This document shows positions 1 to 64,000 of a stretch of DNA of 64,000 nt, piece after piece. Positions within the stretch are counted from its first letter, which is position 1. Each line of letters opens with the position of its first letter. Under the pieces are notes generated by a model. That model saw nothing but the letters and a program-made list of their open reading frames with translations, was not told the origin of the DNA and did no database searches. The translations under genes were made by a program, and so were the position numbers. The stretch is from positions 62,001 to 126,000 of the IMG/VR virus record IMGVR_UViG_3300036770_007495; one strand, written 5' to 3'.

Positions 1-58
1 AGATTAGCGTCTGCCTGAAGAGCAGAAAAGACTGGAGCGTTACCAGTAGCAGCCACCA
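1..58 (+). tRNA. tRNA-Phe(GAA), 5' end outside window
   Basis: ctgc-ctGAAga-gcag; T-arm actgg-agcgtta-ccagt; ACCA. Confidence 0.8.
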
Positions 59-62
59 TTTC

Positions 63-151
63 GGGACCTGCCCCCATCAGCGGACTGTAAATCCGTTGCC
101 ATTAATAAGATGGGAAGTTGGCAAGTGGTGCGTTACCACCAGGGCCCACCA
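63..151 (+). tRNA. tRNA-Tyr(GTA), D-arm-rewired
   Basis: gggacct/agggccc+ACCA; gcgga-ctGTAaa-tccgt; no D hairpin; cccatc 73-78 pairs gatggg 109-114. Confidence 0.75.
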
Positions 152-306
152 TTTCAAGTTGGAGATGACGCGCTGTGTTGTCTTTAAAACGCTAACCAAC
201 AAGAACAAACTAGTAATGCCGCTAGTATATACAAAGGCAGTCCTCATCACCTTATGGTGCTGATATGGCTTCTTTTTCCGTGAGCCCGTTAATCACGGAA
301 TATTTT

Positions 307-397
307 GGAGAGAGCCCGGCTAGACGAGGAGCAATCTTGGAAAGATTGTAACACTTCGAAAGAGGTGTTAAGGGTGCGAGTCCCTTTCTCTCCTCCA
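307..397 (+). tRNA. tRNA-Ser(GGA)
   Basis: ggagaga/tctctcc; caatc-ttGGAaa-gattg; long V arm; CCA. Confidence 0.85.
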
Positions 398-403
398 TTT
401 TAT

Positions 404-493
404 GGGCAGTTAACTAGACAAGCGCGCTGGGACCGACTTGAAATCGGATCGAGGTCGAAAGGCCTTGGGGTGCAAGCCCTCAGCTGCCCGCCA
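404..493 (+). tRNA. tRNA-Ser(TGA)
   Basis: gggcagt/gctgccc+GCCA; ccga-ctTGAaa-tcgg; long V arm. Confidence 0.85.
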
Positions 494-499
494 TTTTAT

Positions 500-574
500 G
501 CGGATATAATTCAGTGGTAGAATATCTCGTTGCCAACGAGAGTGTCGTCGGTTCAAATCCGACTATCCGCTCCA
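500..574 (+). tRNA. tRNA-Gly(GCC)
   Basis: canonical cloverleaf, TCCA. Confidence 0.95.
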
Positions 575-579
575 ATTAA

Positions 580-643
580 CCGTAGTGGAGAATCTACGGC
601 ATAACAAAATCTCTTAGATTGCAGAAACCTAACAAAACGCTGC
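580..643 (+). ncRNA. two tandem small H-type pseudoknots
   Basis: ccgtag/ctacgg with loop gaga pairing tctc; ttag/ctaa with loop gcag pairing ctgc; A-rich linkers. Confidence 0.45.
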
Positions 644-655
644 GCCTATTTCAAA

Positions 656-732
656 CGGGATGTAGCTCAGCCTGGTAGAGCGCTTGCTTTGGGAGCAAGA
701 TGTCGTCGGTTCGAATCCGGCTATCCCGACCA
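656..732 (+). tRNA. tRNA-Pro(TGG)
   Basis: canonical cloverleaf, ACCA. Confidence 0.95.
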
Positions 733-734
733 AT

Positions 735-816
735 TTTGCGGAGCAGAAATGCTAGTGTGCGGCCGAAAGACTGATGATGCGGCGTTTCGGGTAAAACCTC
801 GCGATCATCTCGCAAA
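735..816 (+). ncRNA. structured RNA, unknown
   Basis: tttgcg/cgcaaa closing stem, gca-gaaa-tgc, gatgat/atcatc. Confidence 0.35.
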
Positions 817-822
817 TTTAGA

Positions 823-924
823 TGTGGGTGAAAGTCCCAGAAGCATCACAGATGCTTGTTCCACGACGGGCTCTAAAGACTTGAACTGACAAGTGCAAGG
901 GTGAGTGTAAAGGTACTCCCCACA
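823..924 (+). ncRNA. multi-hairpin structured RNA
   Basis: tgtggg/cccaca; aagcatc/gatgctt; acttg/caagt; gagtg/tactc. Confidence 0.45.
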
Positions 925-934
925 AATTTCAAAT

Positions 935-1009
935 GCGGTGTAGATGTTAATGGCTGCACACCTGACTTCCAATCAGAAGGAGGGGGTTCGATTCCCCCAC
1001 ACCGCACCA
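935..1009 (+). tRNA. tRNA-Gly(TCC)
   Basis: ctga-ctTCCaa-tcag; TTCGATT T-loop; ACCA. Confidence 0.9.
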
Positions 1010-1013
1010 ATTT

Positions 1014-1234
1014 TATCAGAAGGAAGTTGGCTTAGAAGCAGCCATCTATAATGAGTGAAGCGAAGTACGAGTCTCCAACATCAACGGCCTAGTAAGGTGA
1101 CTGTGATAATGCATGATGTATCAGAGTCAGATATTGGCTCATGCGTTGGATATCGTCTGACTGCGGATAGTAAAAGAGCACCCCGTAAATGGTAAGGCTT
1201 AATTCTTCTTAGGCGTAACAGCACACCTCTGATA
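1014..1234 (+). ncRNA. 23S rRNA H43/H44 (uL11-binding site) mimic with internal insertion
   Basis: GGAAGTTGGCTTAGAAGCAGCCATC 1022-1046 and GCGTAACAGC 1213-1222, closed by tatcaga/tctgata. Confidence 0.75.
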
Positions 1235-1242
1235 TATTTTAA

Positions 1243-1336
1243 GGATCCATGACAGAGCCTGGTATTGTACGTCCCTGCTAAGGACAGGTCAGCCCCTAAA
1301 AAGGCTGCGTAGGTTCAAATCCTACTGGATCCGCCA
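1243..1336 (+). tRNA. tRNA-Ser(GCT)
   Basis: ggatcca/tggatcc+GCCA; long V arm. Confidence 0.9.
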
Positions 1337-1374
1337 TTTTGTTGCTTTAAATCGTTCATGAGATAAATCACGTT

Positions 1375-1800
1375 ATGAATGAAATTGAACAACTTAAATC
1401 AGAGTTTGAAGAACTCAAAAATGCACAACAAGAAACAATCTTTGAAGACCACAACATTGTGGGTGATGCAGAATCATATGTTGGTTCATTGAACAGTGGT
1501 CTAAAAGAGCTAGTTAATCACTACGTGATGGATTATCTCATCATCATGAATGCGTTAAAGTTCATGACTGGCCCAGTTGCTTGCTATCAAGGCAAAGCAA
1601 TTGAGGCACAAACAATCAAGTTTGAAACAATGAAAGAGTTGAGAGACTTTCTCAAAGACAAACAATATTTGCTGTATGTAATTGTTGCACATGCAAGTGT
1701 TACATATGAAGAAGTGGAATGGACTAAAACAATGGCACCTAATGCTAAAACAATTGGTGCAAAAATTTCATACCTCTTTAGAGGTCATATTCTAGAGTAA
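1375..1800 (+). CDS. hypothetical protein
   Basis: 141-aa ORF filling the gap between tRNAs. Confidence 0.75.
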   Translation: MNEIEQLKSEFEELKNAQQETIFEDHNIVGDAESYVGSLNSGLKELVNHYVMDYLIIMNALKFMTGPVACYQGKAIEAQTIKFETMKELRDFLKDKQYLLYVIVAHASVTYEEVEWTKTMAPNAKTIGAKISYLFRGHILE

Positions 1801-1808
1801 TTTCAATT

Positions 1809-1885
1809 CGGGTGGTGTCTGGACAAGTAAACGAACTCGGTTTGGAGTCGAGTAAATGTGGGAGCGTTACCCACTCACCCGACCA
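1809..1885 (+). tRNA. tRNA-Pro(TGG), divergent second copy
   Basis: cgggtgg/tcacccg+ACCA; ctcgg-ttTGGag-tcgag. Confidence 0.75.
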
Positions 1886-1889
1886 ATTT

Positions 1890-2312
1890 ATGAGTACAAA
1901 GCATCAAGGGGATATCTCTGAAGCTTATGCAATAGCAAAATTCTTAGAGTTAGGATTTGTAGTAGCAAAGCCAGTAGGAGACAATCAGAGATATGATCTT
2001 ATCATTGATAGAGGCAATGGATTTGAACGAGTTCAAATAAAAACAGGTACACATTCTACTGGATGTGTAGTTGCATATACAAGATCTGTGTACAATAATA
2101 CAAAACAGTCAAAAGTTGTTGGATACAAAATATCGGAAATTGATCTAATTGCAGTAGTTGTTCACAATACTAAATGTGTTTATTTGTTGCAAAGCAAAGA
2201 ATTCACTGAGGATAATAGTGACAACGTAAAGAAAACCATCTACCTTAGAATTGATCCACCGAGAAACAATCAAATAAAAAAAGTTAAATGGGCAAAGGAA
2301 TACGTCATTTAA
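1890..2312 (+). CDS. free-standing PD-(D/E)XK endonuclease (group I intron-associated, I-Ssp6803I-like)
   Basis: GDISE...PVGDNQRYDLIID...RVQIKTG; start moved to ATG after tRNA-Pro. Confidence 0.8.
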   Translation: MSTKHQGDISEAYAIAKFLELGFVVAKPVGDNQRYDLIIDRGNGFERVQIKTGTHSTGCVVAYTRSVYNNTKQSKVVGYKISEIDLIAVVVHNTKCVYLLQSKEFTEDNSDNVKKTIYLRIDPPRNNQIKKVKWAKEYVI

Positions 2313-2313
2313 T

Positions 2314-2389
2314 ACACGAGAAGGCACCACGGTTGGGCCGGTAGGTTGTTACCCTATTGAACTTGGTTCGATCCCAAGCTCGTGTGCCA
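2314..2389 (+). tRNA. tRNA-Asn(GTT), atypical
   Basis: acacgag/ctcgtgt+GCCA; gtagg-ttGTTac-cctat. Confidence 0.7.
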
Positions 2390-2398
2390 ATTTCAAAT

Positions 2399-2474
2399 GC
2401 TCCAGTAGCTCAATTAGAAGAGCGGTCGCCCGATTAGCGATAGGTTGTAGGTGCAAGTCCTACCTGGAGTACCA
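2399..2474 (+). tRNA. tRNA-Ile(GAT) with C33
   Basis: tcgc-ccGATta-gcga; ACCA. Confidence 0.8.
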
Positions 2475-2487
2475 ATTTCAAGAATGT

Positions 2488-2528
2488 TAGTGGTTAGGAG
2501 GATAACCACTAGAGAAAACACCTCCCCA
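2488..2528 (+). ncRNA. H-type pseudoknot (GGAGG loop / CCTCC tail)
   Basis: 9-bp tagtggtta/taaccacta, loop ggagga, cctcc 9 nt downstream, then CCA. Confidence 0.55.
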
Positions 2529-2537
2529 ATTTCAAAT

Positions 2538-2612
2538 GGACTGCGAGCTTGTGTGGATAAGCAATCGGCTTTTAACCGATAGAACAGGGTTCGAATCCCT
2601 GGCGGTCTACCA
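2538..2612 (+). tRNA. tRNA-Lys(TTT)
   Basis: atcgg-ctTTTaa-ccgat; ACCA. Confidence 0.9.
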
Positions 2613-2620
2613 ATTTCAAT

Positions 2621-2697
2621 GCCCATGTAGCCCAATTGGTAGAGGCGTATGACTTAGGATCATAATGTTGGGGGTTCGAATCCCTCTATGGGTACCA
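2621..2697 (+). tRNA. tRNA-Leu(TAG), short variable loop
   Basis: tatga-ctTAGga-tcata; ACCA. Confidence 0.85.
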
Positions 2698-2705
2698 ATT
2701 TATAT

Positions 2706-2785
2706 GGGCATGTATACCCTCGCGCTACGGACGCGTTGAAAGGTTAATTAGAAACATGCGGGTGCAACTCCTGCCATGCCCACCA
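2706..2785 (+). tRNA. tRNA-Arg(ACG), D-arm-rewired
   Basis: gggcatg/catgccc+ACCA; cgcg-ctACGga-cgcg; ggtt-AATTAGA after the anticodon arm. Confidence 0.75.
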
Positions 2786-2793
2786 TTTCAAAT

Positions 2794-2877
2794 ACACTAG
2801 CAGCAAGTGGTGGTTGCGGGTTCTCTCCAAAAGAACTGTTTTTACTAAAGTGGGTTCGATTCCTACCTAGTGTGCCA
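2794..2877 (+). tRNA. tRNA-Trp(CCA), enlarged variable region
   Basis: acactag/ctagtgt+GCCA; gttct-ctCCAaa-agaac. Confidence 0.8.
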
Positions 2878-2888
2878 TAAATATATAC

Positions 2889-3773
2889 ATGAGTGTCATT
2901 TATAATGTTGACCAATACAATCAAAGTAAAAGCATAAGTGCTAAAATAGGTGTATTGTGTCCATGTTGTACCAATTGGTTTGAGACAACTAGACTGCTGT
3001 TACAGCGAGCGTTAAAGTCTAACAGACTAAAATTTTGCTCTATAAAGTGTGCAAATAAATTTCAATCAGAAAAGATACAGCTTGAATGTGTTTTCTGCAA
3101 ACAACAAATAGAGAGAGTTGCAAGTCAACTTAAAAATGTAAAACATGTATTTTGTAATCACTCTTGTGCAGCGCAATTTAACAACAGCTTAAGACCTAAA
3201 AAGTTAAAACAACCAAAGAAAGCTAAACCTGTAGCAAAAGTTGTTGAGCACATTTGTATTAATTGTGGAAAAATATCCATTGTTTCTGCTCGTGCTAGTC
3301 TCAAAAAGAAATTTTGTTCTGGCAGTTGCAGAAACGTAATCAATAATAAAACCATAAGAGGTACGCGATCGAAAGTAGAGAAAGAGTTTGAATTAGCAAT
3401 TAAAGCAAATTTTCCAGATTTGAAGTTTAATTGCAATGACAGACAAATTCTTGATGGGTTGGAGCTTGATTTTTACTTTCCTGAAATTAATCTAGCAATA
3501 GAATTTAACGGTATATGGCATTTAAAACCAATACGTGGAGAAGAACTTTTAGTAAAATACAAACAAAGAGACAAACACAAAAAACGCTTATGTGAAGAGA
3601 AAAATATTAAACTTTTAGTGCTTTGTGATGAAGCTAGTTCCAACAAATCAATTGATGAGCAAGTACATAAAGCAATTGCGTTTTTAAAACAATTTCAACA
3701 TGCTTCAGAAGCTACAGTAGACGGGCCGCTCCCTCTTAAGGAGAATATTTGTGTGGTTGCAACTACCACCTGA
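2889..3773 (+). CDS. free-standing Vsr/DUF559-like endonuclease with N-terminal Cys-rich zinc repeats
   Basis: repeated CxxC..FCSxxC; LELDFYFPEINLAIEFNGIWH. Confidence 0.8.
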   Translation: MSVIYNVDQYNQSKSISAKIGVLCPCCTNWFETTRLLLQRALKSNRLKFCSIKCANKFQSEKIQLECVFCKQQIERVASQLKNVKHVFCNHSCAAQFNNSLRPKKLKQPKKAKPVAKVVEHICINCGKISIVSARASLKKKFCSGSCRNVINNKTIRGTRSKVEKEFELAIKANFPDLKFNCNDRQILDGLELDFYFPEINLAIEFNGIWHLKPIRGEELLVKYKQRDKHKKRLCEEKNIKLLVLCDEASSNKSIDEQVHKAIAFLKQFQHASEATVDGPLPLKENICVVATTT

Positions 3774-3780
3774 AGCACCA
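3702..3780 (+). tRNA. tRNA-Lys(CTT)
   Basis: gcttcag/ctgaagc+ACCA; ctcc-ctCTTaa-ggag. Confidence 0.75.
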
Positions 3781-3787
3781 ATTTAAT

Positions 3788-3863
3788 GCTCCGTAAGCAG
3801 ATATAGTGATGCGGCTCTCTTGTAAAGAGCAGACAGGGGGTGCAAGTCCCTCACGGAGCTCCA
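3788..3863 (+). tRNA. tRNA-Thr(TGT)
   Basis: gctct-ctTGTaa-agagc; TCCA. Confidence 0.85.
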
Positions 3864-3963
3864 TTTAAGGAAGTATCAGCTGAGGTGGACGCTCTGCGGA
3901 GAAGTGTTACTTGTGCAAGAAAGCTAAACGAACGCTTTCCAGCTAGCTTCCAACAATTTCAAT

Positions 3964-4037
3964 AGCTCCTTAGCATAAAAGTAATGCATCTGGCTTTGAC
4001 CCAGATGAAGTTGGCGCAATACCAGCAGGAGCTGCCA
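3964..4037 (+). tRNA. tRNA-Gln(TTG)
   Basis: tctgg-ctTTGac-ccaga; GCCA. Confidence 0.85.
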
Positions 4038-4042
4038 TTTTT

Positions 4043-4225
4043 ATGAAAACAGCAATTGATTTAAAAGAATATTTGAGTCAAAACTCTTTAACAGATGTAT
4101 TTGAAGAACCTGTCAAAGTTTTAATTCAAATGGAAGACGATACTTATAAACATTGTACAATATGCACAATGGCATATGTTTGGTCTGGTGAAAGTGAAGC
4201 ACAAAAATGCCTTATAATAGGTTGA
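4043..4225 (+). CDS. small hypothetical protein
   Basis: 60-aa ORF between tRNAs. Confidence 0.6.
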   Translation: MKTAIDLKEYLSQNSLTDVFEEPVKVLIQMEDDTYKHCTICTMAYVWSGESEAQKCLIIG

Positions 4226-4237
4226 ATATTTTCAAAA

Positions 4238-4312
4238 TGCTCTCGGAAGGTAAGATCTTGAACTGTCTCATAAGCAGTTATAAAGTGGGTGCAATCCCCA
4301 CGGGAGCGACCA
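4238..4312 (+). tRNA. tRNA with CAT anticodon (elongator Met or Ile2)
   Basis: actgt-ctCATaa-gcagt; reduced D arm; ACCA. Confidence 0.7.
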
Positions 4313-4352
4313 ATTTAAGGAAATTCAATATAATAAGAGAGTAAATTTAAAA

Positions 4353-4430
4353 GTCCCTGTAGTTAACGGAAGGCTATAACATCGCCCTTTCACGGCGAAA
4401 TACCCGGTTCGACCCCGGGTGGGGATGCCA
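4353..4430 (+). tRNA. tRNA-Glu(TTC)
   Basis: tcgcc-ctTTCac-ggcga; GCCA. Confidence 0.9.
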
Positions 4431-4444
4431 AAACAATTTCAAAT

Positions 4445-4518
4445 GACCCTGTAGATTAATAGTAAATCGCCACGCTTTCAACGTGAAGACGACGGAGCAT
4501 AACCGTCCTGGGTTGCCA
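4445..4518 (+). tRNA. tRNA-Glu(TTC), second copy
   Basis: cacg-ctTTCaa-cgtg; GCCA. Confidence 0.8.
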
Positions 4519-4527
4519 ATTTCAAAT

Positions 4528-4605
4528 AGAGCCGAAGTCAAACAGCATTGACGCTCGCCTGTCGAGCGAGATATAAAGTGGGGGCAGCACCCACCGGCTC
4601 TGCCA
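4528..4605 (+). tRNA. tRNA-Asp(GTC)
   Basis: ctcgc-ctGTCga-gcgag; GCCA. Confidence 0.85.
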
Positions 4606-4614
4606 ATTTCAAAT

Positions 4615-4693
4615 TCACGGGTAGTTTATTTTTGGGTAAAACAACCTTGGCATGCAAGGGAGAAGGGTGTTCAAATCACTCGCCTGTGAGCCA
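4615..4693 (+). tRNA. tRNA-like gene with non-canonical anticodon loop (ggCATgc)
   Basis: acceptor, D and T arms and CCA present; no U33. Confidence 0.55.
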
Positions 4694-4701
4694 ATTTCAA
4701 A

Positions 4702-4775
4702 CCTCCTGTAGCTCAAAGGTAGAGCTCTCGGTTGATAACCGAAGGACGTAGGATCGTTACCTGCCAGGAGGACCA
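4702..4775 (+). tRNA. tRNA-Ile(GAT)
   Basis: tcgg-ttGATaa-ccga; ACCA. Confidence 0.85.
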
Positions 4776-4784
4776 ATTTCAAAA

Positions 4785-4860
4785 GCCCCTATAGCCCAAC
4801 AGCAGAGGCAATACGTTAAGGGCGTATTCAGTGCAGGTGCAAATCCTGCTAGGGGCACCA
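4785..4860 (+). tRNA. tRNA-Leu(AAG), short variable loop
   Basis: atacg-ttAAGgg-cgtat; ACCA. Confidence 0.8.
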
Positions 4861-4865
4861 ATTTT

Positions 4866-5048
4866 ATGAAAATAATTGTCAGCACAGAACAAGAAAAGAT
4901 TGCTTTATTAAAAGCTTCAAAATACATTCATGATCTAAAATGTTTAGATACAAGCGATGATGCTGTTAATACAATAGCTCATTTGTATTGTGCACCATTT
5001 TTAATTGAAGTTGATCCTAATTTAAAAATTTCAGTTGAACAACAATAG
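4866..5048 (+). CDS. small hypothetical protein
   Basis: 60-aa ORF between tRNAs. Confidence 0.6.
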   Translation: MKIIVSTEQEKIALLKASKYIHDLKCLDTSDDAVNTIAHLYCAPFLIEVDPNLKISVEQQ

Positions 5049-5077
5049 GAAAGAGTATATAATGTTGTAGATAAAAA

Positions 5078-5153
5078 TCCCAAGTAGCTCAGCGGTAGTA
5101 GCGAGTGGCTGTTAACCACTAGGTCGCTGGTTCGATCCCAGCCTTGGGAGCCA
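5078..5153 (+). tRNA. tRNA-Asn(GTT)
   Basis: canonical cloverleaf, GCCA. Confidence 0.95.
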
Positions 5154-5163
5154 TTTTCAAAAT

Positions 5164-5237
5164 TGCAGGTAGGTGGTCTAGTGACCATTCTGGGCTCATA
5201 ACCCGGAGAGCGTGGTGCGATTCCCGGCCTGCTACCA
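5164..5237 (+). tRNA. initiator tRNA-fMet(CAT)
   Basis: GGG/CCC at the base of the anticodon loop, 1-72 mismatch, ACCA. Confidence 0.8.
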
Positions 5238-5246
5238 TTTTTTAAG

Positions 5247-5274
5247 TTGATAAAGACAAACAATACGCTATAAT
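5247..5274 (+). promoter_or_regulatory. sigma70-type promoter
   Basis: TTGATA-16 bp-TATAAT, 6 nt before ATG 5281. Confidence 0.6.
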
Positions 5275-5280
5275 AATAAC

Positions 5281-5469
5281 ATGAATACATACGAACAATT
5301 GAAGGAGCTTGTAGAAGCATTTGCCATTGAAGACGAAAAGTTCAATAATGGCAAGTCGTCTGCAAGTACAAATGCACGTAAGCGTTTACAAGATATTATT
5401 GTGCTTGCAAAGACTCGTCGCAACGAAATTACGGCTGAGAAGAATGCACGCAAGCAAGCAAAAGCTTAA
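5281..5469 (+). CDS. histone H1-like (Hc1-family) small basic protein
   Basis: EKFNNGKSSASTNARKRLQDI..LAK..R.EI pattern. Confidence 0.7.
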   Translation: MNTYEQLKELVEAFAIEDEKFNNGKSSASTNARKRLQDIIVLAKTRRNEITAEKNARKQAKA

Positions 5470-5481
5470 GCGTAGTAATTA

Positions 5482-5557
5482 GCCCGGTTAGCTCAGCGGT
5501 AGTAGCGCCTCCTTTACACGGAGATTGTCGGCGGTTCGATCCCGTCACCGGGTACCA
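5482..5557 (+). tRNA. tRNA-Val(TAC)
   Basis: canonical cloverleaf, ACCA. Confidence 0.95.
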
Positions 5558-5563
5558 GTTTAT

Positions 5564-5638
5564 GGGGCTCTAGTGCTAGCGGTAACACGTCGCCTTTGCA
5601 CGGCGAAGTTTGGGGTTCGACTCCCCAGAGCTCCACCA
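5564..5638 (+). tRNA. tRNA-Ala(TGC)
   Basis: G3:U70 pair; ACCA. Confidence 0.95.
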
Positions 5639-5647
5639 ATTTCTAAA

Positions 5648-5734
5648 TGATCGGCGTCTGAAATGTATAAAGCCGGATAACCCGCGGAGATTGGGTCGGA
5701 TGAGATTAATAATGACGAGTATACCCGGTCACCA
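5648..5734 (+). ncRNA. CCA-ending RNA with an acceptor-like stem but no cloverleaf
   Basis: tgatcgg/ccggtca+CCA; gtata/tatac. Confidence 0.45.
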
Positions 5735-5736
5735 AT

Positions 5737-5878
5737 TCCTCGGTAGTGTAATGGTGCAACGGTCAGCAGCGAAAGATCGGGTCTTCCTTAAGGGTCTGCA
5801 GCAAACAGACCAAACAGGCGAATCTTAGCGAATGTCTGCGGACAACAGGTGTTGGTTCGAATCCAACCTGAGGACACA
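5737..5878 (+). ncRNA. tRNA-shaped RNA with the anticodon arm replaced by a large domain
   Basis: tcctcgg/ctgagga; D-like tagtgtaatggtgcaac; perfect T arm gttgg-ttcgaat-ccaac. Confidence 0.6.
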
Positions 5879-5880
5879 TT

Positions 5881-6082
5881 TTGATAGCAAGGAAAGACGC
5901 AGTTCGCGGGTAATGAGAAAGCAATGAGTGGGGCCGGGTTGGTCAATGGGCTGCAAATGATTGCAACGTCTGCAGCGAGCACCAACTGGACGGAAGCATT
6001 GCAAAGTGTAGATTACAAATGGAGAATGGGCAAGGAGGCTGGGTCTACCAGCATTAACTCCCCGATACCTCACCAGCTATCA
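5881..6082 (+). ncRNA. ~200-nt structured RNA
   Basis: ttgatagc/gctatcaa closing; gcaatg/cattgc; gttggt/accaac; gctgca/tgcagc; gctgg/ccagc. Confidence 0.55.
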
Positions 6083-6086
6083 ATTT

Positions 6087-6225
6087 CAGAACATTCAATC
6101 AACCGCAACACAGAGGTCGATCTTGCAAGCCGAGTACCTCTGACGGCTCTGATAACAGGTGCGCTTGCACAAGCCTTGCGAATGGTTCTGCATGCACCAG
6201 CTGAATTAGCTACTCAGTGTGGTGC
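6087..6225 (+). ncRNA. structured RNA
   Basis: cagaac/gttctg; cagaggt/acctctg; gcacca/tggtgc. Confidence 0.45.
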
Positions 6226-6237
6226 TAAATTTTCTAT

Positions 6238-6312
6238 GGACGTTGAGCCAGCTGGCGTGGGCGGAAGTCTGCAAAACTTCTTAGGTGGGTTCGATTCTCA
6301 CAACGTCCTCCA
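6238..6312 (+). tRNA. tRNA-Cys(GCA)
   Basis: gaagt-ctGCAaa-acttc; U73; CCA. Confidence 0.9.
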
Positions 6313-6337
6313 ATTCTAGTACGCGTATCCGGCGCGA

Positions 6338-6404
6338 GGCTCGTCGCTGGTTAATTCTAGACACCTGGTCTTCCAACGTCGCAGGTGAAGTTAACGAGCC
6401 GCCA
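6338..6404 (+). ncRNA. T-armless tRNA-like RNA
   Basis: ggctcgt/acgagcc+GCCA; ctgg/ctag; cacctg/caggtg. Confidence 0.5.
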
Positions 6405-6408
6405 ATTT

Positions 6409-6837
6409 ATGAAAACAAAAATGCTGATATTTGGTTTGCCGGGATCCGGCAAAACCACTCTTGCAAAAAAGTTAGTTGGTGCAGTTGCTGACTCTATGCA
6501 CATCAATGCTGATGCAGTTAGAAGTGCAGTTGATGATTGGGATTTTTCGCAACAAGGCCGCATTCAACAAGCACATAGAATGCATCAATTGAGTGAAGCA
6601 AGCAATGCTGCTCTTGTAGTTTGTGACTTTGTCTGTCCTTACCAAAGCACAAGAGATGCATTGTTCAATGATTACTTTCAAGTGTTCATGGATACCATCA
6701 AGAGCAGCAGATTTGCTGATACAGATGCAATTTTTGAACATGTCAATTATTGTGATTTTCGAATTACAAATTTTGACCAAACAGAAATTTTTATCAAATT
6801 CATTGTTGATTTAGTTGTAAAACCATCCATTGTATAA
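6409..6837 (+). CDS. adenylylsulfate kinase-like P-loop kinase
   Basis: GLPGSGKTT, NADAVR, WDFS..GR, DFVCP. Confidence 0.75.
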   Translation: MKTKMLIFGLPGSGKTTLAKKLVGAVADSMHINADAVRSAVDDWDFSQQGRIQQAHRMHQLSEASNAALVVCDFVCPYQSTRDALFNDYFQVFMDTIKSSRFADTDAIFEHVNYCDFRITNFDQTEIFIKFIVDLVVKPSIV

Positions 6838-6856
6838 GAGTAAATAAACAACAAAA

Positions 6857-6939
6857 GCCCCGGTAGCGGATCCGCCTTCTAAGCGGAGCATTGTACCGTA
6901 ATTGGACGCATACAGGTTCGAGTCCTGTTCGGGGTACCA
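6857..6939 (+). tRNA. tRNA-Arg(TCT), D-arm-rewired
   Basis: gccccgg/tcggggt+ACCA; tccgc-ctTCTaa-gcgga; gcgg 6866-69 pairs ccgt 6896-99 followed by AATTGGA. Confidence 0.8.
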
Positions 6940-6950
6940 CTTTTCAAAAA

Positions 6951-7027
6951 TCCCTGCGTATCATAATTAGCTAATGTCCTCGCCTGTGAAGCGAGCTAAG
7001 ACGGGGCAGAACCGTCCCAGGGAACCA
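6951..7027 (+). tRNA. tRNA-His(GTG) lacking G-1:C73
   Basis: ctcgc-ctGTGaa-gcgag; ACCA. Confidence 0.75.
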
Positions 7028-7030
7028 TTT

Positions 7031-7215
7031 CCGGAATAGTTGCAAACGAGGGTTCGAAACCTCAAATAGCATCTAACAGAGATTCAAAGCATCGAAGTTT
7101 ATAGGTTGAACGGGACCCTGACAGGTTGATGGTGTGTTCGAGTGCACACGTGCTTTGAGTCTCGATAATTTATCTGGCTGTTGCAATGAGGTAAAGACCC
7201 AACGCAATGCCAAAT
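7031..7215 (+). ncRNA. structured RNA with T-loop-like hairpins
   Basis: gagattcaaagca/tgctttgagtctc; gagg-gttcgaaa-cctc; gtgtg-ttcgagtg-cacac. Confidence 0.45.
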
Positions 7216-7369
7216 AGTCCAAAAAGTAAAAGTAAAATATTCATAGGGGCTGCGTTCTCAAAACTATGGCAAAGATTTTGCTATAGCAATGAAAATAACA
7301 GCAATGCATGAAATTCCAAAAAACATGTGGATTATTTCATAGAAGTTCATATAGTTATTTAGTCAAAAT

Positions 7370-7457
7370 GCTGGTGTGGCTGAGCGGTCTAAAGCACTTG
7401 CCTTGTAAGCAAGCGGGAGTGATCCCATCGTCAGTTCGAATCTGACCACCAGCTCCA
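7370..7457 (+). tRNA. tRNA-Thr(TGT) with long variable arm
   Basis: cttgc-ctTGTaa-gcaag; V arm ggga-gtga-tccc. Confidence 0.85.
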
Positions 7458-7463
7458 TTTTCC

Positions 7464-7742
7464 ATGAACAATCGTAGATCATTCTTCAAAAGCCTCATTG
7501 GCTTGATCGTTGCACCAAAGGTTGCTGAAGCTCTACCAACAGAAGCTCCAATACCATCAATTCCTGTATATGCTCCAATGAGGAGATTAAGGGCTAATTG
7601 GTCAATTGAAGTGGAGCAAGATCTTATGCGTATGCATGGCATAGACCTTGATGCAATGCTATTAACAAATATGTCAAAAGCAATTCAGGAAGAAATTGAT
7701 AATGACATGGTAAAAAAATTAACAAAGAAAATGGGGAGTTAG
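7464..7742 (+). CDS. Tat-like signal fused to a major-capsid-protein fragment
   Basis: NRRSFFK; C-terminal half aligns to gp23 of this window. Confidence 0.75.
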   Translation: MNNRRSFFKSLIGLIVAPKVAEALPTEAPIPSIPVYAPMRRLRANWSIEVEQDLMRMHGIDLDAMLLTNMSKAIQEEIDNDMVKKLTKKMGS

Positions 7743-7806
7743 TATAGAAGCAGTACATTGGCTCGACACGCCAAAGAAGAAGGAGCGTTACCTTCACTCC
7801 CTACCA
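7733..7806 (+). tRNA. tRNA-Val(GAC)
   Basis: ttggc-tcGACac-gccaa; ACCA. Confidence 0.8.
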
Positions 7807-7807
7807 T

Positions 7808-7882
7808 GGTTCCTAAGCATAGATAGCGATGCACACGATTGGTATTTGTGATAGAGGAGTGCAAATCTCCTAGGAACCTCCA
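7808..7882 (+). tRNA. tRNA-Thr(GGT)
   Basis: cacga-ttGGTat-ttgtg; TCCA. Confidence 0.8.
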
Positions 7883-7924
7883 CTCATCGCAGACAACACA
7901 TAAAATGCATGTATGTGAAGCAAC

Positions 7925-8011
7925 TAATAAAAAAACAATGTAGTTGCAAATAGCGAAGTTGAGATTAAAATAATGCACAAGAGCAAGATAAAGCTCAATG
8001 ATCTTTGAAAA
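7925..8011 (+). promoter_or_regulatory. rRNA-like promoter plus boxA-like antiterminator
   Basis: A-tract, TTGCAA-16 bp-TAAAAT, TGATCTTTGAAAA at 7999-8011. Confidence 0.55.
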
Positions 8012-8014
8012 ATT

Positions 8015-8420
8015 CCGTGGTGGCAGAACAATGGGTCGCCAGCCCATAATGCACTAAGCAACGTCTGAAAAGACGCCAGGTAGGTTGAAGAAGTTGTGCC
8101 GGATAAAGCTGAAATAGCCAAGGTTGGCTAACCTTGAGTGACGTAAGAAGACAACAAATCGCAATAATCTTGCTGATGGCTGTATTGTCTTGGAGATAAC
8201 CATTCCTCCCTATCATTAACAGTGAGAGTAATTAACTCATTGGATAGTGGCTGAATAATCCGACACAATGGAGGCTTGTGAGTAGTCAGGAATCTCACCC
8301 ACACTAATTTTGGCTAACGAATTCTGTATGCCACCTCCCGTAACCAATGGAAAAATTACAGAATGCGTTTGTGGGAGTCGCAGAAACCTTCAGTAATTTT
8401 CAACAATCTCGCAAGAGGAT
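8015..8420 (+). ncRNA. large ornate ncRNA candidate (GOLLD/ROOL-class)
   Basis: many complementary segments incl. ggtggca/tgccacc, ttgtgccggat/atccgacacaa, cccaca/tgtggg, attctgta/tacagaat; no credible ORF. Confidence 0.6.
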
Positions 8421-8441
8421 AAAAAGGAAACACACATACAC

Positions 8442-8657
8442 ATGAATAAAAACGCATATGAAATTCGCTTGGAAGTTCTTGGAATGGCTCATGGCACCGT
8501 CTGGAGCCTGTACCATGAAAAGCTCAATGCAATGAGAATCAATGCTGATAAAGCAAATCAGTTCTTTGATGAGACATTGGTTGACAAGCTTGCGCCTAGC
8601 GCAAAGGACGTTTTGTCTTATGCTGCTGAACTCTATGAGTTCGTAGAAGGCAAATAA
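8442..8657 (+). CDS. small hypothetical phage protein
   Basis: AAGGA upstream; MNKNAYEIRLEVL..A...LYEFV pattern typical of T4-like phages. Confidence 0.75.
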   Translation: MNKNAYEIRLEVLGMAHGTVWSLYHEKLNAMRINADKANQFFDETLVDKLAPSAKDVLSYAAELYEFVEGK

Positions 8658-8705
8658 AGTCAAAGTGGTGCTGGATAACCACATTAAACACCAGCTATTT
8701 TCAAT

Positions 8706-8801
8706 GCTCCAGTAGCTCAATTGGTAGAGCGGAAGGCTTATACCCTTCGTATGCACCAGATTAGTGCGCGGTTGTCGGTTCGAGCCCGGCCTGGAGTACC
8801 A
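8706..8801 (+). tRNA. tRNA-Ile(TAT) with long variable arm
   Basis: gaagg-ctTATac-ccttc; canonical D and T arms; ACCA. Confidence 0.85.
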
Positions 8802-8809
8802 TTTTACAT

Positions 8810-9265
8810 ATGAGATTTGAAGGAAAAAAAGTGATTGTTGCAAGTGGATATTTTGACCCACTGCACATTGGTCATGTTGAATATCTCAAACTAGCAAGAA
8901 TGCTGGGTGATATGCTGGTAGTCATTGTCAACAATGACAAGCAAGCTGCTCTCAAAAAAGGAAAATCATTCATGTCTGAAAATGACAGATGGCGCCTTGT
9001 GGGTGAACTCAAATGTGTGGATATTCCAGTTCTCTCCATTGACGATGGTGCATCTGTATCTGATACAATTCAAATGCTTGTAGACAAAGGTTTCAATCCT
9101 GCCATCTTTGCCAAAGGTGGTGATAGATTCAGCAATGAAATACCTGAAGCACAGGTGTGCAGAGAGCATGGTATTCAAATCGTGGATGGTCTTGGAGACA
9201 AGATTAGATCATCATCAGAATTAGTTTCCAACGCATATGAAAGTAGATTACAAATTTGTCCCTAA
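8810..9265 (+). CDS. cytidylyltransferase-family protein (TagD/RfaE-II-like)
   Basis: SGYFDPLHIGH; KGGDR; SSS. Confidence 0.85.
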   Translation: MRFEGKKVIVASGYFDPLHIGHVEYLKLARMLGDMLVVIVNNDKQAALKKGKSFMSENDRWRLVGELKCVDIPVLSIDDGASVSDTIQMLVDKGFNPAIFAKGGDRFSNEIPEAQVCREHGIQIVDGLGDKIRSSSELVSNAYESRLQICP

Positions 9266-9590
9266 AGGATGGGGGTTTGAAAAGTGGATTTGCAACAATG
9301 AAAAATATTGCGGCAAATTGCTCTTCATTGCCAAAGATAAGAAGATTTCTTGGCATTATCACAAACTCAAGGATGAACATTTTTACATCAACAAAGGTTC
9401 AGTAATAGTCCTTTATGGTGACAATAAAAATATCAATTTAGCTACATCTGAAATTCTGAAGCAAGGTGATGTATTTCATGTTCCAGTTGGAATGATTCAC
9501 AGATTAATTGCTTTAGAAGATACAGAGGTATTTGAATTTTCGACTCAACATTTTGACGAAGATTCTATCAGAGTGGAAAAAGGTGATTGA
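9237..9590 (+). CDS. cupin-domain protein (sugar isomerase-like)
   Basis: KGWG.E.W, SWHYHKLKDE, G..HR, EFST. Confidence 0.8.
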   Translation: MKVDYKFVPKGWGFEKWICNNEKYCGKLLFIAKDKKISWHYHKLKDEHFYINKGSVIVLYGDNKNINLATSEILKQGDVFHVPVGMIHRLIALEDTEVFEFSTQHFDEDSIRVEKGD

Positions 9591-9592
9591 AT

Positions 9593-9668
9593 GGCCAAGT
9601 GACGGAATGGCATACGTATCGGTCTCAAAAACCGAGTTCTGTGGGTTCGACTCCCACCTTGGCTACCA
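9593..9668 (+). tRNA. tRNA-Leu(CAA), short variable loop
   Basis: tcggt-ctCAAaa-accga; ACCA. Confidence 0.85.
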
Positions 9669-9679
9669 TAAATATACAG

Positions 9680-10063
9680 ATGAACTTTACTGCACTGTAT
9701 GAGCAAAAAATGTACGCTTTGATTTTTGAAAAAAACTATGGAACAATTCCTAATCCTCCAATTGATGTAGTACTCTCAAAAAGGGCAACAAAAGATCTAA
9801 AAAAAGATCCTATGCTTCGTGCCAATTTCATTAAACGAATGAAGAATTGGGAAAATTTACGCCGTGATCGTGTGTGGGAAAAATTAGCTGCATCATCACG
9901 TTTAAATGACAAATTCAACTTGCCCAGAAACATTACAGCTGTTGCTTTGGATTTGGGTGGAGCACATTGGTATAGAGCCATTGGATACATTGATGACAAC
10001 AATGTGTATCAGATTTTCTCCATCATGACGCACGAAGCATTCAATAAAATAGCTGTATCATGA
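9680..10063 (+). CDS. HigB/RelE-like toxin-fold protein
   Basis: C-terminus LDLGGAHWYRAI...IFSIMTHEAFNK resembles HigB pattern IGG.KYRLI...IGTH.EYDK. Confidence 0.55.
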   Translation: MNFTALYEQKMYALIFEKNYGTIPNPPIDVVLSKRATKDLKKDPMLRANFIKRMKNWENLRRDRVWEKLAASSRLNDKFNLPRNITAVALDLGGAHWYRAIGYIDDNNVYQIFSIMTHEAFNKIAVS

Positions 10064-10100
10064 TTTTTTTACAGCATTATGTTATCCGAGAAAATAAATA

Positions 10101-10436
10101 ATGCCAATGAACGACCACAAGAATTTAATCACTGAATTTCTTAGCGGAGGATGGATCATTTTGATCATTGGAGCATCTGGAATGGGTGCAAGAATTCTGT
10201 GCAGTGGTGTTCGTCATTCTGCATTAGAGATCGTTAAAAAAATAATTGCAGCAGCTCTTTGCTCTGGCATTGCTTGGTATGTGTTGGAGCAGACTGATTT
10301 AGCAAGTCTCACCAAAGCAATTGTTTACGGTGTAGTTGGTGTTGTAAGCCCTGAACTCATCAATGGTCTCATCAAGATTGGTGCAAAATTTGCCAAGAAC
10401 CCAACCAAATTCTTCGACGACAACAAGAGCAATTGA
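10101..10436 (+). CDS. holin-like membrane protein
   Basis: 111 aa, three hydrophobic segments, charged C-tail. Confidence 0.55.
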   Translation: MPMNDHKNLITEFLSGGWIILIIGASGMGARILCSGVRHSALEIVKKIIAAALCSGIAWYVLEQTDLASLTKAIVYGVVGVVSPELINGLIKIGAKFAKNPTKFFDDNKSN

Positions 10437-10464
10437 AATTTCATGATTTGCATTAAATAAATGC

Positions 10465-11721
10465 ATGAATCGTAGAGAATTTCTTCGAGTTGGTGCTGCA
10501 GCAGGCATTTCTTTGCCAACAATGTTGCGCAGTCAAGATGCTACCAAAGTCAAAGCAGCATCAGTAATCCAAATCTTCTTGCCTGGTGGCATTGCACATC
10601 AGGATGCATGGGATTACAAACCATATGGATCACCAGAGTATCGTGGTCCATTTGCAGGCATCAAGACCAAAATTGATGGAGTTCACTTTGGTGCATTGTT
10701 GCAAAACACTGCTAAAATCAGCGACAACTTGACTGTGATTCGTTCCATGACACATGGTGAAGCAGCCCACGAACGAGGTGTGCACAACATGTTGACTGGC
10801 TACAGACCTTCACCTGCTTTGACATATCCATCATTTGGAACGGTCATCAATCACGAGTTGGGCGGCAGAAACAACTTGCCTGCATATGTGCTTGTGCCAA
10901 ATCAATTTGCTCCTGAGAATGGCACGGGATATCTATCAACACGTTACGGACCATTTGCAGTGGGGGCAAACCCAGAAGATCCTTCATTCTCCGTAAAGGA
11001 TCTCAAGTCACCTGCAGGAGTAACAGATCAGGCATTTGAACGTCGCAGAGCTCTTCTTGGTGTTGTTGATGACCATTTCAAAACCAGAGAATCACATGTG
11101 GATGCAGTCAAAGCCATGGATTCATTTTATAATGATGCATACAGCATGGTATCATCAACCCAAGCACGAGAAGCATTTGAATTGAGCAAAGAAACTGATG
11201 CAATGCGTGATGCATATGGCAGAAATGCTGCAGGCCAGCGCATGTTGCTGGCTCGCCGATTGGTAGAAGCAGGTGTTCGCATGGTCACTGTCACATATGG
11301 CAGCTGGGATCATCACAGCAATCTCAAAGGTGCGTTTGAGAGCAACATGATGAACTTTGATAAAGCATATGCCATGCTCATTACTGACTTGAAGCAAAGA
11401 GGCTTACTTGATTCTACACTGGTGATGATTACATCAGAATTTGGTCGCACACCAAAGATTAATGGAACCAATGGCCGCGATCACTGGCCTCGTGTGTTTT
11501 CCACTGTGCTTGCTGGGGGTGGAACCAAGGCTGGTTTTGCATATGGAACCAGCGATGCACTTGCTGCGGAACCGGAAACAGATCCTGTTTCGCCTGGTCA
11601 ATTGGCTGCAACCATGTACCATCTCATGGGCATTGATCCAAGAAAGAAGCTCATGACTCCTGATTTAAGACCAGTTGAAATTGTGTATGAAGAAGATCCT
11701 ATTGAAAAGATCTTGGCTTAA
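10465..11721 (+). CDS. DUF1501 protein with Tat signal
   Basis: NRREFL; IFLPGG..HQD.WD.KP; WDHH; SEFGRTPKIN..GRDHWP. Confidence 0.9.
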   Translation: MNRREFLRVGAAAGISLPTMLRSQDATKVKAASVIQIFLPGGIAHQDAWDYKPYGSPEYRGPFAGIKTKIDGVHFGALLQNTAKISDNLTVIRSMTHGEAAHERGVHNMLTGYRPSPALTYPSFGTVINHELGGRNNLPAYVLVPNQFAPENGTGYLSTRYGPFAVGANPEDPSFSVKDLKSPAGVTDQAFERRRALLGVVDDHFKTRESHVDAVKAMDSFYNDAYSMVSSTQAREAFELSKETDAMRDAYGRNAAGQRMLLARRLVEAGVRMVTVTYGSWDHHSNLKGAFESNMMNFDKAYAMLITDLKQRGLLDSTLVMITSEFGRTPKINGTNGRDHWPRVFSTVLAGGGTKAGFAYGTSDALAAEPETDPVSPGQLAATMYHLMGIDPRKKLMTPDLRPVEIVYEEDPIEKILA

Positions 11722-12044
11722 ACACCCTGGTTGGAGTAAGAGAAGAACTGCGATCTAAAAGAAAGCAAACCAGCACCTGCTGTAGTTTTTGCACTAACCT
11801 GAGAGCTGTTTGTTAATCCGCGAAATGTAAACTCTTCATTTGCAGACAACAAGAATGCATTGGTTGTATCAAAATTGTTCTGATCAAAAATGAGTACACC
11901 TTGACCTGTTGTGTTTTTAACAACGACTTCTGAACATACTTGAAATGGCAACTGCTTGAGATTGGTATCGAGAGCAACATTGAATGATTTGCATACATTC
12001 AGGTTGTAGTATGTTACTCCATTGTTTGTTGTGGGTGCTGGCAT
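11718..12044 (-). CDS. small beta-rich late protein
   Basis: TAAATA 5 nt upstream; 108-aa ORF. Confidence 0.65.
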   Translation of the reverse strand: MPAPTTNNGVTYYNLNVCKSFNVALDTNLKQLPFQVCSEVVVKNTTGQGVLIFDQNNFDTTNAFLLSANEEFTFRGLTNSSQVSAKTTAGAGLLSFRSQFFSYSNQGV

Positions 12045-12072
12045 AAGGTTATTTAGTCTGCTAAATACAATT

Positions 12073-12840
12073 ATGAGCTTTACCAGTCTATTTAATGATC
12101 TTCTTTTGGAAAAGAAAGTACTTACAAGAACAGAAATTCAGCAAGATCTGGAAAAGTTCATGGATCATCTCAAAACAAAAAACAATGTTTTGTTTGTAAC
12201 CACCAGCAACAGATGGGCTGGATCAGAGCAAAAAGCTAAATCTACACAATTGGCTTATCACATCAAAGATTCATTAACTGAATGCAACGTCAAAGTCATT
12301 GAAGCAGATAAACTCAACATCAGATGCTGCACAGGCAATGTGAGTTTGGCATCTGGCAACATTTGTGGTGCAAAAGATGCTTTGCTCAAAAGTTCATCAA
12401 AAAATCCAACCGGTCAAATCAGATGCTGGGAAGCCAAACACAGAGATGATGAGTTGTATAAAATTGCAAATGAAGTGTTCAAAGCTGATGCAGTTGTATT
12501 CTTTACAAGTGTAAGGTGGGGCCAAACCAACTCCATCTATCAAAAAGTGATTGAACGACTAACCTGGATAGAAAACAGATGGTCCTGTTTGGGTGAAAGC
12601 AATTTGCTTGAAAACAAAGAAGCAGGCATCATTGTCATTGGACAAAATTGGAAAGACAAGCAAGTTATGCAAACTCAGCGCAGTGTTTTTGAGATGTTTG
12701 GATTCAAATCACCTGCAAATCTCTCCATGTATTGGCAGTTTACTGATGATGCAATGGATGAATCCAAGCAGTCATACAAGGCAGCAGTTTCTCAGTTCCA
12801 AGATGACTTTGATTTAAGACTCCGCAAAAAGACTAAATAA
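12073..12840 (+). CDS. flavodoxin-like / NADPH-dependent FMN reductase family
   Basis: TSNR, C..C cluster, ADAVVFFTSVRWG, IERL. Confidence 0.7.
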   Translation: MSFTSLFNDLLLEKKVLTRTEIQQDLEKFMDHLKTKNNVLFVTTSNRWAGSEQKAKSTQLAYHIKDSLTECNVKVIEADKLNIRCCTGNVSLASGNICGAKDALLKSSSKNPTGQIRCWEAKHRDDELYKIANEVFKADAVVFFTSVRWGQTNSIYQKVIERLTWIENRWSCLGESNLLENKEAGIIVIGQNWKDKQVMQTQRSVFEMFGFKSPANLSMYWQFTDDAMDESKQSYKAAVSQFQDDFDLRLRKKTK

Positions 12841-12845
12841 ATTTT

Positions 12846-14633
12846 ATGAAAAAGCTAATTGTCCTATTTTTGAGCATTTGCACCTTAACTTTTGGTGCAA
12901 CATTAGAACAGCTTAACAACTACAGCGGCTGGATTGACTCAGTTTTAGAAAAGCAATACACTGCTGCCAAGGTAACGCCACTCAAGCGCATTGATGAAGA
13001 TACATTTGTGCGCAGAGCATATCTCACCATCATTGGCAGAAATCCAACATACGAAGAATATCAGATGTATGCCAAAGCAACTGATGCCAACAAGCGCCAA
13101 GGTTTGATTCAATTTTTAATGAATCATCCTGGACACGTTTCACACATGTTTAACTTTTGGGCTGAGTCTTTGAGACTAAGAGACAGATTATCCAACATCA
13201 ATAATTTTTCTGGTGGTCCATACATTGATTACATCAAAGACTCCATTGCTGCAAACAAACCATATACAAAGTTTGTTTCAGATTTGTTGACTGCATCAGG
13301 TTCATATTACGACAATCCTGCTACAGGCTATTTCTATCGCGATTTGGGAATGCCTTTGGACAACCTCATTGCAACTGGCAAAGTTTTCATGGGCACTGAC
13401 ATTGGATGTGCACAATGCCATGATGATCCATTCCAAGATTTCACTCAAATGCAGTTTTATAAAATGGCTGCTATGTTTAATCAAGTAGAGCTCAGGGGCC
13501 GCGGCAAAGATAAAGATCCAGCCATTGCAGCTCGTCAAAAGGCTCTAAGAGAAGAAGTAGATGCCTTGATCAAAGCTGATCCAATGAAGAATCGTGGTCT
13601 CAACAATCAGATCAACAACTTTGTTGCAGCCATGAGAGCCAATCTTGAGGTAGAGGAGAAAAGAGAATTAAAATTGCCTCACGATTATAAGTATACAGAT
13701 GCAAAGCCACTTGATACAGTTGTACCTGCAGTATTGTCAGGCAAAACAGAAATCAAGAACAAAGCTGATATGAGACAGGATGTTGTTGCATGGTTGGTGA
13801 GCCCACAGCATCCAACATTCACAAAGAACATTGTCAATAGATACTGGAAATGGGTGTTTGGTAGATACATCATTGATGACTATGACAATATTCATGATGA
13901 TGAAAAGCTCAATGGTGAGCTCATGAATGCACTTGCTAAAATCATGGTGCAGGTAAATTATGATAGCAAGCAGTTCATGTATGTGTTATTCAATACCAAG
14001 CTCTTTCAAAGAGAATTGTATGATGGAGCATACTCTAATACAGAAAGATTCATCTTCATTGGGCCTGTCAAGCAGCGTCTAACAGCCGAACAAATGTGGG
14101 ATTCAGTTGTATCCATTGCCATTGATCGCCCAGATACATTCAAGCTCAGCTTTCAAGATGAGTATGTCAAGGTGATGAGATACACCATTGAAGATCTTAC
14201 CATTGACAAACTCAAAGAAAAACAAGAAATGTATCAGAAGATTATGCGCTCCAAATACGATGCTGCTCCCAAGTATCGCAATTATCCACTTGCAAGAGCA
14301 TCTGAAGTGAATGACAACAGCCCTGTTAACACAATTCTTGAGCAGCTTGGCAGAGGCGACCGTGAGCTCATTGATACATCATCACGTGAAGGTTCTGTAA
14401 CACAAGTAATTTCATTCATGAATGGACAACTTGCTGAAGTTGCAGTAAACAAAGATACCAGCCTTGCAAAAGCCATTGCTGGCAAGTCTCCAACTGAGAC
14501 CATTGAAATTATTTTCAAGTCTGTTTTATCCAGAAAACCCACAATTGATGAGAGAAGCAAGTTCACTGGAGTGCAGGATGATGACATCATCTGGGCACTA
14601 GTCAATAGTTCTGAGTTCAAATTTAATAAATAA
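12846..14633 (+). CDS. DUF1549/DUF1553 protein with signal peptide and CxxCH
   Basis: D.TFVRRAYL.IIGR.PT; FMG..IGCAQCHD.PF; NIVNRYW; RLTAEQMWDS; WALVNSSEF. Confidence 0.9.
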   Translation: MKKLIVLFLSICTLTFGATLEQLNNYSGWIDSVLEKQYTAAKVTPLKRIDEDTFVRRAYLTIIGRNPTYEEYQMYAKATDANKRQGLIQFLMNHPGHVSHMFNFWAESLRLRDRLSNINNFSGGPYIDYIKDSIAANKPYTKFVSDLLTASGSYYDNPATGYFYRDLGMPLDNLIATGKVFMGTDIGCAQCHDDPFQDFTQMQFYKMAAMFNQVELRGRGKDKDPAIAARQKALREEVDALIKADPMKNRGLNNQINNFVAAMRANLEVEEKRELKLPHDYKYTDAKPLDTVVPAVLSGKTEIKNKADMRQDVVAWLVSPQHPTFTKNIVNRYWKWVFGRYIIDDYDNIHDDEKLNGELMNALAKIMVQVNYDSKQFMYVLFNTKLFQRELYDGAYSNTERFIFIGPVKQRLTAEQMWDSVVSIAIDRPDTFKLSFQDEYVKVMRYTIEDLTIDKLKEKQEMYQKIMRSKYDAAPKYRNYPLARASEVNDNSPVNTILEQLGRGDRELIDTSSREGSVTQVISFMNGQLAEVAVNKDTSLAKAIAGKSPTETIEIIFKSVLSRKPTIDERSKFTGVQDDDIIWALVNSSEFKFNK

Positions 14634-14637
14634 CAAC

Positions 14638-15873
14638 ATGAATACACTAACAAGACGCAACTTTGTGCTTAACCTTGCATCAGCAGGTTTAGGTGTAACC
14701 GTTCTTCCACACATTGTAGCTGCTCCAGCCAGCAAGAAAGCAGAACACATCATCTACCTCTTTATGAATGGAGGCATGAGCCATTTGGATACATTTGATC
14801 CTAAAATGGATGCTGAAGTCAAAGGTGAATTCAAATCCATCACCACAAATGCTGATTTTCAGATCTCTGAACATTTGCCTTTGATGGCCAAGCATGGTGA
14901 TAAGATGGCAGTTGTTCGTTCCATGATGGTAACAACTGGCGATCATGCTGGTGCACAATACTTGCAAAGAACATCATTCAAGAAGATTGGCACAGTTGTT
15001 CACCCCAACATGGGAGCATGGATGTGTCATTATACTGAAGATGGGAAGCCAAAAGTCATTCCACAAAACGTTTTGATTGGTGGTGGAGCTGATCACCCCG
15101 GTTCAGGGTGGATGCCTAAGAAGTATTCTCCTATTCCAGTTGCAGATCCTATGAGAGGTCTTGATAATACTAAGCTTAAGAATGCAGCAGAGTTTGCAAA
15201 GAGAGTACAAATCCTGGAAAAACTTGAAAAAGATGCAAACAAAATCATCAACCCAGCTCAAAAGTCATATGCTGAATTTTATGACCAAACAATTCGTCTT
15301 CTCAACTCAAATGAGCTTGATGTCTTTGATCTTTCCAAGGTGGATCAAGCAACAAGAGACAAATATGGCAACAATCGTTTTGGTCAAGGTGTTTGCTTGG
15401 CAAAACGCTTGATTGAAAAGGGTAATTGCAAGTTTATTGAAGTATCTGATGGTGGTTGGGATACACACGTTAATAACTTTGAATCTCTTGAGACAAAGCT
15501 CAAGGTGCTTGACCAAGCAGTTGATGCTCTTTTGCAAGACCTCAAATCATCTGGTCTTCTTGAGAAAACACTTGTTGTAATTGCAACAGACTTTGGTAGA
15601 ACACCAAACATCAACATCAACAATGGTAGAGATCATCACCCAGGTGCATTCTGCGGTGTTCTCATGGGTGCAGGCATCAAAGGCGGTCAAGCATATGGCA
15701 AGTCTGATGACAAGGGTATGAAAGCAATTGAAAACGTGGTTAGCCCAGCTGATTTCAATGCTACCATTGCTGCTGCTGCAGGATTGCCAATTGAAGATAT
15801 TGTAGTCTCACCTGATGGTAGACCATTCAAAATTGCTGATAAAGGAAAGCCTGTTACTGCTCTGCTTGCGTGA
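14638..15873 (+). CDS. DUF1501 protein with Tat signal (paralog 2)
   Basis: TRRNFV; GGMSHLDTFDPK; GWDTH; FGRTP..N..GRDHHP. Confidence 0.9.
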   Translation: MNTLTRRNFVLNLASAGLGVTVLPHIVAAPASKKAEHIIYLFMNGGMSHLDTFDPKMDAEVKGEFKSITTNADFQISEHLPLMAKHGDKMAVVRSMMVTTGDHAGAQYLQRTSFKKIGTVVHPNMGAWMCHYTEDGKPKVIPQNVLIGGGADHPGSGWMPKKYSPIPVADPMRGLDNTKLKNAAEFAKRVQILEKLEKDANKIINPAQKSYAEFYDQTIRLLNSNELDVFDLSKVDQATRDKYGNNRFGQGVCLAKRLIEKGNCKFIEVSDGGWDTHVNNFESLETKLKVLDQAVDALLQDLKSSGLLEKTLVVIATDFGRTPNININNGRDHHPGAFCGVLMGAGIKGGQAYGKSDDKGMKAIENVVSPADFNATIAAAAGLPIEDIVVSPDGRPFKIADKGKPVTALLA

Positions 15874-15891
15874 TCACGCATAAATAAGTTC

Positions 15892-17043
15892 ATGCAGAAC
15901 CAGGCTTTTCACTTTGAGATTGAAGATCTCATTACGCAATTCATTGCGGCATTTGATGATTGCGTAATCAAGAGGTTCACTGGTTCTCGTGAACAAAAAG
16001 ACCAAATCAGTGTGCGTTATGTTTATGCACCCAAGCAGCGTGTAATTTATGATATCATTAACAAAGGCAAGAATATAACATTGCCGGTTGTGAGCATCAG
16101 CATTTCGCAAATTGCAAGAGATTCATCCAGAGTGTTCAACAAGCTTGATGGATTTTATTATCCTGCTGCTAACACCGACAATGAATATGCTGCTTTTTCT
16201 AATCAGGTTTATTCACCGGTTCCTGTCAACATAACTGTCAACATGAGCATCATTGGCAAGTATCAGACAGACATTGAACAAATCTTATCCAATTTTGCCG
16301 CATATACAAATCCATATTTGGTCATAAGCTGGAAAATTCCTGCGGCTTATAATCTCACAAAGACATATGAGATTAGAACTGAAGTCGATTGGAGCGGATC
16401 CATTGCACTCAATTATCCTGGTGATCAGACACCAGCAGATTCTTACAGAGTAACTGCTGATACAAGCTTTACAATCAAAGGGTGGCTGTTTCCACAAGCA
16501 CCATCAAGTTCTGTTAAAAACATCTTTTTCATTGATGCTAATTTTTATGCAACAAATCAGTTGTCAGGCAATCCCTACAAGATGCTTTATTCCACTCTGG
16601 AAGACTATGCAACACTGAGTGCATCCAATTTGGCAGGCTTTACCGAGACCATTAACATATCTGCAGCACCAGCAATTACTAACATTTATTATGCAACCAA
16701 TGTTGGCATTGGTGAGCAAGTGTTCTCCAGTCTCACCATCAATGCATTCAATTCTGGTGGAACCATAACATTGTTTGGTAAAAGATTTCAATACACTACA
16801 GCAGTTGCACTTTGCAGCAACAATGCAACTCTTTACAAAGGTCTCACATCATTTGCATTTGCGTATTATCCAACTATTTCATGCATACCCATTGAAACAT
16901 ACAATGTTTTGAATGAAAACACAATGACCATCACATTGCCTGCTTTGACTGCATCAGGCAACTTTAACATTGTAGTACTCAATGAGGCAGGCTATGACAC
17001 AACATACAGCGCTAATCAAGGTGTTTTTACCAATGTGGTGTAG
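15892..17043 (+). CDS. gp15: tail sheath stabiliser/terminator with C-terminal extension
   Basis: FIAAFDD..IKR, V.Y.YAPKQ, LP..S, PVPVNI, QIL, FTIKGWLF. Confidence 0.75.
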   Translation: MQNQAFHFEIEDLITQFIAAFDDCVIKRFTGSREQKDQISVRYVYAPKQRVIYDIINKGKNITLPVVSISISQIARDSSRVFNKLDGFYYPAANTDNEYAAFSNQVYSPVPVNITVNMSIIGKYQTDIEQILSNFAAYTNPYLVISWKIPAAYNLTKTYEIRTEVDWSGSIALNYPGDQTPADSYRVTADTSFTIKGWLFPQAPSSSVKNIFFIDANFYATNQLSGNPYKMLYSTLEDYATLSASNLAGFTETINISAAPAITNIYYATNVGIGEQVFSSLTINAFNSGGTITLFGKRFQYTTAVALCSNNATLYKGLTSFAFAYYPTISCIPIETYNVLNENTMTITLPALTASGNFNIVVLNEAGYDTTYSANQGVFTNVV

Positions 17044-17074
17044 CTGTTTAAGCAATGACAACTAAATAACTAGA

Positions 17075-18874
17075 ATGGACTCTTCTTATAGCAATCAGGC
17101 AAATGTGCAGCAAACTTTTGGTAGGCAGTTGATGACCTACATTTCTTCCAAGCTGCCATACTCTGGATTCAACATTTTGGATTTCACAGAAAGAGAAAAT
17201 CCAAAATTCAAGACATTTGAGGAGACAGGCATCCGCAGAAATGAAGCACTAGCAAGAAACTCCATTTCACAATCCAACCTTTTCTCTACAGGGTATGGTG
17301 AGTTTCGTGACATTGGATTTGGTGATCTCATGTATGCAAACATGCAGAACGACAAAGGTGCACGTTTGCAGGATTACAGAGTCATGGCTGCTTTTGCAGA
17401 AGTATCCAATGCTCTTGATGAAATTTGTGATGAGATGATCAACAGAGATGCACAGAATCATGTTGTGAATGTGAAGCTCAAAAACTTTACAATGGATGCT
17501 GTGGATCTAGAACAGCTGCAGCTTGAGTTTCAGAAGTACGTTGAGTTCTTTGATTTGGAAAACAAAGGCTGGACATATTTTAGAGATTTGTTGGTTGAAG
17601 GTGAGTTGTATTTTGAACACATCATTCACAAAAAGTATTCTGATCAAGGCGTTTTGGGTGTAATTAGAATGCCTACTGAACTTGTTGATCCTGTTTACAA
17701 CAACATTCAAAACATGATTGTCAAAGGTTATCTTTACAGAAAGCCTGTTTTTGATGCTGTCAATCCCAAAAAGAAAATTGAAGAGAAGATGATTCCAATG
17801 CAAGAGAATCAGGTTGTTTACATCAACAGCGGTATTTGGAATCAAAACAAAACAGTGCGCCTGCCTTTCATTGAAAATGCTCGTCGTGCTTATCGTCAAT
17901 TGTCACTCATTGAAGATGCCATTGTCATTTACCGATTGGTGCGTGCACCAGAGCGTCTCATCTTCAACGTTGATGTTGGCAACATGGCACCACCCAAAGC
18001 AGAAGCATTTTTGCGCAAGCTCATGAATCAATACTGGAGCAGCAAAACATTTGATGTAGATCAGAATGATGTTGTTCGCAAGTTTAATCCTCAAAGCATG
18101 CTAGACAGCTTTTGGTTTGCCAAGCGTCAAGGTTCAGAAGGCACAAGCGTACAACAGCTGCCAGGTGGCCAAAATCTTGGTGAGTTGACAGACTTGATGT
18201 ACTTTGTCAAGAAATTGTATGAGGCACTCAAAGTGCCTGTCAACCGTTTGGATCCCCAATCACAGATTTCAGATGGCAGCACAGTATTGCGTGAAGAATT
18301 AAAGTTTGCTCGCTTCATCATCAGAATGCAACAGATGTTTGCATCTGGCATCAAAAAGGGCTTCATTACACATTTGCACCTCAAAGGACTTTGGGACAAA
18401 TGGAAGCTCAAAGATTATTACCTTGATGTAGAATTCAACCCACCGACCAACTATTATGAATTGCGCCAGAGTCAGCGATTGGAAGCCAAGGTGGGCAACT
18501 TCAACAATCTTGCATCCAATCCAACCATTTCTCAAACTTACTTGCAGCGTAAAATTCTTGGCTGGAGTGACATTGATGTCAAGGCTAATAGAGAGTACTT
18601 GCGTGCTGACAAGGAGCTTGAATGGGAGCTCAATCAAATCACCAACTCAGGCCCATATTGGAAGCTCATGATGGGTGGTGCGGTAGGTGGTGCAGAAGCT
18701 GGCGGCGCACCTCCAGGAGGAGGCGGCGGTGGTGGAGCTGGTCCAGGTGGAATGCCACCAGCATTTGCAGGAGGCCCTGCAGCACTTGAGACACCACCAG
18801 AAGCAGAAGCTCCACCTGAAGCTGGTGCACCAGAAGCTGCACAAGCTGCCCCTGCACCTGAAGCAGGCGCATAA
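17075..18874 (+). CDS. gp20: portal protein
   Basis: QLSLIEDAIVIYRLVRAPERLIFNVDVGNM..KAE; LPGGQNLGE; REELKF. Confidence 0.95.
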   Translation: MDSSYSNQANVQQTFGRQLMTYISSKLPYSGFNILDFTERENPKFKTFEETGIRRNEALARNSISQSNLFSTGYGEFRDIGFGDLMYANMQNDKGARLQDYRVMAAFAEVSNALDEICDEMINRDAQNHVVNVKLKNFTMDAVDLEQLQLEFQKYVEFFDLENKGWTYFRDLLVEGELYFEHIIHKKYSDQGVLGVIRMPTELVDPVYNNIQNMIVKGYLYRKPVFDAVNPKKKIEEKMIPMQENQVVYINSGIWNQNKTVRLPFIENARRAYRQLSLIEDAIVIYRLVRAPERLIFNVDVGNMAPPKAEAFLRKLMNQYWSSKTFDVDQNDVVRKFNPQSMLDSFWFAKRQGSEGTSVQQLPGGQNLGELTDLMYFVKKLYEALKVPVNRLDPQSQISDGSTVLREELKFARFIIRMQQMFASGIKKGFITHLHLKGLWDKWKLKDYYLDVEFNPPTNYYELRQSQRLEAKVGNFNNLASNPTISQTYLQRKILGWSDIDVKANREYLRADKELEWELNQITNSGPYWKLMMGGAVGGAEAGGAPPGGGGGGGAGPGGMPPAFAGGPAALETPPEAEAPPEAGAPEAAQAAPAPEAGA

Positions 18875-18887
18875 ATAAGATAGTATT

Positions 18888-20060
18888 ATGGCATGTACAA
18901 TCACACCCGTTTCTGCGTTTCAATCAACAAATCTAAACAGCAGAATTGATTCTTTCTGCAGATTGGCAGATAGAATTGTGCGATCTCTGGGTGCTCCACT
19001 CATTACCATTGAAGTACATCAAGATCAAATCTTTGAAAACATCAGCATTGCGTGTGAGTTGTTTACTAGATATGCAGGCTATACTCAAGAGTATTTGATC
19101 TTTGATTCCAATTTGTATGAGAAAAACAAAGGCATTCGCTTGGATGTTTTGTTTACACTTTCCAATGCTAACTTGACTTTGGATCGCAAGCTGCAATCAC
19201 AAACAACATCCAGATCCACTTCACCATATCTCTCACCACCACCTGCTGAATATGTTTGTGTGAGTGCTATACCTGTTTCTTACTTTGCACAGATTCCAAA
19301 TTTGTCAGCAAACTTTACTACGCAAGGCTTGTTTGAGTTTCAATTGCTCGATGACCAAACATACACCAATGTTTTGACATCATTTCAAACAACACTCAAC
19401 ATCTCTCTGTCAGATGCTTTCAAGCAAACACAGCGCACCAACAACAATCTCACCATCAATGGTAGTTGTGCAACAACTGCTGCGGAGCAATACAACAACA
19501 TGTTTGATTATGATGTGATGGATTACCGCAAAGTCATGTCTGTAACTGACTTTGAAGAGGGCAGCACAACTGGCATCAACACATTGTTTACCATTGAGCA
19601 GACTCTTGCTCAGCAAACATACTTCTCATATGCCATGGGCAATTACGGCTTTGATCTTGTATCATGGTACACTCTCAAAAATTGGCTTGACACAAGAGAA
19701 AAGATGCTTGCAACCAAGCGTGAAATGAAATTTGATGACCGCACACAATACATGGTCATGTATCCACAACCAAATGCCAACAGCAGATTCTATGGTGTAA
19801 TTTCTGCATATGTGGAAAGACCTCTGCGTGATGTTATCAAAGAGTTCTGGGTGTATGAGTATGCTCTTGCACTTACAAAAATCTCTGTGGGTTATGTTCG
19901 CGGCAAGTATGGTCAATTGCCTTTGTTTGGTGGTCAGGTGTTCTCTTCTGACATGATGACACAAGGCATTGAAGAGAAAAAGCGTCTTGAAGAGCAGCTG
20001 TTTACCGGTTCTGCTCCAGGCATGGGTGCTGCAGAACCGGTTATGTTCTTGGTTGGATAA
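18888..20060 (+). CDS. gp13: neck protein
   Basis: RSLGAPLITIEV..DQ; WV.EYALAL.K; GKY..LP..GG. Confidence 0.8.
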   Translation: MACTITPVSAFQSTNLNSRIDSFCRLADRIVRSLGAPLITIEVHQDQIFENISIACELFTRYAGYTQEYLIFDSNLYEKNKGIRLDVLFTLSNANLTLDRKLQSQTTSRSTSPYLSPPPAEYVCVSAIPVSYFAQIPNLSANFTTQGLFEFQLLDDQTYTNVLTSFQTTLNISLSDAFKQTQRTNNNLTINGSCATTAAEQYNNMFDYDVMDYRKVMSVTDFEEGSTTGINTLFTIEQTLAQQTYFSYAMGNYGFDLVSWYTLKNWLDTREKMLATKREMKFDDRTQYMVMYPQPNANSRFYGVISAYVERPLRDVIKEFWVYEYALALTKISVGYVRGKYGQLPLFGGQVFSSDMMTQGIEEKKRLEEQLFTGSAPGMGAAEPVMFLVG

Positions 20061-20133
20061 TAAAAATGTACAAAAATATGTGTATTGCTGCACATAAAAC
20101 ATAGATTTTAATCAAGCTTACATAAATACGAAT

Positions 20134-20799
20134 ATGGCGTTTAAACTGCTAGTCGAAAAACCTGCACCTCAAGAAGAATTTGAGTACATCGTTGAAGAGA
20201 AGGACCGCACAGCTCCTGCAACACTCTTCATCAAGGGTCCATACATGATGGCCAATGGAGTCAATAGAAACAAGCGCATGTATCCGCTTGAAGAGATGAC
20301 ACGCGAAGTTTCTCGTTATACAGATGAAATGATCAAGACTGGCCGCGCCATGGGCGAACTCAATCACCCCACAACAGCAGATGTTGACTTGGAGCGTGCA
20401 TGCCACATTGTAACTGATTTGTGGCAAGAAGGCAATGTATTTTATGGCAAGAGCAAAGTTCTCTCAACACCTTGCGGTTTGATTGTTCGTGCTCTTGTTA
20501 ATGATGGTGTCAAAGTTGGCATGAGTTCAAGAGCTCTTGGTCAGCTTGTTTCTGAAAACAATGGTACATCCGTTGTTAAAGAAATGAGACTTGTTGCCAT
20601 TGACTGCGTTGCTGACCCTTCATTTCCAAAGGCATTTGTGAATGGTATTTTGGAAAGCAAGCAATGGGTGCTTGCCAATGATGGCAAGTATCAAGAAGCA
20701 TATGATCGCTTTGAAAAAGGCATTTCAACACTTCCCAAGAAAAATTTAGATGTATTCTTGCGCGAACACATCATTAAATTCATCAACTTGATTAAATAA
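20134..20799 (+). CDS. gp21: prohead core protease
   Basis: NRNKRMYP, GELNHP, GMSSRALG, D.VADPS..AFVNGI.E. Confidence 0.95.
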   Translation: MAFKLLVEKPAPQEEFEYIVEEKDRTAPATLFIKGPYMMANGVNRNKRMYPLEEMTREVSRYTDEMIKTGRAMGELNHPTTADVDLERACHIVTDLWQEGNVFYGKSKVLSTPCGLIVRALVNDGVKVGMSSRALGQLVSENNGTSVVKEMRLVAIDCVADPSFPKAFVNGILESKQWVLANDGKYQEAYDRFEKGISTLPKKNLDVFLREHIIKFINLIK

Positions 20800-20808
20800 C
20801 TATAGATT

Positions 20809-20955
20809 ATGCGCAACAAACAGCACATCATTAAATTTATTAGCGCCTTGAATGGGAAAAATTACCATGAGGCTAATAAATATCTTCAGGCAGTAGTCGA
20901 AAGCAAAGTGAAAGCCAAGATTGCAGCTGCTGTTAAAACAACCAAGCTTTTCTGA
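20809..20955 (+). CDS. small prohead-core protein candidate (48 aa, absent from ORF track)
   Basis: MRNKQHIIKFISALNGKNYHEANKYLQ...; position between gp21 and gp22. Confidence 0.6.
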   Translation: MRNKQHIIKFISALNGKNYHEANKYLQAVVESKVKAKIAAAVKTTKLF

Positions 20956-20956
20956 T

Positions 20957-21841
20957 ATGACAGGTACTAACACCAACTTTGTAGATGTAATTAAGGAAGC
21001 CACAGAAGGCATTCTTTCAGAGGATTCTTTGGTAGCAATCCAAGAAGCTTTCAACCAAGCAGTTGAACAAAAAACAACTGTGAACGTCGAAGCTGCACTT
21101 GTCAAGCAAGATGCAGAATATGCAGACAAGCTCAAGTCATTGCTTGAAGCAATTGACAAAGATCACACAGGCAAGCTTGTTAAACTTGCTGAAGCAATTG
21201 ACACCAACAACGCTGTAAAGCTCAACAAGGTGGTCAAGAAGTACAAAACAGCTCTTGCAAATGAAGCAAAGCAATTCAAGAACAATCTTGTTGGATCCAT
21301 CAGCAAGTATCTTGAAGTTTATTTGGAACAAGCTGTCCCACAACAATTTATCAACGAAGCTGTACTTGAACGCAAGGCACAGCACGTATTAGACAATCTC
21401 CGCCAGCACCTTGCTGTTGATTCTGCTCTCATGAGAGAGTCAGTTCGCACAGCAGTAGTGGATGGCAAGAAACAAATTGATGAAGCTCAACAAGAGCTTG
21501 AGAAAGCACAACAGCGCGCAAAGATGCTGGAAGAGAAGCTTAACAAGGCACAGGCAGATCTTGTGCTTGCTGAGAAGACTTCTACACTTCCAAGCAAGAA
21601 GCGTGATTACGTGAAGCGCGTACTTGATGGCAAGTCTGCAAAATTCATTGCAGAAAACATCGATTACACCATTAATCTGTTCGATAAGACAGAGCGTGAT
21701 CAAGTTGACTTTCTCAGAGAACAAGCAATGCAAGACGTTGTCGCAACAGATGACGTTCCTGTTGATCAAGTGGTTGAGGAATCAACACATGAATCTTCAA
21801 CAGTGAGCAGTGCTTATCTCACAGAACTTTCCAAGTACTAA
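20957..21841 (+). CDS. gp22: prohead scaffold protein
   Basis: acidic coiled-coil between protease and MCP. Confidence 0.8.
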   Translation: MTGTNTNFVDVIKEATEGILSEDSLVAIQEAFNQAVEQKTTVNVEAALVKQDAEYADKLKSLLEAIDKDHTGKLVKLAEAIDTNNAVKLNKVVKKYKTALANEAKQFKNNLVGSISKYLEVYLEQAVPQQFINEAVLERKAQHVLDNLRQHLAVDSALMRESVRTAVVDGKKQIDEAQQELEKAQQRAKMLEEKLNKAQADLVLAEKTSTLPSKKRDYVKRVLDGKSAKFIAENIDYTINLFDKTERDQVDFLREQAMQDVVATDDVPVDQVVEESTHESSTVSSAYLTELSKY

Positions 21842-21911
21842 ATAGTACAACTGGAATCATAAAATGAGGTATAAAAATACCTGAGATCGAGATTAAGAAA
21901 AAGGAAAATCT

Positions 21912-23387
21912 ATGAACAGAATCAAACCTACACAGGCTTATATCGATCAAAATCGTGCTAAGATGCTTCTCGAGAAGTGGGGTCCAGTATTGGATTACTC
22001 TTCCAAGAACGTCGCAGCAATCGAAAACGAGCACACTCGCCTCAACACAGCTATGCTCTTGGAAAACCAAGAAGCATGGTGCTTGAACGAGTCTGGCAAC
22101 CTTGCTGGTCAGGGTGGCTCATTCGGCAGCGCTGCAGGTGGTCAGTATAGCCCACCTGTTGGTATCTCCTCTGGCGATACCTACGCTCCTAATGACTCTC
22201 GTCTTCCAAAGATTTTGATTCCGATGATTCGTCGTACATTCCCTGAACTTATCAGTAACGAGATTTGCGGTGTTCAGCCAATGAGCGGCCCTGTTGGTCT
22301 TGCATTTGCTCTTCGCTACAAGTATAGCAACACTACACTTGGCGGTGGCAACTACATTGACAACGGTGCGTCCTCTCAGTCCCCTGGCTGGCACACACAG
22401 CAGAACATCAGCTACGGCTCCGGCAACGGTCAGAATGAATTGGGATACCAGTTCATTGACACCCGCTTCACCGGTACCTCCGCTACTGTTCTGTCCGGCA
22501 ATGGCTACTGGACTTTCGCTGACCAAGACCGCGGTGTCGCTGAAATTTTGAAGAACTTCGAAATCAACAGCAACATCCCAACAGTCGAAGTTAGCTTTGA
22601 AAAGACAGCAGTTGAAGCTGGTACTCGCCGTCTTGGCGCTCGCTGGTCAGTTGAGTTGGAGCAGGATCTGAAGAACATGAACGGTATCGACATTGATGCT
22701 GAGATTACAAATGCTATGGCATATGAAATCCAGGCAGAAATCGACCGTGAAATGATCATTCGCATGATCCAGACCGCACTCAATCAGCCACTTGGCGTCG
22801 GCTATTCTGTATGGAGCCCAGCTTCTGCAGACGGCCGCTGGATGGTGGAACGCAACCGTGACTTCTATCAGAGACTCATCATCGAAGCAAACCGCATCGC
22901 CGTACGTAACCGTCGTGGTGCAGCTAACTTCATCGTTGCAACACCTCGTGTGTGCGCAATCCTTGAAATGCTTCCTGAGTTTCAGTGGGTTCCTGTCCAA
23001 GGCAACGTAAACACCCAGCCAACTGGGGTTGCTAAGGTCGGCTCCCTTGGTGGAAGATTCAATGTGTACCGCGATACACGTACTGAAGTGCAGAACAGCA
23101 ATGTCTATGGTAACAACGGTTATACCGGTCAGACCTCAGGCGTTGAATATGCACTACTTGGTTACAAAGGCAGCGAATTTTATGACACTGGTATCATCTA
23201 TTGTCCGTACATTCCTGTCATGGTGCAGCGTACCATTGGTCCAAACGACTTCGCTCCACGCGTAGGCTTGCTTACACGTTACGGCGTTGTTGACAACATC
23301 TTTGGTGCTAACCTGTACTACCATGTAATCATTGTTCAGGGTCTTGGAGTGGCGTTTACGCCAGCTTCCCAGACAGTGTACTTCTGA
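21912..23387 (+). CDS. gp23: major capsid protein
   Basis: GVQPMSGPVGLAFALR; WSVELEQDL; EIDRE; YCPYIP; TRYG. Confidence 0.97.
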   Translation: MNRIKPTQAYIDQNRAKMLLEKWGPVLDYSSKNVAAIENEHTRLNTAMLLENQEAWCLNESGNLAGQGGSFGSAAGGQYSPPVGISSGDTYAPNDSRLPKILIPMIRRTFPELISNEICGVQPMSGPVGLAFALRYKYSNTTLGGGNYIDNGASSQSPGWHTQQNISYGSGNGQNELGYQFIDTRFTGTSATVLSGNGYWTFADQDRGVAEILKNFEINSNIPTVEVSFEKTAVEAGTRRLGARWSVELEQDLKNMNGIDIDAEITNAMAYEIQAEIDREMIIRMIQTALNQPLGVGYSVWSPASADGRWMVERNRDFYQRLIIEANRIAVRNRRGAANFIVATPRVCAILEMLPEFQWVPVQGNVNTQPTGVAKVGSLGGRFNVYRDTRTEVQNSNVYGNNGYTGQTSGVEYALLGYKGSEFYDTGIIYCPYIPVMVQRTIGPNDFAPRVGLLTRYGVVDNIFGANLYYHVIIVQGLGVAFTPASQTVYF

Positions 23388-23412
23388 TAACGGAAGAAAA
23401 AAGGTCAACTTG

Positions 23413-23446
23413 GCGCTGGAGGATTGCTACTCCAGCGCTTTTTTTT
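23413..23446 (+). terminator. intrinsic terminator after gp23
   Basis: gcgctgga/tccagcgc + T8. Confidence 0.85.
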
Positions 23447-23460
23447 GTATAAATAACATC

Positions 23461-23742
23461 ATGACAACTGAATTTGACGCACTATTTGAACACCTGTTGA
23501 CAGAAGCTAAAAAGGGTGCACGATGCACCAAAGTAACAGGGCAGCAATCATCAACACGCAGCGATAAGAAATACATGCGTTGTGCAAGAGTAGATGGCAA
23601 GCTCAAACGTATTCACTATGGTGATCCAAATTTGAGAATCAAGAAGTCTAATCCCAAGAAGCGCAAGTCATTCAGAGCACGACACAAGTGCTCAAGCGCC
23701 AAGCCAGGCACAGCAAAATACTACAGCTGTAAAAATTGGTAA
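23461..23742 (+). CDS. small basic late protein
   Basis: TATAAATA 5 nt upstream; HYGDPNLRIK..RKSFRARHKC motif common in large phages. Confidence 0.75.
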   Translation: MTTEFDALFEHLLTEAKKGARCTKVTGQQSSTRSDKKYMRCARVDGKLKRIHYGDPNLRIKKSNPKKRKSFRARHKCSSAKPGTAKYYSCKNW

Positions 23743-23744
23743 AT

Positions 23745-23776
23745 AAAAAAACCCGCCTTTCGGCGGGTTTTTTTTT
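23745..23776. terminator. bidirectional terminator
   Basis: A7-cccgcc-tttc-ggcggg-T9 between convergent genes. Confidence 0.9.
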
Positions 23777-23793
23777 GATTGATGTCTGTGTTG

Positions 23794-24366
23794 TTATCCA
23801 ACGTAACCAAGCACCCACAATCTGCGAGCTTCAGCTTGGCATGTATAGATTCCATCACCTTCACTTGCTGTATTAACAGCTGTAACAGTGATGGTTGTAG
23901 TAGCAGTTGTATCACTTGCTGTCTTAACAATGCTTGTGCTGCCAGCATTGCCAGAAAGTGCAAAGCTTGAAAGTGTAAGAGTAACAGTTCCTGTTTGAAT
24001 ACCTTTTGCACACTCAGCACCCAATGCGGTGAGTCTAAATGTTACAGATCCAGAAGAAGCAGCATTACCACCTTGCAAAACAACAGGTGTTGCAAAAGAC
24101 TGCGCAGTATTGAATTCAAAGATTGAATTGTCTTGACCCTGTGCTGTATAAATGGGCGCGCCTGCAATTTGCTGCGAGAAAGAAATGCCTGTAGCATAAG
24201 CAGTCACCGGAGGTGAAGCAGCCAGAGGCACGCGAACAAAGAGTGTTGTGTTTGCCACACTTCCGGTTCCACCTGTGAGACGTTCACCGGCGTCTAATGC
24301 GCTGCCTGCAGTAGAAAATGTGAATGGAGCTGTACCAGCGATTTCAATGGGAATACTTAAAGCCAT
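23794..24366 (-). CDS. Ala/Thr/Gly-rich probable virion (decoration) protein
   Basis: late promoter; capsid-like codon style; composition. Confidence 0.55.
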   Translation of the reverse strand: MALSIPIEIAGTAPFTFSTAGSALDAGERLTGGTGSVANTTLFVRVPLAASPPVTAYATGISFSQQIAGAPIYTAQGQDNSIFEFNTAQSFATPVVLQGGNAASSGSVTFRLTALGAECAKGIQTGTVTLTLSSFALSGNAGSTSIVKTASDTTATTTITVTAVNTASEGDGIYTCQAEARRLWVLGYVG

Positions 24367-24403
24367 GCTAATATTTATTCATAGCATGCTTTATTTTAGC
24401 ATA

Positions 24404-24877
24404 TTAGTCTTTCCATTTAACTCTTTTTGAGCTGGTCTTTTTATGCATTTTGCCTTTGATCTTTTTGCACTGCTGGTGTGTTGGTCTGCATGCAGGGTAC
24501 TTGCCGCCTTTGCTTTTGGATGAACAAGGACCACCAGTTCTGCAGTTGATCCAACCTTTGAATCGCTTGCCTGTGCGTTTGTCAATGTGTGGCTTGAACC
24601 AATCTCTCAAATTTTCAACAATGAGACCATCCATGTACTGATCAAGTGATTCTTTTTTAGGCTGCAGCTCCTTTTTGAGTTCTTCCATTTTGCCAAGAAC
24701 CTCTCTTTGTTCTTGATTGAAATCAATGTTGCGTGCATCTGCATTGAAGATTGCATCCATTTCACTATCTGCATCAAATGTAGCTACAATGCCTTGATTG
24801 CCAAGCTTGTCTTTGACAGCAAAGCGCCCATCTTTGGTGCGTACTACAATGTAGCGAATGCGATCTGTGTAGCTCAT
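24404..24877 (-). CDS. hypothetical with basic ENLRDWFK...YPACRP module
   Basis: ORF; motif familiar from large phages. Confidence 0.65.
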   Translation of the reverse strand: MSYTDRIRYIVVRTKDGRFAVKDKLGNQGIVATFDADSEMDAIFNADARNIDFNQEQREVLGKMEELKKELQPKKESLDQYMDGLIVENLRDWFKPHIDKRTGKRFKGWINCRTGGPCSSKSKGGKYPACRPTHQQCKKIKGKMHKKTSSKRVKWKD

Positions 24878-24878
24878 A

Positions 24879-25046
24879 TCACTTTATTTTGCCTTTGCGT
24901 TTGCGGCATTTGGCAATGTAACCGCTTGCATATGCACTTGGAAACACTTTGTACTTGCTTTTGGCGCGATGATAGCATGCATCATGCTTGGGCTTTTTTG
25001 CAGCCTCTTCAAGCATTTGAGCAAAGATTTCACCAAAAATATTCAT
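24879..25046 (-). CDS. small basic protein (55 aa, absent from ORF track)
   Basis: MNIFGEIFAQMLEE..DACYHRAKSKYKVFPSAYASG..KCRK. Confidence 0.65.
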   Translation of the reverse strand: MNIFGEIFAQMLEEAAKKPKHDACYHRAKSKYKVFPSAYASGYIAKCRKRKGKIK

Positions 25047-25049
25047 CAA

Positions 25050-25511
25050 TTAGTCTTCTTGGTTTGCTTTGCATTCTTCACATCCATCACAATCGCATCC
25101 TTCTTCAGCATGTTTGCAATGCATGTGTTCTTCAGCTTCTTCTTTGCCTTTAGTTTTGCTAATGGCTGCACCAATTTTTTCGCGACGCTTTTTGAGATAT
25201 TCATCTGTTGAATCAGAATCGCCATCATTATCAATATCATCATCTTCTTCGCCAACTGCATCAAGCTTTTCAAGATATAATGACATCACATGTTGATATG
25301 CAAAATCGAAAACATTTTCTGGCTGAGCACTCTCAACCAAAGCATTTAATTCATTGGTAAGAGCAGACTCTTTCTTAATAAACTCTTTGATCTTTTTCTT
25401 AGACATCTTTTTAGCTATTTCTTTAGCAGCACCCTTTACTTTGGTGTTTCCCTTTTTAGCACCCATGGCTGCTTTGAAAAGGTTTTGTTGTTTTTTAGAT
25501 TTTGATGGCAT
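25050..25511 (-). CDS. charged late protein
   Basis: MPSKSKKQQ; DIDNDGDSDSTDEYLKKRR. Confidence 0.65.
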   Translation of the reverse strand: MPSKSKKQQNLFKAAMGAKKGNTKVKGAAKEIAKKMSKKKIKEFIKKESALTNELNALVESAQPENVFDFAYQHVMSLYLEKLDAVGEEDDDIDNDGDSDSTDEYLKKRREKIGAAISKTKGKEEAEEHMHCKHAEEGCDCDGCEECKANQED

Positions 25512-25522
25512 AATGCATTTAT

Positions 25523-26440
25523 TTATGCAGCTGCGCGCATTTTTAAAAGCATTTTCTCAATTGCCAAGTCTTTCATTTTGAGCTCCACTTCATAATCTAC
25601 ACTTTTGCCAAAGTCAGTAGGAAGCAATTCTGCATAATCAGCATGCTTGCGAGTTCCATCAATGCCTTCACTGTAATGAAACACAGGACGACAAGGCCAG
25701 GTGCTGTGAGCCATGTCAAATGCTTCTTGATGAGACATTGCATCGCCAATCATTTCATGATGCAGATTGTCATAAGTCACAGGAATTTGCTCAGTCTTGT
25801 ACAGTTGATTGTACAACTCTTGAATGGTCCATTGACCTTGCTTGTTGTCATTCACCTCAACAACAAGGCGTTTGCGAACTGAATCGGAGCATTTGGCAAG
25901 ATTGCGACGAAACGTTTGCCCCAGTTTCTCCACGTCGCCCTGTTGTCGAATGTGAATGTTAAGAGGAGATGCATAGCTTTGGGGCAACCCAAGAAGATCA
26001 AAGATCTCCCCATGTTGCTCCAAGTCTCGAATGGAATTAGCAATGACACGCTCATCTTCACTTGTCAGAGAGATGAATTCAGAAGGATGAGCGCTGGTGC
26101 GCATGTTGTTGTCAATGATGGCTTGTTTGGCTTCATCCATGGCATCAAAGATTTTTTGTGCATCATCAAAGTCAGTGATTTGCATGTTGACATTGGGATG
26201 ATTGATGACAGGCACAAGATCAGAAGACAGACGATATCGCTCAATGCCCATGTTTTTGCACATGCGTACAATTTTAGCAACAGTCTTGAAGTTGTTGATG
26301 ATGCGAGAAGCAAGAATGCTTTCCGCTTGTTTGCGCGGCAGTTTGGCAAACTGCGTGTATGTCATGGTCTGAAATTTGATGCCTTGCTCTTTGCATTTGA
26401 GAGAGATGCAGCACAGACCGAGTGAATAGTTGTAAGTCAT
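25523..26440 (-). CDS. uvsE: UV damage endonuclease
   Basis: YRLSSDLVP, SAHP, NIH, E.ND, YDNLHH, FHYSE, HADY, E.K.KD.A. Confidence 0.9.
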   Translation of the reverse strand: MTYNYSLGLCCISLKCKEQGIKFQTMTYTQFAKLPRKQAESILASRIINNFKTVAKIVRMCKNMGIERYRLSSDLVPVINHPNVNMQITDFDDAQKIFDAMDEAKQAIIDNNMRTSAHPSEFISLTSEDERVIANSIRDLEQHGEIFDLLGLPQSYASPLNIHIRQQGDVEKLGQTFRRNLAKCSDSVRKRLVVEVNDNKQGQWTIQELYNQLYKTEQIPVTYDNLHHEMIGDAMSHQEAFDMAHSTWPCRPVFHYSEGIDGTRKHADYAELLPTDFGKSVDYEVELKMKDLAIEKMLLKMRAAA

Positions 26441-26475
26441 GTTGTACAATACAATGAAAATGCAGGACAATCAAC

Positions 26476-26512
26476 AAAAAAGACCCGAGCAGCATAAAAT
26501 ACTGCTCGGGTC
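26476..26512 (-). terminator. intrinsic terminator after queF
   Basis: gacccgagcag/ctgctcgggtc followed by T-run on minus strand. Confidence 0.75.
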
Positions 26513-26551
26513 ATCCCGGTTTCTGTTTTTGTTGCTAAGCTACACAACAAA

Positions 26552-27481
26552 TCATTGCTTAGGTGTCTTGATGTGGCAATATTCTGTATTGCTCAAAGAG
26601 CCATGCAGCAACATTTCACTTGACACACGTTCTGGATTGATGTCAATGCCACCGCGACGAGCATACAAGCAAACAACAGACAGTTCACTTGGCTTCAAAG
26701 CATCATGCAGACGTTTGTAAATGGTTTCACAAATTTCTTCATGAAAGTGACATTCATCACGGAATGAAATGATGTAGCGCAGCAATGATTCAGGCGTCAC
26801 AGTCTTGTTGCCTCTGATGTGAATCAAAACATCACCCCAGTCAGGCTGAGAAGTCACACGGCAATTGCTCTTGAGCAATGCACTATGATACCTGTATGGT
26901 TTGCCTTTGCTACCACGCACAGTTTCAGCATCAACAACTTCAAGCAGTTCAGGAGTTTCTTGATAAACAGTCACTTCACCTGCATCATAATTGTCTTCAA
27001 GAGTTTCATACTCTTCAAGACCATATTCATCTGAAACAGATGTCTGCTCACAAATTGCTTCATAATTGCTAAAGACCCTGACTTCAACTTCAGTTTCAAG
27101 CAATTCGCTAAGATCTTTTGCAGCTGTTTCAGCAATGACATTGTGAACTTCATGTGCATTGTTTCCCAACTTAGTCATGTTGAATGAGTTGAAATACAAT
27201 TTGATGGACTTGGATTCCACAATGTACTTGCTGGAGCAAGGATAAACAATCTTTGCAACGCCAGTCACAGGAACACCTTTGTTGGTCAGTGCAGAGATTT
27301 CATATGCATTCCAAGTATCATTGCCATAAAATGGTAAATCATCATCTTGAATGTTGAGATGCTTGCGATTGTTGCTACGAGGCTCTCTCACAAGAAGAGA
27401 TGCATCGTATTGAGACTTGTACTCCGAGGTCTTACCAAGGTGCACACTGATGTTGCTGTTGTCGAGTTTATCTAATGCCAT
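26552..27481 (-). CDS. queF: NADPH-dependent preQ0 reductase (bimodular)
   Basis: ESKSIKLYFNSF; C.VTSQPDWG; FHE; YARRGGID. Confidence 0.93.
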   Translation of the reverse strand: MALDKLDNSNISVHLGKTSEYKSQYDASLLVREPRSNNRKHLNIQDDDLPFYGNDTWNAYEISALTNKGVPVTGVAKIVYPCSSKYIVESKSIKLYFNSFNMTKLGNNAHEVHNVIAETAAKDLSELLETEVEVRVFSNYEAICEQTSVSDEYGLEEYETLEDNYDAGEVTVYQETPELLEVVDAETVRGSKGKPYRYHSALLKSNCRVTSQPDWGDVLIHIRGNKTVTPESLLRYIISFRDECHFHEEICETIYKRLHDALKPSELSVVCLYARRGGIDINPERVSSEMLLHGSLSNTEYCHIKTPKQ

Positions 27482-28013
27482 ATTTGTTGAGTGTTTGTTT
27501 GATTGTTTGCATGCGCTGTTCCACTGTCCCTGACAATTCTACCAGTTGTTCTGGTTTGCACCAATTGTGAATTTTATATTCCATTGCTGCAACAATTTGC
27601 TTTCTAAAATCTACATCTGTAGATCTTTCACCATCATCTACCAAATCAAAATCTGCAGAACAATAGAATACAAGATCTATTTTTTGCAACAGAACACTAA
27701 ACAAGTTCCATGCATAATTGTATACCCATGCACTCACTTTGTTTTTCTTGTAAAGCCATTCTGTATAAACCAAACCATCAATGATGCACCGATCCATGAT
27801 GACATCACCTGCAATGAATGAATTGGTGAGATGTTGATTAAGAATCAGCAACTGCGTAACATCACCTGCATGCTCATTGATGGGAACATTGTAAGTGCGC
27901 TTCACATAACGAGTCACTTCATCAACATAAGTCACAGGCAAATTGAGTTTTTTACACTCATTGAGCAGAGTACTTTTGCCAGTGGATTGAGCTCCAGTAA
28001 AACTAATGACCAT
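27468..28013 (-). CDS. AAA_28/NadR-like nucleotide kinase
   Basis: GAQSTGKSTL; MDRCIID. Confidence 0.8.
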   Translation of the reverse strand: MVISFTGAQSTGKSTLLNECKKLNLPVTYVDEVTRYVKRTYNVPINEHAGDVTQLLILNQHLTNSFIAGDVIMDRCIIDGLVYTEWLYKKNKVSAWVYNYAWNLFSVLLQKIDLVFYCSADFDLVDDGERSTDVDFRKQIVAAMEYKIHNWCKPEQLVELSGTVEQRMQTIKQTLNKYGIR

Positions 28014-28016
28014 GTA

Positions 28017-28565
28017 TTATAGTAATGTCTTGAGAAGTTTAATCCACTGTTCAATGGAAGTTTTTTTGAGAGTTGCAATGGTTTCTTCTACACTCTTGCA
28101 ATGTGCAATGGCTACCTCATCATGCATCACAATGGGACCACCATCCACTTCTGCAGTAACGCGATGAATGACACAACCACTAAAAGGCAATTTCAGTTCA
28201 AAAGCTTTCTTTTGAGGATCTTTGCCTTTGAGCTGAGGAAACTTTTTGATGTCTCCAGGATGCCCATTGAAGATTTGATATCGTTGACACACATCTCCAG
28301 GCACAATTTTGAGCCACCCATGCAGAGTTACAAGAGGCTCATCACCTGCTGAAAAAGCATCAAACAAAGAGTTGTAGAGCTTGCTCTCTACTTTGCTCTT
28401 TGCATCAACTTGAACTAGCATGCTTTTGTTCCAAATGGAAGCATCAACTTCAGCAGCATTTGTAACAACAACGTCAGGCCATTTGTTGAGTCGTTTGCAG
28501 ACTTCTTGCAACTCACTGCCTGTTTGTGAGAACATTGCAAACCAGCATCGCTTTACATCACTCAT
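28017..28565 (-). CDS. PurN-like formyltransferase (DpdN candidate)
   Basis: FSQTGS; LHGWLKI; NGHPG; G..IH.VT.EVD.GPI. Confidence 0.8.
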   Translation of the reverse strand: MSDVKRCWFAMFSQTGSELQEVCKRLNKWPDVVVTNAAEVDASIWNKSMLVQVDAKSKVESKLYNSLFDAFSAGDEPLVTLHGWLKIVPGDVCQRYQIFNGHPGDIKKFPQLKGKDPQKKAFELKLPFSGCVIHRVTAEVDGGPIVMHDEVAIAHCKSVEETIATLKKTSIEQWIKLLKTLL

Positions 28566-28566
28566 A

Positions 28567-29364
28567 TTATTTGACAATGTTTTTGAAATGCATGATGTTG
28601 TATTCAATGCGCTTCATTTCTTCATCTGAAACTTTGTGATCAATCATCTCCACAAGCTTTTGAGAAGGCTTGATTTCAAGACCGTGCTCACCATTGTACA
28701 AATATCCTTTGATGCCTGCAACAACAGGATTGCTTGTATCAATGGAGTGAATGTTGTGAATGCAGTGATCTCTGTAAAAGCCAAATTCTTTGGCAATGGA
28801 GCAACCAAGCAAATGGTGCGGCTTTTTGTAATTCCAAATGCCATCAGCAATGAGATTCTTGATGAATCGAATTCGACCATCACACTGACGCTGCAGCTTA
28901 TTGGATCCAATGCCTGTGCCTTGATAGTAACTCAAATCAAAACTAATGGCAATCATGTCAGCACTTTCAGACATGAACTGATAACAATTTGCCAATTCAG
29001 CATACGTTCTGCCCTGCACCGTGCCAATTTTTACACCAGGCAGACCAGTATAAGTGCTTCCAAAGTTGATGAAGTTTTGAATGGTTTCTTCACCATTCTC
29101 GAGAACATCTGGCAACACATAATATGACGGCTGAAGCTTTTCAATCCAATCTGCAAATTTGTCAGCATCAAATGCTGTACCCAATTCAAAGATGCTGTTG
29201 TCAAGTAGCACATCTCTGTGAAGCTTGTGACGAGCATTGTAGAAAAAATTGTAATATTCTGGATGAGTCTCAAACAGATGAACCAATGCATAATCATAGT
29301 CTGTCTGTGGCTGAACTTTGCTCAGAATAGAGATTGGAGCTTCGTGTGCAATTTTAGGAGTCAT
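28567..29364 (-). CDS. TGT-fold (DpdA-like) protein
   Basis: LLDNS.FE, PDV, VQG, HLLG, SIDTS; next to queF. Confidence 0.65.
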   Translation of the reverse strand: MTPKIAHEAPISILSKVQPQTDYDYALVHLFETHPEYYNFFYNARHKLHRDVLLDNSIFELGTAFDADKFADWIEKLQPSYYVLPDVLENGEETIQNFINFGSTYTGLPGVKIGTVQGRTYAELANCYQFMSESADMIAISFDLSYYQGTGIGSNKLQRQCDGRIRFIKNLIADGIWNYKKPHHLLGCSIAKEFGFYRDHCIHNIHSIDTSNPVVAGIKGYLYNGEHGLEIKPSQKLVEMIDHKVSDEEMKRIEYNIMHFKNIVK

Positions 29365-29413
29365 TGCCAACAATATACATGGTGTTCTCAAATTTTCAAC
29401 TTAAATATCTAAT

Positions 29414-29980
29414 ATGTTACCCAAAGTAGGAAGTTTTCTCAACAATGCGACCAGCACTTTTGATCAAATCACAAAAATTGCCAAAGGCATCATGTGTATC
29501 CCGTCTTTGCTTGGAACTTTGTTTTCAGGTGGCGGTCTCAAGTCTTTTGGTGCAGCAGTTTTAGCATCAGCAGGTAACATTGTATCAACCATTGTTCAGA
29601 ATGAAATTGCTCTCATTGGCAATCTTGTTAGTCAAGCATTGAGACAATTGTATAGAGATGTAATGTCCATCATCAGGACATTCAAAGCCGTCTTTGATAC
29701 TGTTGCTAAATTGCGTCAAAAGACTCAAGATACTCTTGATTATGTTAAGAATACAGAAAACTGTGCATATGCAGCAGGTGACTTGGTCTCATGTGTTTTG
29801 ATTTCAGCAACCAACTTGCAAAAAACCATCAGAAAGCCTGCACAAAAATTAGATGAATTCAACAACAAATTGTATGATGCAGTTGGTGGATCCACTGGAA
29901 CACTCAACAACTATGTCAATAAAAATTTGCAATTTCTCGACAAAGCAAAGATGCAAATGAATCTGCAAAATCTACTATGA
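29414..29980 (+). CDS. late hypothetical protein (baseplate region)
   Basis: TAAATA upstream; overlaps gp5-like start. Confidence 0.7.
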   Translation: MLPKVGSFLNNATSTFDQITKIAKGIMCIPSLLGTLFSGGGLKSFGAAVLASAGNIVSTIVQNEIALIGNLVSQALRQLYRDVMSIIRTFKAVFDTVAKLRQKTQDTLDYVKNTENCAYAAGDLVSCVLISATNLQKTIRKPAQKLDEFNNKLYDAVGGSTGTLNNYVNKNLQFLDKAKMQMNLQNLL

Positions 29981-32394
29981 ACGAACAACTTCTTCCAGGT
30001 GATGAGCCAACCAACATCAAGCAAATGGTGCTGGAAAACAACATTTATGGCATGCAATTTTCGGGATTTTATCGCGGCATTGCGATTCAAAACAATGATC
30101 CTGAGAGACGTGGCCGTGTCAAAGTTTACATTCCTGCATTTGCACCTCAAATTTACAATCAATGGTATGATCAAGATGATACCAACAAAAGCTTTCGATT
30201 TCCAGCAGGTAGCAACATTTACAAAAATGAAGCATCTCTCAAATTAATTTTTGAAGAAGCTAAGAAAATTTTGCCATGGGCTGAACAAGCATCATCATTG
30301 CTCGGAGCAGGCTCACCAGGTACATACGTCAAATCAAGTGATGTAGCAACCATCAGCGACAGCAGCTCTGCAAAGTTGCCTGCACCAGGCGGTGCTTTGA
30401 ACGTTGATGGCATTGGTGAGAAGGCAGGCTTCTTGTATGAGACTCCTGTAGGACAACTCAAAGATGGTTTCAATGGATACAATGCTGATGGAATGCCTGA
30501 AACCAATCCATACGCATTTCAATTCAAACCATCTACTTACAGCAATTGCACCAAAGGTGTTTTTACAGTGCCTGATGTAGGTGCAAACGTCTGGGTGTTT
30601 TTTGAGAATGGCAACATTGAAAGCCCCATTTATTTTGCCTACAGTTTTGACAAAAGCGATTGGCAAAAAGTCAATGAGATGGTCAATGCTGATGAAACCA
30701 ATGCAGGCATCAACTATCCAGGTGCATTTGAAAATTCTAAGAGTGGGGACCCACAAGCTTACAAAAAAGGCAAAACTGTTTGGAACTCCAAAGGCGGAAC
30801 CATTGAAGTCATTGACACGGACGACAATGAATCAGTAAAAATTACCCATGCAAGTGGTTCCTTTTTGCAGCTTCACAAATTAGCTACTACAAATCTTGTC
30901 ACTGGCAATGATCAAAAATTGGTGCTCAAAACACAATTTGAAACCATCACCAACAACAAAAATGTTCACGTCAAGAAAACATACAACATTGGTGTTGATG
31001 AATCAAGATGGACACGCATTGGTGATTGGAGAAATAGGGATGCTTACCAGCAATGGGTTGAGTTGAATCGCCCCATTGCAGACACAAGATCACGTTTTGC
31101 AATCAAGCGCTCTGCAGGAGCACCACACACATCTTCTTTGACTGTGCCTGCAGGTAGCGTGAATCAACAGCGAAGTGGATCATTTGCTTCAAATCCTGTG
31201 CTGAGTCAACAGCCTGTTGCAGTTGCATCTGCTTCCATTCCAAACAACATTTATGAGTCAACTCCTGTAGCAAGTGAGCAAGATGGCAATCAGGCAGGTA
31301 CGCTTGAGACAGCTGTGCGTCAGGTTGCTACAGATTCTTCTGATGCTGTTGCAACATCTATTCCAGTCAATGAGTTTGCTATTGCGGCAGGCAAGCGCGG
31401 CTCAAACAACTTTGTTGGTTCAGATCCTAAACTGTCTGCATCAACTCAAGACGGCAAATGGGATGTTGATGAGAGCTATGCTGACATCAGCAATTTTGAA
31501 ACAGCACAAAGTCAAAGAATGCTTGAATATGAGCAGAAGTTTGGCACAGGTGGTGATGAGACCATTGAAATTCTTCGACACAAATATGAAGTTGTAGGCG
31601 GAGCTTTCAATGATACTCAAAGCGTTAGAGTTGATTCAGTTGGACGAACTGAATTCAATGAGATGCTCATTTGTACAAAAACAGCATTTGCTTCACAAAA
31701 GCCAAGTCCATTGGTTGAGCGTGTTGCCAATGATGGTAAATTTCCATGTGGTAATTATTCATTGACCATTTGCAACAGCTTCAACTGCACAGTTGGTAGC
31801 GGTGGTATTCATATGACAACTCTTGGCACAGTTGATTTGGCTGGATCACAAGTTGTAATTTCTGGCTCAAATGAACTCATCATGAGCTCACCCGGTGATG
31901 TAAAAATTGTTTCTGGTAGTCGTTTCAATGTTACTGCTGACATTGTTACATTGCGTCAATCAGAAGGTAAACAAGTTGGCATTGATTGCAGCTTGGGTGT
32001 GCGCAACAATGTAATCATTGGTGGTGGTGCATATGTTGAAGGTGAGTTGTTTGTGAACCATGTTACAGCACCAGTTGAAATTCAAGAAACAGAGCTCACA
32101 AAACTGTATGGTAGACCAGACAATGAGAATAAAAAAGTCATTGGCTATGTCAAGGTAAATAATCAATGGCAGCCAGTCTATTCATGTGTGCCAGAAGAGG
32201 GTAGATTCAATGATGCAGACAGCATCATCAATGTTCCACATTCTCACAACTTTAGAAACTTGCCACTCAAGCTTGTTGACAACAATGCAAGTGTGCGAAC
32301 AGCTGCTATGCCAATGAACAAAGGAACAGCGCCAGTTGTTGCTGGCGCTGTCTCAAATGGCAAAAAGACTATTTCTAAAGTTGAATTGAGTTAA
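29977..32394 (+). CDS. gp5/VgrG-like baseplate hub/spike
   Basis: YRG....NDPERRGRVKV; LPWA; G.F.VP.VG..VWVFFENG..P; HASGS. Confidence 0.8.
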   Translation: MNEQLLPGDEPTNIKQMVLENNIYGMQFSGFYRGIAIQNNDPERRGRVKVYIPAFAPQIYNQWYDQDDTNKSFRFPAGSNIYKNEASLKLIFEEAKKILPWAEQASSLLGAGSPGTYVKSSDVATISDSSSAKLPAPGGALNVDGIGEKAGFLYETPVGQLKDGFNGYNADGMPETNPYAFQFKPSTYSNCTKGVFTVPDVGANVWVFFENGNIESPIYFAYSFDKSDWQKVNEMVNADETNAGINYPGAFENSKSGDPQAYKKGKTVWNSKGGTIEVIDTDDNESVKITHASGSFLQLHKLATTNLVTGNDQKLVLKTQFETITNNKNVHVKKTYNIGVDESRWTRIGDWRNRDAYQQWVELNRPIADTRSRFAIKRSAGAPHTSSLTVPAGSVNQQRSGSFASNPVLSQQPVAVASASIPNNIYESTPVASEQDGNQAGTLETAVRQVATDSSDAVATSIPVNEFAIAAGKRGSNNFVGSDPKLSASTQDGKWDVDESYADISNFETAQSQRMLEYEQKFGTGGDETIEILRHKYEVVGGAFNDTQSVRVDSVGRTEFNEMLICTKTAFASQKPSPLVERVANDGKFPCGNYSLTICNSFNCTVGSGGIHMTTLGTVDLAGSQVVISGSNELIMSSPGDVKIVSGSRFNVTADIVTLRQSEGKQVGIDCSLGVRNNVIIGGGAYVEGELFVNHVTAPVEIQETELTKLYGRPDNENKKVIGYVKVNNQWQPVYSCVPEEGRFNDADSIINVPHSHNFRNLPLKLVDNNASVRTAAMPMNKGTAPVVAGAVSNGKKTISKVELS

Positions 32395-32924
32395 AGAATC
32401 TCATCAACCAAACCATACTCAAGGCATTGTGTAGAATCCATCCACAAGTCTGATTTGAGCAATTCATCCAACTTCTTTGCAGGAATCTTGGTATGCTTCT
32501 TGTAGATGTTTTTGATGAGCTCCATGAACTGTCTGGTGTTCTTGATTTCATCTTCCATCTCTTCAAGCTTGCCACCACTTTCACTTCTGATTTGGTGAAT
32601 GAGCATTGATGAATATTTGCCAATGAAGCGGCGATGTGCAACGCTAGAGATGAGTGTTGCAGCACTAGCAGCACCACCATCAACATAGGTGTAAACTTTG
32701 CTCTTCAATGTTCTGATGGTATCAATTGTTGCAAGTGCAGCAATGACAGATCCTCCAAATGAATTGATGTGCAGATGAATTACAGGCTCTGAAATGTGTG
32801 CAAGCTCCTTGTCGATTTTGCGTAATGTTGCATTGAGGTGCAAGCATGTTTCAATGTCGATGTCGGCATAAAACCAAATGCGGTTATCTTGGTGTACAAG
32901 GAATTCTTTTACGAAGTCAGACAT
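32391..32924 (-). CDS. clpP: ClpP-like protease
   Basis: INSFGGSV; AASAAT; MLIHQ; D.WM....LEYGLVD. Confidence 0.85.
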   Translation of the reverse strand: MSDFVKEFLVHQDNRIWFYADIDIETCLHLNATLRKIDKELAHISEPVIHLHINSFGGSVIAALATIDTIRTLKSKVYTYVDGGAASAATLISSVAHRRFIGKYSSMLIHQIRSESGGKLEEMEDEIKNTRQFMELIKNIYKKHTKIPAKKLDELLKSDLWMDSTQCLEYGLVDEIL

Positions 32925-32928
32925 AGTG

Positions 32929-33096
32929 TTAGTGTTGGAGATCATTGATAATTTCCTTGATGAGACTCAGTTGTTTTGCTGCAACATCATATTGCACTGC
33001 ATCTTCATCGTCCATGATTGTTTCATTATTGAATGAATTCAACTGCTCTTCAAGAGCTGTTTTTCGCTGAATCCATTTTTGAATGATGTCATTCAT
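32929..33096 (-). CDS. small hypothetical protein (55 aa)
   Basis: fills gap between nrdB and clpP. Confidence 0.5.
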   Translation of the reverse strand: MNDIIQKWIQRKTALEEQLNSFNNETIMDDEDAVQYDVAAKQLSLIKEIINDLQH

Positions 33097-33105
33097 CTGA
33101 CGTAT

Positions 33106-34116
33106 TTAGAAGTCGTCATCCAAAGCTCCAGCAGATTGGTACTCTGTAACACGGGTTTCAAAGAAATTTTTTGCTTTGAGCAAATCCTGAACTTCAGACA
33201 AGAAGTCAAAAGGATTTTTATCGTTCTTGAATCTGTATTTGATGCCGACACTTTCCAGGCGGCGATTGCCAATGTATTGCATGTAGTCAATGAACATACC
33301 TGCATTGAGACCCAAAATGCCATTTGACAATACATCATGAGCATAATTGATTTCAAGCTGCACTGCTTCAATGATGCACTGAGTCAGATCTGCTTCAAAT
33401 TCAGCATCCCATACATCAGGATACTGCTCCTTGATCTTGGTGATGAGAGAAGCACCAAACGCAATGTGCAAAGATTCATCACGCAGGGTATATTCAATCT
33501 GCTCACCAATGCCTGGAATCTTGTGCTTGAGAGCTAGCAACATGGCAAAGCCGCTGAAGAAGAAAGTGCCTTCACACACAACCCAATACAAGAAAGCGGC
33601 TTTGGTGATTGCTTTGCGACCTTCTGTTGTAGATGCATCAACTCCTTTGTTGATGGTCTTGGTAACCTTCATCAAAAACTCATCTTTGGCTCTGATGCTT
33701 GGAATATTTGCATATGCTTCATACACTTCATCTACGTCAAGCTTGAGTGAATCGCAAATGTAAACAATGGTATCATTGTGTAAGCATTCTTCCCAAATCT
33801 GACGAGCCATGTATTGGCGACACTCAGGATCAGTGATGTGCTTGAACATGGTAACCAAGTTGTTACCTACAAGAGATTCAGATCCTGCAAAGAAGCCAAG
33901 GCAGCGCTTGATGACAAGTTTTTCTGCTTCAGAAATGGTGCCATTGCTCCAGTTTTGAATGTCTCTTGTCATTGGAATATCTTCTGGATTCCAGTGATTG
34001 TTTTTGCCCTTGCGGTACAATTCCCATGCCCATTTATTAACATGTGGAAGAATTTGATTTACACCTTCTGCTTGTTTACCGAAAATCTCACCAGTTTTTT
34101 TGCGCATATGTGTCAT
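33106..34116 (-). CDS. nrdB: ribonucleotide reductase class Ia beta
   Basis: W.PE; EE.LH; EG.FF.SGF; RDE..H; NFFE.RV.EY. Confidence 0.95.
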   Translation of the reverse strand: MTHMRKKTGEIFGKQAEGVNQILPHVNKWAWELYRKGKNNHWNPEDIPMTRDIQNWSNGTISEAEKLVIKRCLGFFAGSESLVGNNLVTMFKHITDPECRQYMARQIWEECLHNDTIVYICDSLKLDVDEVYEAYANIPSIRAKDEFLMKVTKTINKGVDASTTEGRKAITKAAFLYWVVCEGTFFFSGFAMLLALKHKIPGIGEQIEYTLRDESLHIAFGASLITKIKEQYPDVWDAEFEADLTQCIIEAVQLEINYAHDVLSNGILGLNAGMFIDYMQYIGNRRLESVGIKYRFKNDKNPFDFLSEVQDLLKAKNFFETRVTEYQSAGALDDDF

Positions 34117-34127
34117 TATTTATCTTG

Positions 34128-34370
34128 TTACTGTAGCTGCAAATTTGTAAAATCAATGAGTTTTGTCTTTAAACTTTGATAAATTTCTTTGCCGCATTCA
34201 TTGAGCTTAGATTCAGTTTGCTGCATTTTTTTACCAAGAATATTTAGCTTCACACATTGCAGAGAATCCAAGTCAAACTCAAACTGTGAATCTTGTTGCA
34301 TGATTGCAAAAAGTAGACTAAGTTCATCATGCGTTAATTCTGACTCAAGCCATTGTCTGTGTAACATCAT
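34128..34370 (-). CDS. hypothetical protein
   Basis: ORF upstream of nrdB. Confidence 0.55.
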   Translation of the reverse strand: MMLHRQWLESELTHDELSLLFAIMQQDSQFEFDLDSLQCVKLNILGKKMQQTESKLNECGKEIYQSLKTKLIDFTNLQLQ

Positions 34371-34382
34371 AAATAAAAGAAT

Positions 34383-35219
34383 ATGCAATTGTTGTTTGAA
34401 CAATACTTTACGGATGCTCTCGATTTTTCAAGGGATTTGTATAAAAAACTTAGAAACAGCACGGAAATTTATCCTGCTGGCGAGGATGTAATATACAAAC
34501 TTTCTGATGATCCATTAATTGATGTAATTTTTGTTAGAACTCCAAATTTAGGCATGCAAACTGCTCTTGGTGGTTTTTATAGAGCAACCAAAGGAAAACG
34601 CAGCACAGTTACACTTAAAAATGGTAAAAAGGCACGACGCATGCTAGTGCTGGGCGGTGAAATTGCAATCAATGTTGCTAACATCATTCAAAAATATCGT
34701 CATATGTTTCCAATATACAAGGAGATTGCACCTGCCATCATCAAAATTAAAAAAAATAGTTACGCATTCTCTGATGATGTCAATGCACTACACTTTGCTA
34801 CCATTGTAAAGGAACTCATTGATACTAACTTTTTTGCACATGTTTTTGCACACGAAGTTCAGCATTTTTACAATCCTTGGGTACACAAACGCGCTGAATC
34901 ACATCGCAAAGTCAAAACTGATTTGCCATTAACACAAGATGAGCAACGTGATCTTAATTATCTGCGCTCCAATGCTGAGGTAGATAGCCGCACCATTGAA
35001 GCAGCTGTTCGTGTCATTGGTGCACAAGGCATGCAACATGTGTTTGATGAAAACACTCCTGAAAATCAAAAGAAATTTGTAATAGCGTGCATACAGGATT
35101 TTATCAATACTGAAGTTTGGGATGTTTATCCAGAATGGCTGCGCAACAAATTGATCAGGCGCTGGAGCAAAATTTACCAGCACGAGATGCAAAGACGGTT
35201 CCGTGCTGGTAAACTCTAA
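34383..35219 (+). CDS. HExxH metallopeptidase-like protein
   Basis: AHEVQH...YL....EVDS. Confidence 0.55.
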   Translation: MQLLFEQYFTDALDFSRDLYKKLRNSTEIYPAGEDVIYKLSDDPLIDVIFVRTPNLGMQTALGGFYRATKGKRSTVTLKNGKKARRMLVLGGEIAINVANIIQKYRHMFPIYKEIAPAIIKIKKNSYAFSDDVNALHFATIVKELIDTNFFAHVFAHEVQHFYNPWVHKRAESHRKVKTDLPLTQDEQRDLNYLRSNAEVDSRTIEAAVRVIGAQGMQHVFDENTPENQKKFVIACIQDFINTEVWDVYPEWLRNKLIRRWSKIYQHEMQRRFRAGKL

Positions 35220-35228
35220 CTGTTTATC

Positions 35229-37721
35229 TTATTGACAGCTCTGACAATCAGGGTTGTCAATCATGCATGCCTTAACGTTGCTCAATTCGTCTCCAATGGA
35301 GCTAACAATGGGATCAGCTGTTTTAGCAGAAGATACAGATGCCTTCTCGATGTCACTTGCACCACGGTTTCTCAAGTAATAAGTTGTCTTGAGTCCTAGT
35401 TCCCAAGCAAGCATATACAAGTCGTTGAGATACTTGAGACTTGTCTTGTCATTGAACAAATTGACTGACATGGCCTGATCAATCCACATGCCTCGAGCTG
35501 CAGCAGCTTTGAGCAATTTGAACTGATCCACCTGGAATGCAGTCTTGTATTTGTTCTGCAGATACTCTCTATGCTCAGCAGGAACATTGAGCTGAGTTAC
35601 ATCACCATTGACACGTTTCACTTCATTTAGCATGTTGTGATTCCACAATCCAAGCTTCTTGAGATCATTTACAAATGGTTCACAAACAACAGTGAAGTCA
35701 CCGCTGAGAGTAGAGTATACATAAATGTTGTTGTACAATGGTTCTGTAGTTGGACTACAACCAACAATGCTGCTGATGGTTGCAGTAGGAGCAATGGCCA
35801 TGGTGTTGCTGTTGCGCATGCCATGCTGCTTCACATGTTCACGCACTTCACTCCATTCTGGCAATGTCTCTTTGCACAACGGCATAAACACATCCTCATC
35901 ACTACGATATGTGGCAAGCTTGTTGTATGTATCAATGGGGAAGATGTTTTGGTCCCACAGAGAACCCTTGTAGGTGGAGTAGGTGCCACGTTCTTTGGCA
36001 AGAACAGAACTTGCTTTGATGGTGTGCAATGACATGAATTCGTAAATCTTGCCACTCAAAATGATGGCTTCATCACTATCATAATTGACATCCAGAGCAA
36101 AGAACAAATCATGCCAGCCCATGCTACCCATGCCCACCGGACGATGTCTGGTGTTAGAGAGTTTAGCTTCTTGAGTTGGATAGAAATTGATGTCGATGAC
36201 ATTGTCAAGCATGCGTGCTGCAATACCAATGGTATCTGCAAGCAAGGGCCAATCAATTTCAACTTTGCCATCAACAACTTTGGTATGAGCTCCAACATTC
36301 ACAGAGCCCAAATTGCACACAGCAGTCTCGCCATATTCTTTGATCTGACGATCATTGTTGCGTTCAAAAGAGGTAGGCTTGTTGTGTAGAATAATTTCAG
36401 TGCACAAATTGGAAGAGTGAACAACACCTTCGTGCTGGTTGGAGTATCGTAAGTTGCTTGGATCTTTCCAAGTCATCCATGGATGACCAGTCTCAAACAA
36501 CATCTTGAGCATCAGCTTCCAAAGTTCCTTGGCAGATACTTCTTTGAACAAGCGCATTTCACCACGCTTGCCCTTGTCAACATACTCCCAGTATTTCTGC
36601 TCAAATGCTTCACCCCACAGTTCATGCAGTTCTGGTGCTTCATCTGGACTCATGAGATACCATGGACCATCAATGCGAACCTGATTCATGAACAAGTCAG
36701 GAATCCAGTTGGCTGTATTCATGTCATGGCAGCGACGACGGTCATCACCTGTATTCTTCTTGAGGTCCAAGAAGTCATAGATGTCATAATGCCAGGTTTC
36801 AAGATAACCGCAACCAGCACCACGACGCTTGCCACTCTGATTGATGGCTACGAGCATGTCATTGAACATCTTCCAGATGTAAACTGAACCTTGCGTCTTG
36901 CCACCAGTAGAAGTAATGACTGCATTGCCTGCACGGAATGGTGTAAAGTCCATGCCCAATCCACCTGCAAACTTGCTCTTTTGTGCTTCTTGATGCAAAC
37001 CGTCAAAGATGCCTTCAAGAGAATCTTCAAAGGTGTTGAGGAAGCAGCTGCTCAACTGATTGCGAACACCACCAGCATTGAACAAGGTTGGTGTGCTGGT
37101 CATGTATCGGAATGTGCTCAGCACTTCATAGAACTTGATTGCATAATCAGTGCGCTCTTCTGGCTTTTCAGCAAGAGCAAGACCCATGGCAACTCGCATG
37201 AGCCAGGTTTGAGGAGCTTCAACAATCTTACCGTCAATGCGGTAAAAATAGCGGTCATTGATGGTCTGCAAGCCAATGTATGGGAACAGATAGTCTCTGT
37301 CAAGCTTGAGTGCATTGCTCAACTTCTTCAAATCATACTTGAGAAGTTCTTTGTTGACAATGCCTGCTTTGGCAAGTTTCTTGAGATTGGTGATGAAAGA
37401 CTTGCGATACTGTAAATCAAATGCATCACTATCAACACCTTCTTCAAACACTTGCTTGTAGAGAGTCTGAAGCAGCAAACGAGCAGCAACAAACTTGTAT
37501 TGTGGCTCCTGCTCAATGAGGGCTCGTGCAGATCGAATGAGAGCTTCATCAATGGCTTCAGTTGGAATGCCATTATACAGCTTGAGCGTAGCATTGTATA
37601 CTACCTGCTTGTAATCAGTTGATTCCAAACCTTTGCATGCTCTCTTGGCACAATTGTGCACTTTCTTCTCATTAAACTCTTCAGTTTTACCAGAACGTTT
37701 TTTGACTTTCATTGAACTCAT
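35229..37721 (-). CDS. nrdA: ribonucleotide reductase class Ia alpha with ATP cone
   Basis: VKKRSG; STPTLFN; SSCF; SNLCTEI; APT; TTYY; C..C tail. Confidence 0.97.
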   Translation of the reverse strand: MSSMKVKKRSGKTEEFNEKKVHNCAKRACKGLESTDYKQVVYNATLKLYNGIPTEAIDEALIRSARALIEQEPQYKFVAARLLLQTLYKQVFEEGVDSDAFDLQYRKSFITNLKKLAKAGIVNKELLKYDLKKLSNALKLDRDYLFPYIGLQTINDRYFYRIDGKIVEAPQTWLMRVAMGLALAEKPEERTDYAIKFYEVLSTFRYMTSTPTLFNAGGVRNQLSSCFLNTFEDSLEGIFDGLHQEAQKSKFAGGLGMDFTPFRAGNAVITSTGGKTQGSVYIWKMFNDMLVAINQSGKRRGAGCGYLETWHYDIYDFLDLKKNTGDDRRRCHDMNTANWIPDLFMNQVRIDGPWYLMSPDEAPELHELWGEAFEQKYWEYVDKGKRGEMRLFKEVSAKELWKLMLKMLFETGHPWMTWKDPSNLRYSNQHEGVVHSSNLCTEIILHNKPTSFERNNDRQIKEYGETAVCNLGSVNVGAHTKVVDGKVEIDWPLLADTIGIAARMLDNVIDINFYPTQEAKLSNTRHRPVGMGSMGWHDLFFALDVNYDSDEAIILSGKIYEFMSLHTIKASSVLAKERGTYSTYKGSLWDQNIFPIDTYNKLATYRSDEDVFMPLCKETLPEWSEVREHVKQHGMRNSNTMAIAPTATISSIVGCSPTTEPLYNNIYVYSTLSGDFTVVCEPFVNDLKKLGLWNHNMLNEVKRVNGDVTQLNVPAEHREYLQNKYKTAFQVDQFKLLKAAAARGMWIDQAMSVNLFNDKTSLKYLNDLYMLAWELGLKTTYYLRNRGASDIEKASVSSAKTADPIVSSIGDELSNVKACMIDNPDCQSCQ

Positions 37722-37751
37722 AGTTGAAATATAGATGCAGAAGTTGCGAAA

Positions 37752-37979
37752 TCAATTAGAAATCGGTATAGAATTGATTAGCTCAAAACTTGGCAATTTG
37801 TATGTTTTGATGAACTTTGTAGCTGCAGAAACTTGTACAGTCAGAGTCAAAACATTGCCAGCACACACGCAAGAAATGATGTTGTCTCCAACGTCGCGTG
37901 TTAATGCTTGTACTCCTGTTAATGCATTGTATATTTTTACAATGCTGCCTTGTGCAAATGCGGTGTAAATGTTATCCAT
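37752..37979 (-). CDS. hypothetical protein
   Basis: ORF in operon. Confidence 0.6.
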   Translation of the reverse strand: MDNIYTAFAQGSIVKIYNALTGVQALTRDVGDNIISCVCAGNVLTLTVQVSAATKFIKTYKLPSFELINSIPISN

Positions 37980-38346
37980 TGTAGTTTCGTAGATTTTCAA
38001 TAAATTCTTTCACGTGCGGCTTGACCTCTATATTTACCGATTCAAGAGGCTGTTCAGGAATGAAATTTTCAGAATCTTTCTCCATAACAATTTGTTTGAT
38101 TTGTTCAAGAGTAAGTTGCATTGGCTCTGCTGCCTTGCCCAAAACATCTTGAATTTCATCAATGGAGTATCCGCGTTTCACCATGCTTTTGGCTTGTTTG
38201 CAGATGTATTTTTGCTGCAATGCTTGTTCGCTGCCAAATTCAATGACCTTTTTATCATAGTATTCACGTGTTAGCGGCGTTGTTTTGCCTGTGATGATGC
38301 ACGTGACTTTGGTTGTGTTCTTTTTTTCTTTTTGAGTGTCGGCCAT
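37972..38346 (-). CDS. hypothetical protein
   Basis: ORF in operon; CIITG. Confidence 0.65.
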   Translation of the reverse strand: MADTQKEKKNTTKVTCIITGKTTPLTREYYDKKVIEFGSEQALQQKYICKQAKSMVKRGYSIDEIQDVLGKAAEPMQLTLEQIKQIVMEKDSENFIPEQPLESVNIEVKPHVKEFIENLRNYNG

Positions 38347-38522
38347 TTGAGTATGTTTTCTTCTGGAGCACCATAACCTTCATTGCCTTTGAAGCCTTGA
38401 CGAGGTGCTCTTGTTATTGTACTTATTGAGTTTGGCTGATTCAGCAACGGACCTTTGCCGGTTCTCGCATACTCTGAATCATTCATGTAATATGTCTCAA
38501 AAAATGTAGCAAAACACTGCAT
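38271..38522 (-). CDS. small late protein
   Basis: TAAATA 5 nt upstream of ATG 38522. Confidence 0.5.
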   Translation of the reverse strand: MQCFATFFETYYMNDSEYARTGKGPLLNQPNSISTITRAPRQGFKGNEGYGAPEENILKWPTLKKKKRTQPKSRASSQAKQRR

Positions 38523-38530
38523 GGCAGTAT

Positions 38531-38998
38531 TTATGCTTCCCATGGATATACAACCCATACGGTGCTTTCTATGGCATATATATCTGGGACATAATATGAG
38601 TCGTGCGCACGATGCAGAGTAGCAAATCTAATTTTGTTGGCTTTGTTGCTTTTTTCTAGATATTTTGTGATGCATGAAATGGTTCTGCCAGAATCGCAGA
38701 TGTCATCAACAATAAGCACGTTTCTGTTGTCAACAAACTCATCAAGTTCCTTGCCAATGTCATTGTAAAATTCTACACCATCCAATTGTTTGGTGTCATC
38801 ATAGGACTTTAATCCAATGATTCTCATGGGCAAATTTAAATTGTGTGCAAGCCACACCGCAGGAATCGCGCCACCTCGCAGCAATCCAATGATGCAATCA
38901 AACTTCAAATCAAGTTCTCGTTCATGCTGTTTGATTTTTTCTTGTAGAACGTTGCAAAGCACATCAAATTCTTGCCATGTAAGATAATGTTTATCCAT
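38531..38998 (-). CDS. Gpt-like phosphoribosyltransferase
   Basis: GLLRGG; VLIVDDICDSGRT; WVVYPWE. Confidence 0.9.
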   Translation of the reverse strand: MDKHYLTWQEFDVLCNVLQEKIKQHERELDLKFDCIIGLLRGGAIPAVWLAHNLNLPMRIIGLKSYDDTKQLDGVEFYNDIGKELDEFVDNRNVLIVDDICDSGRTISCITKYLEKSNKANKIRFATLHRAHDSYYVPDIYAIESTVWVVYPWEA

Positions 38999-39031
38999 GA
39001 CTAAATATAGATAACATTCTGCTTTTTCAAC

Positions 39032-39334
39032 ATGGACAACAAAGATTTACAATGCATTCTTGAAAATTATTATCGCAACATGGAGACCATGCAGCCTGCT
39101 GACAAGCGATACAAGGCAGAGTATGATCGTCACAACAGCACCCCTGAGTGGGATGCAATGACTGATCCATCCAAGGGGCCATCAATGCTTACACCATCTG
39201 TTGATGAAGAGCAGCCTGACAAAGCAAGCAAAATGAAAAGTCTCATTGAAATGGAGATCAAAAGAGCTCCAAAAAAGATGACTTATGCAATCAGGGTTCT
39301 GAAGTCTTTGCTGCAGAAGATTGATAGTCTGTGA
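39032..39334 (+). CDS. hypothetical protein
   Basis: 100-aa ORF. Confidence 0.55.
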   Translation: MDNKDLQCILENYYRNMETMQPADKRYKAEYDRHNSTPEWDAMTDPSKGPSMLTPSVDEEQPDKASKMKSLIEMEIKRAPKKMTYAIRVLKSLLQKIDSL

Positions 39335-39641
39335 TGGCTTTTTTCTTGGCCATGCATAATACATCAATGGCTTGAACCATTTGGACTACACTATCTGCTG
39401 ACCAGCATGCTGCTGCACTGACAAATGGCATTGCCAAATATTTGAGACTGAATGCCCATTCACAAATCATCATGAATGGTACATGCAATGCACCGGCCCA
39501 AAATCCTAAACACAAGGAACATTTAAAGAGTTCTTTGAGCAGCTCATCATCTTTTGTGATGCGCTCTCTATAATCTTTTAAGATGCTGCCGTATTTAAGA
39601 ATGAAGGTGAGACCAATGCAACTAGCCAAGTAGTAGCTCAT
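39291..39641 (-). CDS. membrane protein (DUF1360-like)
   Basis: ELFKCSLCLGFW; hydrophobic. Confidence 0.6.
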   Translation of the reverse strand: MSYYLASCIGLTFILKYGSILKDYRERITKDDELLKELFKCSLCLGFWAGALHVPFMMICEWAFSLKYLAMPFVSAAACWSADSVVQMVQAIDVLCMAKKKAITDYQSSAAKTSEP

Positions 39642-39834
39642 CTTTTTTTCCTTCAAATACTTTCACTGCATCAGCAATGAGCTTAGCTTGATCAAGCTTC
39701 ATGGTAACCTTGTTGCCATCATCATCAATGATTTCAACTTTAGCATCATCAACCTTGTTCACTACTGGGCAGTTGTTGCCACCACAGCAGAGCTGCAAGC
39801 CGCCATTATCGAGTTGTTTGAGATAACTGTTCAT
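39622..39834 (-). CDS. small hypothetical protein
   Basis: LCCGGNNCP; translationally coupled. Confidence 0.6.
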   Translation of the reverse strand: MNSYLKQLDNGGLQLCCGGNNCPVVNKVDDAKVEIIDDDGNKVTMKLDQAKLIADAVKVFEGKKDELLLG

Positions 39835-41453
39835 ACGAATCGTTTCAAAAAGTATTTAGGCAGCTTGCTTGCATTATCAAGGATGCTGTGAACAATGTTG
39901 CCATCCAGAATATATGTTACACAGAAATCATCTTTGCTTCTGACACCTCGACCAGATGCCTGAATCACAGTTGTAAGCATCTTGTTTGCATACCATTGTG
40001 GGTCCATGTCAAACAGTTTCTTGATGCGCTTGCTGTTGAGTGGCAAATATGGAGCTTTGACAATGATCTGAAATCTTGCCAAATCATCTTTCAAGTCAAC
40101 ACCATGAGTCATGCTGGGGCTCACCAGCACTGTATCATCATCACCTTGCAGATGCATTTGCAAAATTTGCTCATTGTCAATGCCATCTTCTCGCACCAAG
40201 TATCTTTTGCCTTTGAGATTCTCACGCATGTAATTGGTGATGTTCATGTTGTGAGTATGAATGATGCCCTTGGCACCTTTGTGATTATCAACAATCTGCT
40301 CAATGAGATTTTTGAATACAGGCATGAGCTTTTCCCAATTGCCATTGTTCATTCTGTATTTGCTGGATACAATGATGGGAGCTTTTTGTGGGTCAAAGGT
40401 GCTAGGCATCTCAATGTATGCATAGTCATCAATGCCTAGACTCTTGGCATAGTTGGCAGGATCAATGATGGTTGCAGACATGAGCAACACTTTATGAGCA
40501 TTGTCAAACAAATGATGTGACAATTTGTCAACTTTGAGCGGACTAATAGTGATGCCTGTCTTGGTTTTCTCAGCAACATATTCACATGCACCCCAATTGT
40601 CAAGAACTGTCTTGACTTGACCATGCATGTTTTTAGCTGCAAGCATTCTGCTAACTTCAGCAGCAGATGCTTTCTTCTTTTTGCTGGCCACTTTCTTTTC
40701 CAATTCTCCAATGACTTCTGTAAGATTAGTCGCAATGCTGATGAGATGAGTTCTGACAGCAGTCAGATTTTCTACATCAACAATGTTGTCAAAACCAGGA
40801 AGCAAATAGTGAACAGTTTTGGTTCGCAGCTCCACAGAGTAGTTCTTCACAATTTCATCTTCAAGTTCTGCAGCTTCATCACACACGAGAAACTGTTTCT
40901 GCTTGACGTGATCAGGGAGACACATGAACATAGTGTAATTGAAAACACCAAAGCGAGACACAATGCTCTCATTGCGAGCATTGTAATACAGACACTTGTT
41001 GCACTTCCAACAATCCTGTTTCATCTTCTCCAGAATGATGCATGGAGCTGTATCAACGCTATGATCTTCATCCACCATGCATTTGTAGTTGCTCTTGCCT
41101 TTGAGCACCATGGAGTCATTGAACAGTCGCTCATATTGATCTTGCAATGCTTTGGTAACTGTCAAAACAGCACCACCAAATGGCGCCATTTTCATGCATT
41201 CTTCTTCATGAATGTATGCACCAGATTCTTTTTCAAAGATGTCATAGCCGCGCACCAGCTGCTTGAATCTATCAGATGGTTCATTGCTGGCATTGCAAAT
41301 TGTCTTGGCAACCATGCTCTTGCCACTTCCAGTTGGTGCACAGCAAATTACAAACTTGTGCTTGGTGAATGCATCAGAAATTTCTCTGATGACTTTTGCC
41401 TGAGCTTCTGTTGGCGTAAACGGAGCGGGAAAATGCTGTTCGAGATCAATCAT
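39831..41453 (-). CDS. DinG/YoaA-like SF2 helicase
   Basis: APTGSGKS; KGKSNY.C; DEA; MSATI; GVDL; Q..GR.VRS..D. Confidence 0.9.
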   Translation of the reverse strand: MIDLEQHFPAPFTPTEAQAKVIREISDAFTKHKFVICCAPTGSGKSMVAKTICNASNEPSDRFKQLVRGYDIFEKESGAYIHEEECMKMAPFGGAVLTVTKALQDQYERLFNDSMVLKGKSNYKCMVDEDHSVDTAPCIILEKMKQDCWKCNKCLYYNARNESIVSRFGVFNYTMFMCLPDHVKQKQFLVCDEAAELEDEIVKNYSVELRTKTVHYLLPGFDNIVDVENLTAVRTHLISIATNLTEVIGELEKKVASKKKKASAAEVSRMLAAKNMHGQVKTVLDNWGACEYVAEKTKTGITISPLKVDKLSHHLFDNAHKVLLMSATIIDPANYAKSLGIDDYAYIEMPSTFDPQKAPIIVSSKYRMNNGNWEKLMPVFKNLIEQIVDNHKGAKGIIHTHNMNITNYMRENLKGKRYLVREDGIDNEQILQMHLQGDDDTVLVSPSMTHGVDLKDDLARFQIIVKAPYLPLNSKRIKKLFDMDPQWYANKMLTTVIQASGRGVRSKDDFCVTYILDGNIVHSILDNASKLPKYFLKRFV

Positions 41454-41467
41454 GAGACATTGTAGTC

Positions 41468-41809
41468 TCAATTTACTCTTTTGCAATGCACAATTGTGTC
41501 AAAAAACCTGGTGTTTTTCTTTTTTGTTGTTGTGCGCAATTTGAAGTAAACGTCATTGTTGTTGCGGCTCAATGTTTTGAGTGTAAAATCAAGAGCAATG
41601 ACATCATTTTGTTTTTCTACGCTAAATGGCAAAGGCAAAATGAATTGTTTGGTGTCACCGGCATCAGTTTGAAGCACGAAAAATACATGAAAATCCTTGA
41701 TGGCAATCAGAATTAGTTTGCCTTTCTTTATTGACTTGCCATTGATGTCAAAGCTTATTTTGCTTTGCAAAAATGAGCTGAATGTTTTTTCTATGTACTC
41801 GGAAATCAT
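41468..41809 (-). CDS. hypothetical protein
   Basis: ORF in operon. Confidence 0.65.
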   Translation of the reverse strand: MISEYIEKTFSSFLQSKISFDINGKSIKKGKLILIAIKDFHVFFVLQTDAGDTKQFILPLPFSVEKQNDVIALDFTLKTLSRNNNDVYFKLRTTTKKKNTRFFDTIVHCKRVN

Positions 41810-42186
41810 GATTGCATAAATGCAAACTTTTGTTGCATTGACATGGGGAAAATGGTTTCATTGAAGAAATTCCAAAACTCATCATTGGGTTGAAACTGTC
41901 TTACAATTTCACAATCATCCAAGCTGATGGTACGAAAATCCTGCATTAAAATATCCCATGTGATGATGAGATTTTTTTGTGCAGGATTGTAATTCAAAGC
42001 ATTTGCAGGGGTTCTGTAATTGAGAACAATGCGACCGTTGGGCGATGTTAAGATGGTTGAGTTGTTGGTGCACAACATTCTTCGCACTGCTCCCAATCCA
42101 GGAATTTGTCGACGACGAACAAAGCGGACCTCAACAACGTTGTTGAGCAAAGCTTGATAAAGAGGTCCGTATGACGTCTGCGGCAT
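41806..42186 (-). CDS. DUF2693/WYL-like small protein
   Basis: VVEVRF...R.MLCT...WD....FR. Confidence 0.6.
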   Translation of the reverse strand: MPQTSYGPLYQALLNNVVEVRFVRRRQIPGLGAVRRMLCTNNSTILTSPNGRIVLNYRTPANALNYNPAQKNLIITWDILMQDFRTISLDDCEIVRQFQPNDEFWNFFNETIFPMSMQQKFAFMQS

Positions 42187-42188
42187 AA

Positions 42189-42590
42189 TTACTTAGTATC
42201 CCTTGGCTGGCACTTGCCAAACAAACGCTGCTCATTCAAGAACATGCCTTTTTTGATCTTGCCATGGCCTTTGATTTCCATGCCAGTAACAGTGACTCCT
42301 TTGTCATTTGGAAACATGACAATGTCACCAGGCTGTGTGTTCTTAACTTCTGTTCCAACAAGAACAACTTTGGCTTTTCTCCATGCTTTGGTAACAGAGT
42401 TGGTTGGGATGTAAATGCCACCTCTTAAAATTGCATCTCCATCTTCTGACAAGTCTATGAATTCAACCAAAATGATGTCTCCATAAACTTGAGACAAAAT
42501 GAAGTCATCCATTCCAAAGTCTCCTTCGGAATGAGATGACAAGTCAATGAGGTTGCGTGTTGGTGCTAACTGATCAATATCTGCGGGCAT
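42189..42590 (-). CDS. groES: GroES-like co-chaperonin (gp31 analogue)
   Basis: D.ILVE; GGIYIP; A.VV.VG; PGD.V; late promoter. Confidence 0.75.
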   Translation of the reverse strand: MPADIDQLAPTRNLIDLSSHSEGDFGMDDFILSQVYGDIILVEFIDLSEDGDAILRGGIYIPTNSVTKAWRKAKVVLVGTEVKNTQPGDIVMFPNDKGVTVTGMEIKGHGKIKKGMFLNEQRLFGKCQPRDTK

Positions 42591-42599
42591 ATGCTGTAT

Positions 42600-42974
42600 T
42601 TACATGCATACGCTTTTTTGCAACTCCTGATATTGCTTTACACTCATGAAGTTTGCATGAGCAATCATGCGATCCAACTCTTCTTGCTCATCTTTTGCTG
42701 CCTTTTGTTTTTTGGCAGTCTTCTTCACATAGTTGATTTTCTTGAACTTGCTCTTTGCAAGCAAATGAAAAAGAAAATCATACTGCTGCTGTTTGTTATC
42801 AAAGATTGACCACCACTGATTTGTAGTAGCATTGATGAGACTCGCAACATCTGGTGAATACATGCTGAGCCAGCGGTTCATCATGTACAGATTAAACTCC
42901 TTTTCACACTCTGTATCTAGTTCAATGTATTTTTTTGAAGTGAGTACAGAGGAAAGAAAATCAAAGATGGTCAT
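42600..42974 (-). CDS. gp62: clamp loader small subunit
   Basis: FDFL.S; FN.YM.NRWLSM; QYDFL. Confidence 0.7.
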   Translation of the reverse strand: MTIFDFLSSVLTSKKYIELDTECEKEFNLYMMNRWLSMYSPDVASLINATTNQWWSIFDNKQQQYDFLFHLLAKSKFKKINYVKKTAKKQKAAKDEQEELDRMIAHANFMSVKQYQELQKSVCM

Positions 42975-43573
42975 GCAATGATTTTTGTAGTCGCAACAAA
43001 GATGTTCTCAGTCATGTAGTGAAACACATCAATGACCTTTTGCATAAACACAGTTGCTTGCTCATCTGTCAGCTTGGTTGAGTATGCAAATCCAGGAGCC
43101 TTGTTGCCTGCATCAATGTTGATGCCAGTATGACCAAGAGCTGCACCATTCTTGACATAAGTGATGCTCACAGAGCACTTGCCTTTGCTATGCACCTGAC
43201 CATCACTGCCAACAAACTCATCATGAACAATCAAATCATCACCATTGACTTCAATGGGCTTTTGAATGATGCCATACAAGATGTTTGCAATCTGCGTATT
43301 GAACAAGCGCTGAAATGCTACTGCACCAAAAGCTTCAAGACCAGGAATCTCCCAGCAGAAGTTAATTGCATCTTTGCTGTAGATGAAATCATTGCTCAGC
43401 ACATCTTCCAGATCAATCATTCCAGATGCTTCAACATGCATGGGTGCACGAAATGCTACAATGTTACCTTGAGGTATAACTTGATTGCGCAGCAACTTGT
43501 AAGCAAAGCGATTGTGGATAAGATGTCCATCATAAATGATTTGATCATCGCGAATAAAAAGTTGGTAATTCAT
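42971..43573 (-). CDS. DUF366-like protein (biotin/lipoate ligase fold)
   Basis: YDG; IVAFR; MIDLED; QRL; GDDL; GK.SVSI; H.GINI. Confidence 0.7.
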   Translation of the reverse strand: MNYQLFIRDDQIIYDGHLIHNRFAYKLLRNQVIPQGNIVAFRAPMHVEASGMIDLEDVLSNDFIYSKDAINFCWEIPGLEAFGAVAFQRLFNTQIANILYGIIQKPIEVNGDDLIVHDEFVGSDGQVHSKGKCSVSITYVKNGAALGHTGINIDAGNKAPGFAYSTKLTDEQATVFMQKVIDVFHYMTENIFVATTKIIA

Positions 43574-43586
43574 CTTGTAATGTAAC

Positions 43587-44582
43587 TTACTGATTCTGTT
43601 TTTCAACCTGTTGTTTGATCCAAAAGTATGTTTTTTCAATGCCCTTGGCAAGTGAGTAGTTGGGAGACCATCCCAGCTTTTCTTGAATGAGAGCATTGTC
43701 AGAATTTCTTCCTCGTACTCCAGTTGGACCAGTAATGTGTTTCTTGGTCAACTGTTTGCCTTCAATGCTGCATGCAATGTCTACAAGCTGATTGATGGTC
43801 ACCATTTCATCAGAACCAAGATTCACTGGACCAGCAAATTCAGAATTCATGAGTCGGCGAATGCCTTCAATGCATTCATCAATGTAAAGAAAGGAGCGTG
43901 TTTGATTGCCATCACCCCAAATTTCAATCTCATCTGTTGCATTGATGACTTTGCGGCAAACTGCTGCAGGAGCTTTTTCCTTGCCACCTTGCCATGTACC
44001 AAGAGGTCCAAAAATGTTGTGAAAGCGCGCAATGCGAACATTCAAGCCATAATTGCGCTGATAAGCAAGATACAATCTCTCACTAAACAGTTTTTCCCAA
44101 CCATACTCAGAGTCTGGAGCTGCTGGATAGGCACTTGCTTCTGTGCAGTTTGGATTGTCTGGATCTTCTTGATTGTAAGCAGGGTACATGCATGCAGAGG
44201 AAGAATAAAATACCTTTTTGACGCCTTTCTTGATGCATTCTTCGGCAACATTCAAATTGATTGTTGCTGAATTGTGCATGACGTTAGCATCATTTTCACC
44301 AGTAAAAATGTAACCAGCACCACCCATGTCAGCTGCTAGCTGATATACTTCATCAAAGCCACCATCTGCAGCTGTACTCTGATGCGGTGAAAATACCACT
44401 CTTGAAACTGTTGATGCATCTCGCAAATCACCAATTACAAAATCGTCAGCTGCTGATTTGTCTTGATATTCAGGATACTTGAGGTCAACACCCCTCACCC
44501 AATATCCTTCTGATTTTAATCTGTTGACAAGGTGGTTGCCAATGAATCCACCTGCTCCAAGTACTAATGCTGTTTTATTCAT
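43587..44582 (-). CDS. GDP-mannose 3,5-epimerase-like SDR
   Basis: GAGGFIG; LAADMGG.G; SSAC.YP; YGWEK; GVRGRNSDN. Confidence 0.9.
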   Translation of the reverse strand: MNKTALVLGAGGFIGNHLVNRLKSEGYWVRGVDLKYPEYQDKSAADDFVIGDLRDASTVSRVVFSPHQSTAADGGFDEVYQLAADMGGAGYIFTGENDANVMHNSATINLNVAEECIKKGVKKVFYSSSACMYPAYNQEDPDNPNCTEASAYPAAPDSEYGWEKLFSERLYLAYQRNYGLNVRIARFHNIFGPLGTWQGGKEKAPAAVCRKVINATDEIEIWGDGNQTRSFLYIDECIEGIRRLMNSEFAGPVNLGSDEMVTINQLVDIACSIEGKQLTKKHITGPTGVRGRNSDNALIQEKLGWSPNYSLAKGIEKTYFWIKQQVEKQNQ

Positions 44583-44588
44583 AGTTTG

Positions 44589-45128
44589 TTATTTGATTGC
44601 TTGTACATTTAAGCTCATGAGCTTGCCTGTTTCCTTTTCAAGATGCGGAATATATGATTGACTGAAGTCATCAATGTGTGAATGTTCAGTATTTCTCCAA
44701 TCATATCTTTCTACAACTGAAAAACCTACATCCACGAGATCTTTTTTGAGATGTGCAAAATCCCAACACCAGTGGTGAAAATTTTCGTTGTAGTCTTGAC
44801 CACCATACATCATGCCTCTTATTGCATTCAAATCTCCTGTTTTGCTATAATAATTAACAATTGCTTCAAAGTCAGGAACTGCAACTCTAAGTATGCCACC
44901 AGGTTTTAAAATTTCATGCCATCGTTTGAGTACATCTTTGTATTCCCAGCGTGAAAAATGTTCCAAAACATGAGAAGCATATATTGTACATACAGAAGCC
45001 AATTTATAGCTTCTAAGATATTTTATGTTATCAACTGCATCAACGCCGGGTATATATCTCACGTCAATGTTAGTATACCCTTCAATGTGTTTGTTGCCGC
45101 AGCCTAAGTGTAATTTTATATTATTCAT
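44589..45128 (-). CDS. SAM-dependent methyltransferase
   Basis: LHLGCG; SHVLEH; LKPGG. Confidence 0.85.
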   Translation of the reverse strand: MNNIKLHLGCGNKHIEGYTNIDVRYIPGVDAVDNIKYLRSYKLASVCTIYASHVLEHFSRWEYKDVLKRWHEILKPGGILRVAVPDFEAIVNYYSKTGDLNAIRGMMYGGQDYNENFHHWCWDFAHLKKDLVDVGFSVVERYDWRNTEHSHIDDFSQSYIPHLEKETGKLMSLNVQAIK

Positions 45129-45963
45129 GCGCAATAAAATATTGATTAGGTATGGACATAGCAATGTCTCGCGGCGACCAAACTGTTGTATTTTTGTGGT
45201 AATTAAACCAATACATTGGCGATATAATTGTCGGGGAGTTTCTATTGAGCCATGCTCCCCACCAAGAAAAACTAGATGCAGCAGTAATGCAATGATGCGC
45301 ATTTTTCATAATGCTCAAATCAAGCAGTTTGTTTTCCACTCCAAAAGGAGATATTTTAACATCAAAATTTTCATCAATTAATATTTTGAGTCTATCACTA
45401 TTCTTATTATCTGATATAAAAGCAATGCCAACATCCTCTTTGTTTAGATTGTTTATCTCTAAAATTTTATCAACAGCTCTCTTAAAATACCATGCACTAG
45501 GGATTGGAAATCCATCGCCTAATACATAATCACCCTCTCTGCTGTGTGCACAAATGACTACTTTTTTATCAAAGCTTTTTATAAAGTCATTAGCTTTTTC
45601 ATCAATGGTTTTATCCTTAAAAGAGAAAAAATTCAGAATATCATCTCTGCAATCAATGAAGTATTTGTCTGTTTGAAAATAACCCTCCAATACAGTATTA
45701 TCAGCAACATTAAAAATTTCTGGATTAAATGTCTGTTCAGCACAGCCAGAATCTCTAAAGCAGTGATGAATAACATTTGGTGTCTGCGTTTTGGGCGGCA
45801 GATTAAAAATTTCTAATCCATTGCCGCTTGGAGTACTATCATTACTTGCACCACTCCAGTCTGAATTATACAATTCAAAGCCTCTCTTCTTGCTTACAGC
45901 ATATGCCACAGCCCATTGAAACATATTATTTCCAAAGTTAGACATCCACACGTTACTTATCAT
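45121..45963 (-). CDS. GT11 alpha-1,2-fucosyltransferase-like
   Basis: GN.MFQ; GYFQ; H.R.GDY; SSFSWWGAWL. Confidence 0.85.
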   Translation of the reverse strand: MISNVWMSNFGNNMFQWAVAYAVSKKRGFELYNSDWSGASNDSTPSGNGLEIFNLPPKTQTPNVIHHCFRDSGCAEQTFNPEIFNVADNTVLEGYFQTDKYFIDCRDDILNFFSFKDKTIDEKANDFIKSFDKKVVICAHSREGDYVLGDGFPIPSAWYFKRAVDKILEINNLNKEDVGIAFISDNKNSDRLKILIDENFDVKISPFGVENKLLDLSIMKNAHHCITAASSFSWWGAWLNRNSPTIISPMYWFNYHKNTTVWSPRDIAMSIPNQYFIAHE

Positions 45964-45979
45964 ACGGCTATTTAAAAGG

Positions 45980-47209
45980 TTACATAACTTTAACAACAGG
46001 CATTGGCATAATAAATTTGCCGCTGTATTGACTGTTGTTTTTAATGATAGAATCTGCCATGTTCCAGACAGAGATTATGCAGTAGTCTGTTGGATGTGCA
46101 TTAAAATAATCTCTACTTACAATTTGAATTTTCGATCCAGGTGAAAATCTTCCTTGTTTGAGTGGCGAATCATCAACAACATATTCAACTACAGAGTCAT
46201 CGAGATTAAAAAATTTACTAAATAAAGCAAACTTTGCAGGGCAGCCGTAGCAGCTTATTGTTTTGCCCTGCTGTTTTATTTGCTTGATGAGCTCGTTAAA
46301 TTCTTTTTGCAGCTTCATTATCTTTTCAACAAAATCTGCATAAGTACTCATTTCATGCAACTTTAAGCTATTTTCTTTTTCAATTGCTGCATATACAGTT
46401 TCACTAACAGTAAATTTGCCTGTATGCTTTTTTTGAGCAAAAATTCTAAAAGACCCACCTTGTGTATTCACCATTTGAATATCAAAAATTTCAAGTCCGT
46501 ACTTATTCAAATAACTCACGAGGGGCACTATGCTGAAATACTGCAAATGCTCATGATATACCTGATCAAAATAAAGACCAGTGATAGTATCTAGCAAATA
46601 TGCATTTTCAAATACTAAAATTCCTTCTTTGCTCAAACACTCTGCAATGCCTTCCATTATGCTATCAAGCTGCTTTACATGTGCTAGCACGTTGTTGGCA
46701 CAAACAACATCTACATATCCATGATTGTTTGTGATTTTTTCTGCAACTGCTTTATTAAAAAAATCGTTGTAAATTACAACATCTTCAATTTTAGATGCTC
46801 TACTTACAATATTTTTTGCAGGATCAACTCCAATTAAGTCACTATACCCTATTTGCTTCAATGCATTCAGAAGAATTCCATCATTGCATCCAATCTCGAG
46901 TATTTTAGGTCTAATAAAGTGTGTAAGTTTTTGCTCCAATGATTGTGCATAATCTCTAAAATGTGCAAGGAGTGCAGGTGAATCAGAACTTGAGTAGAGA
47001 TAATTTTCAAACAAAGCTGTTGGTTCAATAGTCTCTTTTAATTGAACATGAAAGCATTCACCACATCTTACAACAGTTAGCGGATAAACTGATTGCATTT
47101 CTTCTCTAGAGACAGGATAAGAATTAGCTAATGCACAGTCTCCAAATGAAATTATGTGTTGCAAATCATCTGATTTACATAGTCTGCAGCATGTAATGTT
47201 TTCAATCAT
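45980..47209 (-). CDS. NDP-hexose C-methyltransferase
   Basis: CRLC..CGEC zinc site; EIGCNDG; YHEH; GGS; DDSPLKQG. Confidence 0.9.
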   Translation of the reverse strand: MIENITCCRLCKSDDLQHIISFGDCALANSYPVSREEMQSVYPLTVVRCGECFHVQLKETIEPTALFENYLYSSSDSPALLAHFRDYAQSLEQKLTHFIRPKILEIGCNDGILLNALKQIGYSDLIGVDPAKNIVSRASKIEDVVIYNDFFNKAVAEKITNNHGYVDVVCANNVLAHVKQLDSIMEGIAECLSKEGILVFENAYLLDTITGLYFDQVYHEHLQYFSIVPLVSYLNKYGLEIFDIQMVNTQGGSFRIFAQKKHTGKFTVSETVYAAIEKENSLKLHEMSTYADFVEKIMKLQKEFNELIKQIKQQGKTISCYGCPAKFALFSKFFNLDDSVVEYVVDDSPLKQGRFSPGSKIQIVSRDYFNAHPTDYCIISVWNMADSIIKNNSQYSGKFIMPMPVVKVM

Positions 47210-48125
47210 AATTAACCTTGTTGTTTCTGCCTGACATTATATATGCAGCTTGTGGATTTTTTAAACTATCAATTATAGTCTTGATGTTGCCTTTGAATTT
47301 GAAGTTGAATGCATTGCAAAATTTTTCGTTTGATGCAGAAAAACTATAAGTGCTGTTTCTGCCTGAGTTGTCATAAACTAGTTCACATTTTAGCTCTTTT
47401 GATGCTCCAATAGCAATGTCACCAATGGTGCTGTTAAAAGAAACAAGATTATACACACCTTTTTTGTCTGCGCTGCCCTCTGAAATAATGATTTGAATAG
47501 CTTCAGATAAATCGCTAATATCCAAAATGGGCCTGTAGTTAGATTGATTCATGCAAAAAATTTTGTTAGAATCTAGCGACGATTTAAACATTGCATTCAA
47601 CATGATGTCATTTCGTATGTTGGCTGACCAGCCACAAACAGTTCCAAAGCGTAGTGCATAGTACTCAATATTTTTTGTTATTGCAGCATAATAATCAATC
47701 TCCTGTTTGGAGAGATCATAATAGTTGTGCGGTGAAAAACATGCATCAGACTCTTGAGAAACTCTATCATGACAACTGCCATAAACACTTGAACTGCTAG
47801 CATATATTAGCTTAATTTGTTTCTGATCAGATACGTTGCTAATTTTTTGCAGCAAACTGCAAAAATTTCTAACATTGTTGTTGAGCGTAGGCAACATATT
47901 ATCGATGCACATGCCAACACTTGAGTGACCAGCAAGCAAAATTATTACATCATAGTTAAGAATAAATGTCTCTTCAATGCTTGCAAAATCCTGTTTAATG
48001 TTTTGCATGTTTACAACATTTCCAAACCACTCTAAGTCGAGAGTATCAACAATGTATTTTTGATGCAGATCAAAAAATAGCCTGCTTCCAATGTAGCCTG
48101 TTCCACCAATTATTAGGATTTTCAT
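47202..48125 (-). CDS. NAD-dependent epimerase/dehydratase
   Basis: GGTGYIGS; SSSSVYG; Y..SK. Confidence 0.85.
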   Translation of the reverse strand: MKILIIGGTGYIGSRLFFDLHQKYIVDTLDLEWFGNVVNMQNIKQDFASIEETFILNYDVIILLAGHSSVGMCIDNMLPTLNNNVRNFCSLLQKISNVSDQKQIKLIYASSSSVYGSCHDRVSQESDACFSPHNYYDLSKQEIDYYAAITKNIEYYALRFGTVCGWSANIRNDIMLNAMFKSSLDSNKIFCMNQSNYRPILDISDLSEAIQIIISEGSADKKGVYNLVSFNSTIGDIAIGASKELKCELVYDNSGRNSTYSFSASNEKFCNAFNFKFKGNIKTIIDSLKNPQAAYIMSGRNNKVNYD

Positions 48126-48907
48126 ACATTTATAAAGTATTGAGAATAGCGCTGCATATTATTTTGCACAGTTTGCGGCATATTTTCTAATGCATCATAT
48201 CCTCTAAATTTCATACCACTTGAACGCTCAATTGGATCTGATAAAGTTTCAAATCGCTTCTCAATGTCTTGCATTGTCATATGCACCCACTCTGTATGCG
48301 CAAAGCTTTGCAATTTGCTAAAGATGTATTCAGGTCCACCTGTATAAGAGAAGTGCCAACCGCCATCTGCAACAAATGGAATCTTATTTCGTGATCTAAT
48401 CGCAGCATCATAGATGCAACCTTGCGCTTTTAATAGCTTGTAGGGGCTCATGTATGTGCCTGGCCAATCTGTACTTGCCTCTCCAAATTTTGTATTGAAA
48501 TAGAGGTAATAAAGTTGCTGTAAAAAATGAACATCTGTATCAAGTGAATGGTGCAATTCGCGTATGCGTGCAGGTTTTGGAATCTCATCAACTGCACTAA
48601 TCATAATGAGATCATCATCAGATGCACTTTCTAGTCCACGAGCAATGCAGTTAAAAGCATGAGATTCATTGCTCCATGAATTGTCTTGTGATTCAGTAGC
48701 AGGCACTACTACATGAATAATTTTATCTGCAAAATTATCAAAGATGTGTTTATTTTTTTCAAAATAAAGTTCTTTATCTTTGTTTTGCCATGTCCTTTCA
48801 CCCTCAACTAAAACAAATTTATCTACTACATCATTTAATTCATTGAGTCTAAGCTCAAGAAGATGCAGCTCATTAAAGAATGTAAAGCAATCATAAATTC
48901 TTCGCAT
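48122..48907 (-). CDS. GT17 N-acetylglucosaminyltransferase-like
   Basis: YDCFTFFNE; VDEIP; GGWHFS. Confidence 0.85.
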   Translation of the reverse strand: MRRIYDCFTFFNELHLLELRLNELNDVVDKFVLVEGERTWQNKDKELYFEKNKHIFDNFADKIIHVVVPATESQDNSWSNESHAFNCIARGLESASDDDLIMISAVDEIPKPARIRELHHSLDTDVHFLQQLYYLYFNTKFGEASTDWPGTYMSPYKLLKAQGCIYDAAIRSRNKIPFVADGGWHFSYTGGPEYIFSKLQSFAHTEWVHMTMQDIEKRFETLSDPIERSSGMKFRGYDALENMPQTVQNNMQRYSQYFINV

Positions 48908-48909
48908 AA

Positions 48910-49521
48910 TTATTTTTTGAGTATGCAGGTTAAGCTATCTGCATTTGTGTAGAGAATGTTCATATACTGACACTCAAACGAATTGCTGTCGAGCATAATT
49001 TTAAAAATGGAGTTGAGTGTAGAATTTTCAGCCTGTTTATCACAATGAATATCTTCAATTATGTAAATATCACCAATTCTTAGTTTTGGCCAAATGTGTC
49101 TGAATGTAAATTGCTGATGCTCATTGAAATGACTACCATCATCAACTACAACTTCAAAAGATTTCCACTCGTCAAATATACTATCCAATACATTTGCATC
49201 AACTTGACTACCCTGTTTTAAGATGATGTTATCTGGATTTGGCCATCCACCGCCTTCAACTCCTTGTGGTCTGCTTTTGTCTATATGATCAAGAGTGATG
49301 TCAAGACCCACGATGGTCCCGTTCTTGAAGTATTCCTGCCACATACACAAGGATGCTCCCTTTGCAATGCCAATTTCAAGTAGTTTTATAGGTGCATCTC
49401 TCAAATGGGAGAGAAACAAATCATACACAGGAGCGTACATGTGACCTGCTCCAGGTATCTTATCGAAGAAGTTAGTACCTTTGTCTGTGAGGTACTTGTC
49501 AGCGAGTTCAAGCAGGTTCAT
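48910..49521 (-). CDS. sugar O-methyltransferase
   Basis: TDK; LLEIGI..G.SL..W; DDGSH; YIIED. Confidence 0.85.
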   Translation of the reverse strand: MNLLELADKYLTDKGTNFFDKIPGAGHMYAPVYDLFLSHLRDAPIKLLEIGIAKGASLCMWQEYFKNGTIVGLDITLDHIDKSRPQGVEGGGWPNPDNIILKQGSQVDANVLDSIFDEWKSFEVVVDDGSHFNEHQQFTFRHIWPKLRIGDIYIIEDIHCDKQAENSTLNSIFKIMLDSNSFECQYMNILYTNADSLTCILKK

Positions 49522-50119
49522 AAATGATAATTATTCTGCGACCAAGATTTGTATCTTCTGCAGTATATTTTGGATTAATTGATTGTATGCCATTGATGAA
49601 TTGCTCCATTGTTGGCCATCCCGGTCCACCAATATCAACACAATCATCAACAATGATGACATGATCATTTCTATTGGAGTATTTTTTGATTGCTTCAAAC
49701 TCACTCATCACTGGAGATTGCGTTGGTGTATGAGCATCAAGCAACATTACAAATCGTTCATCTGGATGTTTGCTGAGAATATCTTTCAAGAAAGATGCAG
49801 AATCAGCATTGTAAAAATCAATGTTGTTGTATTGCTTTTTGAGTGCTGTGTATCTTTCCAAAAGATCAATTGATGTGTAACTGTTGTTGGTAATATATTG
49901 CTCTACTGTCGAAACTCTGCCAAAATGCTCAGCAAAAATTGTAGCAGTATCACCCTCAAATGTACCCAATTCAATTGCATGTTCAATAGTATGCAAGTCA
50001 ATTGTGTCTCTGTAGTTGTATAGTACCTGAGCAAATACATTTGGTACATCAACTACACCAGGCTTGCCGTTAACACGGCTCCATCTTTCATCTTGTTTGT
50101 TGTATGTTATGAATTTCAT
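49508..50119 (-). CDS. class I methyltransferase
   Basis: IELGT.EG.T; LDAH; IVDD. Confidence 0.75.
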   Translation of the reverse strand: MKFITYNKQDERWSRVNGKPGVVDVPNVFAQVLYNYRDTIDLHTIEHAIELGTFEGDTATIFAEHFGRVSTVEQYITNNSYTSIDLLERYTALKKQYNNIDFYNADSASFLKDILSKHPDERFVMLLDAHTPTQSPVMSEFEAIKKYSNRNDHVIIVDDCVDIGGPGWPTMEQFINGIQSINPKYTAEDTNLGRRIIIIYEPA

Positions 50120-51111
50120 TTCCAGTATGAGTAAATGTTTTTATCAATTTCGTATTTCATCTGCTTCACTTCACGATCAGGCTGCTGCAATGCCCATGCA
50201 AACATTTTTTCAACCAATTGCTCCAGATTGGTATGATCTTTGAAGTTGAGCATTTGCTTTGCTTTGGTGTGATCACAAAAGGCATGCTTCACTTCATGTC
50301 TGCCTTCTACATGTTGAATTTCAACATTCAGACTAAACTTGCTTGCAACTTTTTGAACAATGGCTGCAGCTTCATTCAAAGTATATTCTTTGTCTGCACC
50401 AATGTTGAATGTCTCATTGTCAAAATCAGTTGCAAGCTTTTTGAGCGGAATCAAATAATCATCAATGTCTGAAAATGCACGGCGTTGTTCACCGTCCCCA
50501 TAAACTAAAATGGGCTGCTTCTGCATGGCTCTGCGAATCCAAATGCCAATGACGTTTCTGTATTTGTCCCAAATGTTTTGATTGATGCCCAGCACATTGT
50601 GTGGTCTAACAATGTTGTATCTCAAACCAAACTGATCATGCGCTTGCTTGATGTCTTGCTCCACTGTGTATTTTGCAATGCCATATGGATCAACAGGAGC
50701 AGGTGTCATGCTTTCTGTGAATGGTGCTGGCTGGCCACCATATACTGCCATGGATGATGTAAAAATTAGCTTTGCATCACGCTTGATGCACTCATTGACT
50801 ACATTCACAGAAGCAATCACATTGTTCTCATAATTGAATTTGCGAATAAAAGGAGACAATCCTTCAGCAGCATATGCAGCGAAATGGTATACAACATCTG
50901 GATTATACAAATTAAAGTAATGCTCTACTTTGTCAGCATCCACAAGATCAACGCAAGAGTACCTGACATTTTCAGGAATGAATTCTGTATAACCACCAAA
51001 AAAATTGTCTAAACCACACACATGATATTCTTTTTCATGCATGCGGTTTTGCAAGAAATTAGCAAAGTTTGATCCAATCAAACCACCTACACCAGTAATC
51101 AGGATTCTCAT
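50116..51111 (-). CDS. NAD-dependent sugar epimerase
   Basis: G.GGLIGS; SS.AVYG; YGIAK; GDGEQ.R.F. Confidence 0.88.
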   Translation of the reverse strand: MRILITGVGGLIGSNFANFLQNRMHEKEYHVCGLDNFFGGYTEFIPENVRYSCVDLVDADKVEHYFNLYNPDVVYHFAAYAAEGLSPFIRKFNYENNVIASVNVVNECIKRDAKLIFTSSMAVYGGQPAPFTESMTPAPVDPYGIAKYTVEQDIKQAHDQFGLRYNIVRPHNVLGINQNIWDKYRNVIGIWIRRAMQKQPILVYGDGEQRRAFSDIDDYLIPLKKLATDFDNETFNIGADKEYTLNEAAAIVQKVASKFSLNVEIQHVEGRHEVKHAFCDHTKAKQMLNFKDHTNLEQLVEKMFAWALQQPDREVKQMKYEIDKNIYSYWK

Positions 51112-51809
51112 AATGAATTATTGAAAGCTTGCCAGTCTGTAAAAGGAGAAAGCTGAAATGCATTCATGTGAGTTGTACAGCCTGGCATAGGTGTATATAA
51201 TCTTATTTCAGAATTTATCAAGTGCCTAAAAAATGCCCTATCCTCAAGCAAGTATTGTTTGGCAGTCTGCACCATTTGCTTGCCCCACCCATCACCTTTT
51301 GTTGCCCATGTGCATGTGGTGCTTTCTGCAGTTCTCCAATGACAAGTGGATCCCAATGCAATTGATTCTTGCTGAAATGTTGCATCATCTGTCCGCATGT
51401 ATCGATCCGTGTGATCATAACCCGTCACAAGACTAAAGCGCTCAATGCCATCTTGTATCATGCTCAGGCTGTGCGGCAGATGCAGATAATCGTCTTCAAC
51501 AAAGTACACATCTCTACCACTAAACTCATTCAAGTAAATGTCATAAACTTGCGATAAACAAGCTGCATTGCCATTAGCATTGATCTGTCTTGCATTTACA
51601 TGCTTGAATGTTTCAATGTATTCTGAGAGTTCTCCACGCGGACCATCTACAATTACATGCATTTCATACTGACCACCTTGCTGCTGTGAAGCATAAAAAG
51701 CGTCCATTATGCTTTTGAAACACTTTTGTTTGCTAAACCATGATGGTCTGTTAGACTTAAAAGTGCTTGCGTCTAATTCGTAATTTGATGCTCTATAAAG
51801 AATAATCAT
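51108..51809 (-). CDS. GT-A fold glycosyltransferase
   Basis: VYFVEDDYLH. Confidence 0.65.
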   Translation of the reverse strand: MIILYRASNYELDASTFKSNRPSWFSKQKCFKSIMDAFYASQQQGGQYEMHVIVDGPRGELSEYIETFKHVNARQINANGNAACLSQVYDIYLNEFSGRDVYFVEDDYLHLPHSLSMIQDGIERFSLVTGYDHTDRYMRTDDATFQQESIALGSTCHWRTAESTTCTWATKGDGWGKQMVQTAKQYLLEDRAFFRHLINSEIRLYTPMPGCTTHMNAFQLSPFTDWQAFNNSL

Positions 51810-52446
51810 GTATTAATCCCTTGTTGCCATGAAAGCCAAATGTTGCTGTTTTATCTATCAGAGGATCCTGTGAAAATAAATCTGCTACGTGTTCGGGTGC
51901 ATAAACCACCCCATGTGCTTCAAAATGATCTCTATTATTATTGCATACATATGCATCTTCTGGGCCAGTAAAATCTTGTGGTGCAGATGCACACAAATCA
52001 ATCAATTTTTTGCTTCGAAAACTAAAGCCGCCATTACCAACAGGATTTACACCTTGTGGTCCTCTTTCTTTGATGTGTGAATAAATCCACTGGCAGTGAT
52101 ATGCAAGTCGATTTCTGTCCCATTTTGCGCCAATATAATCGTATTTAAAAAATTCATCATTCCATTTATTAGCATTAATTACAAATCCATCTGTCTGTAC
52201 AATTAGACAAAAATCAGTATCAACCACACTAGATAAGTTTCGCACTATAAATTGGTTGTATTGCTCGTAATTGAAAGATGGTATTTTAAACAACTCATGG
52301 TTGCATGCTCTAGTTGGTTTAGTTGATGTAAATACTTTGCTGGCACCAAATTTTATGTTCTGGCAACAGATATCTAAAACCTTGACTGCGTCATCTGGTT
52401 TTGCAGGCTCAACTATTAGTAGTGTTACATTTGAAAGATTAATCAT
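51793..52446 (-). CDS. DUF5672-like glycosyltransferase
   Basis: Q.DG; YDYIGA.W; VGNGGFS.RS; ED; FGFH. Confidence 0.75.
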   Translation of the reverse strand: MINLSNVTLLIVEPAKPDDAVKVLDICCQNIKFGASKVFTSTKPTRACNHELFKIPSFNYEQYNQFIVRNLSSVVDTDFCLIVQTDGFVINANKWNDEFFKYDYIGAKWDRNRLAYHCQWIYSHIKERGPQGVNPVGNGGFSFRSKKLIDLCASAPQDFTGPEDAYVCNNNRDHFEAHGVVYAPEHVADLFSQDPLIDKTATFGFHGNKGLIHDYSL

Positions 52447-53110
52447 GATATATCCACGGCTTGCTAAATAGATTTTTGATATGAAAATAGTTTGATGGCT
52501 TCCACTTGGAATACATGTGCAAATCTCTTGACGTATCTAATTTTTCAATGATGTAGTTCAACGAGGTTTCGACTGTATGAATTGTGTGAGCTTTCTGTAT
52601 CACTTTACACCAATCCAACAAAGTAAAATCTGCTAAATTTAACATGCATACTTCTTGCATACCTTCGCAGTCTGCATTTCTTGCTGCTTCACAAATTTGC
52701 GTATGAGGCGGTGAAGCAAAATGAAAATTCTTTAGCACATATGGTGTATCATCATGCAACTCTAGAACATCATAGAACAATTGATTCTCTTTGCATTCAT
52801 TGCGTTTAAAATCAAAGTACTTGCACCAATCTGCATAGCGCAAATCAACAAGCTTGTACTTTGCTTCCATGACAGACATGCCAGGAAACAATCTATCTGC
52901 TTCTTGCAGAGGCAAAATAGCATCATAGTTGCATTGTAGTGGCTCTTTGACATCGCAAAAAGTTATTCCTTCAATGTAGTCTTTGATCCAGAGAAATTCT
53001 GGAATTACTGGCCACACAACCTCATAATTTTGCTGACGCAACTTGTGTGCAATTTTTTGGCAAAAGAAAATGTCTCCAATGCCTGCAGGTTGCTTAATGA
53101 GCGCTTTCAT
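52439..53110 (-). CDS. putative glycosyltransferase
   Basis: GIGDI N-terminus; island context. Confidence 0.5.
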   Translation of the reverse strand: MKALIKQPAGIGDIFFCQKIAHKLRQQNYEVVWPVIPEFLWIKDYIEGITFCDVKEPLQCNYDAILPLQEADRLFPGMSVMEAKYKLVDLRYADWCKYFDFKRNECKENQLFYDVLELHDDTPYVLKNFHFASPPHTQICEAARNADCEGMQEVCMLNLADFTLLDWCKVIQKAHTIHTVETSLNYIIEKLDTSRDLHMYSKWKPSNYFHIKNLFSKPWIYHD

Positions 53111-53931
53111 CAATTGAACACAAAAGGATAATTGAGATACATCCAATCTTCTGGAATGCGATATTTCTCAACAAGTTCAAAATTTTTGTTGATGGCGTCA
53201 ATTCTGGTTTGATACAGATTAGCACCATCAAATCTAATTGCTTCAAGAATTTCTTCCAAAGTTGTGAGTTTATCAAAGAACAAAATGCCATCACCATCAA
53301 AGTGATCGCAAATGGATCTATCACCCCAGAAAATAGGAATGGTTTTGGTTGCAAAGCAATCTACAATCTTCTCTGTCCAATACCCGGGCTGAATTGAGTT
53401 TTCAATGGTGATGGAGAAGTAATATGCATCCAATGCTTCACGCTTGCTTTCAACTGGCTTGTAGCCATAACCAAATACATCCACATCATCATATTGGCTC
53501 TGAATAATCTTGTGCCGCATCTGATGACCAGTGGTGAAATTTTTGCTTGATGCAATGATGGAGCACAATTTGGATTTTTCCGTTGTAGTTGGCTCTCCAT
53601 TGATCCAGCATCTGCCATGCGGATAATACAAGAAGTTTTCACCTCGCTCAATGAGATCTGTATCAAAGGTGAATACAAAATCAAACAACTTGTTGTTTTG
53701 CTCAATCCATTGATACACCTGAGGATGAATGGCGCGTGGCTCAAGAATCCAAGCAATTTTGCGCTTTACATTTTTTGCCTTTGCAACATCCGGCAAGCAC
53801 AAATCAGTAATGAAGCAGCTTTTGCTTGCTGGTACATTGCCAAATTCCCACTGCACATATTTGTTGACGCCTTTGTGGCATGATGAAGGCTCACCGCCAA
53901 AATTTTTGTCTCTGATGTTAATTTTTACCAT
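53110..53931 (-). CDS. GT10 fucosyltransferase-like
   Basis: Y.FSI.IENS..GY.TEKI.D.F...IPI.WG. Confidence 0.85.
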   Translation of the reverse strand: MVKINIRDKNFGGEPSSCHKGVNKYVQWEFGNVPASKSCFITDLCLPDVAKAKNVKRKIAWILEPRAIHPQVYQWIEQNNKLFDFVFTFDTDLIERGENFLYYPHGRCWINGEPTTTEKSKLCSIIASSKNFTTGHQMRHKIIQSQYDDVDVFGYGYKPVESKREALDAYYFSITIENSIQPGYWTEKIVDCFATKTIPIFWGDRSICDHFDGDGILFFDKLTTLEEILEAIRFDGANLYQTRIDAINKNFELVEKYRIPEDWMYLNYPFVFN

Positions 53932-54725
53932 TGTTTTATATATCTCTCCATGTGTTGTTTATCAAGGCTCTCTACAAATTGAACAATTGCTTCATTTTGC
54001 TTGTAATGCTCGTGAGTGGATTTGTTAACACTAACATCACAGTGTGGGAGATGATACAAGTGATGATCAGCAATGCCGCTCTTGGTGACATTCATTCCCA
54101 AAATGCGCGCTCTTGAAATAACCTCATTATCTTCATATCCCCAACCAACAAAGAATGGATTAAAACCATTCATTCGTTTGAATGATTCTTGTGTCATAAC
54201 AAGACAGCCGCCAACAGCTTTTGTATTTCCAAGAAGAGCATATTTGTTTGCATTGTTAGTAAACAATTGCATGTCTTTGATTTTGCTATGAAGGTCACTC
54301 ACTTCAAGTGTTTGCAAAAACTGTTCTTCACCTGCTTCTGTCATGTAAAACGCACAGCCATTGTATCCAATCAGACACTCAAGAGTGTTATTCTCATATG
54401 CAGCATTAATACATTCAAGTAGTTTGCCACAATCAACAATGATATCAACATCCAAGAATACTAGAATAGTTGTATCAGCTAGCTTGGCTCCAAGGTTATA
54501 GCCAACACACTTTTTAACCAACCCATGGTTTTGAAAGTATTTGTATCTATCTTTTGCTTCAAGTGGCAAGTCTAACCAACCTTCTGGATCATCTTCAACA
54601 AATACAAACTTACAACCAGGCAAATGCTTTTTATAATAAGCAAAGATGGTTTCAATGTTCTTTTCACGTGCTTCATTGTCAATTCTTATATGACAAATGA
54701 AAGTAATGTCTTTTGCTGTGATCAT
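53925..54725 (-). CDS. GT2/GT7C glycosyltransferase
   Basis: FLDVD; GG; GFN..F.GWGYED; H..H. Confidence 0.8.
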   Translation of the reverse strand: MITAKDITFICHIRIDNEAREKNIETIFAYYKKHLPGCKFVFVEDDPEGWLDLPLEAKDRYKYFQNHGLVKKCVGYNLGAKLADTTILVFLDVDIIVDCGKLLECINAAYENNTLECLIGYNGCAFYMTEAGEEQFLQTLEVSDLHSKIKDMQLFTNNANKYALLGNTKAVGGCLVMTQESFKRMNGFNPFFVGWGYEDNEVISRARILGMNVTKSGIADHHLYHLPHCDVSVNKSTHEHYKQNEAIVQFVESLDKQHMERYIKQW

Positions 54726-55504
54726 TGTTGTTTGTTGATTAATTTTTTCAATTTTGATTTGACTTGATCAAAGCTTGCATCAGGCACTTGCACTGGGCTG
54801 ATTCCTTCAAGTTCAATGAATCTTTTAAAGCCTTTTTGAATATTGTCTTGCCAATCTTTGCGTGGCCTGATTGCACTGTTGTGTTCAGAGCAGGCTTGTT
54901 CTTCAATGTAATCAAGACTATTTGCCAAATCTGGCCACCACCAATATTCTACACAAAAATCTTGTTTGCAAAGCAAATAAGAGTGGTGAACATGCTCAAA
55001 TGCATTGTGAAACGTTGTATCAAACAATCCGACTGATTCAAGAGATTGTTTGGTATACATGCACATAGCACCCACACAATGCTGATTGAGTGCAATTTTT
55101 AACCCAGTTGAGTATTCAATGCTGACTCGAGGATGTGGTGGTCCGCCAGAGATGCCATTTTTGTTAGCAGGTCCATGATATGCAAACATCATGTGCTGAA
55201 TTCCTGTAATTTTGCTTGCTGCAATGTAGGCGTCAAAAATATCTTCACGCTTTATGAGCATGTCATCTTCTATGATGAACAAATAGTCACAATTTTTTTC
55301 AAGCAAATGCTTCATTGCTGCATTTTTTGCAACACCAACTCCGCTGCCATTTGTTTTGATGATGTGTGCAGAAATTTCTTGGGTTAAATCTTCTCCATCA
55401 TTCACAACAACCAATTCATCAATTTTGTGAGCGGGTATGCTGCCTAGACACTTGCTGAACATTGATTGTCTGTTGCATGTAATAATTGCTACACCGATTT
55501 TCAT
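54722..55504 (-). CDS. GT2 glycosyltransferase
   Basis: IITCNR; VVNDG; IEDD; G.FD. Confidence 0.8.
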   Translation of the reverse strand: MKIGVAIITCNRQSMFSKCLGSIPAHKIDELVVVNDGEDLTQEISAHIIKTNGSGVGVAKNAAMKHLLEKNCDYLFIIEDDMLIKREDIFDAYIAASKITGIQHMMFAYHGPANKNGISGGPPHPRVSIEYSTGLKIALNQHCVGAMCMYTKQSLESVGLFDTTFHNAFEHVHHSYLLCKQDFCVEYWWWPDLANSLDYIEEQACSEHNSAIRPRKDWQDNIQKGFKRFIELEGISPVQVPDASFDQVKSKLKKLINKQQ

Positions 55505-55533
55505 TCCCTGTAATATAGCATAAATACATGTAA

Positions 55534-56382
55534 ATGGCAACTAACTCAATTGGAATTAACATTAAACAGCTTCCACAGCTCAATGCTGTTCAGTCGGGTG
55601 ATTTCATCATCATTGAGACTCCTGATGGAACTGGTGTAGTGGATTTTAATGACATCATCATTGACTTGAATCAAACAAGCTTTGAAAGCACCATAGATTC
55701 TTTGGTGTCTACCACTGTTGCATTGAGCACACAGTATTCTTCCTTGAGCAGCACAATCTATGATGATGTTGCAGTTGCTCTTGGTGCTCCAATTGCCATC
55801 TTCAAAAATGTCACACCCCTCACTGGTGGTCAAACCTTTTCAGGACCAGACATTGATTTGCCATTCAATTTCATTGAAGTGAATCAGCTATCACAGCAGC
55901 AATCTGCTGATGATTTTACTGCTGTAAATGTTTGTACAGACTTAACTCTGTCAAAGCCTTCAAGTGCATTCATTTTTCCTGCAGGCACATACAAAACATT
56001 CATCAATGCAAGCATTACATCTGCTACCTCAAGCACAGGCTGGATGCAGCTGTATTTGTATCAAAAGACACCACCAGAACAGGTGCTGTTGCTTGGTTCA
56101 GCCTTTACACCAACTGAATTGAATCAGCAAAAAACACTCACTGTTGATGGTGCTTTTGTTTTGTGCAAAGAAGCAGAAATTTCTTTGAGAGCCACAACAT
56201 ATGGCAAGTTCAAAATTGGCAATGCAGTATCCAACACACTTTATGCAGCTGCATCTGCACCATCATTGAGTGCAAGTCTTTTCAAGATGCTGCAGACAAG
56301 TGCATGCAACATAAGCATGTACATTGAACAAATACCTGCTGCAGCAGCACCTGCTGTTAATGCATTGTCTAAGGCGTTATAA
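55534..56382 (+). CDS. late structural protein (fibre/baseplate-like)
   Basis: TAAATA upstream; INIKQLP N-terminus; beta-rich. Confidence 0.55.
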   Translation: MATNSIGINIKQLPQLNAVQSGDFIIIETPDGTGVVDFNDIIIDLNQTSFESTIDSLVSTTVALSTQYSSLSSTIYDDVAVALGAPIAIFKNVTPLTGGQTFSGPDIDLPFNFIEVNQLSQQQSADDFTAVNVCTDLTLSKPSSAFIFPAGTYKTFINASITSATSSTGWMQLYLYQKTPPEQVLLLGSAFTPTELNQQKTLTVDGAFVLCKEAEISLRATTYGKFKIGNAVSNTLYAAASAPSLSASLFKMLQTSACNISMYIEQIPAAAAPAVNALSKAL

Positions 56383-57103
56383 GGCCTGTGTCTTTGAACA
56401 ATTGACTCTTTTGCTGATTGAGCAGCTCTTTGACTGCTTCTTGAACATCTTCAGATCCTGCCACTTGCTGCAGATCTTCCATCCAGGAATCATCTGGAGA
56501 GATGGTGTTGCCACGCTCATTAATGTAGTTGGCAATGTCTTTGATTCTCATGAACCTATCTGATGAGAAGATGGGAATGATTGCAGGGCGATCTTCCTTG
56601 TCAAACAACACAAACTTGTCATTGTACAGATATTGATTGTAAATGACTTCAAAGATGTTGTTGATTTCTTTGATGTAGTCAACATCAGTCTCTCTCATGC
56701 CATCGCGTGAGATGGCAATGTTTTCATTGTAAGGCACCCAGAAGATGATGTCAAGATCTTTTATGGATTCGCGCACTTTGCTGATGCACTTTGAAATGAA
56801 TGCATCGTCAATGTCAGATACACCCTTTTCGTTGGCCCACATTGAGTATACAATGTTATCCAGCGGGCACCTATCATACACAACATTGTCTTCAGGGGTT
56901 TTACCCTTCATTTGCTCAACCATGAAGTCAAGAATAGCTTTTTGGCCTCTCTTGGTCACGTGCTTGCTGTGTTGAATATCATTTTCAACAATGAGATTTC
57001 TATACGATTTCTCTGGTGTTGAGTACATGGTCCACACAGTCAGAAAGTCTCTGACGAGCGTTGTTTTGCCTGTGTTTGCTGTGCCGCTGAATGCAATTCT
57101 CAT
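56369..57103 (-). CDS. AAA_28/NadR-like nucleotide kinase (second)
   Basis: GTANTGKTT; YDRCPLD. Confidence 0.8.
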   Translation of the reverse strand: MRIAFSGTANTGKTTLVRDFLTVWTMYSTPEKSYRNLIVENDIQHSKHVTKRGQKAILDFMVEQMKGKTPEDNVVYDRCPLDNIVYSMWANEKGVSDIDDAFISKCISKVRESIKDLDIIFWVPYNENIAISRDGMRETDVDYIKEINNIFEVIYNQYLYNDKFVLFDKEDRPAIIPIFSSDRFMRIKDIANYINERGNTISPDDSWMEDLQQVAGSEDVQEAVKELLNQQKSQLFKDTGLITP

Positions 57104-57327
57104 TTGTTGATGAGTGTCTTGATATTGTCGTTGGTTTTAGAGTAGAGCTGATCTGTAACTGACTTCAAGCTTTTGTTTGCTGCTTCACCGCCATTGGTTT
57201 GTACCAATTTTGCAAGTGCATCAACGTCAAAACGCACAACAGATTCAAGAGACTCACCCTTGTATGTTACAATGGATTTAATTTCCACAACTGAGGTTGG
57301 GAGTTCGGAGATTTCGTTCTTTGCCAT
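57100..57327 (-). CDS. hypothetical protein
   Basis: ORF in operon. Confidence 0.55.
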   Translation of the reverse strand: MAKNEISELPTSVVEIKSIVTYKGESLESVVRFDVDALAKLVQTNGGEAANKSLKSVTDQLYSKTNDNIKTLINK

Positions 57328-57331
57328 GCTA

Positions 57332-57793
57332 TCATTTATCCTCTTCATTATCTTTTTCAACGTCCGTTTGTGGTTTTTTCTTGGGCTTTGCTGCTGGCTC
57401 TTCGTTCTTTTTCAACACATTCTTGTTGATAGACTCAATGAGATCACGTTGCGTCTCACGAGTGAGCTGCATTTTTTTCATGGCTGTCTGCGGTGAAACC
57501 CATTTGTAGTCAATGTGCTCATCACTAATTTTTACCACAGTTGCATTGCATTTGCAGTGAAACAGCTCAAAGTTGTGCATCTTGTAAATGCTCTTGATGC
57601 CAACAACTTTGAGCCCAGTCTCTTCATGCACCTCACGCTTCACTCCTTGAGCAAAAGTTTCATTTGCCTTGATGTGACCACCCGGCAAATGCCACTTTTT
57701 TTTGTCTTTTGGCAGCAAAAGGAGAACTTTGCCATTATGTTGAATGATGGCTTTGCTCACCCGCTTGGTATCTTTTTCTGATGAATCTTTCAT
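57332..57793 (-). CDS. Nudix hydrolase
   Basis: LPGG.....E.......REVHEETGL. Confidence 0.9.
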   Translation of the reverse strand: MKDSSEKDTKRVSKAIIQHNGKVLLLLPKDKKKWHLPGGHIKANETFAQGVKREVHEETGLKVVGIKSIYKMHNFELFHCKCNATVVKISDEHIDYKWVSPQTAMKKMQLTRETQRDLIESINKNVLKKNEEPAAKPKKKPQTDVEKDNEEDK

Positions 57794-58662
57794 ACAGAAC
57801 AGGTTTTATCCCATGCACTCACATGCAGGCGTGACAGACCAGTGAAACCATACTTTTTGGCCATTTCAAGCACAAATGCAGTGCGTTCATGGAAGTTTTC
57901 TCGACTATCCATGCCAGGCATGCACACCACCTGAGTCATGTCAATGCCAAATGGCTCCAGATAATCTGCAATGAATTCCTTGATGTCTTCTTCAGTTGAA
58001 ATCACAAACTTAAACCATGAATTCCAGTGGTCTCTGATGCGACAAATTGCATCTGGCACAATGCGTTCTTCCTTGCTCAAACCGGTGTTACTGAGCTTTG
58101 CACTGCAGTTGATCTGATGCAGACGGCTATACAATTCATCTTGAATAAACTGCGTTCCATTGGTCTCGATCTCATTGTATACACCAAAATCAACTTTAGG
58201 ATCTTCATTGATGTATTTGTCAGTGAGATAGTCAATGAAGTTTGTAATGCATTTCTGATGACGCGGCAGAGTTGGCTCACCACCAGTCCAAATGAGATGA
58301 GTCTGCCCTTTGAACACCCAATCTAGCATGGTAGAACCATCATAATTCTTATACTCTTTCCAACGATTGATGAGATATTCAAATGGTTTCTTCTCACCAA
58401 AAAGCCAAACTGGAAGAGAGTCGCAAGTCCAAGTTGCTTGACCTGCAGCATGCAAATCACCCTTGAAAGACCCCGGATCTGTGTTGCCTTGACCAGCATC
58501 TTTCACCTGTTTAGCAAGTGCTCTAGTAGCACCGCAAGTGAGATTGCAGTCTTTGAGACGGATAAAATAAGAAGGATGACCAGTAGTAATGCCTTCACCC
58601 TGCACTGAGAAAAAGTCCTCAGAAATTACAAGATAATCATGGTTATTGATAGTTTCACTCAT
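57790..58662 (-). CDS. queE: 7-carboxy-7-deazaguanine synthase (radical SAM)
   Basis: F.SVQGEG...G.P..FIRL..CNL.C; TGGEP; ETNG; RLH. Confidence 0.88.
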   Translation of the reverse strand: MSETINNHDYLVISEDFFSVQGEGITTGHPSYFIRLKDCNLTCGATRALAKQVKDAGQGNTDPGSFKGDLHAAGQATWTCDSLPVWLFGEKKPFEYLINRWKEYKNYDGSTMLDWVFKGQTHLIWTGGEPTLPRHQKCITNFIDYLTDKYINEDPKVDFGVYNEIETNGTQFIQDELYSRLHQINCSAKLSNTGLSKEERIVPDAICRIRDHWNSWFKFVISTEEDIKEFIADYLEPFGIDMTQVVCMPGMDSRENFHERTAFVLEMAKKYGFTGLSRLHVSAWDKTCSV

Positions 58663-58709
58663 AAGTAAAGGTAACTGATAGAAACAAGAATTCAACATAA
58701 ATAATACAT

Positions 58710-59465
58710 ATGAGCAAAAAAACTCGCTTGCGCAAAGCGCTGGCAGACCTCGAATTCGGTGATGGTGACATTGAAGTTCATACCACAAGATCATCTTCAA
58801 ATCTCGGAATCAGAAACAAGTATCAGCTCAATGATGTACATAAATCCTTCTTGGATACTTGTTTATATGAAAAAACCAAAATGGTGCTTGTTGATGGACC
58901 AGCTGGTACGGCAAAAACCTTTTTAGCAGTGTATGCTGGCTTGTTGCTGCTGCAAGAGAAAAAAATTAAAAATATCATTTACATTCGCAGCATTGTAGAA
59001 TCAGCAACCAAAAGCATTGGTGCATTGCCAGGTGAATTGGATGAAAAATTCAAGCCTTGGAGCTTGCCTTTGCTGGATAAACTCAATGAATTGCTGCCGC
59101 CAACTTCCATTGATGATCTCATGGAAAGTGGCACCATCAAGTGCATTCCTGTGAACTTTGTTCGTGGTCTCACCTTTCATGATTCCATGGTTATCATTGA
59201 CGAATTCCAGAATCTTACACATGAAGAAGGTGTTACAATCCTGACTCGCTTTGGTCACAACAGCAAGTACATTGCCATTGGCGATGCTCGTCAGGCAGAC
59301 ATTGGCTCAAAGTCCGGGTTCAAGGATTTGTTCAACGCTTTTGATGATGAAGAAAGCGCAGAACATGGCATTCATACTTTTAGGTTCGGCGAGAACGAAA
59401 TTGTACGAAGCAAAATTCTGCGCTTTATCGTGAGCAAAATTGCTAAGGTAAAGAAGTCGGGTTAA
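58710..59465 (+). CDS. phoH: PhoH-like ATPase
   Basis: GPAGTAKT; G.LPG..EK; RG.TF; IIDEFQN; GD..Q.D; IVRS. Confidence 0.92.
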   Translation: MSKKTRLRKALADLEFGDGDIEVHTTRSSSNLGIRNKYQLNDVHKSFLDTCLYEKTKMVLVDGPAGTAKTFLAVYAGLLLLQEKKIKNIIYIRSIVESATKSIGALPGELDEKFKPWSLPLLDKLNELLPPTSIDDLMESGTIKCIPVNFVRGLTFHDSMVIIDEFQNLTHEEGVTILTRFGHNSKYIAIGDARQADIGSKSGFKDLFNAFDDEESAEHGIHTFRFGENEIVRSKILRFIVSKIAKVKKSG

Positions 59466-60088
59466 TTGCCCCAACTTGTACCTTTGAACCAATCTCCCTT
59501 GCCAGATGACACATTGGGTCCAACACTTGCTGGACGACCGCCATTGCGTGTAACTTCTGGTGCAACAAGCGGAGTAACTTCTACTGGTTCAGGTGCAGGC
59601 TGTTCACCACCCAATCCATCTTCAGGAATTTCACGATCTTGCTCTACATCACAGTCACAGAAGAGAGCAGAGTTGTCTTCATGCTCAAACACTTCTACTT
59701 GCTTCACCCAGCAGCGATCACCATACTTGGCTTTGAGAAATTCTGATGCCATTTCAAAGCATTTTTCAGCAGCTCGCTCAATGCCAACACCCTTGTCAAA
59801 AATGCGCAGTTGAATGATGCCAGATGCATCCAATGCTTTGAGCTGCTCAAGAGCGGGATCATCAGCAGCTGCACAATACGTATGATCAAACACATGCTGC
59901 AGTTGCTGCTTCAGCTCTTTAAGACCACCAAAATCAACAGCCCAATTCTTTTCATCAAGCTCTTTGCAACCAAACCAAAACTTTGCTTTGAGTTGGTAAC
60001 CGTGAATGTATTGACAGTGAGAATGCGTTGCTCTCCATTGACGAAATGCGCAGGAGCCTAATTCAATGACTTTGGTACTTGTAAACAT
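59462..60088 (-). CDS. queD: 6-carboxytetrahydropterin synthase
   Basis: HC..IHGY; VDFG.LK; FDH; V.E. Confidence 0.85.
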   Translation of the reverse strand: MFTSTKVIELGSCAFRQWRATHSHCQYIHGYQLKAKFWFGCKELDEKNWAVDFGGLKELKQQLQHVFDHTYCAAADDPALEQLKALDASGIIQLRIFDKGVGIERAAEKCFEMASEFLKAKYGDRCWVKQVEVFEHEDNSALFCDCDVEQDREIPEDGLGGEQPAPEPVEVTPLVAPEVTRNGGRPASVGPNVSSGKGDWFKGTSWGN

Positions 60089-60118
60089 ATGTACAAGTTA
60101 ATGTCTAAAAATTAGAAA

Positions 60119-61129
60119 TCAAGGCTGCTGAGATGCAAAAGCAATGGCAAAGTCATTTGTATTTGGAATACGCATCAAGCTTCCATAACCTTGATATGCT
60201 GTATTTGTTGATTTTTCAACAATTGTTACGAGCGCTCCTTCATTAACAAATTCTGGCTTGCTTGTAATATCAACAAAGCGAACACCTGCTTTTTGTGGTG
60301 CTGGTGGTTTATTAGCTGGCGGTTTATTAGCTGGTTGTGTATTAGGAGTATTAGCTGGTTGTGTATTAGGAGTATTAGCTGGTTGTGTATTAGGAGGCGG
60401 CACCGGTGGCACCACTGGTGGTGCTGGTGGTTGTGGTGCTTCTAATAACATCATTTGGTTTGCAAATAAATCACCAAAGCTTCTGTGCTCAAGCAGTCTT
60501 CCAGAACCGTTGGTAAGTTTAATTTGTGAAACATAATATGTTTTGCCGCGAGCTACAATGTATGCTGCACCTTTTCTATCTCCTTTGATGTTGAAGGATT
60601 TGCCTGCCATTTCTGTAGGAATTTTTGTTAATCCAACCTGCTTACCAAGTGCAATGTTTTGTTGAGCAGCTGCTGCAGCTGCTGTTGCGTCTGCAGCAGC
60701 ACCAGGCTGTGGGTTAGATGGTCTGCCTGTTACTGTGTTCCACACACCACCTACCACTTGTCTGCCAAGTGATCCAACGGATCGTGATATTGGCGTACCC
60801 TGCGGGGTGCCTGCTGCACCTGCTGCAAGATTTGTTGCTGCACTACCAATTCCTGATGCAACTCTGCCTGCAGCTTTAAATGGTGCTGCCGCAACTTTGC
60901 CAATGCCAGATAAAATGCCCTCAACAACCACAGCTTTCTTTGGAATTAGTACAATCTCATTGTTGCTAAAAAATTTGATAGCATCTTCTGTTTCTGCAAG
61001 GATATATCCTTCATAACCATTGTACTGCGCAAAATCTTCTGCATATTTGTTGAGAGGATCAACCTTGAGACGCACTCTCTGCAGATTCTTTTCAAGAATG
61101 GATGAATACTGATCAAAAAACTTGGACAT
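60119..61129 (-). CDS. late protein with low-complexity Ala/Gly/Pro linkers
   Basis: TAAATA 5 nt upstream; 336-aa ORF. Confidence 0.7.
   Translation of the reverse strand: MSKFFDQYSSILEKNLQRVRLKVDPLNKYAEDFAQYNGYEGYILAETEDAIKFFSNNEIVLIPKKAVVVEGILSGIGKVAAAPFKAAGRVASGIGSAATNLAAGAAGTPQGTPISRSVGSLGRQVVGGVWNTVTGRPSNPQPGAAADATAAAAAAQQNIALGKQVGLTKIPTEMAGKSFNIKGDRKGAAYIVARGKTYYVSQIKLTNGSGRLLEHRSFGDLFANQMMLLEAPQPPAPPVVPPVPPPNTQPANTPNTQPANTPNTQPANKPPANKPPAPQKAGVRFVDITSKPEFVNEGALVTIVEKSTNTAYQGYGSLMRIPNTNDFAIAFASQQP
60325..60396. repeat. 24-bp tandem repeat x3 (in frame, PNTQPANT)
   Basis: tattagctggttgtgtattaggag repeated three times. Confidence 0.9.
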
Positions 61130-61174
61130 GCAAGTATTTAGTAGATTTCTCTATTTTTTACGTTACATTATAGA

Positions 61175-61822
61175 ATGGAATTACTCAAATACGCTAATGG
61201 TAATCTGCCGCAAACTGAACAAGAGCGTCAGAAGATGATTGAAGAAGCAGCTGAGCATTATGCTGCATTTATGAAAGCATTGAAGTTTGACTTCAAGAGC
61301 GATCCAAATAGTGCTGATACACCACGACGTGTTGCTAAAGCATTTGTCAATGATGTTATCAAAGGCTGTTATGAAGATGCACCAAGCATCACTGCATTTG
61401 ACAATGTTGACCAATACAACGGCATGGTGTGTCAGAACAACATTCGACTCACTTCACTTTGCAGTCACCACCACATGCCATTCACTGGCTTTGCGCATGT
61501 TGCATACATTCCAAGTCGCAGCGGCAAAGTCATTGGACTGAGCAAGCTCAATCGCATTGTTGATTGGTTTGCTCGTCGTCCGCAGGTGCAAGAAAATCTC
61601 ACCATGCAAATCCATCACTTTGTGAATGAAGTTTGTGGCAACAACAATGGTGTTGCAGTCATGATTGAAGCCAAGCACAACTGTTGCAGCAATCGTGGCA
61701 TCAAGCATGATTCAACCATGCGCACAGCATACATGAGCGGTGCATTCCTTGAAAATGGAGACAGCTCTCGTGCAGAGTTTTACAACTTTGTTGATCATGC
61801 ACAGAATCGAAACCTCATGTGA
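61175..61822 (+). CDS. folE: GTP cyclohydrolase I
   Basis: TPRRVAK; SLCSHH.MPF.G; GLSKL.R; RRPQVQE; H.C...RG. Confidence 0.95.
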
Positions 61823-62216
61823 GTGAGGGATCGACTACGCTGTTCATTTGAGCAATGAAGTCTTTGCTCAACAGCACTGGTTCGCTCATACCAGAGCGAT
61901 CAGAAATAGTAAAAGGCTGACCTTTGTAAGTCTTACCGTTAACCGTCACGTCGAGTCGAATCACGTGACGGTTTTCTTGTAATTGAGGTCCTTTGTTGAT
62001 CATCATTGTGCCTTGAGAATGAGCACGATGTTGTTTGCCATTGCATACAAATGTTACAATGGCACCATCATCTTTGATGTCTGTTGCATGCAACACATTG
62101 TGTCCATCATTGCCTGTATCAGCTTTGGCATCAAAAGCGCCAATGTTGTGAACTTCAATGCGCACTGTTGGTGGTATTGCGTGTTTTTCAAAAAAGAACT
62201 GCTTGAATGTTTGCAC
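61815..62216 (-). CDS. retropepsin-like (RimK-associated) aspartic protease
   Basis: AKADTG; E.R.VI; DRS.M..PVL. Confidence 0.75.
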
Positions 62217-62224
62217 GCAGTTAT

Positions 62225-63271
62225 TTATTTTGCAAATTTGATTTTGTATCCACTAGAATCGTAGCATGCAGAGAAAGTTACATCACATGCTCGCAACTCT
62301 TTGAACAATCTGATGCAGCTCCATGCATCATACTCTATGCATGCATTGTTGATGATGAATGCTGTACCAAATGGTGCTGTCTTTTTGCCTGGATGCTTAA
62401 ACAATACAAACCAGTCATCTTTTTTGCTGCAAATGTATTCAAGAAGTTGAGCTGCTCCTAAAAAATGCATTGCATCTTCTTTGCATTTGATCAAATTCTC
62501 GCAGCAAGCAGCACGAGCCATGCAACCAATGCTGTAAGGCAGCATTGAAAAATCATATGGCACTTCATAAATCTTTGATATTTCAGCAAACTGAAATTCA
62601 AACTGCATGGCACTAACTACAGGGCGATCTTTTGCAAACTGATTGATGAATTTTTCAATGTTTGCACGATTGCCAATCCATTTGCTTGATTCTCCAATGC
62701 GACCGCCATCGCCTTTCAACTCAATGAGGTTGTTGTTGATCATGATGTCGCCTTTGTCAGCTTTGTATCCACCAGCAAGCAACAACAAAGGCAACTCTGC
62801 AGGACCAGAATAGCCACGAGTCTTGCCTTCATCAGAAATGGGACGCATTTTTGTCCACACTTCAGCAGTCAATGCACTTGCTTTAAAATCTGCTTTGTAA
62901 TATTCACCCAAGAAATCAACAATGTTGGTTCTTTTGAATGCATTTTCTTGCAGATGCTTCAAGAATAATGGAGCAATTGCATCAGTTGATATCGTTTCCA
63001 ACATCTGCAACACACATTCATTGGATACATCACACAAGTAACCAAACAATTTGTTGAGTTCAGTCAATCTATCAATGACTCTGTTGGCAGCAATGAGCTT
63101 GTTGCTTCTTTTGATTAGATTGTCATTGATAACTTTGAAGCATTTGCCAATTTGTGCATGCTGCTTTTGCAGATCAATGTAATGAACAATTATTTCATCC
63201 CACAAACACCCATCAATAACGTATTCCTTTGCATCATCTGTTGCATCATTTGTTGCTACAACGTTGATCAT
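62225..63271 (-). CDS. hypothetical with PD-(D/E)XK-like motif
   Basis: GPAE...KGDI.....IELK. Confidence 0.5.
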   Translation of the reverse strand: MINVVATNDATDDAKEYVIDGCLWDEIIVHYIDLQKQHAQIGKCFKVINDNLIKRSNKLIAANRVIDRLTELNKLFGYLCDVSNECVLQMLETISTDAIAPLFLKHLQENAFKRTNIVDFLGEYYKADFKASALTAEVWTKMRPISDEGKTRGYSGPAELPLLLLAGGYKADKGDIMINNNLIELKGDGGRIGESSKWIGNRANIEKFINQFAKDRPVVSAMQFEFQFAEISKIYEVPYDFSMLPYSIGCMARAACCENLIKCKEDAMHFLGAAQLLEYICSKKDDWFVLFKHPGKKTAPFGTAFIINNACIEYDAWSCIRLFKELRACDVTFSACYDSSGYKIKFAK

Positions 63272-63276
63272 GCAAA

Positions 63277-63687
63277 TCAAGGTGCAGTTGACAAATCCTT
63301 GAGTACCGCACTTACTATCTGCTCAACTTGTGCAGGATCTGAGGTGGACAACTGAGAAATTGCAATGTTGATTTGTTTCTCAACATCAGCTGGAATGCTT
63401 GACCTTACTGCTTGAAGTCTGTCACTATCATTGCCTTCAATTGCACCTGCTGTTTGAGCAACAAGTCTAAGCAATTGAATAATGATGGTTCTGAATGTAT
63501 CATAACCGCTCTGAATTTGCTCAGTTGTTTTGTCTGGCTGTTGTGCCATTGCTGCATCAGGTTGAGCAGGAGCTGCTTGTTGATCTTGTGCTGGCGCTTG
63601 CTGCATAGCTACATCAGCAGCTTCATCTTGCTCCATCAAGTAAGTTGCACGAGCTTCTCTAATTACACTGTCAAATATACTTTGCAT
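63277..63687 (-). CDS. Gln/Ala-rich late protein
   Basis: TAAATA 6 nt upstream. Confidence 0.65.
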   Translation of the reverse strand: MQSIFDSVIREARATYLMEQDEAADVAMQQAPAQDQQAAPAQPDAAMAQQPDKTTEQIQSGYDTFRTIIIQLLRLVAQTAGAIEGNDSDRLQAVRSSIPADVEKQINIAISQLSTSDPAQVEQIVSAVLKDLSTAP

Positions 63688-63688
63688 T

Positions 63689-64000
63689 TCAGGTATTTAG
63701 GAGCATGCATTTGGTTTTCAAACAGTTGAAGTAGTTGTTGTTGAGAAAAACCAACTTGTATTTGTCAATGAATCTTGTAGCCTTGTCATAGCTATATTTT
63801 ATCTTGTCACCATTGCTGATTTGCATCAAAAATGATGTGCCTTGATTGTTGCTTATGAGTTTGTTGTAATATTCAATAGGTTTGCTGCTGCAATACCATG
63901 TCAAAGGAAGTTTTTTGGTTGCTTCCATGATGAGTTTGTGAATAAACTCCTTGATTTTACCATTTTCATCATCTGGCACCTGGATGCACTCAGAGCTGTA
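63689..64000 (-). CDS. partial hypothetical protein (start probably outside window)
   Basis: open frame runs to window edge. Confidence 0.5.
   Translation of the reverse strand, partial: YSSECIQVPDDENGKIKEFIHKLIMEATKKLPLTWYCSSKPIEYYNKLISNNQGTSFLMQISNGDKIKYSYDKATRFIDKYKLVFLNNNYFNCLKTKCMLLNT

What the first reader, a model, noticed from the sequence alone, without database searches (positions are those of the whole stretch)
7464..7742. Mini-protein: twin-arginine signal plus a ~45-aa piece of major capsid protein
Seen: RRLRANWSIEVEQDLMRMHGIDLDAMLLTNMSKAIQEEIDNDMV aligns without gaps to this phage's gp23 RRLGARWSVELEQDLKNMNGIDIDAEITNAMAYEIQAEIDREMI. It follows NRRSFFKSLIGLIVAP..AEA and a Pro-rich linker, and lies 14 kb from gp23 inside the tRNA array. 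Established: some anti-phage systems (Lit, CapRel) sense major capsid proteins. Inference: a membrane-tethered or exported capsid decoy against such a sensor, or an assembly poison for competing phages.
Basis: partly seen in the sequence, partly recalled or inferred. Interest (0 to 1): 0.8.

Follow-up and report, generated by a model that had tools for sequence, protein, structure and literature searches.

The report
Exported mini-protein built from capsid piece
A T4-like phage of freshwater bacteria carries a small, conserved gene that joins a twin-arginine export signal to a 50-residue piece of its major capsid protein; the gene belongs to a large, unstudied viral family whose function is unknown.

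Summary
ORF 7464-7742 (+, 92 aa) has an N-terminal NRRSFFK motif with a hydrophobic stretch and an AEA site. A Pro-rich linker follows, then a segment 24/44 identical without gaps to this phage's gp23 (Pfam Gp23 E 1.3e-14).

It is not a chance scar. An exhaustive search found about 90 mini-proteins among cluster representatives. Most have the same build: MNRRxF(F/L)K, a variable hydrophobic region, then RKLKAxW(S/T)xExEQDL...HGID...EIxxEID. The RR pair is at least 90% conserved, and Pfam TAT_signal hits 19 of 46 members.

In the window's clade the 25-codon leader differs only by synonymous changes (8:0, 6:0, 5:0). The mature part has omega about 0.25 at depth. Fourteen near-identical variants are intact through residue 84.

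The copied segment is the P-domain strand, short acidic helix and spine helix (T4 gp23 259-308). It is not the Gol region.

The gene fills a slot bounded by a tRNA-Thr and a tRNA-like element. In relatives the same leader carries other P-domain blocks, including the Gol-equivalent one, and homing endonuclease genes insert just upstream.

The phage also encodes two Tat-signal DUF1501 proteins; the host is probably Verrucomicrobiota or Planctomycetota.

Export is likely. What the exported capsid mimic does is inferred only. A cytoplasmic decoy reading fits export poorly.

The parts
7370..7457 (+). tRNA-Thr(UGU) with a long variable arm (88 nt). It forms the upstream boundary of the cassette slot.
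   Evidence: ARAGORN; Rfam tRNA 62 bits. Conserved upstream of the mini-ORF in L001, L006, L009, L010 and L016.
7464..7742 (+). Mini-protein gene, 92 aa: Tat-type signal, linker, and a gp23 P-domain segment.
7464..7532 (+). Signal-peptide region (aa 1-23): MNN, RRSFFK, h-region SLIGLIVAP, c-region KVAEA with an A-x-A site.
   Evidence: Motif statistics across the family. Leader dN/dS is near 0 (8 synonymous and 0 non-synonymous changes against L001). AF2 predicts a helix at residues 4-21. Pfam TAT_signal hits 19/46 relatives, but not this protein itself.
7533..7577 (+). Pro-rich linker (aa 24-38). It includes 'VYAP', a possible remnant of gp23 block C (YAPYIP).
   Evidence: AF2 predicts coil. 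Block C is intact in P0013, P0130 and P0099.
7578..7715 (+). gp23 block M (aa 39-84): basic strand RRLRANWS, short acidic helix, HGID loop and spine helix.
   Evidence: Aligns to T4 gp23 259-308. Helices at 48-58 and 62-91 in the AF2 model, pLDDT 83. Assignment to the P-domain and spine helix follows PMC9546572.
7716..7742 (+). Unconstrained C-terminal tail. An A-run causes frame changes among near-identical relatives, and the stop codon is supplied by the next tRNA-like element.
   Evidence: Alignment of 16 close variants. The GS* and GELV* endings are two frames of the same conserved DNA.
7733..7803 (+). tRNA-like element: a cloverleaf with an atypical T-loop. It forms the downstream boundary of the cassette slot.
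   Evidence: Rfam tRNA 46 bits. Cloverleaf MFE structure, z -2.5. About 94% identical in L001 and L002.
7808..7879 (+). Second tRNA-like element. In L001 and L006 a 160-aa ORF is inserted between the two elements.
   Evidence: Rfam tRNA 43 bits; z -4.2; insertion seen.
22626..22757 (+). The homologous segment (aa 239-282) inside the phage's own full-length major capsid gene (21912-23387).
   Evidence: The full-length gene matches Pfam Gp23 at 1.7e-91.
10465..11721 (+). Phage-encoded DUF1501 protein with its own Tat signal (MNRREFLRVGAAAG...). It shows the phage makes other proteins that carry a Tat signal.
   Evidence: Pfam DUF1501 E 1e-110; N-terminus. Closest cellular homologues, 52-62% identical, are in Verrucomicrobiota and Planctomycetota.
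14638..15873 (+). Second phage-encoded DUF1501 protein with a Tat signal (MNTLTRRNFVLNL...).

Best explanation
Shown: the ORF is a real, selected accessory gene of an uncultured T4-like phage. The source contig is IMGVR_UViG_3300036770_007495, 224.7 kb. The gene belongs to a large, almost entirely viral and unstudied family of 65-135-aa proteins made from conserved blocks of the T4-type major capsid protein P-domain. These blocks are N (end of the N-arm plus the first P-domain strand, the Gol-equivalent region), M (strand, short acidic helix and spine helix) and C (the C-terminal YAPYIP strand). Most members carry a twin-arginine signal peptide in front. The window's copy is of type 'Tat + M'. 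It occupies a replaceable slot between a tRNA-Thr and a tRNA-like element. In sister phages the same, nearly invariant 25-aa leader carries block N, C+N or a hybrid instead, and homing endonuclease genes insert just upstream.

Inferred (about 0.65): the protein is made early or in the middle of infection from the tRNA-cluster transcript. The host Tat system then exports it and signal peptidase cuts after AEA. This releases a peptide of about 69 aa, or leaves it tethered in the periplasm.

Inferred (about 0.25, my preferred function): block M carries the elements that glue capsomers together in the T4 capsid and that line the P-domain. These are a basic strand, an acidic short helix and the spine helix. 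The exported peptide would therefore act as a capsid-surface mimic in the envelope. It would bind a ligand that normally recognises this part of the capsid, most plausibly head-internal or head-associated proteins released into the periplasm by superinfecting related phages. That would make it a superinfection-exclusion factor or a superinfection sensor, comparable in size, timing and location to T4 Spackle and RI.
For: Homology to gp23.

Family size: 24 close homologues. There are 148 representatives at E<1e-3, about 90 of them mini-proteins. Of the 100 nearest ESM-Atlas clusters, 77 are small 'Gp23 domain' proteins; the three shown have 127-148 members each and are 95-97% viral.

Tat signal: RR is at least 90% conserved and W46 is invariant. 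In 59 members RR sits at median position 3, with F at +3 in 51/59, F or L at +4 in 55/59 and K or R at +5 in 45/59. The uncharged stretch has a median of 14 residues. Pfam TAT_signal hits 19/46 members and TM_PetC hits 4/46. Atlas feature neighbours include a TAT_signal cluster and the periplasmic Fe-hydrogenase small subunit. Only three ORFs in the window have such N-termini; the other two are DUF1501 proteins, a family annotated as Tat substrates according to my recollection.

Selection: leader comparisons give 8:0, 6:0 and 5:0 synonymous to non-synonymous changes. The mature part has omega 0.25 (window vs L017) and 0.24 (N-type, L001 vs L010). Fourteen close variants from independent samples are intact through residue 84. 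The minis keep the residues conserved in gp23 but have lost the conserved Arg of EI(D/N)RE, R 68% in gp23 against N/Q/K in the minis. This argues for independent evolution rather than repeated copying from gp23.

Cassette slot. Metatranscriptome contigs join 7459 to 7732 and 7368 to 7734.

Structural role of the block: PMC9546572.

No late-promoter-like TAAATA lies upstream, unlike the structural genes.
Against: The window's own h-region is short: 9 uncharged residues before K19. Pfam TAT_signal and NCBIfam do not hit this particular protein.

No export experiment exists. No partner or ligand is identified, and no conserved neighbouring gene points to a function.

The closest pairwise comparison (window vs L016) gives omega about 2, and L016 is frameshifted. 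Several clade members carry deletions or truncations, so the cargo can decay.

The M-block tree is unresolved. Transcription is not proven, because RNA-library contigs cover the ORF only at low depth and there was no DNA control. The superinfection role rests on analogy only.
Confidence: 0.4

Rival explanations
1. The protein acts on the cytoplasmic side. Its signal docks it at the TatBC receptor or the membrane, while the capsid segment stays in the cytoplasm. There it binds folding or unassembled gp23. It could tether the phage's own capsomers to the membrane, where T4-type proheads start. Alternatively it could poison folding or assembly of a rival's capsid protein by standing in for the matching P-domain segment.
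For: All three blocks used by the family (N, M, C) are parts of one folding unit, the P-domain. They include the sites of the gp31-bypass mutations (292, 306, 307, 455). Any one block could compete during folding, which would explain why different blocks are interchangeable at one locus. T4 prohead assembly starts on the inner membrane. The residues kept are those conserved in gp23 itself.
Against: A signal peptide is an odd way to keep a protein in the cytoplasm. The A-x-A-type sites and the Pro-rich linkers suggest passage and cleavage. The gene is accessory and patchy: present, absent or swapped among close relatives, and absent from cultured T4-like phages. That argues against a core assembly role.
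Confidence: 0.2
2. This is the first reader's idea: a decoy for host immunity that senses the major capsid protein, such as Lit-type, CapRel-type or Avs7/Dsr1-type sensors. It might titrate the sensor or carry the bound sensor out through Tat.
For: Several defence systems do sense conserved capsid protein features, some together with EF-Tu. Sister alleles at this locus carry the Gol-equivalent block N; P0015 is 65% identical to gp23 100-136. The locus turns over fast, as conflict genes do.
Against: The window's block is not the Gol region. The known sensors are cytoplasmic, and ligand binding activates them, so a decoy would set them off. Export removes the decoy from where sensors work. No defence or anti-defence gene is linked to the locus. 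I did not run PADLOC on the protein.
Confidence: 0.12
3. The conserved leader is a capsid-targeting sequence like that of the T4 internal proteins. The mini-protein would be packed into the head, trimmed by the prohead protease after VAE, and injected with the DNA.
For: The population pattern matches the T4 internal-protein locus as I recall it: a nearly invariant N-terminal leader with swapped cargo at one site. In this clade the leader ends in V-A-E|A, resembling the L/I-x-E sites of T4 gp21. The phage encodes a gp21-type protease.
Against: Across the wider family the N-terminus is a textbook RRxF(F/L)K signal with a variable hydrophobic region, and no conserved x-E site. Known T4 targeting sequences are not hydrophobic RR signals (recalled, not tested).
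Confidence: 0.08
4. The ORF is a non-functional scar: a stray piece of a capsid gene captured during repair of a homing-endonuclease cut in a hyperplastic tRNA region, open by chance.
For: Endonuclease genes insert right next to it in relatives. Several clade members are truncated, deleted or frameshifted. The tail is unconstrained.
Against: The family is large and diverse and keeps the same architecture and an invariant RR and W. The leader differs by synonymous changes only. Omega is about 0.25 at depth. Fourteen independent close variants are intact through the capsid block.
Confidence: 0.05

Closest known systems
T4-type major capsid protein gp23 (Pfam PF07068), P-domain strand, short helix and spine helix (T4 residues 259-308)
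   Same: Clear sequence homology (E 1e-14), the same conserved residues (R, K/R, L, A, W, E, QDL, HGID, EID) and the same predicted two helices.
   Different: Only about 50 of about 490 residues are present, so there is no A-domain, insertion domain or N-arm and it cannot form a shell. The conserved Arg of EI(D/N)RE is lost. It is fused to an export signal. It is 41% identical to, and not sister to, the phage's own gp23.
Twin-arginine (Tat) signal peptides, for example those of the phage's own DUF1501 proteins
   Same: N-terminal RRxF(F/L)K, a moderately hydrophobic stretch, a basic residue in the c-region and an A-x-A-type site. The RR pair is nearly invariant across the family.
   Different: The passenger is tiny (about 69 aa) and virus-derived. 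In the window's clade the h-region is short (9 uncharged residues), and the whole leader is far more conserved than signal peptides usually are.
T4 internal-protein locus (ipI and relatives): conserved capsid-targeting leader with hypervariable cargo (recalled from the T4 literature)
   Same: One locus, a nearly invariant N-terminal leader, different cargo in close relatives, and a setting in a hyperplastic region with homing endonucleases.
   Different: Here the leader is a hydrophobic RR signal, not the short acidic targeting sequence. The cargoes are all pieces of one protein domain. Packaging was not tested.
T4 Spackle (Sp) and antiholin RI: small periplasmic proteins made before the late genes, with cleavable signals (timing and size recalled, not tested)
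   Same: About 90-100 aa precursors with an N-terminal signal and a small helical mature part. I recall both as non-late genes of T4-type phages acting in the envelope against or in response to superinfection.
   Different: No sequence similarity was found. Sp and RI use Sec-type signals (recalled) and are not capsid-derived. The function here is untested.
Gol peptide of T4 gp23, the trigger of the Lit protease
   Same: A short, highly conserved capsid-protein segment with a biological activity of its own. Sister alleles at this locus carry the equivalent segment.
   Different: The window's segment is a different part of gp23. Gol acts in the cytoplasm as part of nascent gp23, not as a separate exported gene product.

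Membership tests
Major capsid protein Gp23 (PF07068, HK97 fold) | Significant sequence match to the family profile | tested here: met
   E 1.3e-14, 54.8 bits against a cut-off of 24.4. All 46 aligned relatives hit it.
Major capsid protein Gp23 (PF07068, HK97 fold) | Complete fold (N-arm, P-domain, A-domain) able to form capsomers | tested here: not met
   Only profile positions 141-195 of 376 are present. The protein is 92 aa, and the AF2 model shows a signal helix, coil and two helices. It is a fragment homologue, not a capsid protein.
Tat (twin-arginine) signal peptide | S/T-R-R-x-F-L-K-type motif near the N-terminus | tested here: met
   N-R-R-S-F-F-K at residues 3-9. Family-wide, RR is at least 90% conserved, with F at +3 in 51/59, F or L at +4 in 55/59 and K or R at +5 in 45/59.
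Tat (twin-arginine) signal peptide | Uncharged, moderately hydrophobic h-region of about 12 or more residues | tested here: inconclusive
   The window protein has 9 uncharged residues (SLIGLIVAP) before K19. The family median is 14, IQR 9-17.
Tat (twin-arginine) signal peptide | c-region with a small-x-small signal peptidase site, often with a basic residue | tested here: met
   K19 and A21-E22-A23|L24. Relatives have sites of the type IKA|L, VKA|L, IQA|L and VEA|L.
Tat (twin-arginine) signal peptide | Match to curated signal profiles (PF10518, TIGR01409) | tested here: inconclusive
   There is no hit for the window protein. PF10518 hits 19/46 relatives, best E 1.4e-4.
Tat (twin-arginine) signal peptide | Tat-dependent export shown by experiment | not testable with these tools
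   This needs fractionation in tat+ and tat- cells and an RR-to-KK mutant.
Gol-type Lit trigger | Corresponds to the Gol segment of gp23 (T4 about 93-122, the most conserved region) | tested here: not met
   The window ORF aligns to T4 259-308. Block N of the sister alleles aligns to gp23 100-136, equivalent to T4 about 94-133. The Gol coordinates are from memory; the review PMC3014915 gives 'a 29-residue region, the most conserved in gp23'.
T4 internal proteins with a capsid-targeting sequence | Conserved N-terminal leader ending in an L/I-x-E protease site, with variable cargo at one locus | tested here: inconclusive
   The conserved leader and swapped cargo are met. V-A-E|A is present in this clade but not across the family.
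T4 internal proteins with a capsid-targeting sequence | Presence in the virion | not testable with these tools
   This needs virion proteomics.
RiPP-type precursor (conserved leader, variable core) | Adjacent modifying enzyme or dedicated peptidase/transporter | tested here: not met
   No such genes lie in the flanks of the window, L001, L002, L006, L010 or L012-L015.
Small exported superinfection proteins (T4 Sp, Imm, RI) | Sequence or profile similarity to those families | tested here: not met
   PHROGs returns only 'major head protein'. The resemblance lies in size, signal and genomic setting only.

The most novel reading that the evidence does not exclude
The Tat-signal capsid-fragment proteins are a new class of phage envelope factor. 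They would be exported mimics of the capsid P-domain surface that recognise head-associated proteins released by superinfecting kin. The cell would then exclude or sense relatives by their capsid-binding proteins. The interchangeable N, M and C blocks at one locus would set the specificity.
Probability: 0.2. Interest if true: 0.85.

Novelty: categorically new. Interest (0 to 1): 0.66.

Why it matters
Capsid proteins are treated as building blocks and, more recently, as alarm signals for bacterial immunity. Here a phage keeps a separate, selected gene that sends a piece of its capsid protein out of the cytoplasm. Thousands of relatives in uncultured T4-like phages do the same.

No paper found in six full-text searches describes this, and databases call these proteins only 'hypothetical' or 'Gp23 domain-containing'. 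Whatever the role turns out to be, it would be a new use of a capsid fold. Candidates include exclusion of related phages, sensing of superinfection and control of assembly at the membrane.

The finding also matters for annotation. Short Pfam Gp23 hits are easily taken for broken capsid genes, and this may inflate or confuse g23-based diversity surveys.

The family is small, modular and easy to test: an export assay, a pull-down and a plaque assay would be enough to start.

Tried and rejected
1. Leader derived from gp23. I suspected the leader came from gp23 331-355 (NRRGAANFIVATPRV...), prompted by a weak secondary BLAST alignment (E 7). I rejected this once distant relatives showed a typical, sequence-variable Tat signal with an invariant RR.

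2. Group I intron or other structured RNA spanning the locus. Rfam finds only tRNAs. The conserved downstream DNA is two tRNA-like cloverleaves.

3. Recent copy of a capsid gene. No gp23 in the phage collection or the 1.84-billion-protein library reaches 60% identity over this short block, and most lie at 33-46%. The minis also have their own signature.

4. Other copies in the window. There are none, by motif, DNA pattern or tblastn.

5. Near relatives among cultured phages. There are none by DNA. Protein searches hit only full-length capsid genes, one place per record.

6. Metagenome-contig scan with a degenerate leader pattern: no hits. The search for related loci with the family alignment failed because no stretch was conserved enough.

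7. Foldseek of the AF2 model against the PDB: no hits, and not informative for a two-helix peptide.

8. Tree of M blocks to decide between one and many origins: unresolved, with 51 columns and 3 well-supported branches.

9. An apparent extension of homology upstream of the leader in L010 and L011 runs through a stop codon and is an alignment artefact.

10. Literature: six full-text searches (one further call failed on a short term) found nothing on Tat-signal capsid fragments.

Full report
WHAT IS THERE

The ORF is at 7464-7742 on the + strand and encodes 92 aa. It starts 6 nt after the CCA end of a tRNA-Thr(UGU) with a long variable arm (7370-7457). Its stop codon lies inside a tRNA-like cloverleaf at 7733-7803, which is followed by a second one at 7808-7879. 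Rfam scores these at 46 and 43 bits; ARAGORN missed both. No other in-frame start is possible.

The protein reads as follows:
- MNN, RRSFFK, SLIGLIVAP, K, VAEA.
- A Pro-rich linker.
- RRLRANWS, an acidic stretch, HGID, and then a long helix ending near residue 84.

BLASTP gives E 4e-16, Pfam Gp23 gives E 1.3e-14 on profile positions 141-195 of 376, and the PHROG for major head protein gives 2.6e-13.

WHICH PART OF THE CAPSID PROTEIN

Alignment to the solved T4 capsid protein places the segment at T4 gp23 259-308. According to the T4 head structures, residues 282 and 284 lie in the P-domain and 292, 306 and 307 in the spine helix. A basic P-domain strand and a short acidic P-domain helix make the contacts between capsomers near the quasi-threefold axes (PMC9546572).

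The AF2 model was built on a 46-sequence family alignment and has a mean pLDDT of 83. It shows a signal helix (4-21), coil (22-47), a short helix (48-58) and a long helix (62-91). I call this segment block M. It is not the Gol region, which lies about one fifth of the way into gp23. That coordinate is from memory; the review PMC3014915 calls Gol the most conserved gp23 region.

IT IS A FAMILY, NOT A SCAR

A word-indexed search found 24 proteins of 61-108 aa sharing the 25-residue leader almost letter for letter. An exhaustive HMMER search of 1.84 billion cluster representatives found 148 hits. About 90 of these are mini-proteins of 65-135 aa.

Most have the same build:
- MNRRxF(F/L)K.
- A hydrophobic stretch that varies in sequence.
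- A short linker.
- RKLKAxW(S/T)xExEQDLxxxHGIDxExEL...EIxxEIDxEI.

In a 46-member alignment the RR pair is at least 90% conserved and the Trp is invariant. In 59 members RR sits at median position 3, and F, F/L and K/R follow at +3, +4 and +5 in 51, 55 and 45 cases. The uncharged stretch has a median of 14 residues. Pfam TAT_signal hits 19 of 46 members (best E 1.4e-4), and the Rieske-type Tat anchor model hits 4 more.

In the ESM Atlas, 77 of the 100 nearest clusters are small 'Gp23 domain-containing' proteins. The three clusters listed have 127-148 members each and are 95-97% viral. Other feature neighbours include a TAT_signal cluster and the periplasmic Fe-hydrogenase small subunit.

No source gives these proteins any name beyond 'hypothetical'. 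Cultured phages in INPHARED show only their full-length capsid gene. Six full-text searches found no paper on such proteins.

SELECTION

Across eight loci of the window's clade, the 25-codon leader differs mostly at synonymous sites. Comparisons of the window with L001, L008 and L010 give 8:0, 6:0 and 5:0 synonymous to non-synonymous changes, at dS 0.36-0.7. This cannot be explained by conservation of a DNA or RNA element, so the leader is translated and constrained.

The mature part gives omega 0.25 (window vs L017) and 0.24 (L001 vs L010, another block type), although dS is near saturation. Fourteen distinct near-identical variants from independent samples are intact and conservative through residue 84. 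They differ only in the last few residues, where an A-run shifts the frame into stops supplied by the next tRNA-like element.

Against this, the closest divergent pair (window vs L016) gives omega about 2 on few changes, and L016 is frameshifted. A few clade members are deleted or truncated, so copies can decay.

Column by column, the minis keep almost all residues conserved in full-length gp23. They have, however, lost the conserved Arg of EI(D/N)RE, which is R in 68% of gp23 but N, Q or K in the minis. The window's copy does not group with the window's own gp23 in an otherwise poorly resolved tree. The family therefore evolves on its own and is not repeatedly recopied from capsid genes.

A CASSETTE SLOT

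L001 (a 190-kb contig) and L002 (97 kb) are syntenic. The tRNA, the leader and the downstream tRNA-like elements are about 89-97% identical to the window, but the DNA between the leader and the tRNA-like element is unrelated.

In the relatives the same leader carries other parts of gp23:
- Block N, as in P0015, which is 65% identical to gp23 100-136 and is the Gol-equivalent region.
- Block C plus block N, as in P0013, where block C matches gp23 413-436 with the YAPYIP strand.
- Hybrids such as P0007.

More distant members combine M+N, C+M or M+C. All three blocks belong to the P-domain. T4 residue 455, in block C, lies in the P-domain sheet, and residues 106-131, in block N, form the ordered segment after the N-arm.

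The two alternative C-termini seen in relatives, GS and GELV, are simply two reading frames of the conserved start of the tRNA-like element.

In L006, L007 and L009 an HNH homing endonuclease gene sits between the tRNA-Thr and the mini-ORF (PHROG 1271, E 1e-20). L008 has another endonuclease-like ORF there, and L010 and L016 have unrelated ORFs. Contigs from RNA libraries of other samples join 7459 to 7732 and 7368 to 7734, so in those variants the cassette is absent or replaced exactly at the tRNA boundaries.

A distant member, P0078 in L013, also sits in a tRNA array, 8 nt upstream of a tRNA-Leu. Other members lie among small accessory genes of large phage contigs.

THE PHAGE AND ITS HOST

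The window is part of IMGVR_UViG_3300036770_007495 (224.7 kb). Its gp23 is only about 34% identical to the nearest cultured phages, which are cyanomyoviruses.

The phage encodes T4-type head and tail proteins. It also encodes two DUF1501 proteins with their own Tat signals and a DUF1549/DUF1553 protein with a Sec-type signal. The closest cellular DUF1501 homologues, at 52-62% identity, are in freshwater Verrucomicrobiales and other Verrucomicrobiota, and in Planctomycetota.

Only three ORFs in the 64 kb have a Tat-like N-terminus: the two DUF1501 proteins and the mini-ORF. So the phage encodes other proteins that carry a Tat signal, which makes a working Tat signal on the mini-protein more credible. 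Near-identical DNA occurs in freshwater, lake, estuary, lagoon, soil and subsurface metagenomes.

HOW IT MOST LIKELY WORKS

Shown:
- It is a selected gene.
- It has a Tat-type N-terminus at family level.
- It contains a capsid P-domain segment.
- It sits in a swappable slot.

Inferred, about 0.65: the protein is exported by Tat and cut after AEA. The caveat is that the window's h-region has only 9 uncharged residues, and the signal profiles do not hit this particular protein.

Inferred: it is expressed early or in the middle of infection. It lies in the tRNA cluster and lacks the TAAATA late-promoter-like motif seen in front of the structural genes.

Preferred function, about 0.25: in the envelope, the peptide mimics the capsid surface formed by the basic strand, the acidic helix and the spine helix. 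It would bind something that normally binds that surface. The most plausible ligands are head-associated proteins that reach the periplasm from superinfecting relatives, giving either exclusion or a superinfection signal. This is an argument from anatomy and from analogy with T4 Spackle and RI, not a result.

Rivals:
- Action on the cytoplasmic face of the membrane on folding or unassembled gp23, either as a tether for the phage's own capsomers or as a poison for rivals (0.2).
- A decoy for capsid-sensing immunity (0.12). This fits poorly because the block is wrong, the compartment is wrong, and binding usually activates such sensors.
- A capsid-targeting leader like that of the T4 internal proteins (0.08).
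- A non-functional scar (0.05).

VERDICT

The finding is real, and it is more interesting than a single odd ORF. It is a member of a large, unstudied viral family that fuses an export signal to conserved pieces of the major capsid protein. Its 'exported' reading is supported, and its 'decoy against Lit or CapRel' reading is not. The function remains to be shown.

Noticed in passing
window 8007-8400 (+ strand assumed): This ORF-free stretch is by far the most abundant part of the region in four metatranscriptome runs. Summed contig depth reaches 8,646, against about 5-150 in the flanks. This suggests a stable non-coding RNA inside the tRNA cluster. It overlaps a sub-threshold Rfam manA-RNA hit (8000-3307 is not meant: the hit is 8000-8307, 18.5 bits against a cut-off of 55). 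The folding z-score is only -1.5. L001 and L002 lack this stretch.
   Followed up: partly
window 7733-7803, 7808-7879, 6857-6936, 4445-4515: Four tRNA-like elements are scored by the Rfam tRNA model (46, 43, 33 and 49 bits) but not called by ARAGORN. The first two have atypical T- or D-arms and may be degenerate or non-canonical tRNAs.
   Followed up: partly
window 10465-11721, 12846-14633, 14638-15873: The phage encodes two DUF1501 proteins with Tat signals and a DUF1549/DUF1553 (PSCyt2/PSD1) protein with a Sec-type signal. They lie between the tRNA array and the tail and head genes. These families are typical of Planctomycetota and Verrucomicrobiota. The nearest cellular homologues of the first DUF1501 are 52-62% identical, mostly in freshwater Verrucomicrobiales. 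The relative L006 carries the same genes.
   Followed up: partly
window, upstream of many genes (e.g. 12846, 14638, 15892, 17075, 20134, 34383): A TAAATA motif, resembling the T4 late promoter, lies 5-15 nt upstream of many start codons, with no visible Shine-Dalgarno sequence. The two ORFs that directly follow tRNAs (7464 and 8810) instead have CCA-TTTT and a very short leader.
   Followed up: no
L006 1253-1798, L007 1783-2328, L009 142-684, L008 385-969: HNH homing endonuclease genes, and another endonuclease-like ORF, are inserted exactly between the tRNA-Thr and the mini-ORF in relatives. This site is an insertion hot spot.
   Followed up: yes
L001 10309-10791, L006 2061-2543: A 160-aa ORF with no family match is inserted between the two tRNA-like elements that are adjacent in the window.
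   Followed up: no
L001 10001-10237, L010 6001-6243 and proteins P0008-P0022: Sister alleles carry the gp23 segment equivalent to the T4 Gol peptide (IRRTFPELI..GVQPMSGPxGLxF) behind the same leader. This would be worth testing with Lit-type proteases.
   Followed up: partly
window 7370-7457: The tRNA-Thr(UGU) has a long variable arm (88 nt), which is unusual for a threonine tRNA. L002 and L003 have a normal 76-nt tRNA-Thr(UGU) at the same place.
   Followed up: no
window 7200-7350, minus strand: Small hydrophobic ORFs lie on the opposite strand just upstream of the tRNA-Thr (e.g. 7264-7350, 28 aa). They are conserved in L001, and a TAAATA-like motif on that strand lies at about 7352-7362.
   Followed up: no
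window 1812-2312, 6385-6837, 8810-9265: Accessory ORFs are interspersed with the tRNAs: a PD-(D/E)XK endonuclease (E 9e-33), a P-loop kinase-like protein (APS_kinase/AAA_33) and a cytidylyltransferase-like protein.
   Followed up: no

What the first reader, a model, noticed from the sequence alone, without database searches (positions are those of the whole stretch)
7925..8420. ~400-nt ornate RNA transcribed like an rRNA operon
Seen: A-tract, -35/-10 with a 16-bp spacer, boxA-like TGATCTTTGAAAA, then an ORF-free stretch with long-range (8019-25/8329-35) and local stems and GNRA loops; ggtggca/tgccacc crosses cccaca/tgtggg and attctgta/tacagaat, implying pseudoknots. Established: GOLLD and ROOL RNAs occur in phage tRNA clusters. 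May be a short member or a new class; the boxA suggests Nus antitermination.
Basis: partly seen in the sequence, partly recalled or inferred. Interest (0 to 1): 0.7.

Follow-up and report, generated by a model that had tools for sequence, protein, structure and literature searches.

The report
Giant-phage manA-like self-pairing RNA
A giant phage encodes a 295-base non-coding RNA, a larger cousin of the cage-forming manA RNA, that is abundant in environmental RNA samples, has its own rRNA-style promoter leader, carries two loops built to pair with copies of themselves, and may be circular.

Summary
It spans about window 8011-8305 on the + strand. I found 68 distinct homologs in large phages: Lak megaphages, a 735-kb phage, and freshwater, gut and rumen contigs. 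They are almost always co-oriented inside tRNA arrays. In 41 divergent sequences, 74 base pairs are 94% canonical and 58 pairs show compensatory changes. A loop-to-internal-loop pseudoknot also covaries. Two hairpin loops hold self-complementary tetramers that change by compensatory substitution of adjacent bases, which only pairing between two copies explains.

The promoter, a leader hairpin and a boxA-like box are conserved wherever the RNA heads a transcription unit. Eight metatranscriptomes show a discrete RNA confined to about 8011-8309, many-fold above what little flank coverage appears. Two of them join 8305 head-to-tail to 8011/8013, which suggests a circle.

It is not GOLLD or ROOL. 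The only Rfam resemblance is a recurrent sub-threshold match to manA (RF01745). A 2026 preprint shows that manA RNAs form RNA-only cages through kissing loops.

Verdict: an enlarged, unannotated manA relative that works as a stand-alone, self-associating phage RNA.

The parts
7944..7971 (+). Sigma-70-type promoter: -35 TTGCAA (7944-7949), 16-bp spacer, -10 TAAAAT (7966-7971). The inferred transcription start is about 7978.
   Evidence: Consensus scan. Both hexamers keep their positions in 7 close relatives (TTGATA/TTGAAT/TTGCAG and TAAAGT/TATACT/TACATT) while the spacer sequence varies.
7981..7996 (+). Leader hairpin GAGC-AAGAUAAA-GCUC, in the position of an rrn boxB-like hairpin.
   Evidence: In 16 distinct box-bearing lineages, a hairpin of unrelated sequence sits a few bases upstream of the box.
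7999..8011 (+). boxA-like box UGAUCUUUGAAAA.
   Evidence: GYUCUUUGAAA-type boxes occur in 21 of 68 loci, almost all without a tRNA directly upstream; in L052 a tRNA ends 58 nt before the RNA. The box is absent from the abundant mature RNA. GTTCTTTGAAAA is the conserved rrn spacer box used as a mycoplasma PCR primer site (papers listed, plus my own knowledge).
8011..8305 (+). Mature structured RNA, about 295 nt. The ends are ambiguous by up to 4 nt because AATT occurs at both boundaries.
   Evidence: The conserved core appears in 68 distinct homologs. In eight metatranscriptomes the abundant short contigs lie within 8011-8309; the flanks had zero depth in four runs and low depth in three. In X15 a separate 10.9-kb contig also spans the region. 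Head-to-tail joints 8305->8011 and 8305->8013 fix the ends.
8017..8020 (+). P1 closing helix, 5' strand GUGG. It pairs with CCAC 8299-8302. The consensus extends the helix to 8010-8016 / 8303-8309.
   Evidence: RNAalifold on 41 sequences gives 4-6 pair types per position. Examples: AUUUG/CAAAU in L001, UUUCUUAG/CUAAGAAA in L055.
8023..8052 (+). P2 (8023-25/8050-52), an internal loop AGAACAA / AUAAU, and hairpin P2a (8031-36/8042-47). This is the module shared with manA.
   Evidence: Covariation. Alignment to the manA model.
8038..8041 (+). Pseudoknot, 5' half: the P2a loop GCCA pairs with UGGC 8177-8180 in the P6 internal loop.
   Evidence: 39-40 of 41 sequences are canonical at each of the 4 pairs, with 2-4 pair types each, e.g. 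AGCA/UGCU and GACA/UGUC in Lak phages.
8062..8075 (+). P3 hairpin capped by the GNRA tetraloop GAAA (8067-8070).
   Evidence: Stem covariation. The loop is GAAA in most sequences, GCAA in L087/L128, and GAAG in L081/L084/L088.
8101..8111 (+). P4 long-range helix, 5' strand GGAU-AA-AGCUG. It pairs with UGGCU-GAAUA-AUCC 8248-8261. This is a second GAAYAA/UAA-type internal loop.
8117..8139 (+). P5 hairpin. The 8-nt loop UUGGCUAA (8124-8131) has a self-complementary core, GGCU (8126-8129).
   Evidence: The core tetramer is GGCC, GGCU, GGUC, GUAC, GCGC or GAUC, and is self-complementary in 41 of 41 representatives. Adjacent bases 8127-8128 covary as Watson-Crick pairs, ranking 20th of all column pairs.
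8135..8149 (+). Invariant 15-mer UGAGUGACGUAAGAA, followed by CAAAUCG (8155-8161).
   Evidence: Invariant in the blastn-found homologs. It was then used as the search pattern, so its invariance in later hits is by construction.
8148..8191 (+). P6 helix (8148-54/8185-91) enclosing a variable hairpin and the conserved CUGAUGGCUGUA strand.
8192..8209 (+). P7 hairpin GGAGA-UAACCAUU-CCUCC.
8210..8247 (+). P8: outer helix 8210-14/8243-47, inner helix 8220-26/8236-42. The loop AGUAAUUAA (8227-8235) has a self-complementary core, AAUU (8230-8233).
   Evidence: The outer helix is canonical in 40-41 of 41 sequences, with 3-4 pair types. The loop core is AAUU, GAUC, CAUG, AGCU, ACGU, CGCG or GGCU, and is self-complementary in 39 of 41. 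Adjacent bases 8231-8232 rank 13th and 8230-8233 rank 30th in mutual information.
8278..8298 (+). P9 hairpin GUGAG-UAGUCAGGAAU-CUCAC, followed directly by the P1 3' strand. It closely resembles the last hairpin of manA.
8306..8400 (+). A separate conserved element of about 95 nt with its own hairpin (8321-29/8356-64). It is not part of the RNA.
   Evidence: It is found in 9 relatives, there placed just upstream of tRNA-Ile(UAU). RNA depth here was zero in four runs and 0-3 in three others; in X15 only the long 10.9-kb contig covers it.

Best explanation
Window 8011-8305 (+) is a gene for a stand-alone, stable RNA of about 295 nt. It is an enlarged, distant relative of the manA RNA motif, and large phages carry it together with their tRNA arrays.

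Shown:
- It is conserved in 68 distinct phage loci.
- It folds into a closed, ten-helix structure with one pseudoknot, a GNRA loop and two GAAYAA/UAA-type internal loops.
- It accumulates in nature as a discrete molecule whose ends lie at the base of the closing helix P1.

Inferred, step 1 (making the RNA):
- In this phage it is made from its own sigma-70 promoter.
- The 5' leader (hairpin plus boxA-like box) recruits the host Nus factors, as in rRNA operons. RNA polymerase can then run through the untranslated RNA, and the tRNA genes beyond it, without Rho termination.
- The leader is then cut off.
- In phages where the RNA sits flush between two tRNAs, ordinary tRNA processing (RNase P and a 3' endonuclease) would release it instead.

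Inferred, step 2 (what the RNA does):
- The two exposed self-complementary loops, L5 and L8, each pair with the same loop of another copy.
- That gives a symmetric dimer or a larger RNA-only assembly.
- This parallels the kissing-loop cages that cryo-EM shows for manA RNAs.

What the particle does for the phage is unknown. My best guess is a trans-acting scaffold or container linked to the phage's tRNA and translation takeover, not a cis-acting switch.
For: Conservation and context:
- blastn finds the RNA in a 735-kb phage and 15 Lak megaphages.
- Pattern scans give 29 viral loci and 73 genuine metagenome loci (74 pattern hits, one a false positive).
- Within 5 kb there are 394 same-strand tRNAs and 0 opposite-strand tRNAs. 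In 15-18 loci the RNA lies flush between tRNAs.
- There is a single copy in the complete 224.7-kb genome.
- Only 6 MAG contigs among 185,579 prokaryote species carry it.

Structure:
- 65 RNAalifold pairs, 49 of them with compensatory changes.
- 74 pairs are 94.0% canonical, against 38-44% when the partner column is slid. 58 pairs show double changes, more than any shuffle.
- The pseudoknot and the P8 outer helix covary.

Self-pairing loops.

Promoter, hairpin and box. The box occurs almost only where no tRNA lies directly upstream; in L052 a tRNA ends 58 nt before the RNA.

Expression:
- Short contigs at depth 23-759 cover only 8013-8309, with flanks at 0-11 apart from X15's long contig.
- Four more runs, from four studies, cover only 8011-8305, with flanks at 0.

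manA link:
- A sub-threshold RF01745 match lies on the RNA in the window (18.5 bits), in Lak phages and in 14 of 20 further loci (16.5-26.3 bits).
- A bona fide manA RNA in cyanophage S-CREM1 lies flush between tRNA-Leu and tRNA-Asn.
- Downstream of the window's RNA are a cytidylyltransferase-like gene and a cupin with weak mannose-6-P isomerase similarity, the classic manA neighbours (PMC2864571).
- manA RNAs form 8-, 10- and 60-mers through kissing loops and a GNRA-receptor contact (bioRxiv 10.64898/2026.07.01.735769).
Against: - No function is shown.
- The manA relationship rests on about 20-bit matches, far below the 55.2-bit cut-off. The homologs are not independent of each other. A sequence-only profile recovers only the GUGACUGAAUAA motif in true manA loci. 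The central domain differs.
- True manA cages use heterotypic loop contacts, not palindromic loops, so the assembly geometry cannot be transferred.
- No oligomer was modelled or measured.
- The boxA reading rests on sequence resemblance and position only. The host is unknown, so its own rrn boxA could not be compared.
- The RNA evidence comes from assembled contigs of relatives (about 90-97% identical), not raw reads of this phage. Contig ends are not RNA ends.
Confidence: 0.7

Rival explanations
1. It is a cis-acting riboswitch or 5' UTR element, which is how Rfam types manA. On this reading it senses a metabolite and controls the downstream small ORF, tRNA-Ile(UAU), the cytidylyltransferase-like gene and the cupin gene.
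For: - manA was proposed as a riboswitch candidate upstream of mannose/fructose and nucleotide-metabolism genes (PMC2864571).
- In P-SSM2, manA lies between regA and a purL-like gene.
- Genes of those same kinds lie 0.5-1 kb downstream in the window.
- No + strand terminator is predicted between the RNA and those genes.
Against: - Downstream neighbours vary widely. Often a tRNA follows within 5-20 nt, and a tRNA often precedes the RNA too.
- No conserved expression platform follows P1.
- The RNA accumulates 25- to 70-fold above the downstream region, with a sharp 3' edge at the end of P1.
- Two self-pairing loops have no role in a cis switch.
- manA itself forms cages in vitro.
Confidence: 0.1
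2. It is a covalently closed circular RNA. After excision, the 5' and 3' ends held together by P1 are ligated, by the phage Rnl1/Rnl2-type ligases or by a host ligase. This reading extends the best explanation rather than excluding it.
For: - Two metatranscriptomes from different studies contain contigs that join 8305 directly to 8011 (X23) or 8013 (X25).
- The X23 contig is 326 nt, which equals 295 + 31. That is the signature of a closed cycle in a k=31 assembly graph. Its mean depth is only 5.7, so the junction cannot be a rare by-product.
- No DNA locus shows a tandem copy.
- The junction 20-mer is absent from 2.9 million viral DNA contigs.
- The genome encodes Rnl1-type (PF09511, 76 bits) and Rnl2-type (PF09414, 57 bits) RNA ligases. 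LR756501 and Lak-B4 also carry ligase-family genes.
Against: - Only 2 of 8 RNA runs show the joint.
- In X24 the contig runs into a sequencing adapter at 8301, which suggests a preferred linear end.
- In X15 the abundant contig has 30 unrelated letters before 8013.
- Reverse-transcriptase template switching at exact RNA ends could give the same joint. The AATT shared by both boundaries would favour that.
- No DNA run from the same samples could be checked.
- The ligase genes are common in T4-like phages and so are not specific evidence.
Confidence: 0.4
3. It is a short member of the GOLLD or ROOL families.
For: - It shares their genomic habit. GOLLD and ROOL often lie in tRNA arrays of phages and prophages (review PMC12990946).
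- Those RNAs also form multimers.
Against: No match to the GOLLD or ROOL models at gathering score, nor at E <= 10 with permissive filters on the 871-nt region, nor in 24 homologous loci. The size is 295 nt, against roughly 580-800 nt.
Confidence: 0.02
4. It is merely a structured spacer or processing signal of the tRNA operon, for example stems recognised by RNase III or RNase E, with no function of its own.
For: - It is co-oriented with tRNAs and often flush against them.
- The extended P1 helix formed by the flanking sequences resembles rRNA processing stems.
Against: - A spacer would not keep about 300 nt of ten covarying helices, a pseudoknot, invariant 15-mers and two palindromic loops from gut Lak phages to freshwater T4-like phages that are only 50-60% identical.
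- It would not carry its own promoter.
- It would not outlast its neighbours in RNA pools.
Confidence: 0.05

Closest known systems
manA RNA motif (Rfam RF01745; Weinberg et al. 2010, PMC2864571; cryo-EM preprint 10.64898/2026.07.01.735769)
   Same: - Both are phage-borne.
- Both have a 5' GUGRC-NGAAYAA / UAA internal-loop hairpin module.
- Both end in a hairpin with a GUA..CAG.AAUC loop, followed at once by the 3' strand of a helix that pairs with the 5' end.
- A bona fide manA can sit flush between tRNAs (S-CREM1).
- The same kinds of downstream genes occur nearby.
- Both carry conserved exposed loops and a GNRA loop of the sort manA uses for intermolecular contacts.
   Different: - It scores 16-26 bits against a 55.2-bit cut-off.
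- It is about 295 nt, against about 190.
- The central domain is replaced by a larger P4-P8 domain with a second GAAYAA module and a loop-internal-loop pseudoknot.
- The contact loops are self-complementary (homotypic). The manA contacts reported are heterotypic (L5-L7', L8-L9').
- It is found in megaphages of gut Bacteroidota and in freshwater jumbo phages rather than in marine cyanophages.
- It has its own promoter and a boxA-like leader.
- It may be circular.
ROOL and GOLLD RNAs
   Same: Large, ornate RNAs of unknown function in phage and prophage tRNA arrays that self-assemble into RNA-only multimers.
   Different: No similarity at the sequence or covariance-model level. This RNA is two to three times smaller.
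rRNA-operon antitermination leader (boxB hairpin, boxA, Nus factors)
   Same: The order is the same: promoter, hairpin, boxA-like GYUCUUUGAAA, then a structured untranslated RNA. The flanks pair into a long stem, and the leader is removed from the mature product.
   Different: It is encoded by a phage and leads a 295-nt RNA plus tRNAs, not rRNA. No boxC was identified. Binding of NusB/NusE is untested. The box is absent where the RNA is embedded directly after a tRNA.
Stable RNAs 'species 1 and 2' (rnaC, rnaD) of the phage T4 tRNA cluster (from my own knowledge, not tested here)
   Same: Small stable RNAs of unknown function, co-transcribed and processed with phage tRNAs in a T4-like phage.
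   Different: The T4 RNAs are about 120-140 nt. No relationship was tested.
Palindromic kissing-loop dimerisation sites, e.g. HIV-1 DIS and HYER1 domain 3 (review PMC12990946; the DIS example is from my own knowledge)
   Same: A hairpin loop whose core palindrome differs between lineages (GCGCGC vs GUGCAC in HIV-1; GGCC, GUAC, GCGC and GAUC here) yet always stays self-complementary.
   Different: Here there are two such loops per molecule, in a phage non-coding RNA.

Membership tests
manA RNA (RF01745) | Score at or above the Rfam gathering threshold (55.2 bits) | tested here: not met
   18.5 bits in the window. 18-20 bits in Lak phages. 16.5-26.3 bits in 14 of 20 further loci and no hit in the other 6. 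True manA in S-CREM1 scores 96.6 bits.
manA RNA (RF01745) | 5' module: GUGaC-UGAAUAA strand, hairpin, UAAgG strand | tested here: met
   Window 8019-8052 aligns to model positions about 18-60. nhmmer of the family profile hits exactly this motif in the P-SSM2 and S-CREM1 manA loci, though weakly (E 0.039 and 0.68).
manA RNA (RF01745) | Terminal hairpin with the GGUA..A.uAAUCC loop, followed by the 3' strand of the long-range helix to the 5' end | tested here: met
   Window UUGUGAGUAGUCAGGAAUCUCAC-CCAC compared with S-CREM1 UUGUGAGUAUGACAGAAUCUCAC-CAUCC. The long-range helix covaries.
manA RNA (RF01745) | Central domain: multistem junction with three hairpins, plus one further hairpin | tested here: not met
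   cmscan needs a 134-nt insertion and deletes that hairpin. The family's own consensus has P3 and a P4-P8 domain instead.
manA RNA (RF01745) | Homo-oligomeric assembly (pentamer-based 10- or 60-mers) in vitro | not testable with these tools
   Known for manA from cryo-EM. Here there is only indirect evidence, two self-complementary loops.
GOLLD / ROOL | Match to the Rfam covariance models | tested here: not met
   No match at gathering score over the 64-kb window or at E <= 10 over 7850-8720.
Group I intron / tmRNA / RNase P RNA | Match to the Rfam models; tmRNA also by ARAGORN | tested here: not met
rrn-type boxA antitermination leader | boxA-like sequence between the promoter and the structured RNA, preceded by a hairpin | tested here: met
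   UGAUCUUUGAAAA at 7999-8011 follows the hairpin at 7981-7996 and the promoter. The same layout occurs in 16 lineages with unrelated hairpins. The box appears almost only in loci with no tRNA directly upstream; in L052 a tRNA ends 58 nt before the RNA.
rrn-type boxA antitermination leader | Binding of NusB-NusE and resistance to Rho termination | not testable with these tools
   The host is unknown, and this needs a biochemical assay.
Riboswitch | Expression platform (terminator or RBS-sequestering helix) coupled to the aptamer, and a constant class of downstream genes | tested here: not met
   No + strand terminator. The downstream neighbour is a tRNA, an ORF or another element, depending on the lineage.
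Circular RNA | Head-to-tail junction present in RNA and absent from DNA | tested here: inconclusive
   The junction appears in 2 of 8 RNA runs. It is absent from about 100 homologous DNA loci and from the viral-contig collection. DNA from the same samples was not examined, and template switching is not excluded.

The most novel reading that the evidence does not exclude
The RNA is a covalently closed circle of about 295 nt, made from a DNA phage gene. It is excised at the base of P1 and sealed by the phage's own Rnl1/Rnl2-type RNA ligases. The circles then assemble, through two homotypic kissing loops, into an RNA-only particle in infected cells. That would be the first circular, self-assembling non-coding RNA of a bacteriophage. 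It would also give T4-type RNA ligases a substrate beyond tRNA repair.
Probability: 0.35. Interest if true: 0.92.

Novelty: new variant of a known kind. Interest (0 to 1): 0.78.

Why it matters
- A July 2026 preprint showed that manA RNAs build capsid-like RNA cages in vitro, yet manA is still catalogued as a cis-regulatory motif of unknown role.
- This locus shows that a larger, unannotated branch of that lineage is widespread in the largest known phages, including Lak megaphages of human and animal guts.
- Here the RNA is an independent gene with rRNA-style transcription signals, and it is among the most abundant phage RNAs in environmental transcriptomes.
- Its contact loops evolve by compensatory change. 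That is natural-history evidence that self-assembly is under selection in vivo and is not an in vitro curiosity.
- It links manA-type RNAs with ROOL and GOLLD as a general class of self-assembling RNA particles that ride with phage tRNA arrays.
- It gives concrete loop mutations to test.
- The head-to-tail junctions raise the possibility of a circular phage RNA.

Tried and rejected
- Rfam at gathering score found only tRNAs.
- Single-sequence folding was not significant, z = -1.43.
That element on its own also folds no better than shuffles, z = -0.96.
- A pseudoknot between UAGCC (8115-8119) and the P5 loop, as the manA model alignment implied, is rejected. It fails in lineages with GUAC loops.
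- Syn9 was searched for manA as a comparison and had none.
- A sequence-only profile against true manA loci gave only a motif-level hit.
- A loose boxA regular expression over the genome was not specific, with 20 hits.
- Literature searches for a prior description of this RNA in Lak or huge phages, or of circular phage non-coding RNAs, found nothing relevant.
- A crude regex parse of the loop cores misregistered some loops, so I rely on the alignment-based counts.
- A covariance model of the whole RNA was not built, because about 320 positions exceeds the calibration limit.
- The count of structure pairs was not used. The equivalent counts and controls were computed.
Full report
**Observation**

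The window's first 9.7 kb is a phage tRNA array with 23 tRNAs, all on the + strand.
- an A-rich tract;
- TTGCAA, 16 bp, TAAAAT at 7944-7971;
- TGATCTTTGAAAA at 7999-8011;
- a stretch with no + strand ORF of 25 aa or more;
- a GAAA tetraloop at 8067-8070.

On its own the region is unconvincing. Promoter-like sites are no more frequent than in shuffled sequence. The minimum-energy fold is not better than shuffles, z = -1.43. No Rfam family reaches its threshold.

**It is a conserved gene**

A sensitive blastn search found the central 200 nt, about 71% identical, in a 735-kb uncultured phage and in 15 Lak megaphages of Prevotella. All of these records are unannotated. In Lak phages the element fills the gap between tRNA-Thr and tRNA-Met.

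An invariant 15-mer (window 8135-8149) and a longer pattern retrieved 29 true loci from viral contigs and 73 genuine loci from metagenome contigs, from 74 pattern hits of which one (L092) was a false positive. That makes 68 distinct sequences and 41 representatives below 93% identity. Most are only 50-60% identical to the window.

The contigs include human-gut, rumen-type and freshwater assemblies, and many exceed 200 kb. Of 185,579 prokaryote species genomes, only 6 MAG contigs carry it, mostly Bacteroidales and probably binned phage DNA.

The window's own genome is a complete 224.7-kb phage with terminal repeats and a single copy of the RNA.

Context is striking. Within 5 kb of the RNA there are 394 same-strand tRNAs and no opposite-strand tRNA. 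In 15-18 loci the RNA is flush between two tRNAs.

**Structure**

RNAalifold on the 41 representatives gives 65 pairs, 49 of them with compensatory double changes. I added two elements found by covariation, which brings the total to 74 pairs.
- 94.0% of the cells are canonical, against 38-44% when the 3' partner is slid by 1-3 columns.
- 58 pairs carry double changes, more than any of 300 column shuffles.

The fold has these parts:
- closing helix P1 (8017-20/8299-8302, extended by the flanks);
- P2/P2a with an AGAACAA/AUAAU internal loop;
- P3 capped by GNRA;
- long-range P4 with a second GAAUA/AA loop;
- hairpins P5, P7 and P9;
- P6;
- a two-tier P8.

The P2a loop GCCA (8038-41) pairs with UGGC (8177-80) in 39-40 of 41 sequences, with 2-4 pair types per position. 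This is a genuine pseudoknot.

Their 3' partners lie in 8306-8400, a separate conserved element of about 95 nt. In L026-type relatives that element sits just before tRNA-Ile(UAU), and at this position it is missing in L022.

**Two self-pairing loops**

The P5 loop core is GGCC, GGCU, GGUC, GUAC, GCGC or GAUC. The P8 loop core is AAUU, GAUC, CAUG, AGCU, ACGU, CGCG or GGCU. The cores are self-complementary in 41 of 41 and 39 of 41 representatives respectively.

I ranked all column pairs by mutual information, without reference to any structure. The adjacent bases 8231-8232 rank 13th and 8127-8128 rank 20th, and both are 100% canonical. Neighbouring bases cannot pair within one molecule. This covariation therefore points to pairing between two copies of the same loop.

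Palindromic loop pairing is a known way of forming RNA homodimers (review PMC12990946).

**Transcription unit**

In the seven closest relatives, the -35 and -10 hexamers keep their positions while the spacer sequence changes. Downstream of the inferred start come a hairpin and the box.

Across 16 distinct box-bearing lineages the hairpin sequence is unrelated, but the order (hairpin, a few A-rich bases, GYUCUUUGAAA, P1) is kept. The box occurs in 21 of 68 loci, almost all without a tRNA directly upstream; the exception is L052, where a tRNA ends 58 nt before the RNA. That is the behaviour expected of a transcription-unit leader, not of part of the fold.

The order matches the boxB-boxA leader of rRNA operons. 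GTTCTTTGAAAA is the conserved rrn spacer box of Mollicutes and Firmicutes (my own knowledge; it appears as a mycoplasma primer site in papers listed). Nus-factor antitermination is therefore a reasonable inference, but it is untested.

**Expression**

Twenty named metatranscriptome runs (about 13 studies) hold part of the stretch. In four of them, short contigs of 230-270 nt at depth 23-759 cover only 8013-8309. Apart from one 10.9-kb contig in X15 (depth 152) that also spans the tRNAs and the RNA region, the flanks are at 0-11.

In four others, from four different studies, coverage is confined to 8011-8305 and the flanks are at zero. So a discrete, abundant RNA exists. It lacks the leader, and it ends where P1 ends.

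Two runs contain head-to-tail joints.
- X23: a 326-nt contig reads 8133-8305 and then, directly, 8011-8127. Its length is 295 + 31, a closed cycle for k = 31. Its depth is only 5.7.
- X25: a contig reads 8197-8305 and then 8013-8089.

Several facts bear on this.
- No DNA locus has a tandem copy.
- The junction is absent from the viral DNA collection.
- The phage encodes Rnl1- and Rnl2-type RNA ligases.
- Against a circle, X24 shows an adapter at 8301, and template switching cannot be excluded.

I rate a true circle at about 35-40%.

**What it is related to**

There is no match to GOLLD, ROOL, group I introns, tmRNA or RNase P RNA, even at E <= 10.

Of 4,227 families, only manA recurs on the RNA, on the right strand and at the right place. 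It scores 18.5 bits in the window, 18-20 bits in Lak phages, and 16.5-26.3 bits in 14 of 20 further loci. The match covers two parts:
- the 5' GUGRC-GAAYAA hairpin module;
- the last hairpin plus the closing helix.

The centre differs, and a sequence-only profile recovers just the GUGACUGAAUAA motif in true manA loci.

Context agrees with a relationship.
- The bona fide manA RNA of cyanophage S-CREM1 (96.6 bits) lies flush between tRNA-Leu and tRNA-Asn.
- The window has a cytidylyltransferase-like gene and a cupin with weak mannose-6-P isomerase similarity downstream. These are the neighbours that gave manA its name.

A July 2026 preprint reports cryo-EM structures of manA RNAs as 8-, 10- and 60-subunit RNA-only cages. 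They are held together by intermolecular kissing loops and a GNRA-receptor contact.

I therefore file this RNA as a distant, enlarged relative that probably works like manA, by self-assembly. It is not a member by the family's own threshold.

**Mechanism and rivals**

The best-supported reading is a stand-alone RNA. It is made from its own promoter with an rrn-like leader, or released by tRNA processing where it is embedded between tRNAs. It is trimmed to P1, and it self-associates through L5:L5' and L8:L8' contacts.

A cis-acting riboswitch is unlikely, for three reasons:
- the downstream neighbours vary, and tRNAs often flank the RNA on both sides;
- there is no expression platform;
- the RNA far outnumbers its downstream region in RNA pools.

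A mere processing spacer cannot explain 300 nt of covarying architecture shared by gut and freshwater phages.

The biological role of the particle remains unknown.

Noticed in passing
window 8306-8400: A conserved element of about 95 nt with a 9-bp hairpin (AUUCUGUAU/AUACAGAAU) and an invariant CGUUUGUAGGAGUCG..GAAACCUUCAGU tail. In nine relatives it lies immediately upstream of tRNA-Ile(UAU). Here a 71-aa ORF (8442-8657) separates the two. Its RNA abundance is low.
   Followed up: partly
window 8706-8801: tRNA-Ile(UAU) is unusually long at 96 nt (93-96 nt in relatives). It is the constant downstream partner of the RNA in this clade. It may carry an insertion or an intron.
   Followed up: no
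window 7464-7742: A 92-aa ORF inside the tRNA array matches only positions 141-195 of the T4 gp23 major capsid protein family (PF07068, E = 1e-14). It looks like a capsid-gene fragment.
   Followed up: no
window 7733-7803 and 7808-7879: Two tRNA-like sequences are called by Rfam (46 and 43 bits) but not by ARAGORN. They lie just upstream of the RNA's promoter.
   Followed up: no
window 10465-11721: The phage carries a full-length DUF1501 gene (371 bits) with a twin-arginine-like signal peptide. This family is typical of Planctomycetota/Verrucomicrobiota-type bacteria and may hint at the host.
   Followed up: no
L096 2080-2203, L097 2620-2696, L074 148-269: Sub-threshold matches to YrlA (Y RNA-like; up to 45.7 bits, E = 5e-7, cut-off 69) occur in the tRNA arrays of related megaphage contigs.
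   Followed up: no
L058, L074, L077, L087, L089, L099, L103, L116, L119: Many carrier contigs encode a CUA-anticodon suppressor tRNA, which ARAGORN calls tRNA-Pyl, near the RNA. This is consistent with phages that reassign the TAG stop codon.
   Followed up: no
window 8283-8293 (P9 loop): Within the loop, positions 8285 and 8289 covary as G/G, A/U or U/A (32, 4 and 3 sequences). C8173 covaries with G8289 (83% canonical). These hint at a structured loop and a further tertiary contact.
   Followed up: partly
window about 4072-4094: A second boxA-like sequence, AACTCTTTAACAG, lies between tRNA-Gln and tRNA-Glu in the same array. The regular expression used was not specific.
   Followed up: no
L072 4746-5568 (cyanophage S-CREM1): In S-CREM1, the wcaG, manA and abiF RNAs are all interleaved with tRNA genes in one array. 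This suggests that several so-called cis-regulatory phage motifs may be tRNA-array-borne stand-alone RNAs.
   Followed up: partly

What the first reader, a model, noticed from the sequence alone, without database searches (positions are those of the whole stretch)
9669..63698. Late genes appear individually promoted and leaderless (TAAATA-N5/6-start)
Seen: TAAATA ends 5-6 nt before the start codon at 2889, 9680, 10465, 12044(-), 12073, 12846, 14638, 15892, 17075, 20134, 23461, 24366(-), 29414, 38522(-), 42590(-), 58710, 61129(-), 62216(-) and 63687(-), with no room for an SD. gp23 has a longer leader with AAGGA. Established: T4 late promoters are TATAAATA at about -13 to -6. Inference: +1 coincides with the start codon, i.e. 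a leaderless late programme, coherent with a phage fMet tRNA and anti-translation RNAs/proteins.
Basis: partly seen in the sequence, partly recalled or inferred. Interest (0 to 1): 0.7.

Follow-up and report, generated by a model that had tools for sequence, protein, structure and literature searches.

The report
Phage genes start at their promoters
In this uncultured 225-kb T4-like water phage, about a hundred genes (early as well as late) have their start codon 5-7 bases after a promoter box, so their mRNAs should begin at the AUG with no leader or ribosome-binding site; this layout is absent from T4 and only partial in one cultured relative.

Summary
All 19 listed sites have TAAATA 5 or 6 nt before the start codon. 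Genome-wide, 39 of 132 TAAATA copies lie exactly 5 nt before an ATG that opens an ORF of at least 60 aa (0.67 expected), 16 lie at 6 nt and 7 at 7 nt. These genes are structural, and a gp55 late-sigma homologue lies just outside the window. Since the T4 late box spans -13 to -6, N5 puts +1 on the A of ATG.

The interpretation needs one correction: the layout is not late-specific. About 43 sigma70-type promoters (TTGA-N17-TAnnnT) sit 5-6 nt before the ATG of early or metabolic genes. The exact TATAAT box peaks at N6, which fits its -12 to -7 position. The genome has almost no Shine-Dalgarno sites, and downstream cistrons overlap their neighbours. gp23 is the exception, with a 62-nt leader carrying AAGGA.

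A relative with 55% portal identity shows the same two peaks. T4 and cyanophage S-SM2 do not. Pelagibacter phage HTVC008M shows it for 11 genes.

Transcription start sites were not observed, because metatranscriptome contigs could not resolve 5' ends. The host is unknown. I rate this a new variant of a known kind; the precedent is Thermus phage phiYS40.

The parts
2878..2891 (+). Late box TAAATA, N5, ATG. Gene is an HNH homing endonuclease (294 aa). The box directly follows tRNA-Trp.
9669..9682 (+). Late box, N5, ATG (127 aa). The box starts right after the CCA end of tRNA-Leu.
10095..10109 (+). Late box, N6, ATG (109 aa).
10454..10467 (+). Late box, N5, ATG (418 aa).
12042..12055 (-). Late box, N5, ATG (108 aa). 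One half of a divergent pair that shares a 28-nt intergenic gap.
12062..12075 (+). Late box, N5, ATG (255 aa). The other half of the divergent pair.
12834..12848 (+). Late box, N6, ATG (595 aa).
14627..14640 (+). Late box, N5, ATG (411 aa).
15881..15894 (+). Late box, N5, ATG. Gene is a tail sheath stabiliser (383 aa).
17063..17077 (+). Late box, N6, ATG. Gene is the portal protein (599 aa). The box is kept in 40 related loci.
20123..20136 (+). Late box, N5, ATG. Gene is the prohead protease, gp21-like (221 aa).
21839..21914 (+). The exception. Late box at 21839-21844, predicted +1 near 21850. The 62-nt leader has a conserved GAGG...CCT hairpin and AAGGA 8 nt before the ATG of the major capsid gene.
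23412..23439 (+). The only strong intrinsic terminator on the + strand between 9 and 26 kb, just after gp23. It is the likely shared 3' end of the nested late transcripts.
23450..23463 (+). Full TATAAATA box, N5, ATG (93 aa), directly after the terminator.
24364..24377 (-). Late box, N5, ATG (190 aa).
29402..29416 (+). Late box, N6, ATG (188 aa). An overlapping baseplate-hub-like gene follows at 29977-32394.
33094..33108 (-). Late box, N6, ATG (55 aa).
34370..34385 (+). Late box, N7, ATG (278 aa).
38520..38533 (-). Late box, N5, ATG (83 aa).
42588..42602 (-). Late box, N6, ATG. Gene gives a weak Cpn10/gp31-like match (133 aa).
45961..45974 (-). Late box, N5, ATG (280 aa).
55521..55536 (+). Late box, N7, ATG (282 aa).
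58698..58712 (+). Late box, N6, ATG. Gene is PhoH-like (251 aa).
61127..61140 (-). Late box, N5, ATG (336 aa).
62214..62227 (-). Late box, N5, GTG (133 aa). The only non-ATG site in the list.
63685..63699 (-). Late box, N6, ATG (136 aa).
5247..5283 (+). Sigma70-type promoter TTGATA-N16-TATAAT, N6, ATG (62 aa).
26438..26474 (-). Sigma70-type promoter (TTGATT ... TATTGT), N5, ATG. Gene is UvdE endonuclease (305 aa).
29362..29399 (-). Sigma70-type promoter (TTGAAA ... TATTGT), N5, ATG (265 aa). Divergent from the late box at 29402.
37719..37755 (-). Sigma70-type promoter TTGATT-N16-TATATT, N6, ATG. Gene is ribonucleotide reductase large subunit (830 aa). The ATP-cone domain begins at residue 4.
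41451..41486 (-). Sigma70-type promoter (TTGCAA ... TACAAT), N5, ATG. Gene is a helicase (540 aa).
55502..55540 (-). Sigma70-type promoter (TTGCCA ... TATATT), N7, ATG. Gene is a glycosyltransferase and heads a roughly 13-kb run of overlapping minus-strand genes reaching down to about 42.6 kb.
60086..60122 (-). Sigma70-type promoter (TTGATT ... TAACTT), N6, ATG. Gene is a 6-pyruvoyl-tetrahydropterin synthase/QueD-like protein (208 aa).
5163..5236 (+). tRNA-Met (CAT) with three G:C pairs closing the anticodon stem and a probable 1:72 mismatch. Initiator-like but atypical.

Best explanation
The phage expresses first cistrons as leaderless mRNAs from two promoter classes.

1. Early and metabolic genes use host sigma70-type promoters (TTGA(C/T), about 17 bp, TAnnnT). 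The -10 hexamer ends 5-6 nt before the ATG.
2. Late structural genes use a T4-type late box ((A/C)TAAATA, no -35), presumably read by the phage gp55 homologue. The box ends 5 nt (less often 6-7) before the ATG.

Because the sigma70 -10 hexamer spans -12 to -7 and the gp55 box -13 to -6, both layouts put +1 on the A of the start codon. The 5'-terminal AUG would then be bound directly by ribosomes carrying initiator tRNA, without an SD.

Genes without their own promoter mostly overlap the upstream gene and are probably translated by coupling. An internal cistron without an SD is poorly initiated, which would explain why late genes each carry their own box. With one terminator after gp23, this gives a nested set of 3'-coterminal transcripts, each translated mainly from its 5' gene. 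Only the major capsid gene keeps a long structured leader with an SD-like AAGGA.

Shown: the motif geometry, its statistics, its conservation, the gene functions and the gp55 homologue. Inferred: that the boxes are active promoters, the exact +1, and the mode of ribosome binding.
For: Statistics and geometry
- All sites verified. N5 holds 39 against 0.67 expected, P = 8e-57.
- TAAATA at spacing 5 is the best of 4096 hexamers. The reversed-genome control is empty.
- Both TAAATA and TATAAT are depleted 2-3 fold genome-wide but enriched in intergenic DNA.
- The base at -1 is C or T in 90% of N5 sites, and A is at +1. In relative G001, -1 is T in 20 of 23 N5 sites.

Second promoter class
- TTGA-N18-20-TAnnnT sites: 18 at N5 and 19 at N6, against a background of 0-3.
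- The exact TATAAT box: 8 at N6 and 2 at N5 out of 94 copies. Seven of the 8 N6 sites carry TTGA 16-17 bp upstream.

Gene functions
- Sigma70-type class: RNA ligases, PRPP synthase, NAMPT, NrdA, a helicase, UvdE and QueD. Pfam domains begin at residues 1-9, so these starts are correct.
- Late class: portal, prohead protease, sheath, tape measure, tail fibre and sheath stabiliser.

Late sigma factor
- A gp55 homologue is present, in T4-like synteny.

Independent replicate
- G001 is 229,717 bp with 55% portal identity. TAAATA gives 13/23/15 at N4/5/6. TATAAT gives 23 at N6 against 1 at N5.
- Forty related loci show a clade-wide N5 peak.
- The -35/TATAAT/ATG pattern occurs 13, 2, 8 and 4 times in four relatives, against 0, 0, 0 and 1 for the reversed pattern.

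Negative controls
- T4: 0 of 18 TATAAATA boxes at N5-7. The mode is N26-28, with an SD.
- S-SM2: boxes lie 15-38 nt upstream of late genes.

Other
- Box position in T4 is -13 to -6 (PMC2988020).
- The genome lacks SD sites, and 72 of 154 same-strand promoterless genes overlap the upstream gene.
Against: - No transcription start site was observed.
- Metatranscriptome contigs do not resolve 5' ends. One low-depth 3.6-kb contig of a relative runs across the divergent pair at 12044/12073, and another crosses the box at 20123. This is compatible with read-through or DNA carry-over, but it is not the gap that strict leaderless units would predict.
- Spacing is not rigid. N6 and N7 sites lack the pyrimidine at -1, and distant relatives have N9-N15 before the portal gene. 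Some transcripts may therefore carry 1-10 nt leaders.
- gp33 was not convincingly found (E = 0.03) and gp45 was not found by profile.
- The gene set used for counts is a crude ORF-based call.
- The host, and hence its capacity for leaderless initiation, is unknown.
Confidence: 0.75

Rival explanations
1. Leaderless expression is a late-specific programme that lets the phage redirect translation late in infection. It would be helped by a phage initiator tRNA and by factors that block SD-led host translation.
For: - Late boxes are the most numerous class (62 sites).
- A tRNA-Met with an initiator-like anticodon stem is encoded.
- Precedent: phiYS40 middle and late mRNAs are leaderless, and infection shifts the IF2/IF3 balance (PMC3594737).
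Against: - About 43 sigma70-type promoters of early or metabolic genes have the same layout. The same is true in relatives.
- The whole genome lacks SD sites.
- No S21 or IF3 gene was found.
- The most abundant late protein, gp23, is the one gene that keeps a leader with an SD.
Confidence: 0.1
2. TAAATA-N5-AUG acts in the RNA, not the DNA. It would be either an SD-independent ribosome-loading or re-initiation signal on polycistronic mRNA, or the recognition site of an endoribonuclease that cuts just before the AUG.
For: - In 10 of 52 sites the TAA of the box is the stop codon of the upstream gene.
- RNA contigs run across some boxes.
- Internal genes must be initiated without an SD somehow.
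Against: - 36 of 52 boxes are fully intergenic, and 15 face a gene on the opposite strand. These include a divergent pair with only 28 nt between the two start codons.
- Boxes also directly follow tRNA genes.
- The motif equals the late promoter box of T4-like phages, where it lies 14-38 nt upstream, and a gp55 homologue is present.
- The parallel sigma70 class has a -35 element at about 17 bp, which has no meaning in RNA.
- The pyrimidine at -1 followed by A at +1 is a start-site signature.
Confidence: 0.08
3. The boxes are promoters, but most transcripts carry short leaders of 1-10 nt because the enzyme starts closer to the box than in T4, or the true start codons lie further downstream. In that case the mRNAs are 'short-leadered' rather than leaderless.
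For: - N6, N7 and N10 sites exist.
- Distant relatives have N9-N15 before the portal gene.
- G001 has 13 sites at N4.
Against: - Both genomes show a sharp mode at N5, and TATAAT shows one at N6.
- The first ATG of the ORF is the box-adjacent one in most cases.
- Pfam domain starts at residues 1-9 support the called starts in the sigma70 class.
Confidence: 0.07

Closest known systems
T4 late transcription (gp55 late sigma, gp33, gp45 clamp; TATAAATA box at -13 to -6)
   Same: - An A/T box of the same core sequence with no -35 element.
- It lies upstream of structural genes.
- A gp55 homologue is present in the same gene neighbourhood (uvsW-55-47-46).
- Many late genes carry their own box.
   Different: - In T4 the box lies 14-32 nt before the ATG, with an SD in the leader (0 of 18 boxes at N5-7). 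Here it lies 5-7 nt before.
- The consensus here is (A/C)TAAATA. The full TATAAATA occurs only 4 times.
- gp33 and gp45 were not identified by profile search.
Thermus phage phiYS40 middle/late leaderless transcripts (Sevostyanova et al. 2007, as cited in PMC3594737 and PMC12340547)
   Same: - A large myovirus in which most genes of a temporal class are transcribed from a -10-type element placed so that the mRNA starts at the start codon.
- Translation does not depend on an SD.
   Different: - phiYS40 is not T4-like and uses host sigma with -10-type promoters.
- Its host phylum (Deinococcus-Thermus) is itself rich in leaderless genes.
- Here two promoter classes are involved (host-type and gp55-type), early genes are included, and the host is unknown.
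- The original phiYS40 paper could not be read here.
'-10 region adjacent to ORF' genes of Deinococcus-Thermus and leaderless genes of mycobacteria (PMC12340547; PMC4633059)
   Same: The sigma70-class geometry is the same: a -10 hexamer a few nucleotides before the start codon, and no RBS.
   Different: Those are cellular genomes in which this is one mode among others. Here it is the dominant mode for the first cistrons of a phage, and it extends to a phage-specific sigma.
Pelagibacter phage HTVC008M (cultured T4-like pelagimyophage)
   Same: Eleven genes in 100 kb (gp3, head closure, gp48, a wedge protein and others) have TAAATA exactly 5 nt before the ATG.
   Different: - Its major structural genes (sheath, tube, portal, gp21, gp23) have leaders with GGAG or AAGGA.
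- It shows no TATAAT-N6 class.
- Its MCP is only about 30% identical to this phage's.
- Published work reports that late-promoter prediction failed in pelagimyophages (PMC7029224).
Cyanomyovirus S-SM2 (one of the nearest cultured capsid relatives, about 33% identity)
   Same: It has the same (A/C)TAAATA late box, a gp55 gene and the same gene order.
   Different: Its boxes lie 15-38 nt upstream of late genes, and only 1 of 41 is at N5.

Membership tests
T4-type (gp55-dependent) late promoters | TATAAATA-like box about one helical turn upstream of +1 | tested here: met
   The box is (A/C)TAAATA. It occurs 62 times at N5-7 from a start. The full TATAAATA octamer occurs only 4 times.
T4-type (gp55-dependent) late promoters | No conserved -35 element | tested here: met
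   In the position-specific composition of 31 N5 sites, no column upstream of the box exceeds about 48% for any base.
T4-type (gp55-dependent) late promoters | Phage encodes a gp55 late sigma | tested here: met
   PHROG 234 gives E = 1.5e-26 at G000 128824-129306 (2.8 kb beyond the window's end). The protein is 31-32% identical to the gp55 of T4, S-SM2 and HTVC008M, with conserved motifs, and lies in uvsW-55-47-46 synteny.
T4-type (gp55-dependent) late promoters | gp33 co-activator and gp45 sliding clamp present | tested here: inconclusive
   The gp33 profile gives only E = 0.03, inside a 342-aa frame. The gp45 profile gives no hit at E <= 1. A gp44 clamp-loader homologue is present (tblastn 8e-38). 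The C-terminus of the gp55 homologue ends in SDLQ, against SLDFLYEAND in T4.
T4-type (gp55-dependent) late promoters | Located before late (virion) genes | tested here: met
   Portal, prohead protease, sheath, tape measure, tail fibre and sheath stabiliser. A few non-structural genes also carry the box (HNH endonuclease, PhoH).
T4-type (gp55-dependent) late promoters | Transcription starts 6 nt after the box and depends on gp55 | not testable with these tools
   No raw-read RNA data were available. Contigs were inconclusive.
Leaderless mRNA genes | -10-type promoter element 5-7 nt upstream of the start codon | tested here: met
   62 late boxes and about 43 sigma70-type promoters. Replicated in G001.
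Leaderless mRNA genes | No SD between promoter and start codon | tested here: met
   None of the 52 box-adjacent gene calls has an SD-like 4-mer.
Leaderless mRNA genes | AUG as the start codon | tested here: met
   62 ATG against 3 GTG at box-adjacent starts. The search favoured ATG, so this is weak support.
Leaderless mRNA genes | Primary 5' end of the mRNA coincides with the first base of the start codon | tested here: inconclusive
   Only assembled metatranscriptome contigs could be laid on the window. Some end 14-20 nt inside genes and some cross boxes.
Bacteroidota-type expression (SD-free, TAnnTTTG promoters) | -7 motif TAnnTTTG with a -33 TTTG | tested here: not met
   TAnnTTTG occurs 215 times against 200 expected, with only 12 copies intergenic. 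The combined pattern occurs 11 times against 6.5 expected, with none intergenic.

The most novel reading that the evidence does not exclude
An abundant, uncultured clade of aquatic T4-like phages (thousands of capsid variants in metagenomes, with very high gp23 RNA in lake metatranscriptomes) has given up SD-led initiation almost completely. Every transcription unit, whether read by host sigma70 or by the phage late sigma, would begin at its own start codon. Late genes would be expressed as a nested set of 3'-coterminal leaderless mRNAs, one promoter per gene, so protein ratios would be set by promoter strength rather than by ribosome-binding sites. Only the capsid gene keeps a structured leader with an SD. 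A phage initiator-like tRNA may support this mode.
Probability: 0.5. Interest if true: 0.7.

Novelty: new variant of a known kind. Interest (0 to 1): 0.6.

Why it matters
- **Principle.** Leaderless mRNAs are usually seen as a minority or lineage-specific mode (Actinobacteria, Deinococcus-Thermus, archaea, a few phage genes). Here the best-understood phage transcription system, the T4 late system, appears to have been re-spaced so that promoter recognition alone also defines the translation start. The host-type early promoters are re-spaced in the same way.
- **Annotation.** Gene callers that rely on ribosome-binding sites will misplace starts in this large environmental clade. Earlier attempts to find late promoters in related pelagimyophages failed (PMC7029224). 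The TAAATA-N5-ATG and TATAAT-N6-ATG rules give both promoters and start codons directly.
- **A testable model.** One promoter per gene plus a shared terminator predicts nested transcripts, each translated mainly from its 5' cistron.
- **The host.** Its ribosomes must initiate well on 5'-AUG, which is a usable clue for host assignment.

Tried and rejected
1. **Direct 5'-end evidence.** gp23 is very highly represented. Contig ends do not map start sites, however, and some contigs cross boxes, so the result is inconclusive. No raw-read RNA runs were offered.
2. **Bacteroidota host or promoter type.** Rejected. TAnnTTTG is not enriched, while canonical TTGAC/TATAAT is.
3. **Cyanophage.** No psbA in this genome or in two relatives.
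4. **Actinophage marker and phage translation factors.** No WhiB, ribosomal protein S21 or IF3 gene.
5. **Host by binning.** Capsid relatives sit in MAGs labelled Bacteriovoracaceae, Terrimicrobiaceae, Polynucleobacter and others, which is inconsistent. The four of these MAGs that were searched show no promoter-abutting-ATG signal.
6. **Host from other look-ups.** The look-up of encoding contigs and the protein atlas returned only metagenomic or viral records.
7. **gp45 and gp33 profiles.** No hit or only a weak one.
8. **Stop-codon artefact.** The idea that TAAATA is only an upstream stop codon is rejected. It applies to 10 of 52 sites.
9. **Simple k-mer search for an early motif in intergenic DNA.** Uninformative. 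The sigma70 class emerged only from the spaced pattern.
10. **Literature.** No paper in the library describes leaderless late genes in T4-like phages. The phiYS40 primary paper is not held.

Full report
**Context.** The window is bases 62,001-126,000 of a single-contig, 224,703-bp virus record with direct terminal repeats, estimated complete, at 41% G+C. It is a metagenome-assembled T4-like phage.
- Near-identical DNA occurs in subsurface, soil, lake, lagoon and estuary metagenomes and in freshwater metatranscriptomes.
- Its major capsid protein is only about 33% identical to the best cultured relatives, which are cyanomyoviruses. Thousands of relatives at 73-97% identity exist in metagenomes, none of them named.
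- The window carries a tRNA array (23 genes by ARAGORN), then a structural module (portal, prohead protease, scaffold, gp23), then nucleotide-metabolism and other genes.

**Checking the observation.** All 19 sites read back as described. Thirteen are TAAATA-N5-start and six are N6. Eighteen use ATG and one uses GTG.

Genome-wide, TAAATA occurs 132 times on both strands, against about 300 expected from base composition.
- 39 copies end exactly 5 nt before an ATG opening an ORF of at least 60 aa. Another 15-16 end at 6 nt and 7 at 7 nt. Other spacings from 0 to 40 hold 0-4 each.
- About 0.67 is expected per spacing. P is 8e-57 for N5 and 1e-75 for N5-7.
- In a blind scan of all 4096 hexamers, TAAATA at spacing 5 gives the highest fixed-spacing peak. 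The runners-up are its own shifted sub-words.
- The reversed genome gives 0-1 per spacing.
- Of the 78 copies not wholly inside a coding region, 65 abut a start codon.
- The motif is not just a stop codon. In 10 of 52 sites its TAA is the upstream gene's stop. In 36 sites the box is fully intergenic, and in 15 the neighbour is on the other strand. The pair 12044(-)/12073(+) has start codons only 28 nt apart, and both boxes lie in that gap.

**What the box is.**
- The genes behind it are mostly virion genes: portal, prohead protease, sheath stabiliser, head-tail adaptor, tail sheath, tape measure and tail fibre.
- The consensus is (A/C)TAAATA with no conserved -35 region. This is the T4-family late box, which in T4 spans -13 to -6 (PMC2988020).
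- A gp55 late-sigma homologue lies 2.8 kb beyond the window's end, at G000 128824-129306. It matches PHROG 234 at E = 1.5e-26.
- It sits between a uvsW-like helicase and gp47/gp46 homologues, as in cyanophage S-SM2, and next to gp47/gp46 as in T4.
- It shares the conserved gp55 motifs at 31-32% identity.
- gp33 was not convincingly found and gp45 was not found by profile, although a gp44 clamp loader is present.

**Geometry.** If the last A of the box is at -6, the sixth base downstream is +1. TAAATA-N5-ATG therefore puts +1 on the A of ATG. In line with a start site, position -1 is C (58%) or T (32%) and never A at N5 sites. In relative G001 it is T in 20 of 23 sites.

**The twist: it is not late-specific.** Searching for canonical host promoters showed that TATAAT is also strongly depleted, with 94 copies against about 298 expected.
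- Eight of those 94 copies lie exactly 6 nt before a long-ORF ATG. Seven of the eight have TTGA (five of them TTGAC) 16-17 bp upstream.
- With the looser pattern TTGA-N18-20-TAnnnT, 18 sites lie at N5 and 19 at N6, against a background of 0-3. This gives about 43 genes (P = 1e-32).
- These genes are RNA ligases 1 and 2, PRPP synthase, NAMPT, HD and metallophosphoesterase proteins. In the window they are NrdA, a helicase, UvdE, a glycosyltransferase and QueD. All are early or metabolic functions.
- Pfam domains begin at residues 1-9 of these proteins, so the promoter-adjacent ATGs are the true starts.
- A sigma70 -10 hexamer spans -12 to -7, so N6 again puts +1 on the A of ATG. The one-base offset between the two classes (TATAAT at N6, TAAATA at N5) is what is expected if both are tuned to start at the AUG.
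- The Bacteroidota promoter TAnnTTTG is not enriched.

**The rest of the genome.** Only 23 of 327 crude gene calls have any SD-like 4-mer in the right place, which is about chance. Promoterless genes on the same strand as their neighbour have a median gap of 1 nt. Of 154 such genes, 72 overlap the upstream gene, 30 of them by ATGA, which suggests translational coupling.

gp23 is the clear exception. Its box is at 21839-21844, the predicted +1 is near 21850, and the 62-nt leader carries a hairpin and AAGGA 8 nt before the ATG. The hairpin is kept in all the relatives examined and the AAGGA in most.

Between 9 and 26 kb the + strand has one strong terminator, right after gp23. The late genes from 9680 to gp23, nearly all with their own box, would therefore give nested transcripts sharing a 3' end.

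**Replication and controls.**
- Forty IMG/VR loci with portals 43-98% identical keep the box before the portal gene. Close relatives have N6-N7 and the most distant have N9-N15. The clade as a whole shows the N5 peak.
- A complete relative, G001 (229,717 bp, 35% G+C, 55% portal identity), reproduces both peaks. TAAATA gives 13/23/15 at N4/5/6. TATAAT gives 23 at N6 against 1 at N5. These are among the three strongest hexamer-spacing combinations in that genome, the strongest being ATAATA at spacing 5, the shifted form of TATAAT at N6.
- Four relatives carry the -35/TATAAT/N5-7/ATG pattern 13, 2, 8 and 4 times, against 0, 0, 0 and 1 for the reversed pattern.
- In T4, none of 18 TATAAATA boxes in the late region is at N5-7. 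The mode is N26-28, with an SD.
- In S-SM2 the boxes lie 15-38 nt upstream.
- Pelagibacter phage HTVC008M is intermediate. Eleven genes have the box at exactly N5, while its major structural genes have leaders with an SD.

**Direct evidence.** Only assembled contigs of four freshwater metatranscriptomes could be laid on the window.
- They show very high gp23 representation (word depth in the thousands to tens of thousands, against 74 upstream).
- They cannot place 5' ends. One contig begins 14 nt inside the gp21 gene. Another crosses its box. A low-depth 3.6-kb contig of a relative crosses the divergent pair.
- I count this as inconclusive. It is the main gap in the argument.

**Mechanism proposed.** First cistrons are leaderless mRNAs made from two promoter classes, host sigma70 early and the gp55 homologue late. 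Ribosomes with initiator tRNA bind the 5'-AUG directly. Downstream cistrons are coupled.

The lack of SD sites explains why late genes are individually promoted. Protein ratios would then be set mainly at the level of transcription initiation.

The tRNA-Met at 5163-5236 has three G:C pairs closing the anticodon stem and a probable 1:72 mismatch. Both are initiator features, and extra initiator tRNA would favour this mode. The tRNA is atypical and untested, and Rfam did not report it at gathering score.

**Comparison and novelty.** The closest functional precedent is Thermus phage phiYS40, whose middle and late mRNAs are mostly leaderless (PMC3594737). The same geometry is common in Deinococcus-Thermus genomes (PMC12340547) and in mycobacteria (PMC4633059).

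I found no report of T4-family late promoters abutting start codons. A study of pelagimyophages states that late-promoter prediction failed (PMC7029224). I therefore rate this a new variant of a known kind: a known principle, applied genome-wide by a T4-like lineage through both host and phage sigma factors.

**Host.** Unknown. The phage has no psbA, WhiB or S21 gene. MAG bin labels are inconsistent, and the four MAGs searched lack the signal. The canonical TTGAC/TATAAT early promoters argue against Bacteroidota. The AAGGA in the gp23 leader suggests the host can still use an SD.

Noticed in passing
window 21845-21911 and the gp23 upstream regions of L003, L007, L009, L010, L015-L020, L025, L029, L042, L043: The capsid-gene leader carries a conserved hairpin (GAGG, variable loop, CCTGAG). 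An AAGGA follows about 6-12 nt before the ATG in most relatives. It is the only clearly SD-bearing, structured 5' UTR seen in this genome and may be a regulatory or stabilising element.
   Followed up: partly
window 5163-5236: tRNA-Met (CAT) has three consecutive G:C pairs next to the anticodon loop and a probable U-U mismatch at 1:72. These are initiator-like features. ARAGORN calls it, but Rfam does not at gathering score.
   Followed up: partly
window 309-9668: A large tRNA array. ARAGORN finds 23 genes. Rfam finds three more (4445-4515, 7733-7803, 7808-7879) and misses several of ARAGORN's. An HNH homing endonuclease gene (2889-3773) sits inside the array under a late box. Two late boxes begin immediately after the CCA end of a tRNA (2878, 9669).
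   Followed up: partly
L077/L078 (Pelagibacter phage HTVC008M, NC_020484, bases 1-100000): Eleven genes of this cultured phage (gp3, head closure, gp48, a wedge subunit and others) have TAAATA exactly 5 nt before the ATG. Sheath, tube, portal, gp21 and gp23 have leaders with an SD. This looks like an unreported late-promoter rule for pelagimyophages.
   Followed up: partly
G000 12,800-34,300, + strand (upstream of the window): Early promoters share an extended upstream motif, AAACAG-TTGAC(T), and often GGAA(A/C) in the spacer. This suggests a phage-specific early promoter family rather than generic host promoters.
   Followed up: no
window 42600-55504, minus strand: A roughly 13-kb run of about 15 overlapping genes (200-400 aa each, the first a family-2 glycosyltransferase). 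It has no internal boxes and is headed by a single sigma70-type promoter that abuts the first ATG. It may be a sugar or DNA-modification operon.
   Followed up: no
window 57790-62216: A QueD/PTPS-like gene (59465-60088) lies next to PhoH and several unannotated genes. This hints at a 7-deazaguanine (queuosine-type) base-modification pathway.
   Followed up: no
window 21800-23400 in runs X15-X18: The capsid gene of this phage lineage reaches word depths of thousands to tens of thousands in lake metatranscriptomes, 100-fold above neighbouring genes. The lineage is therefore actively infecting in those samples.
   Followed up: partly
window 18872-18890 and 20793-20811: Two late-region genes (18888, 390 aa; 20809, 48 aa) have the box at N10. 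This predicts 4-5 nt leaders and makes them natural test cases for how much leader the system tolerates.
   Followed up: no
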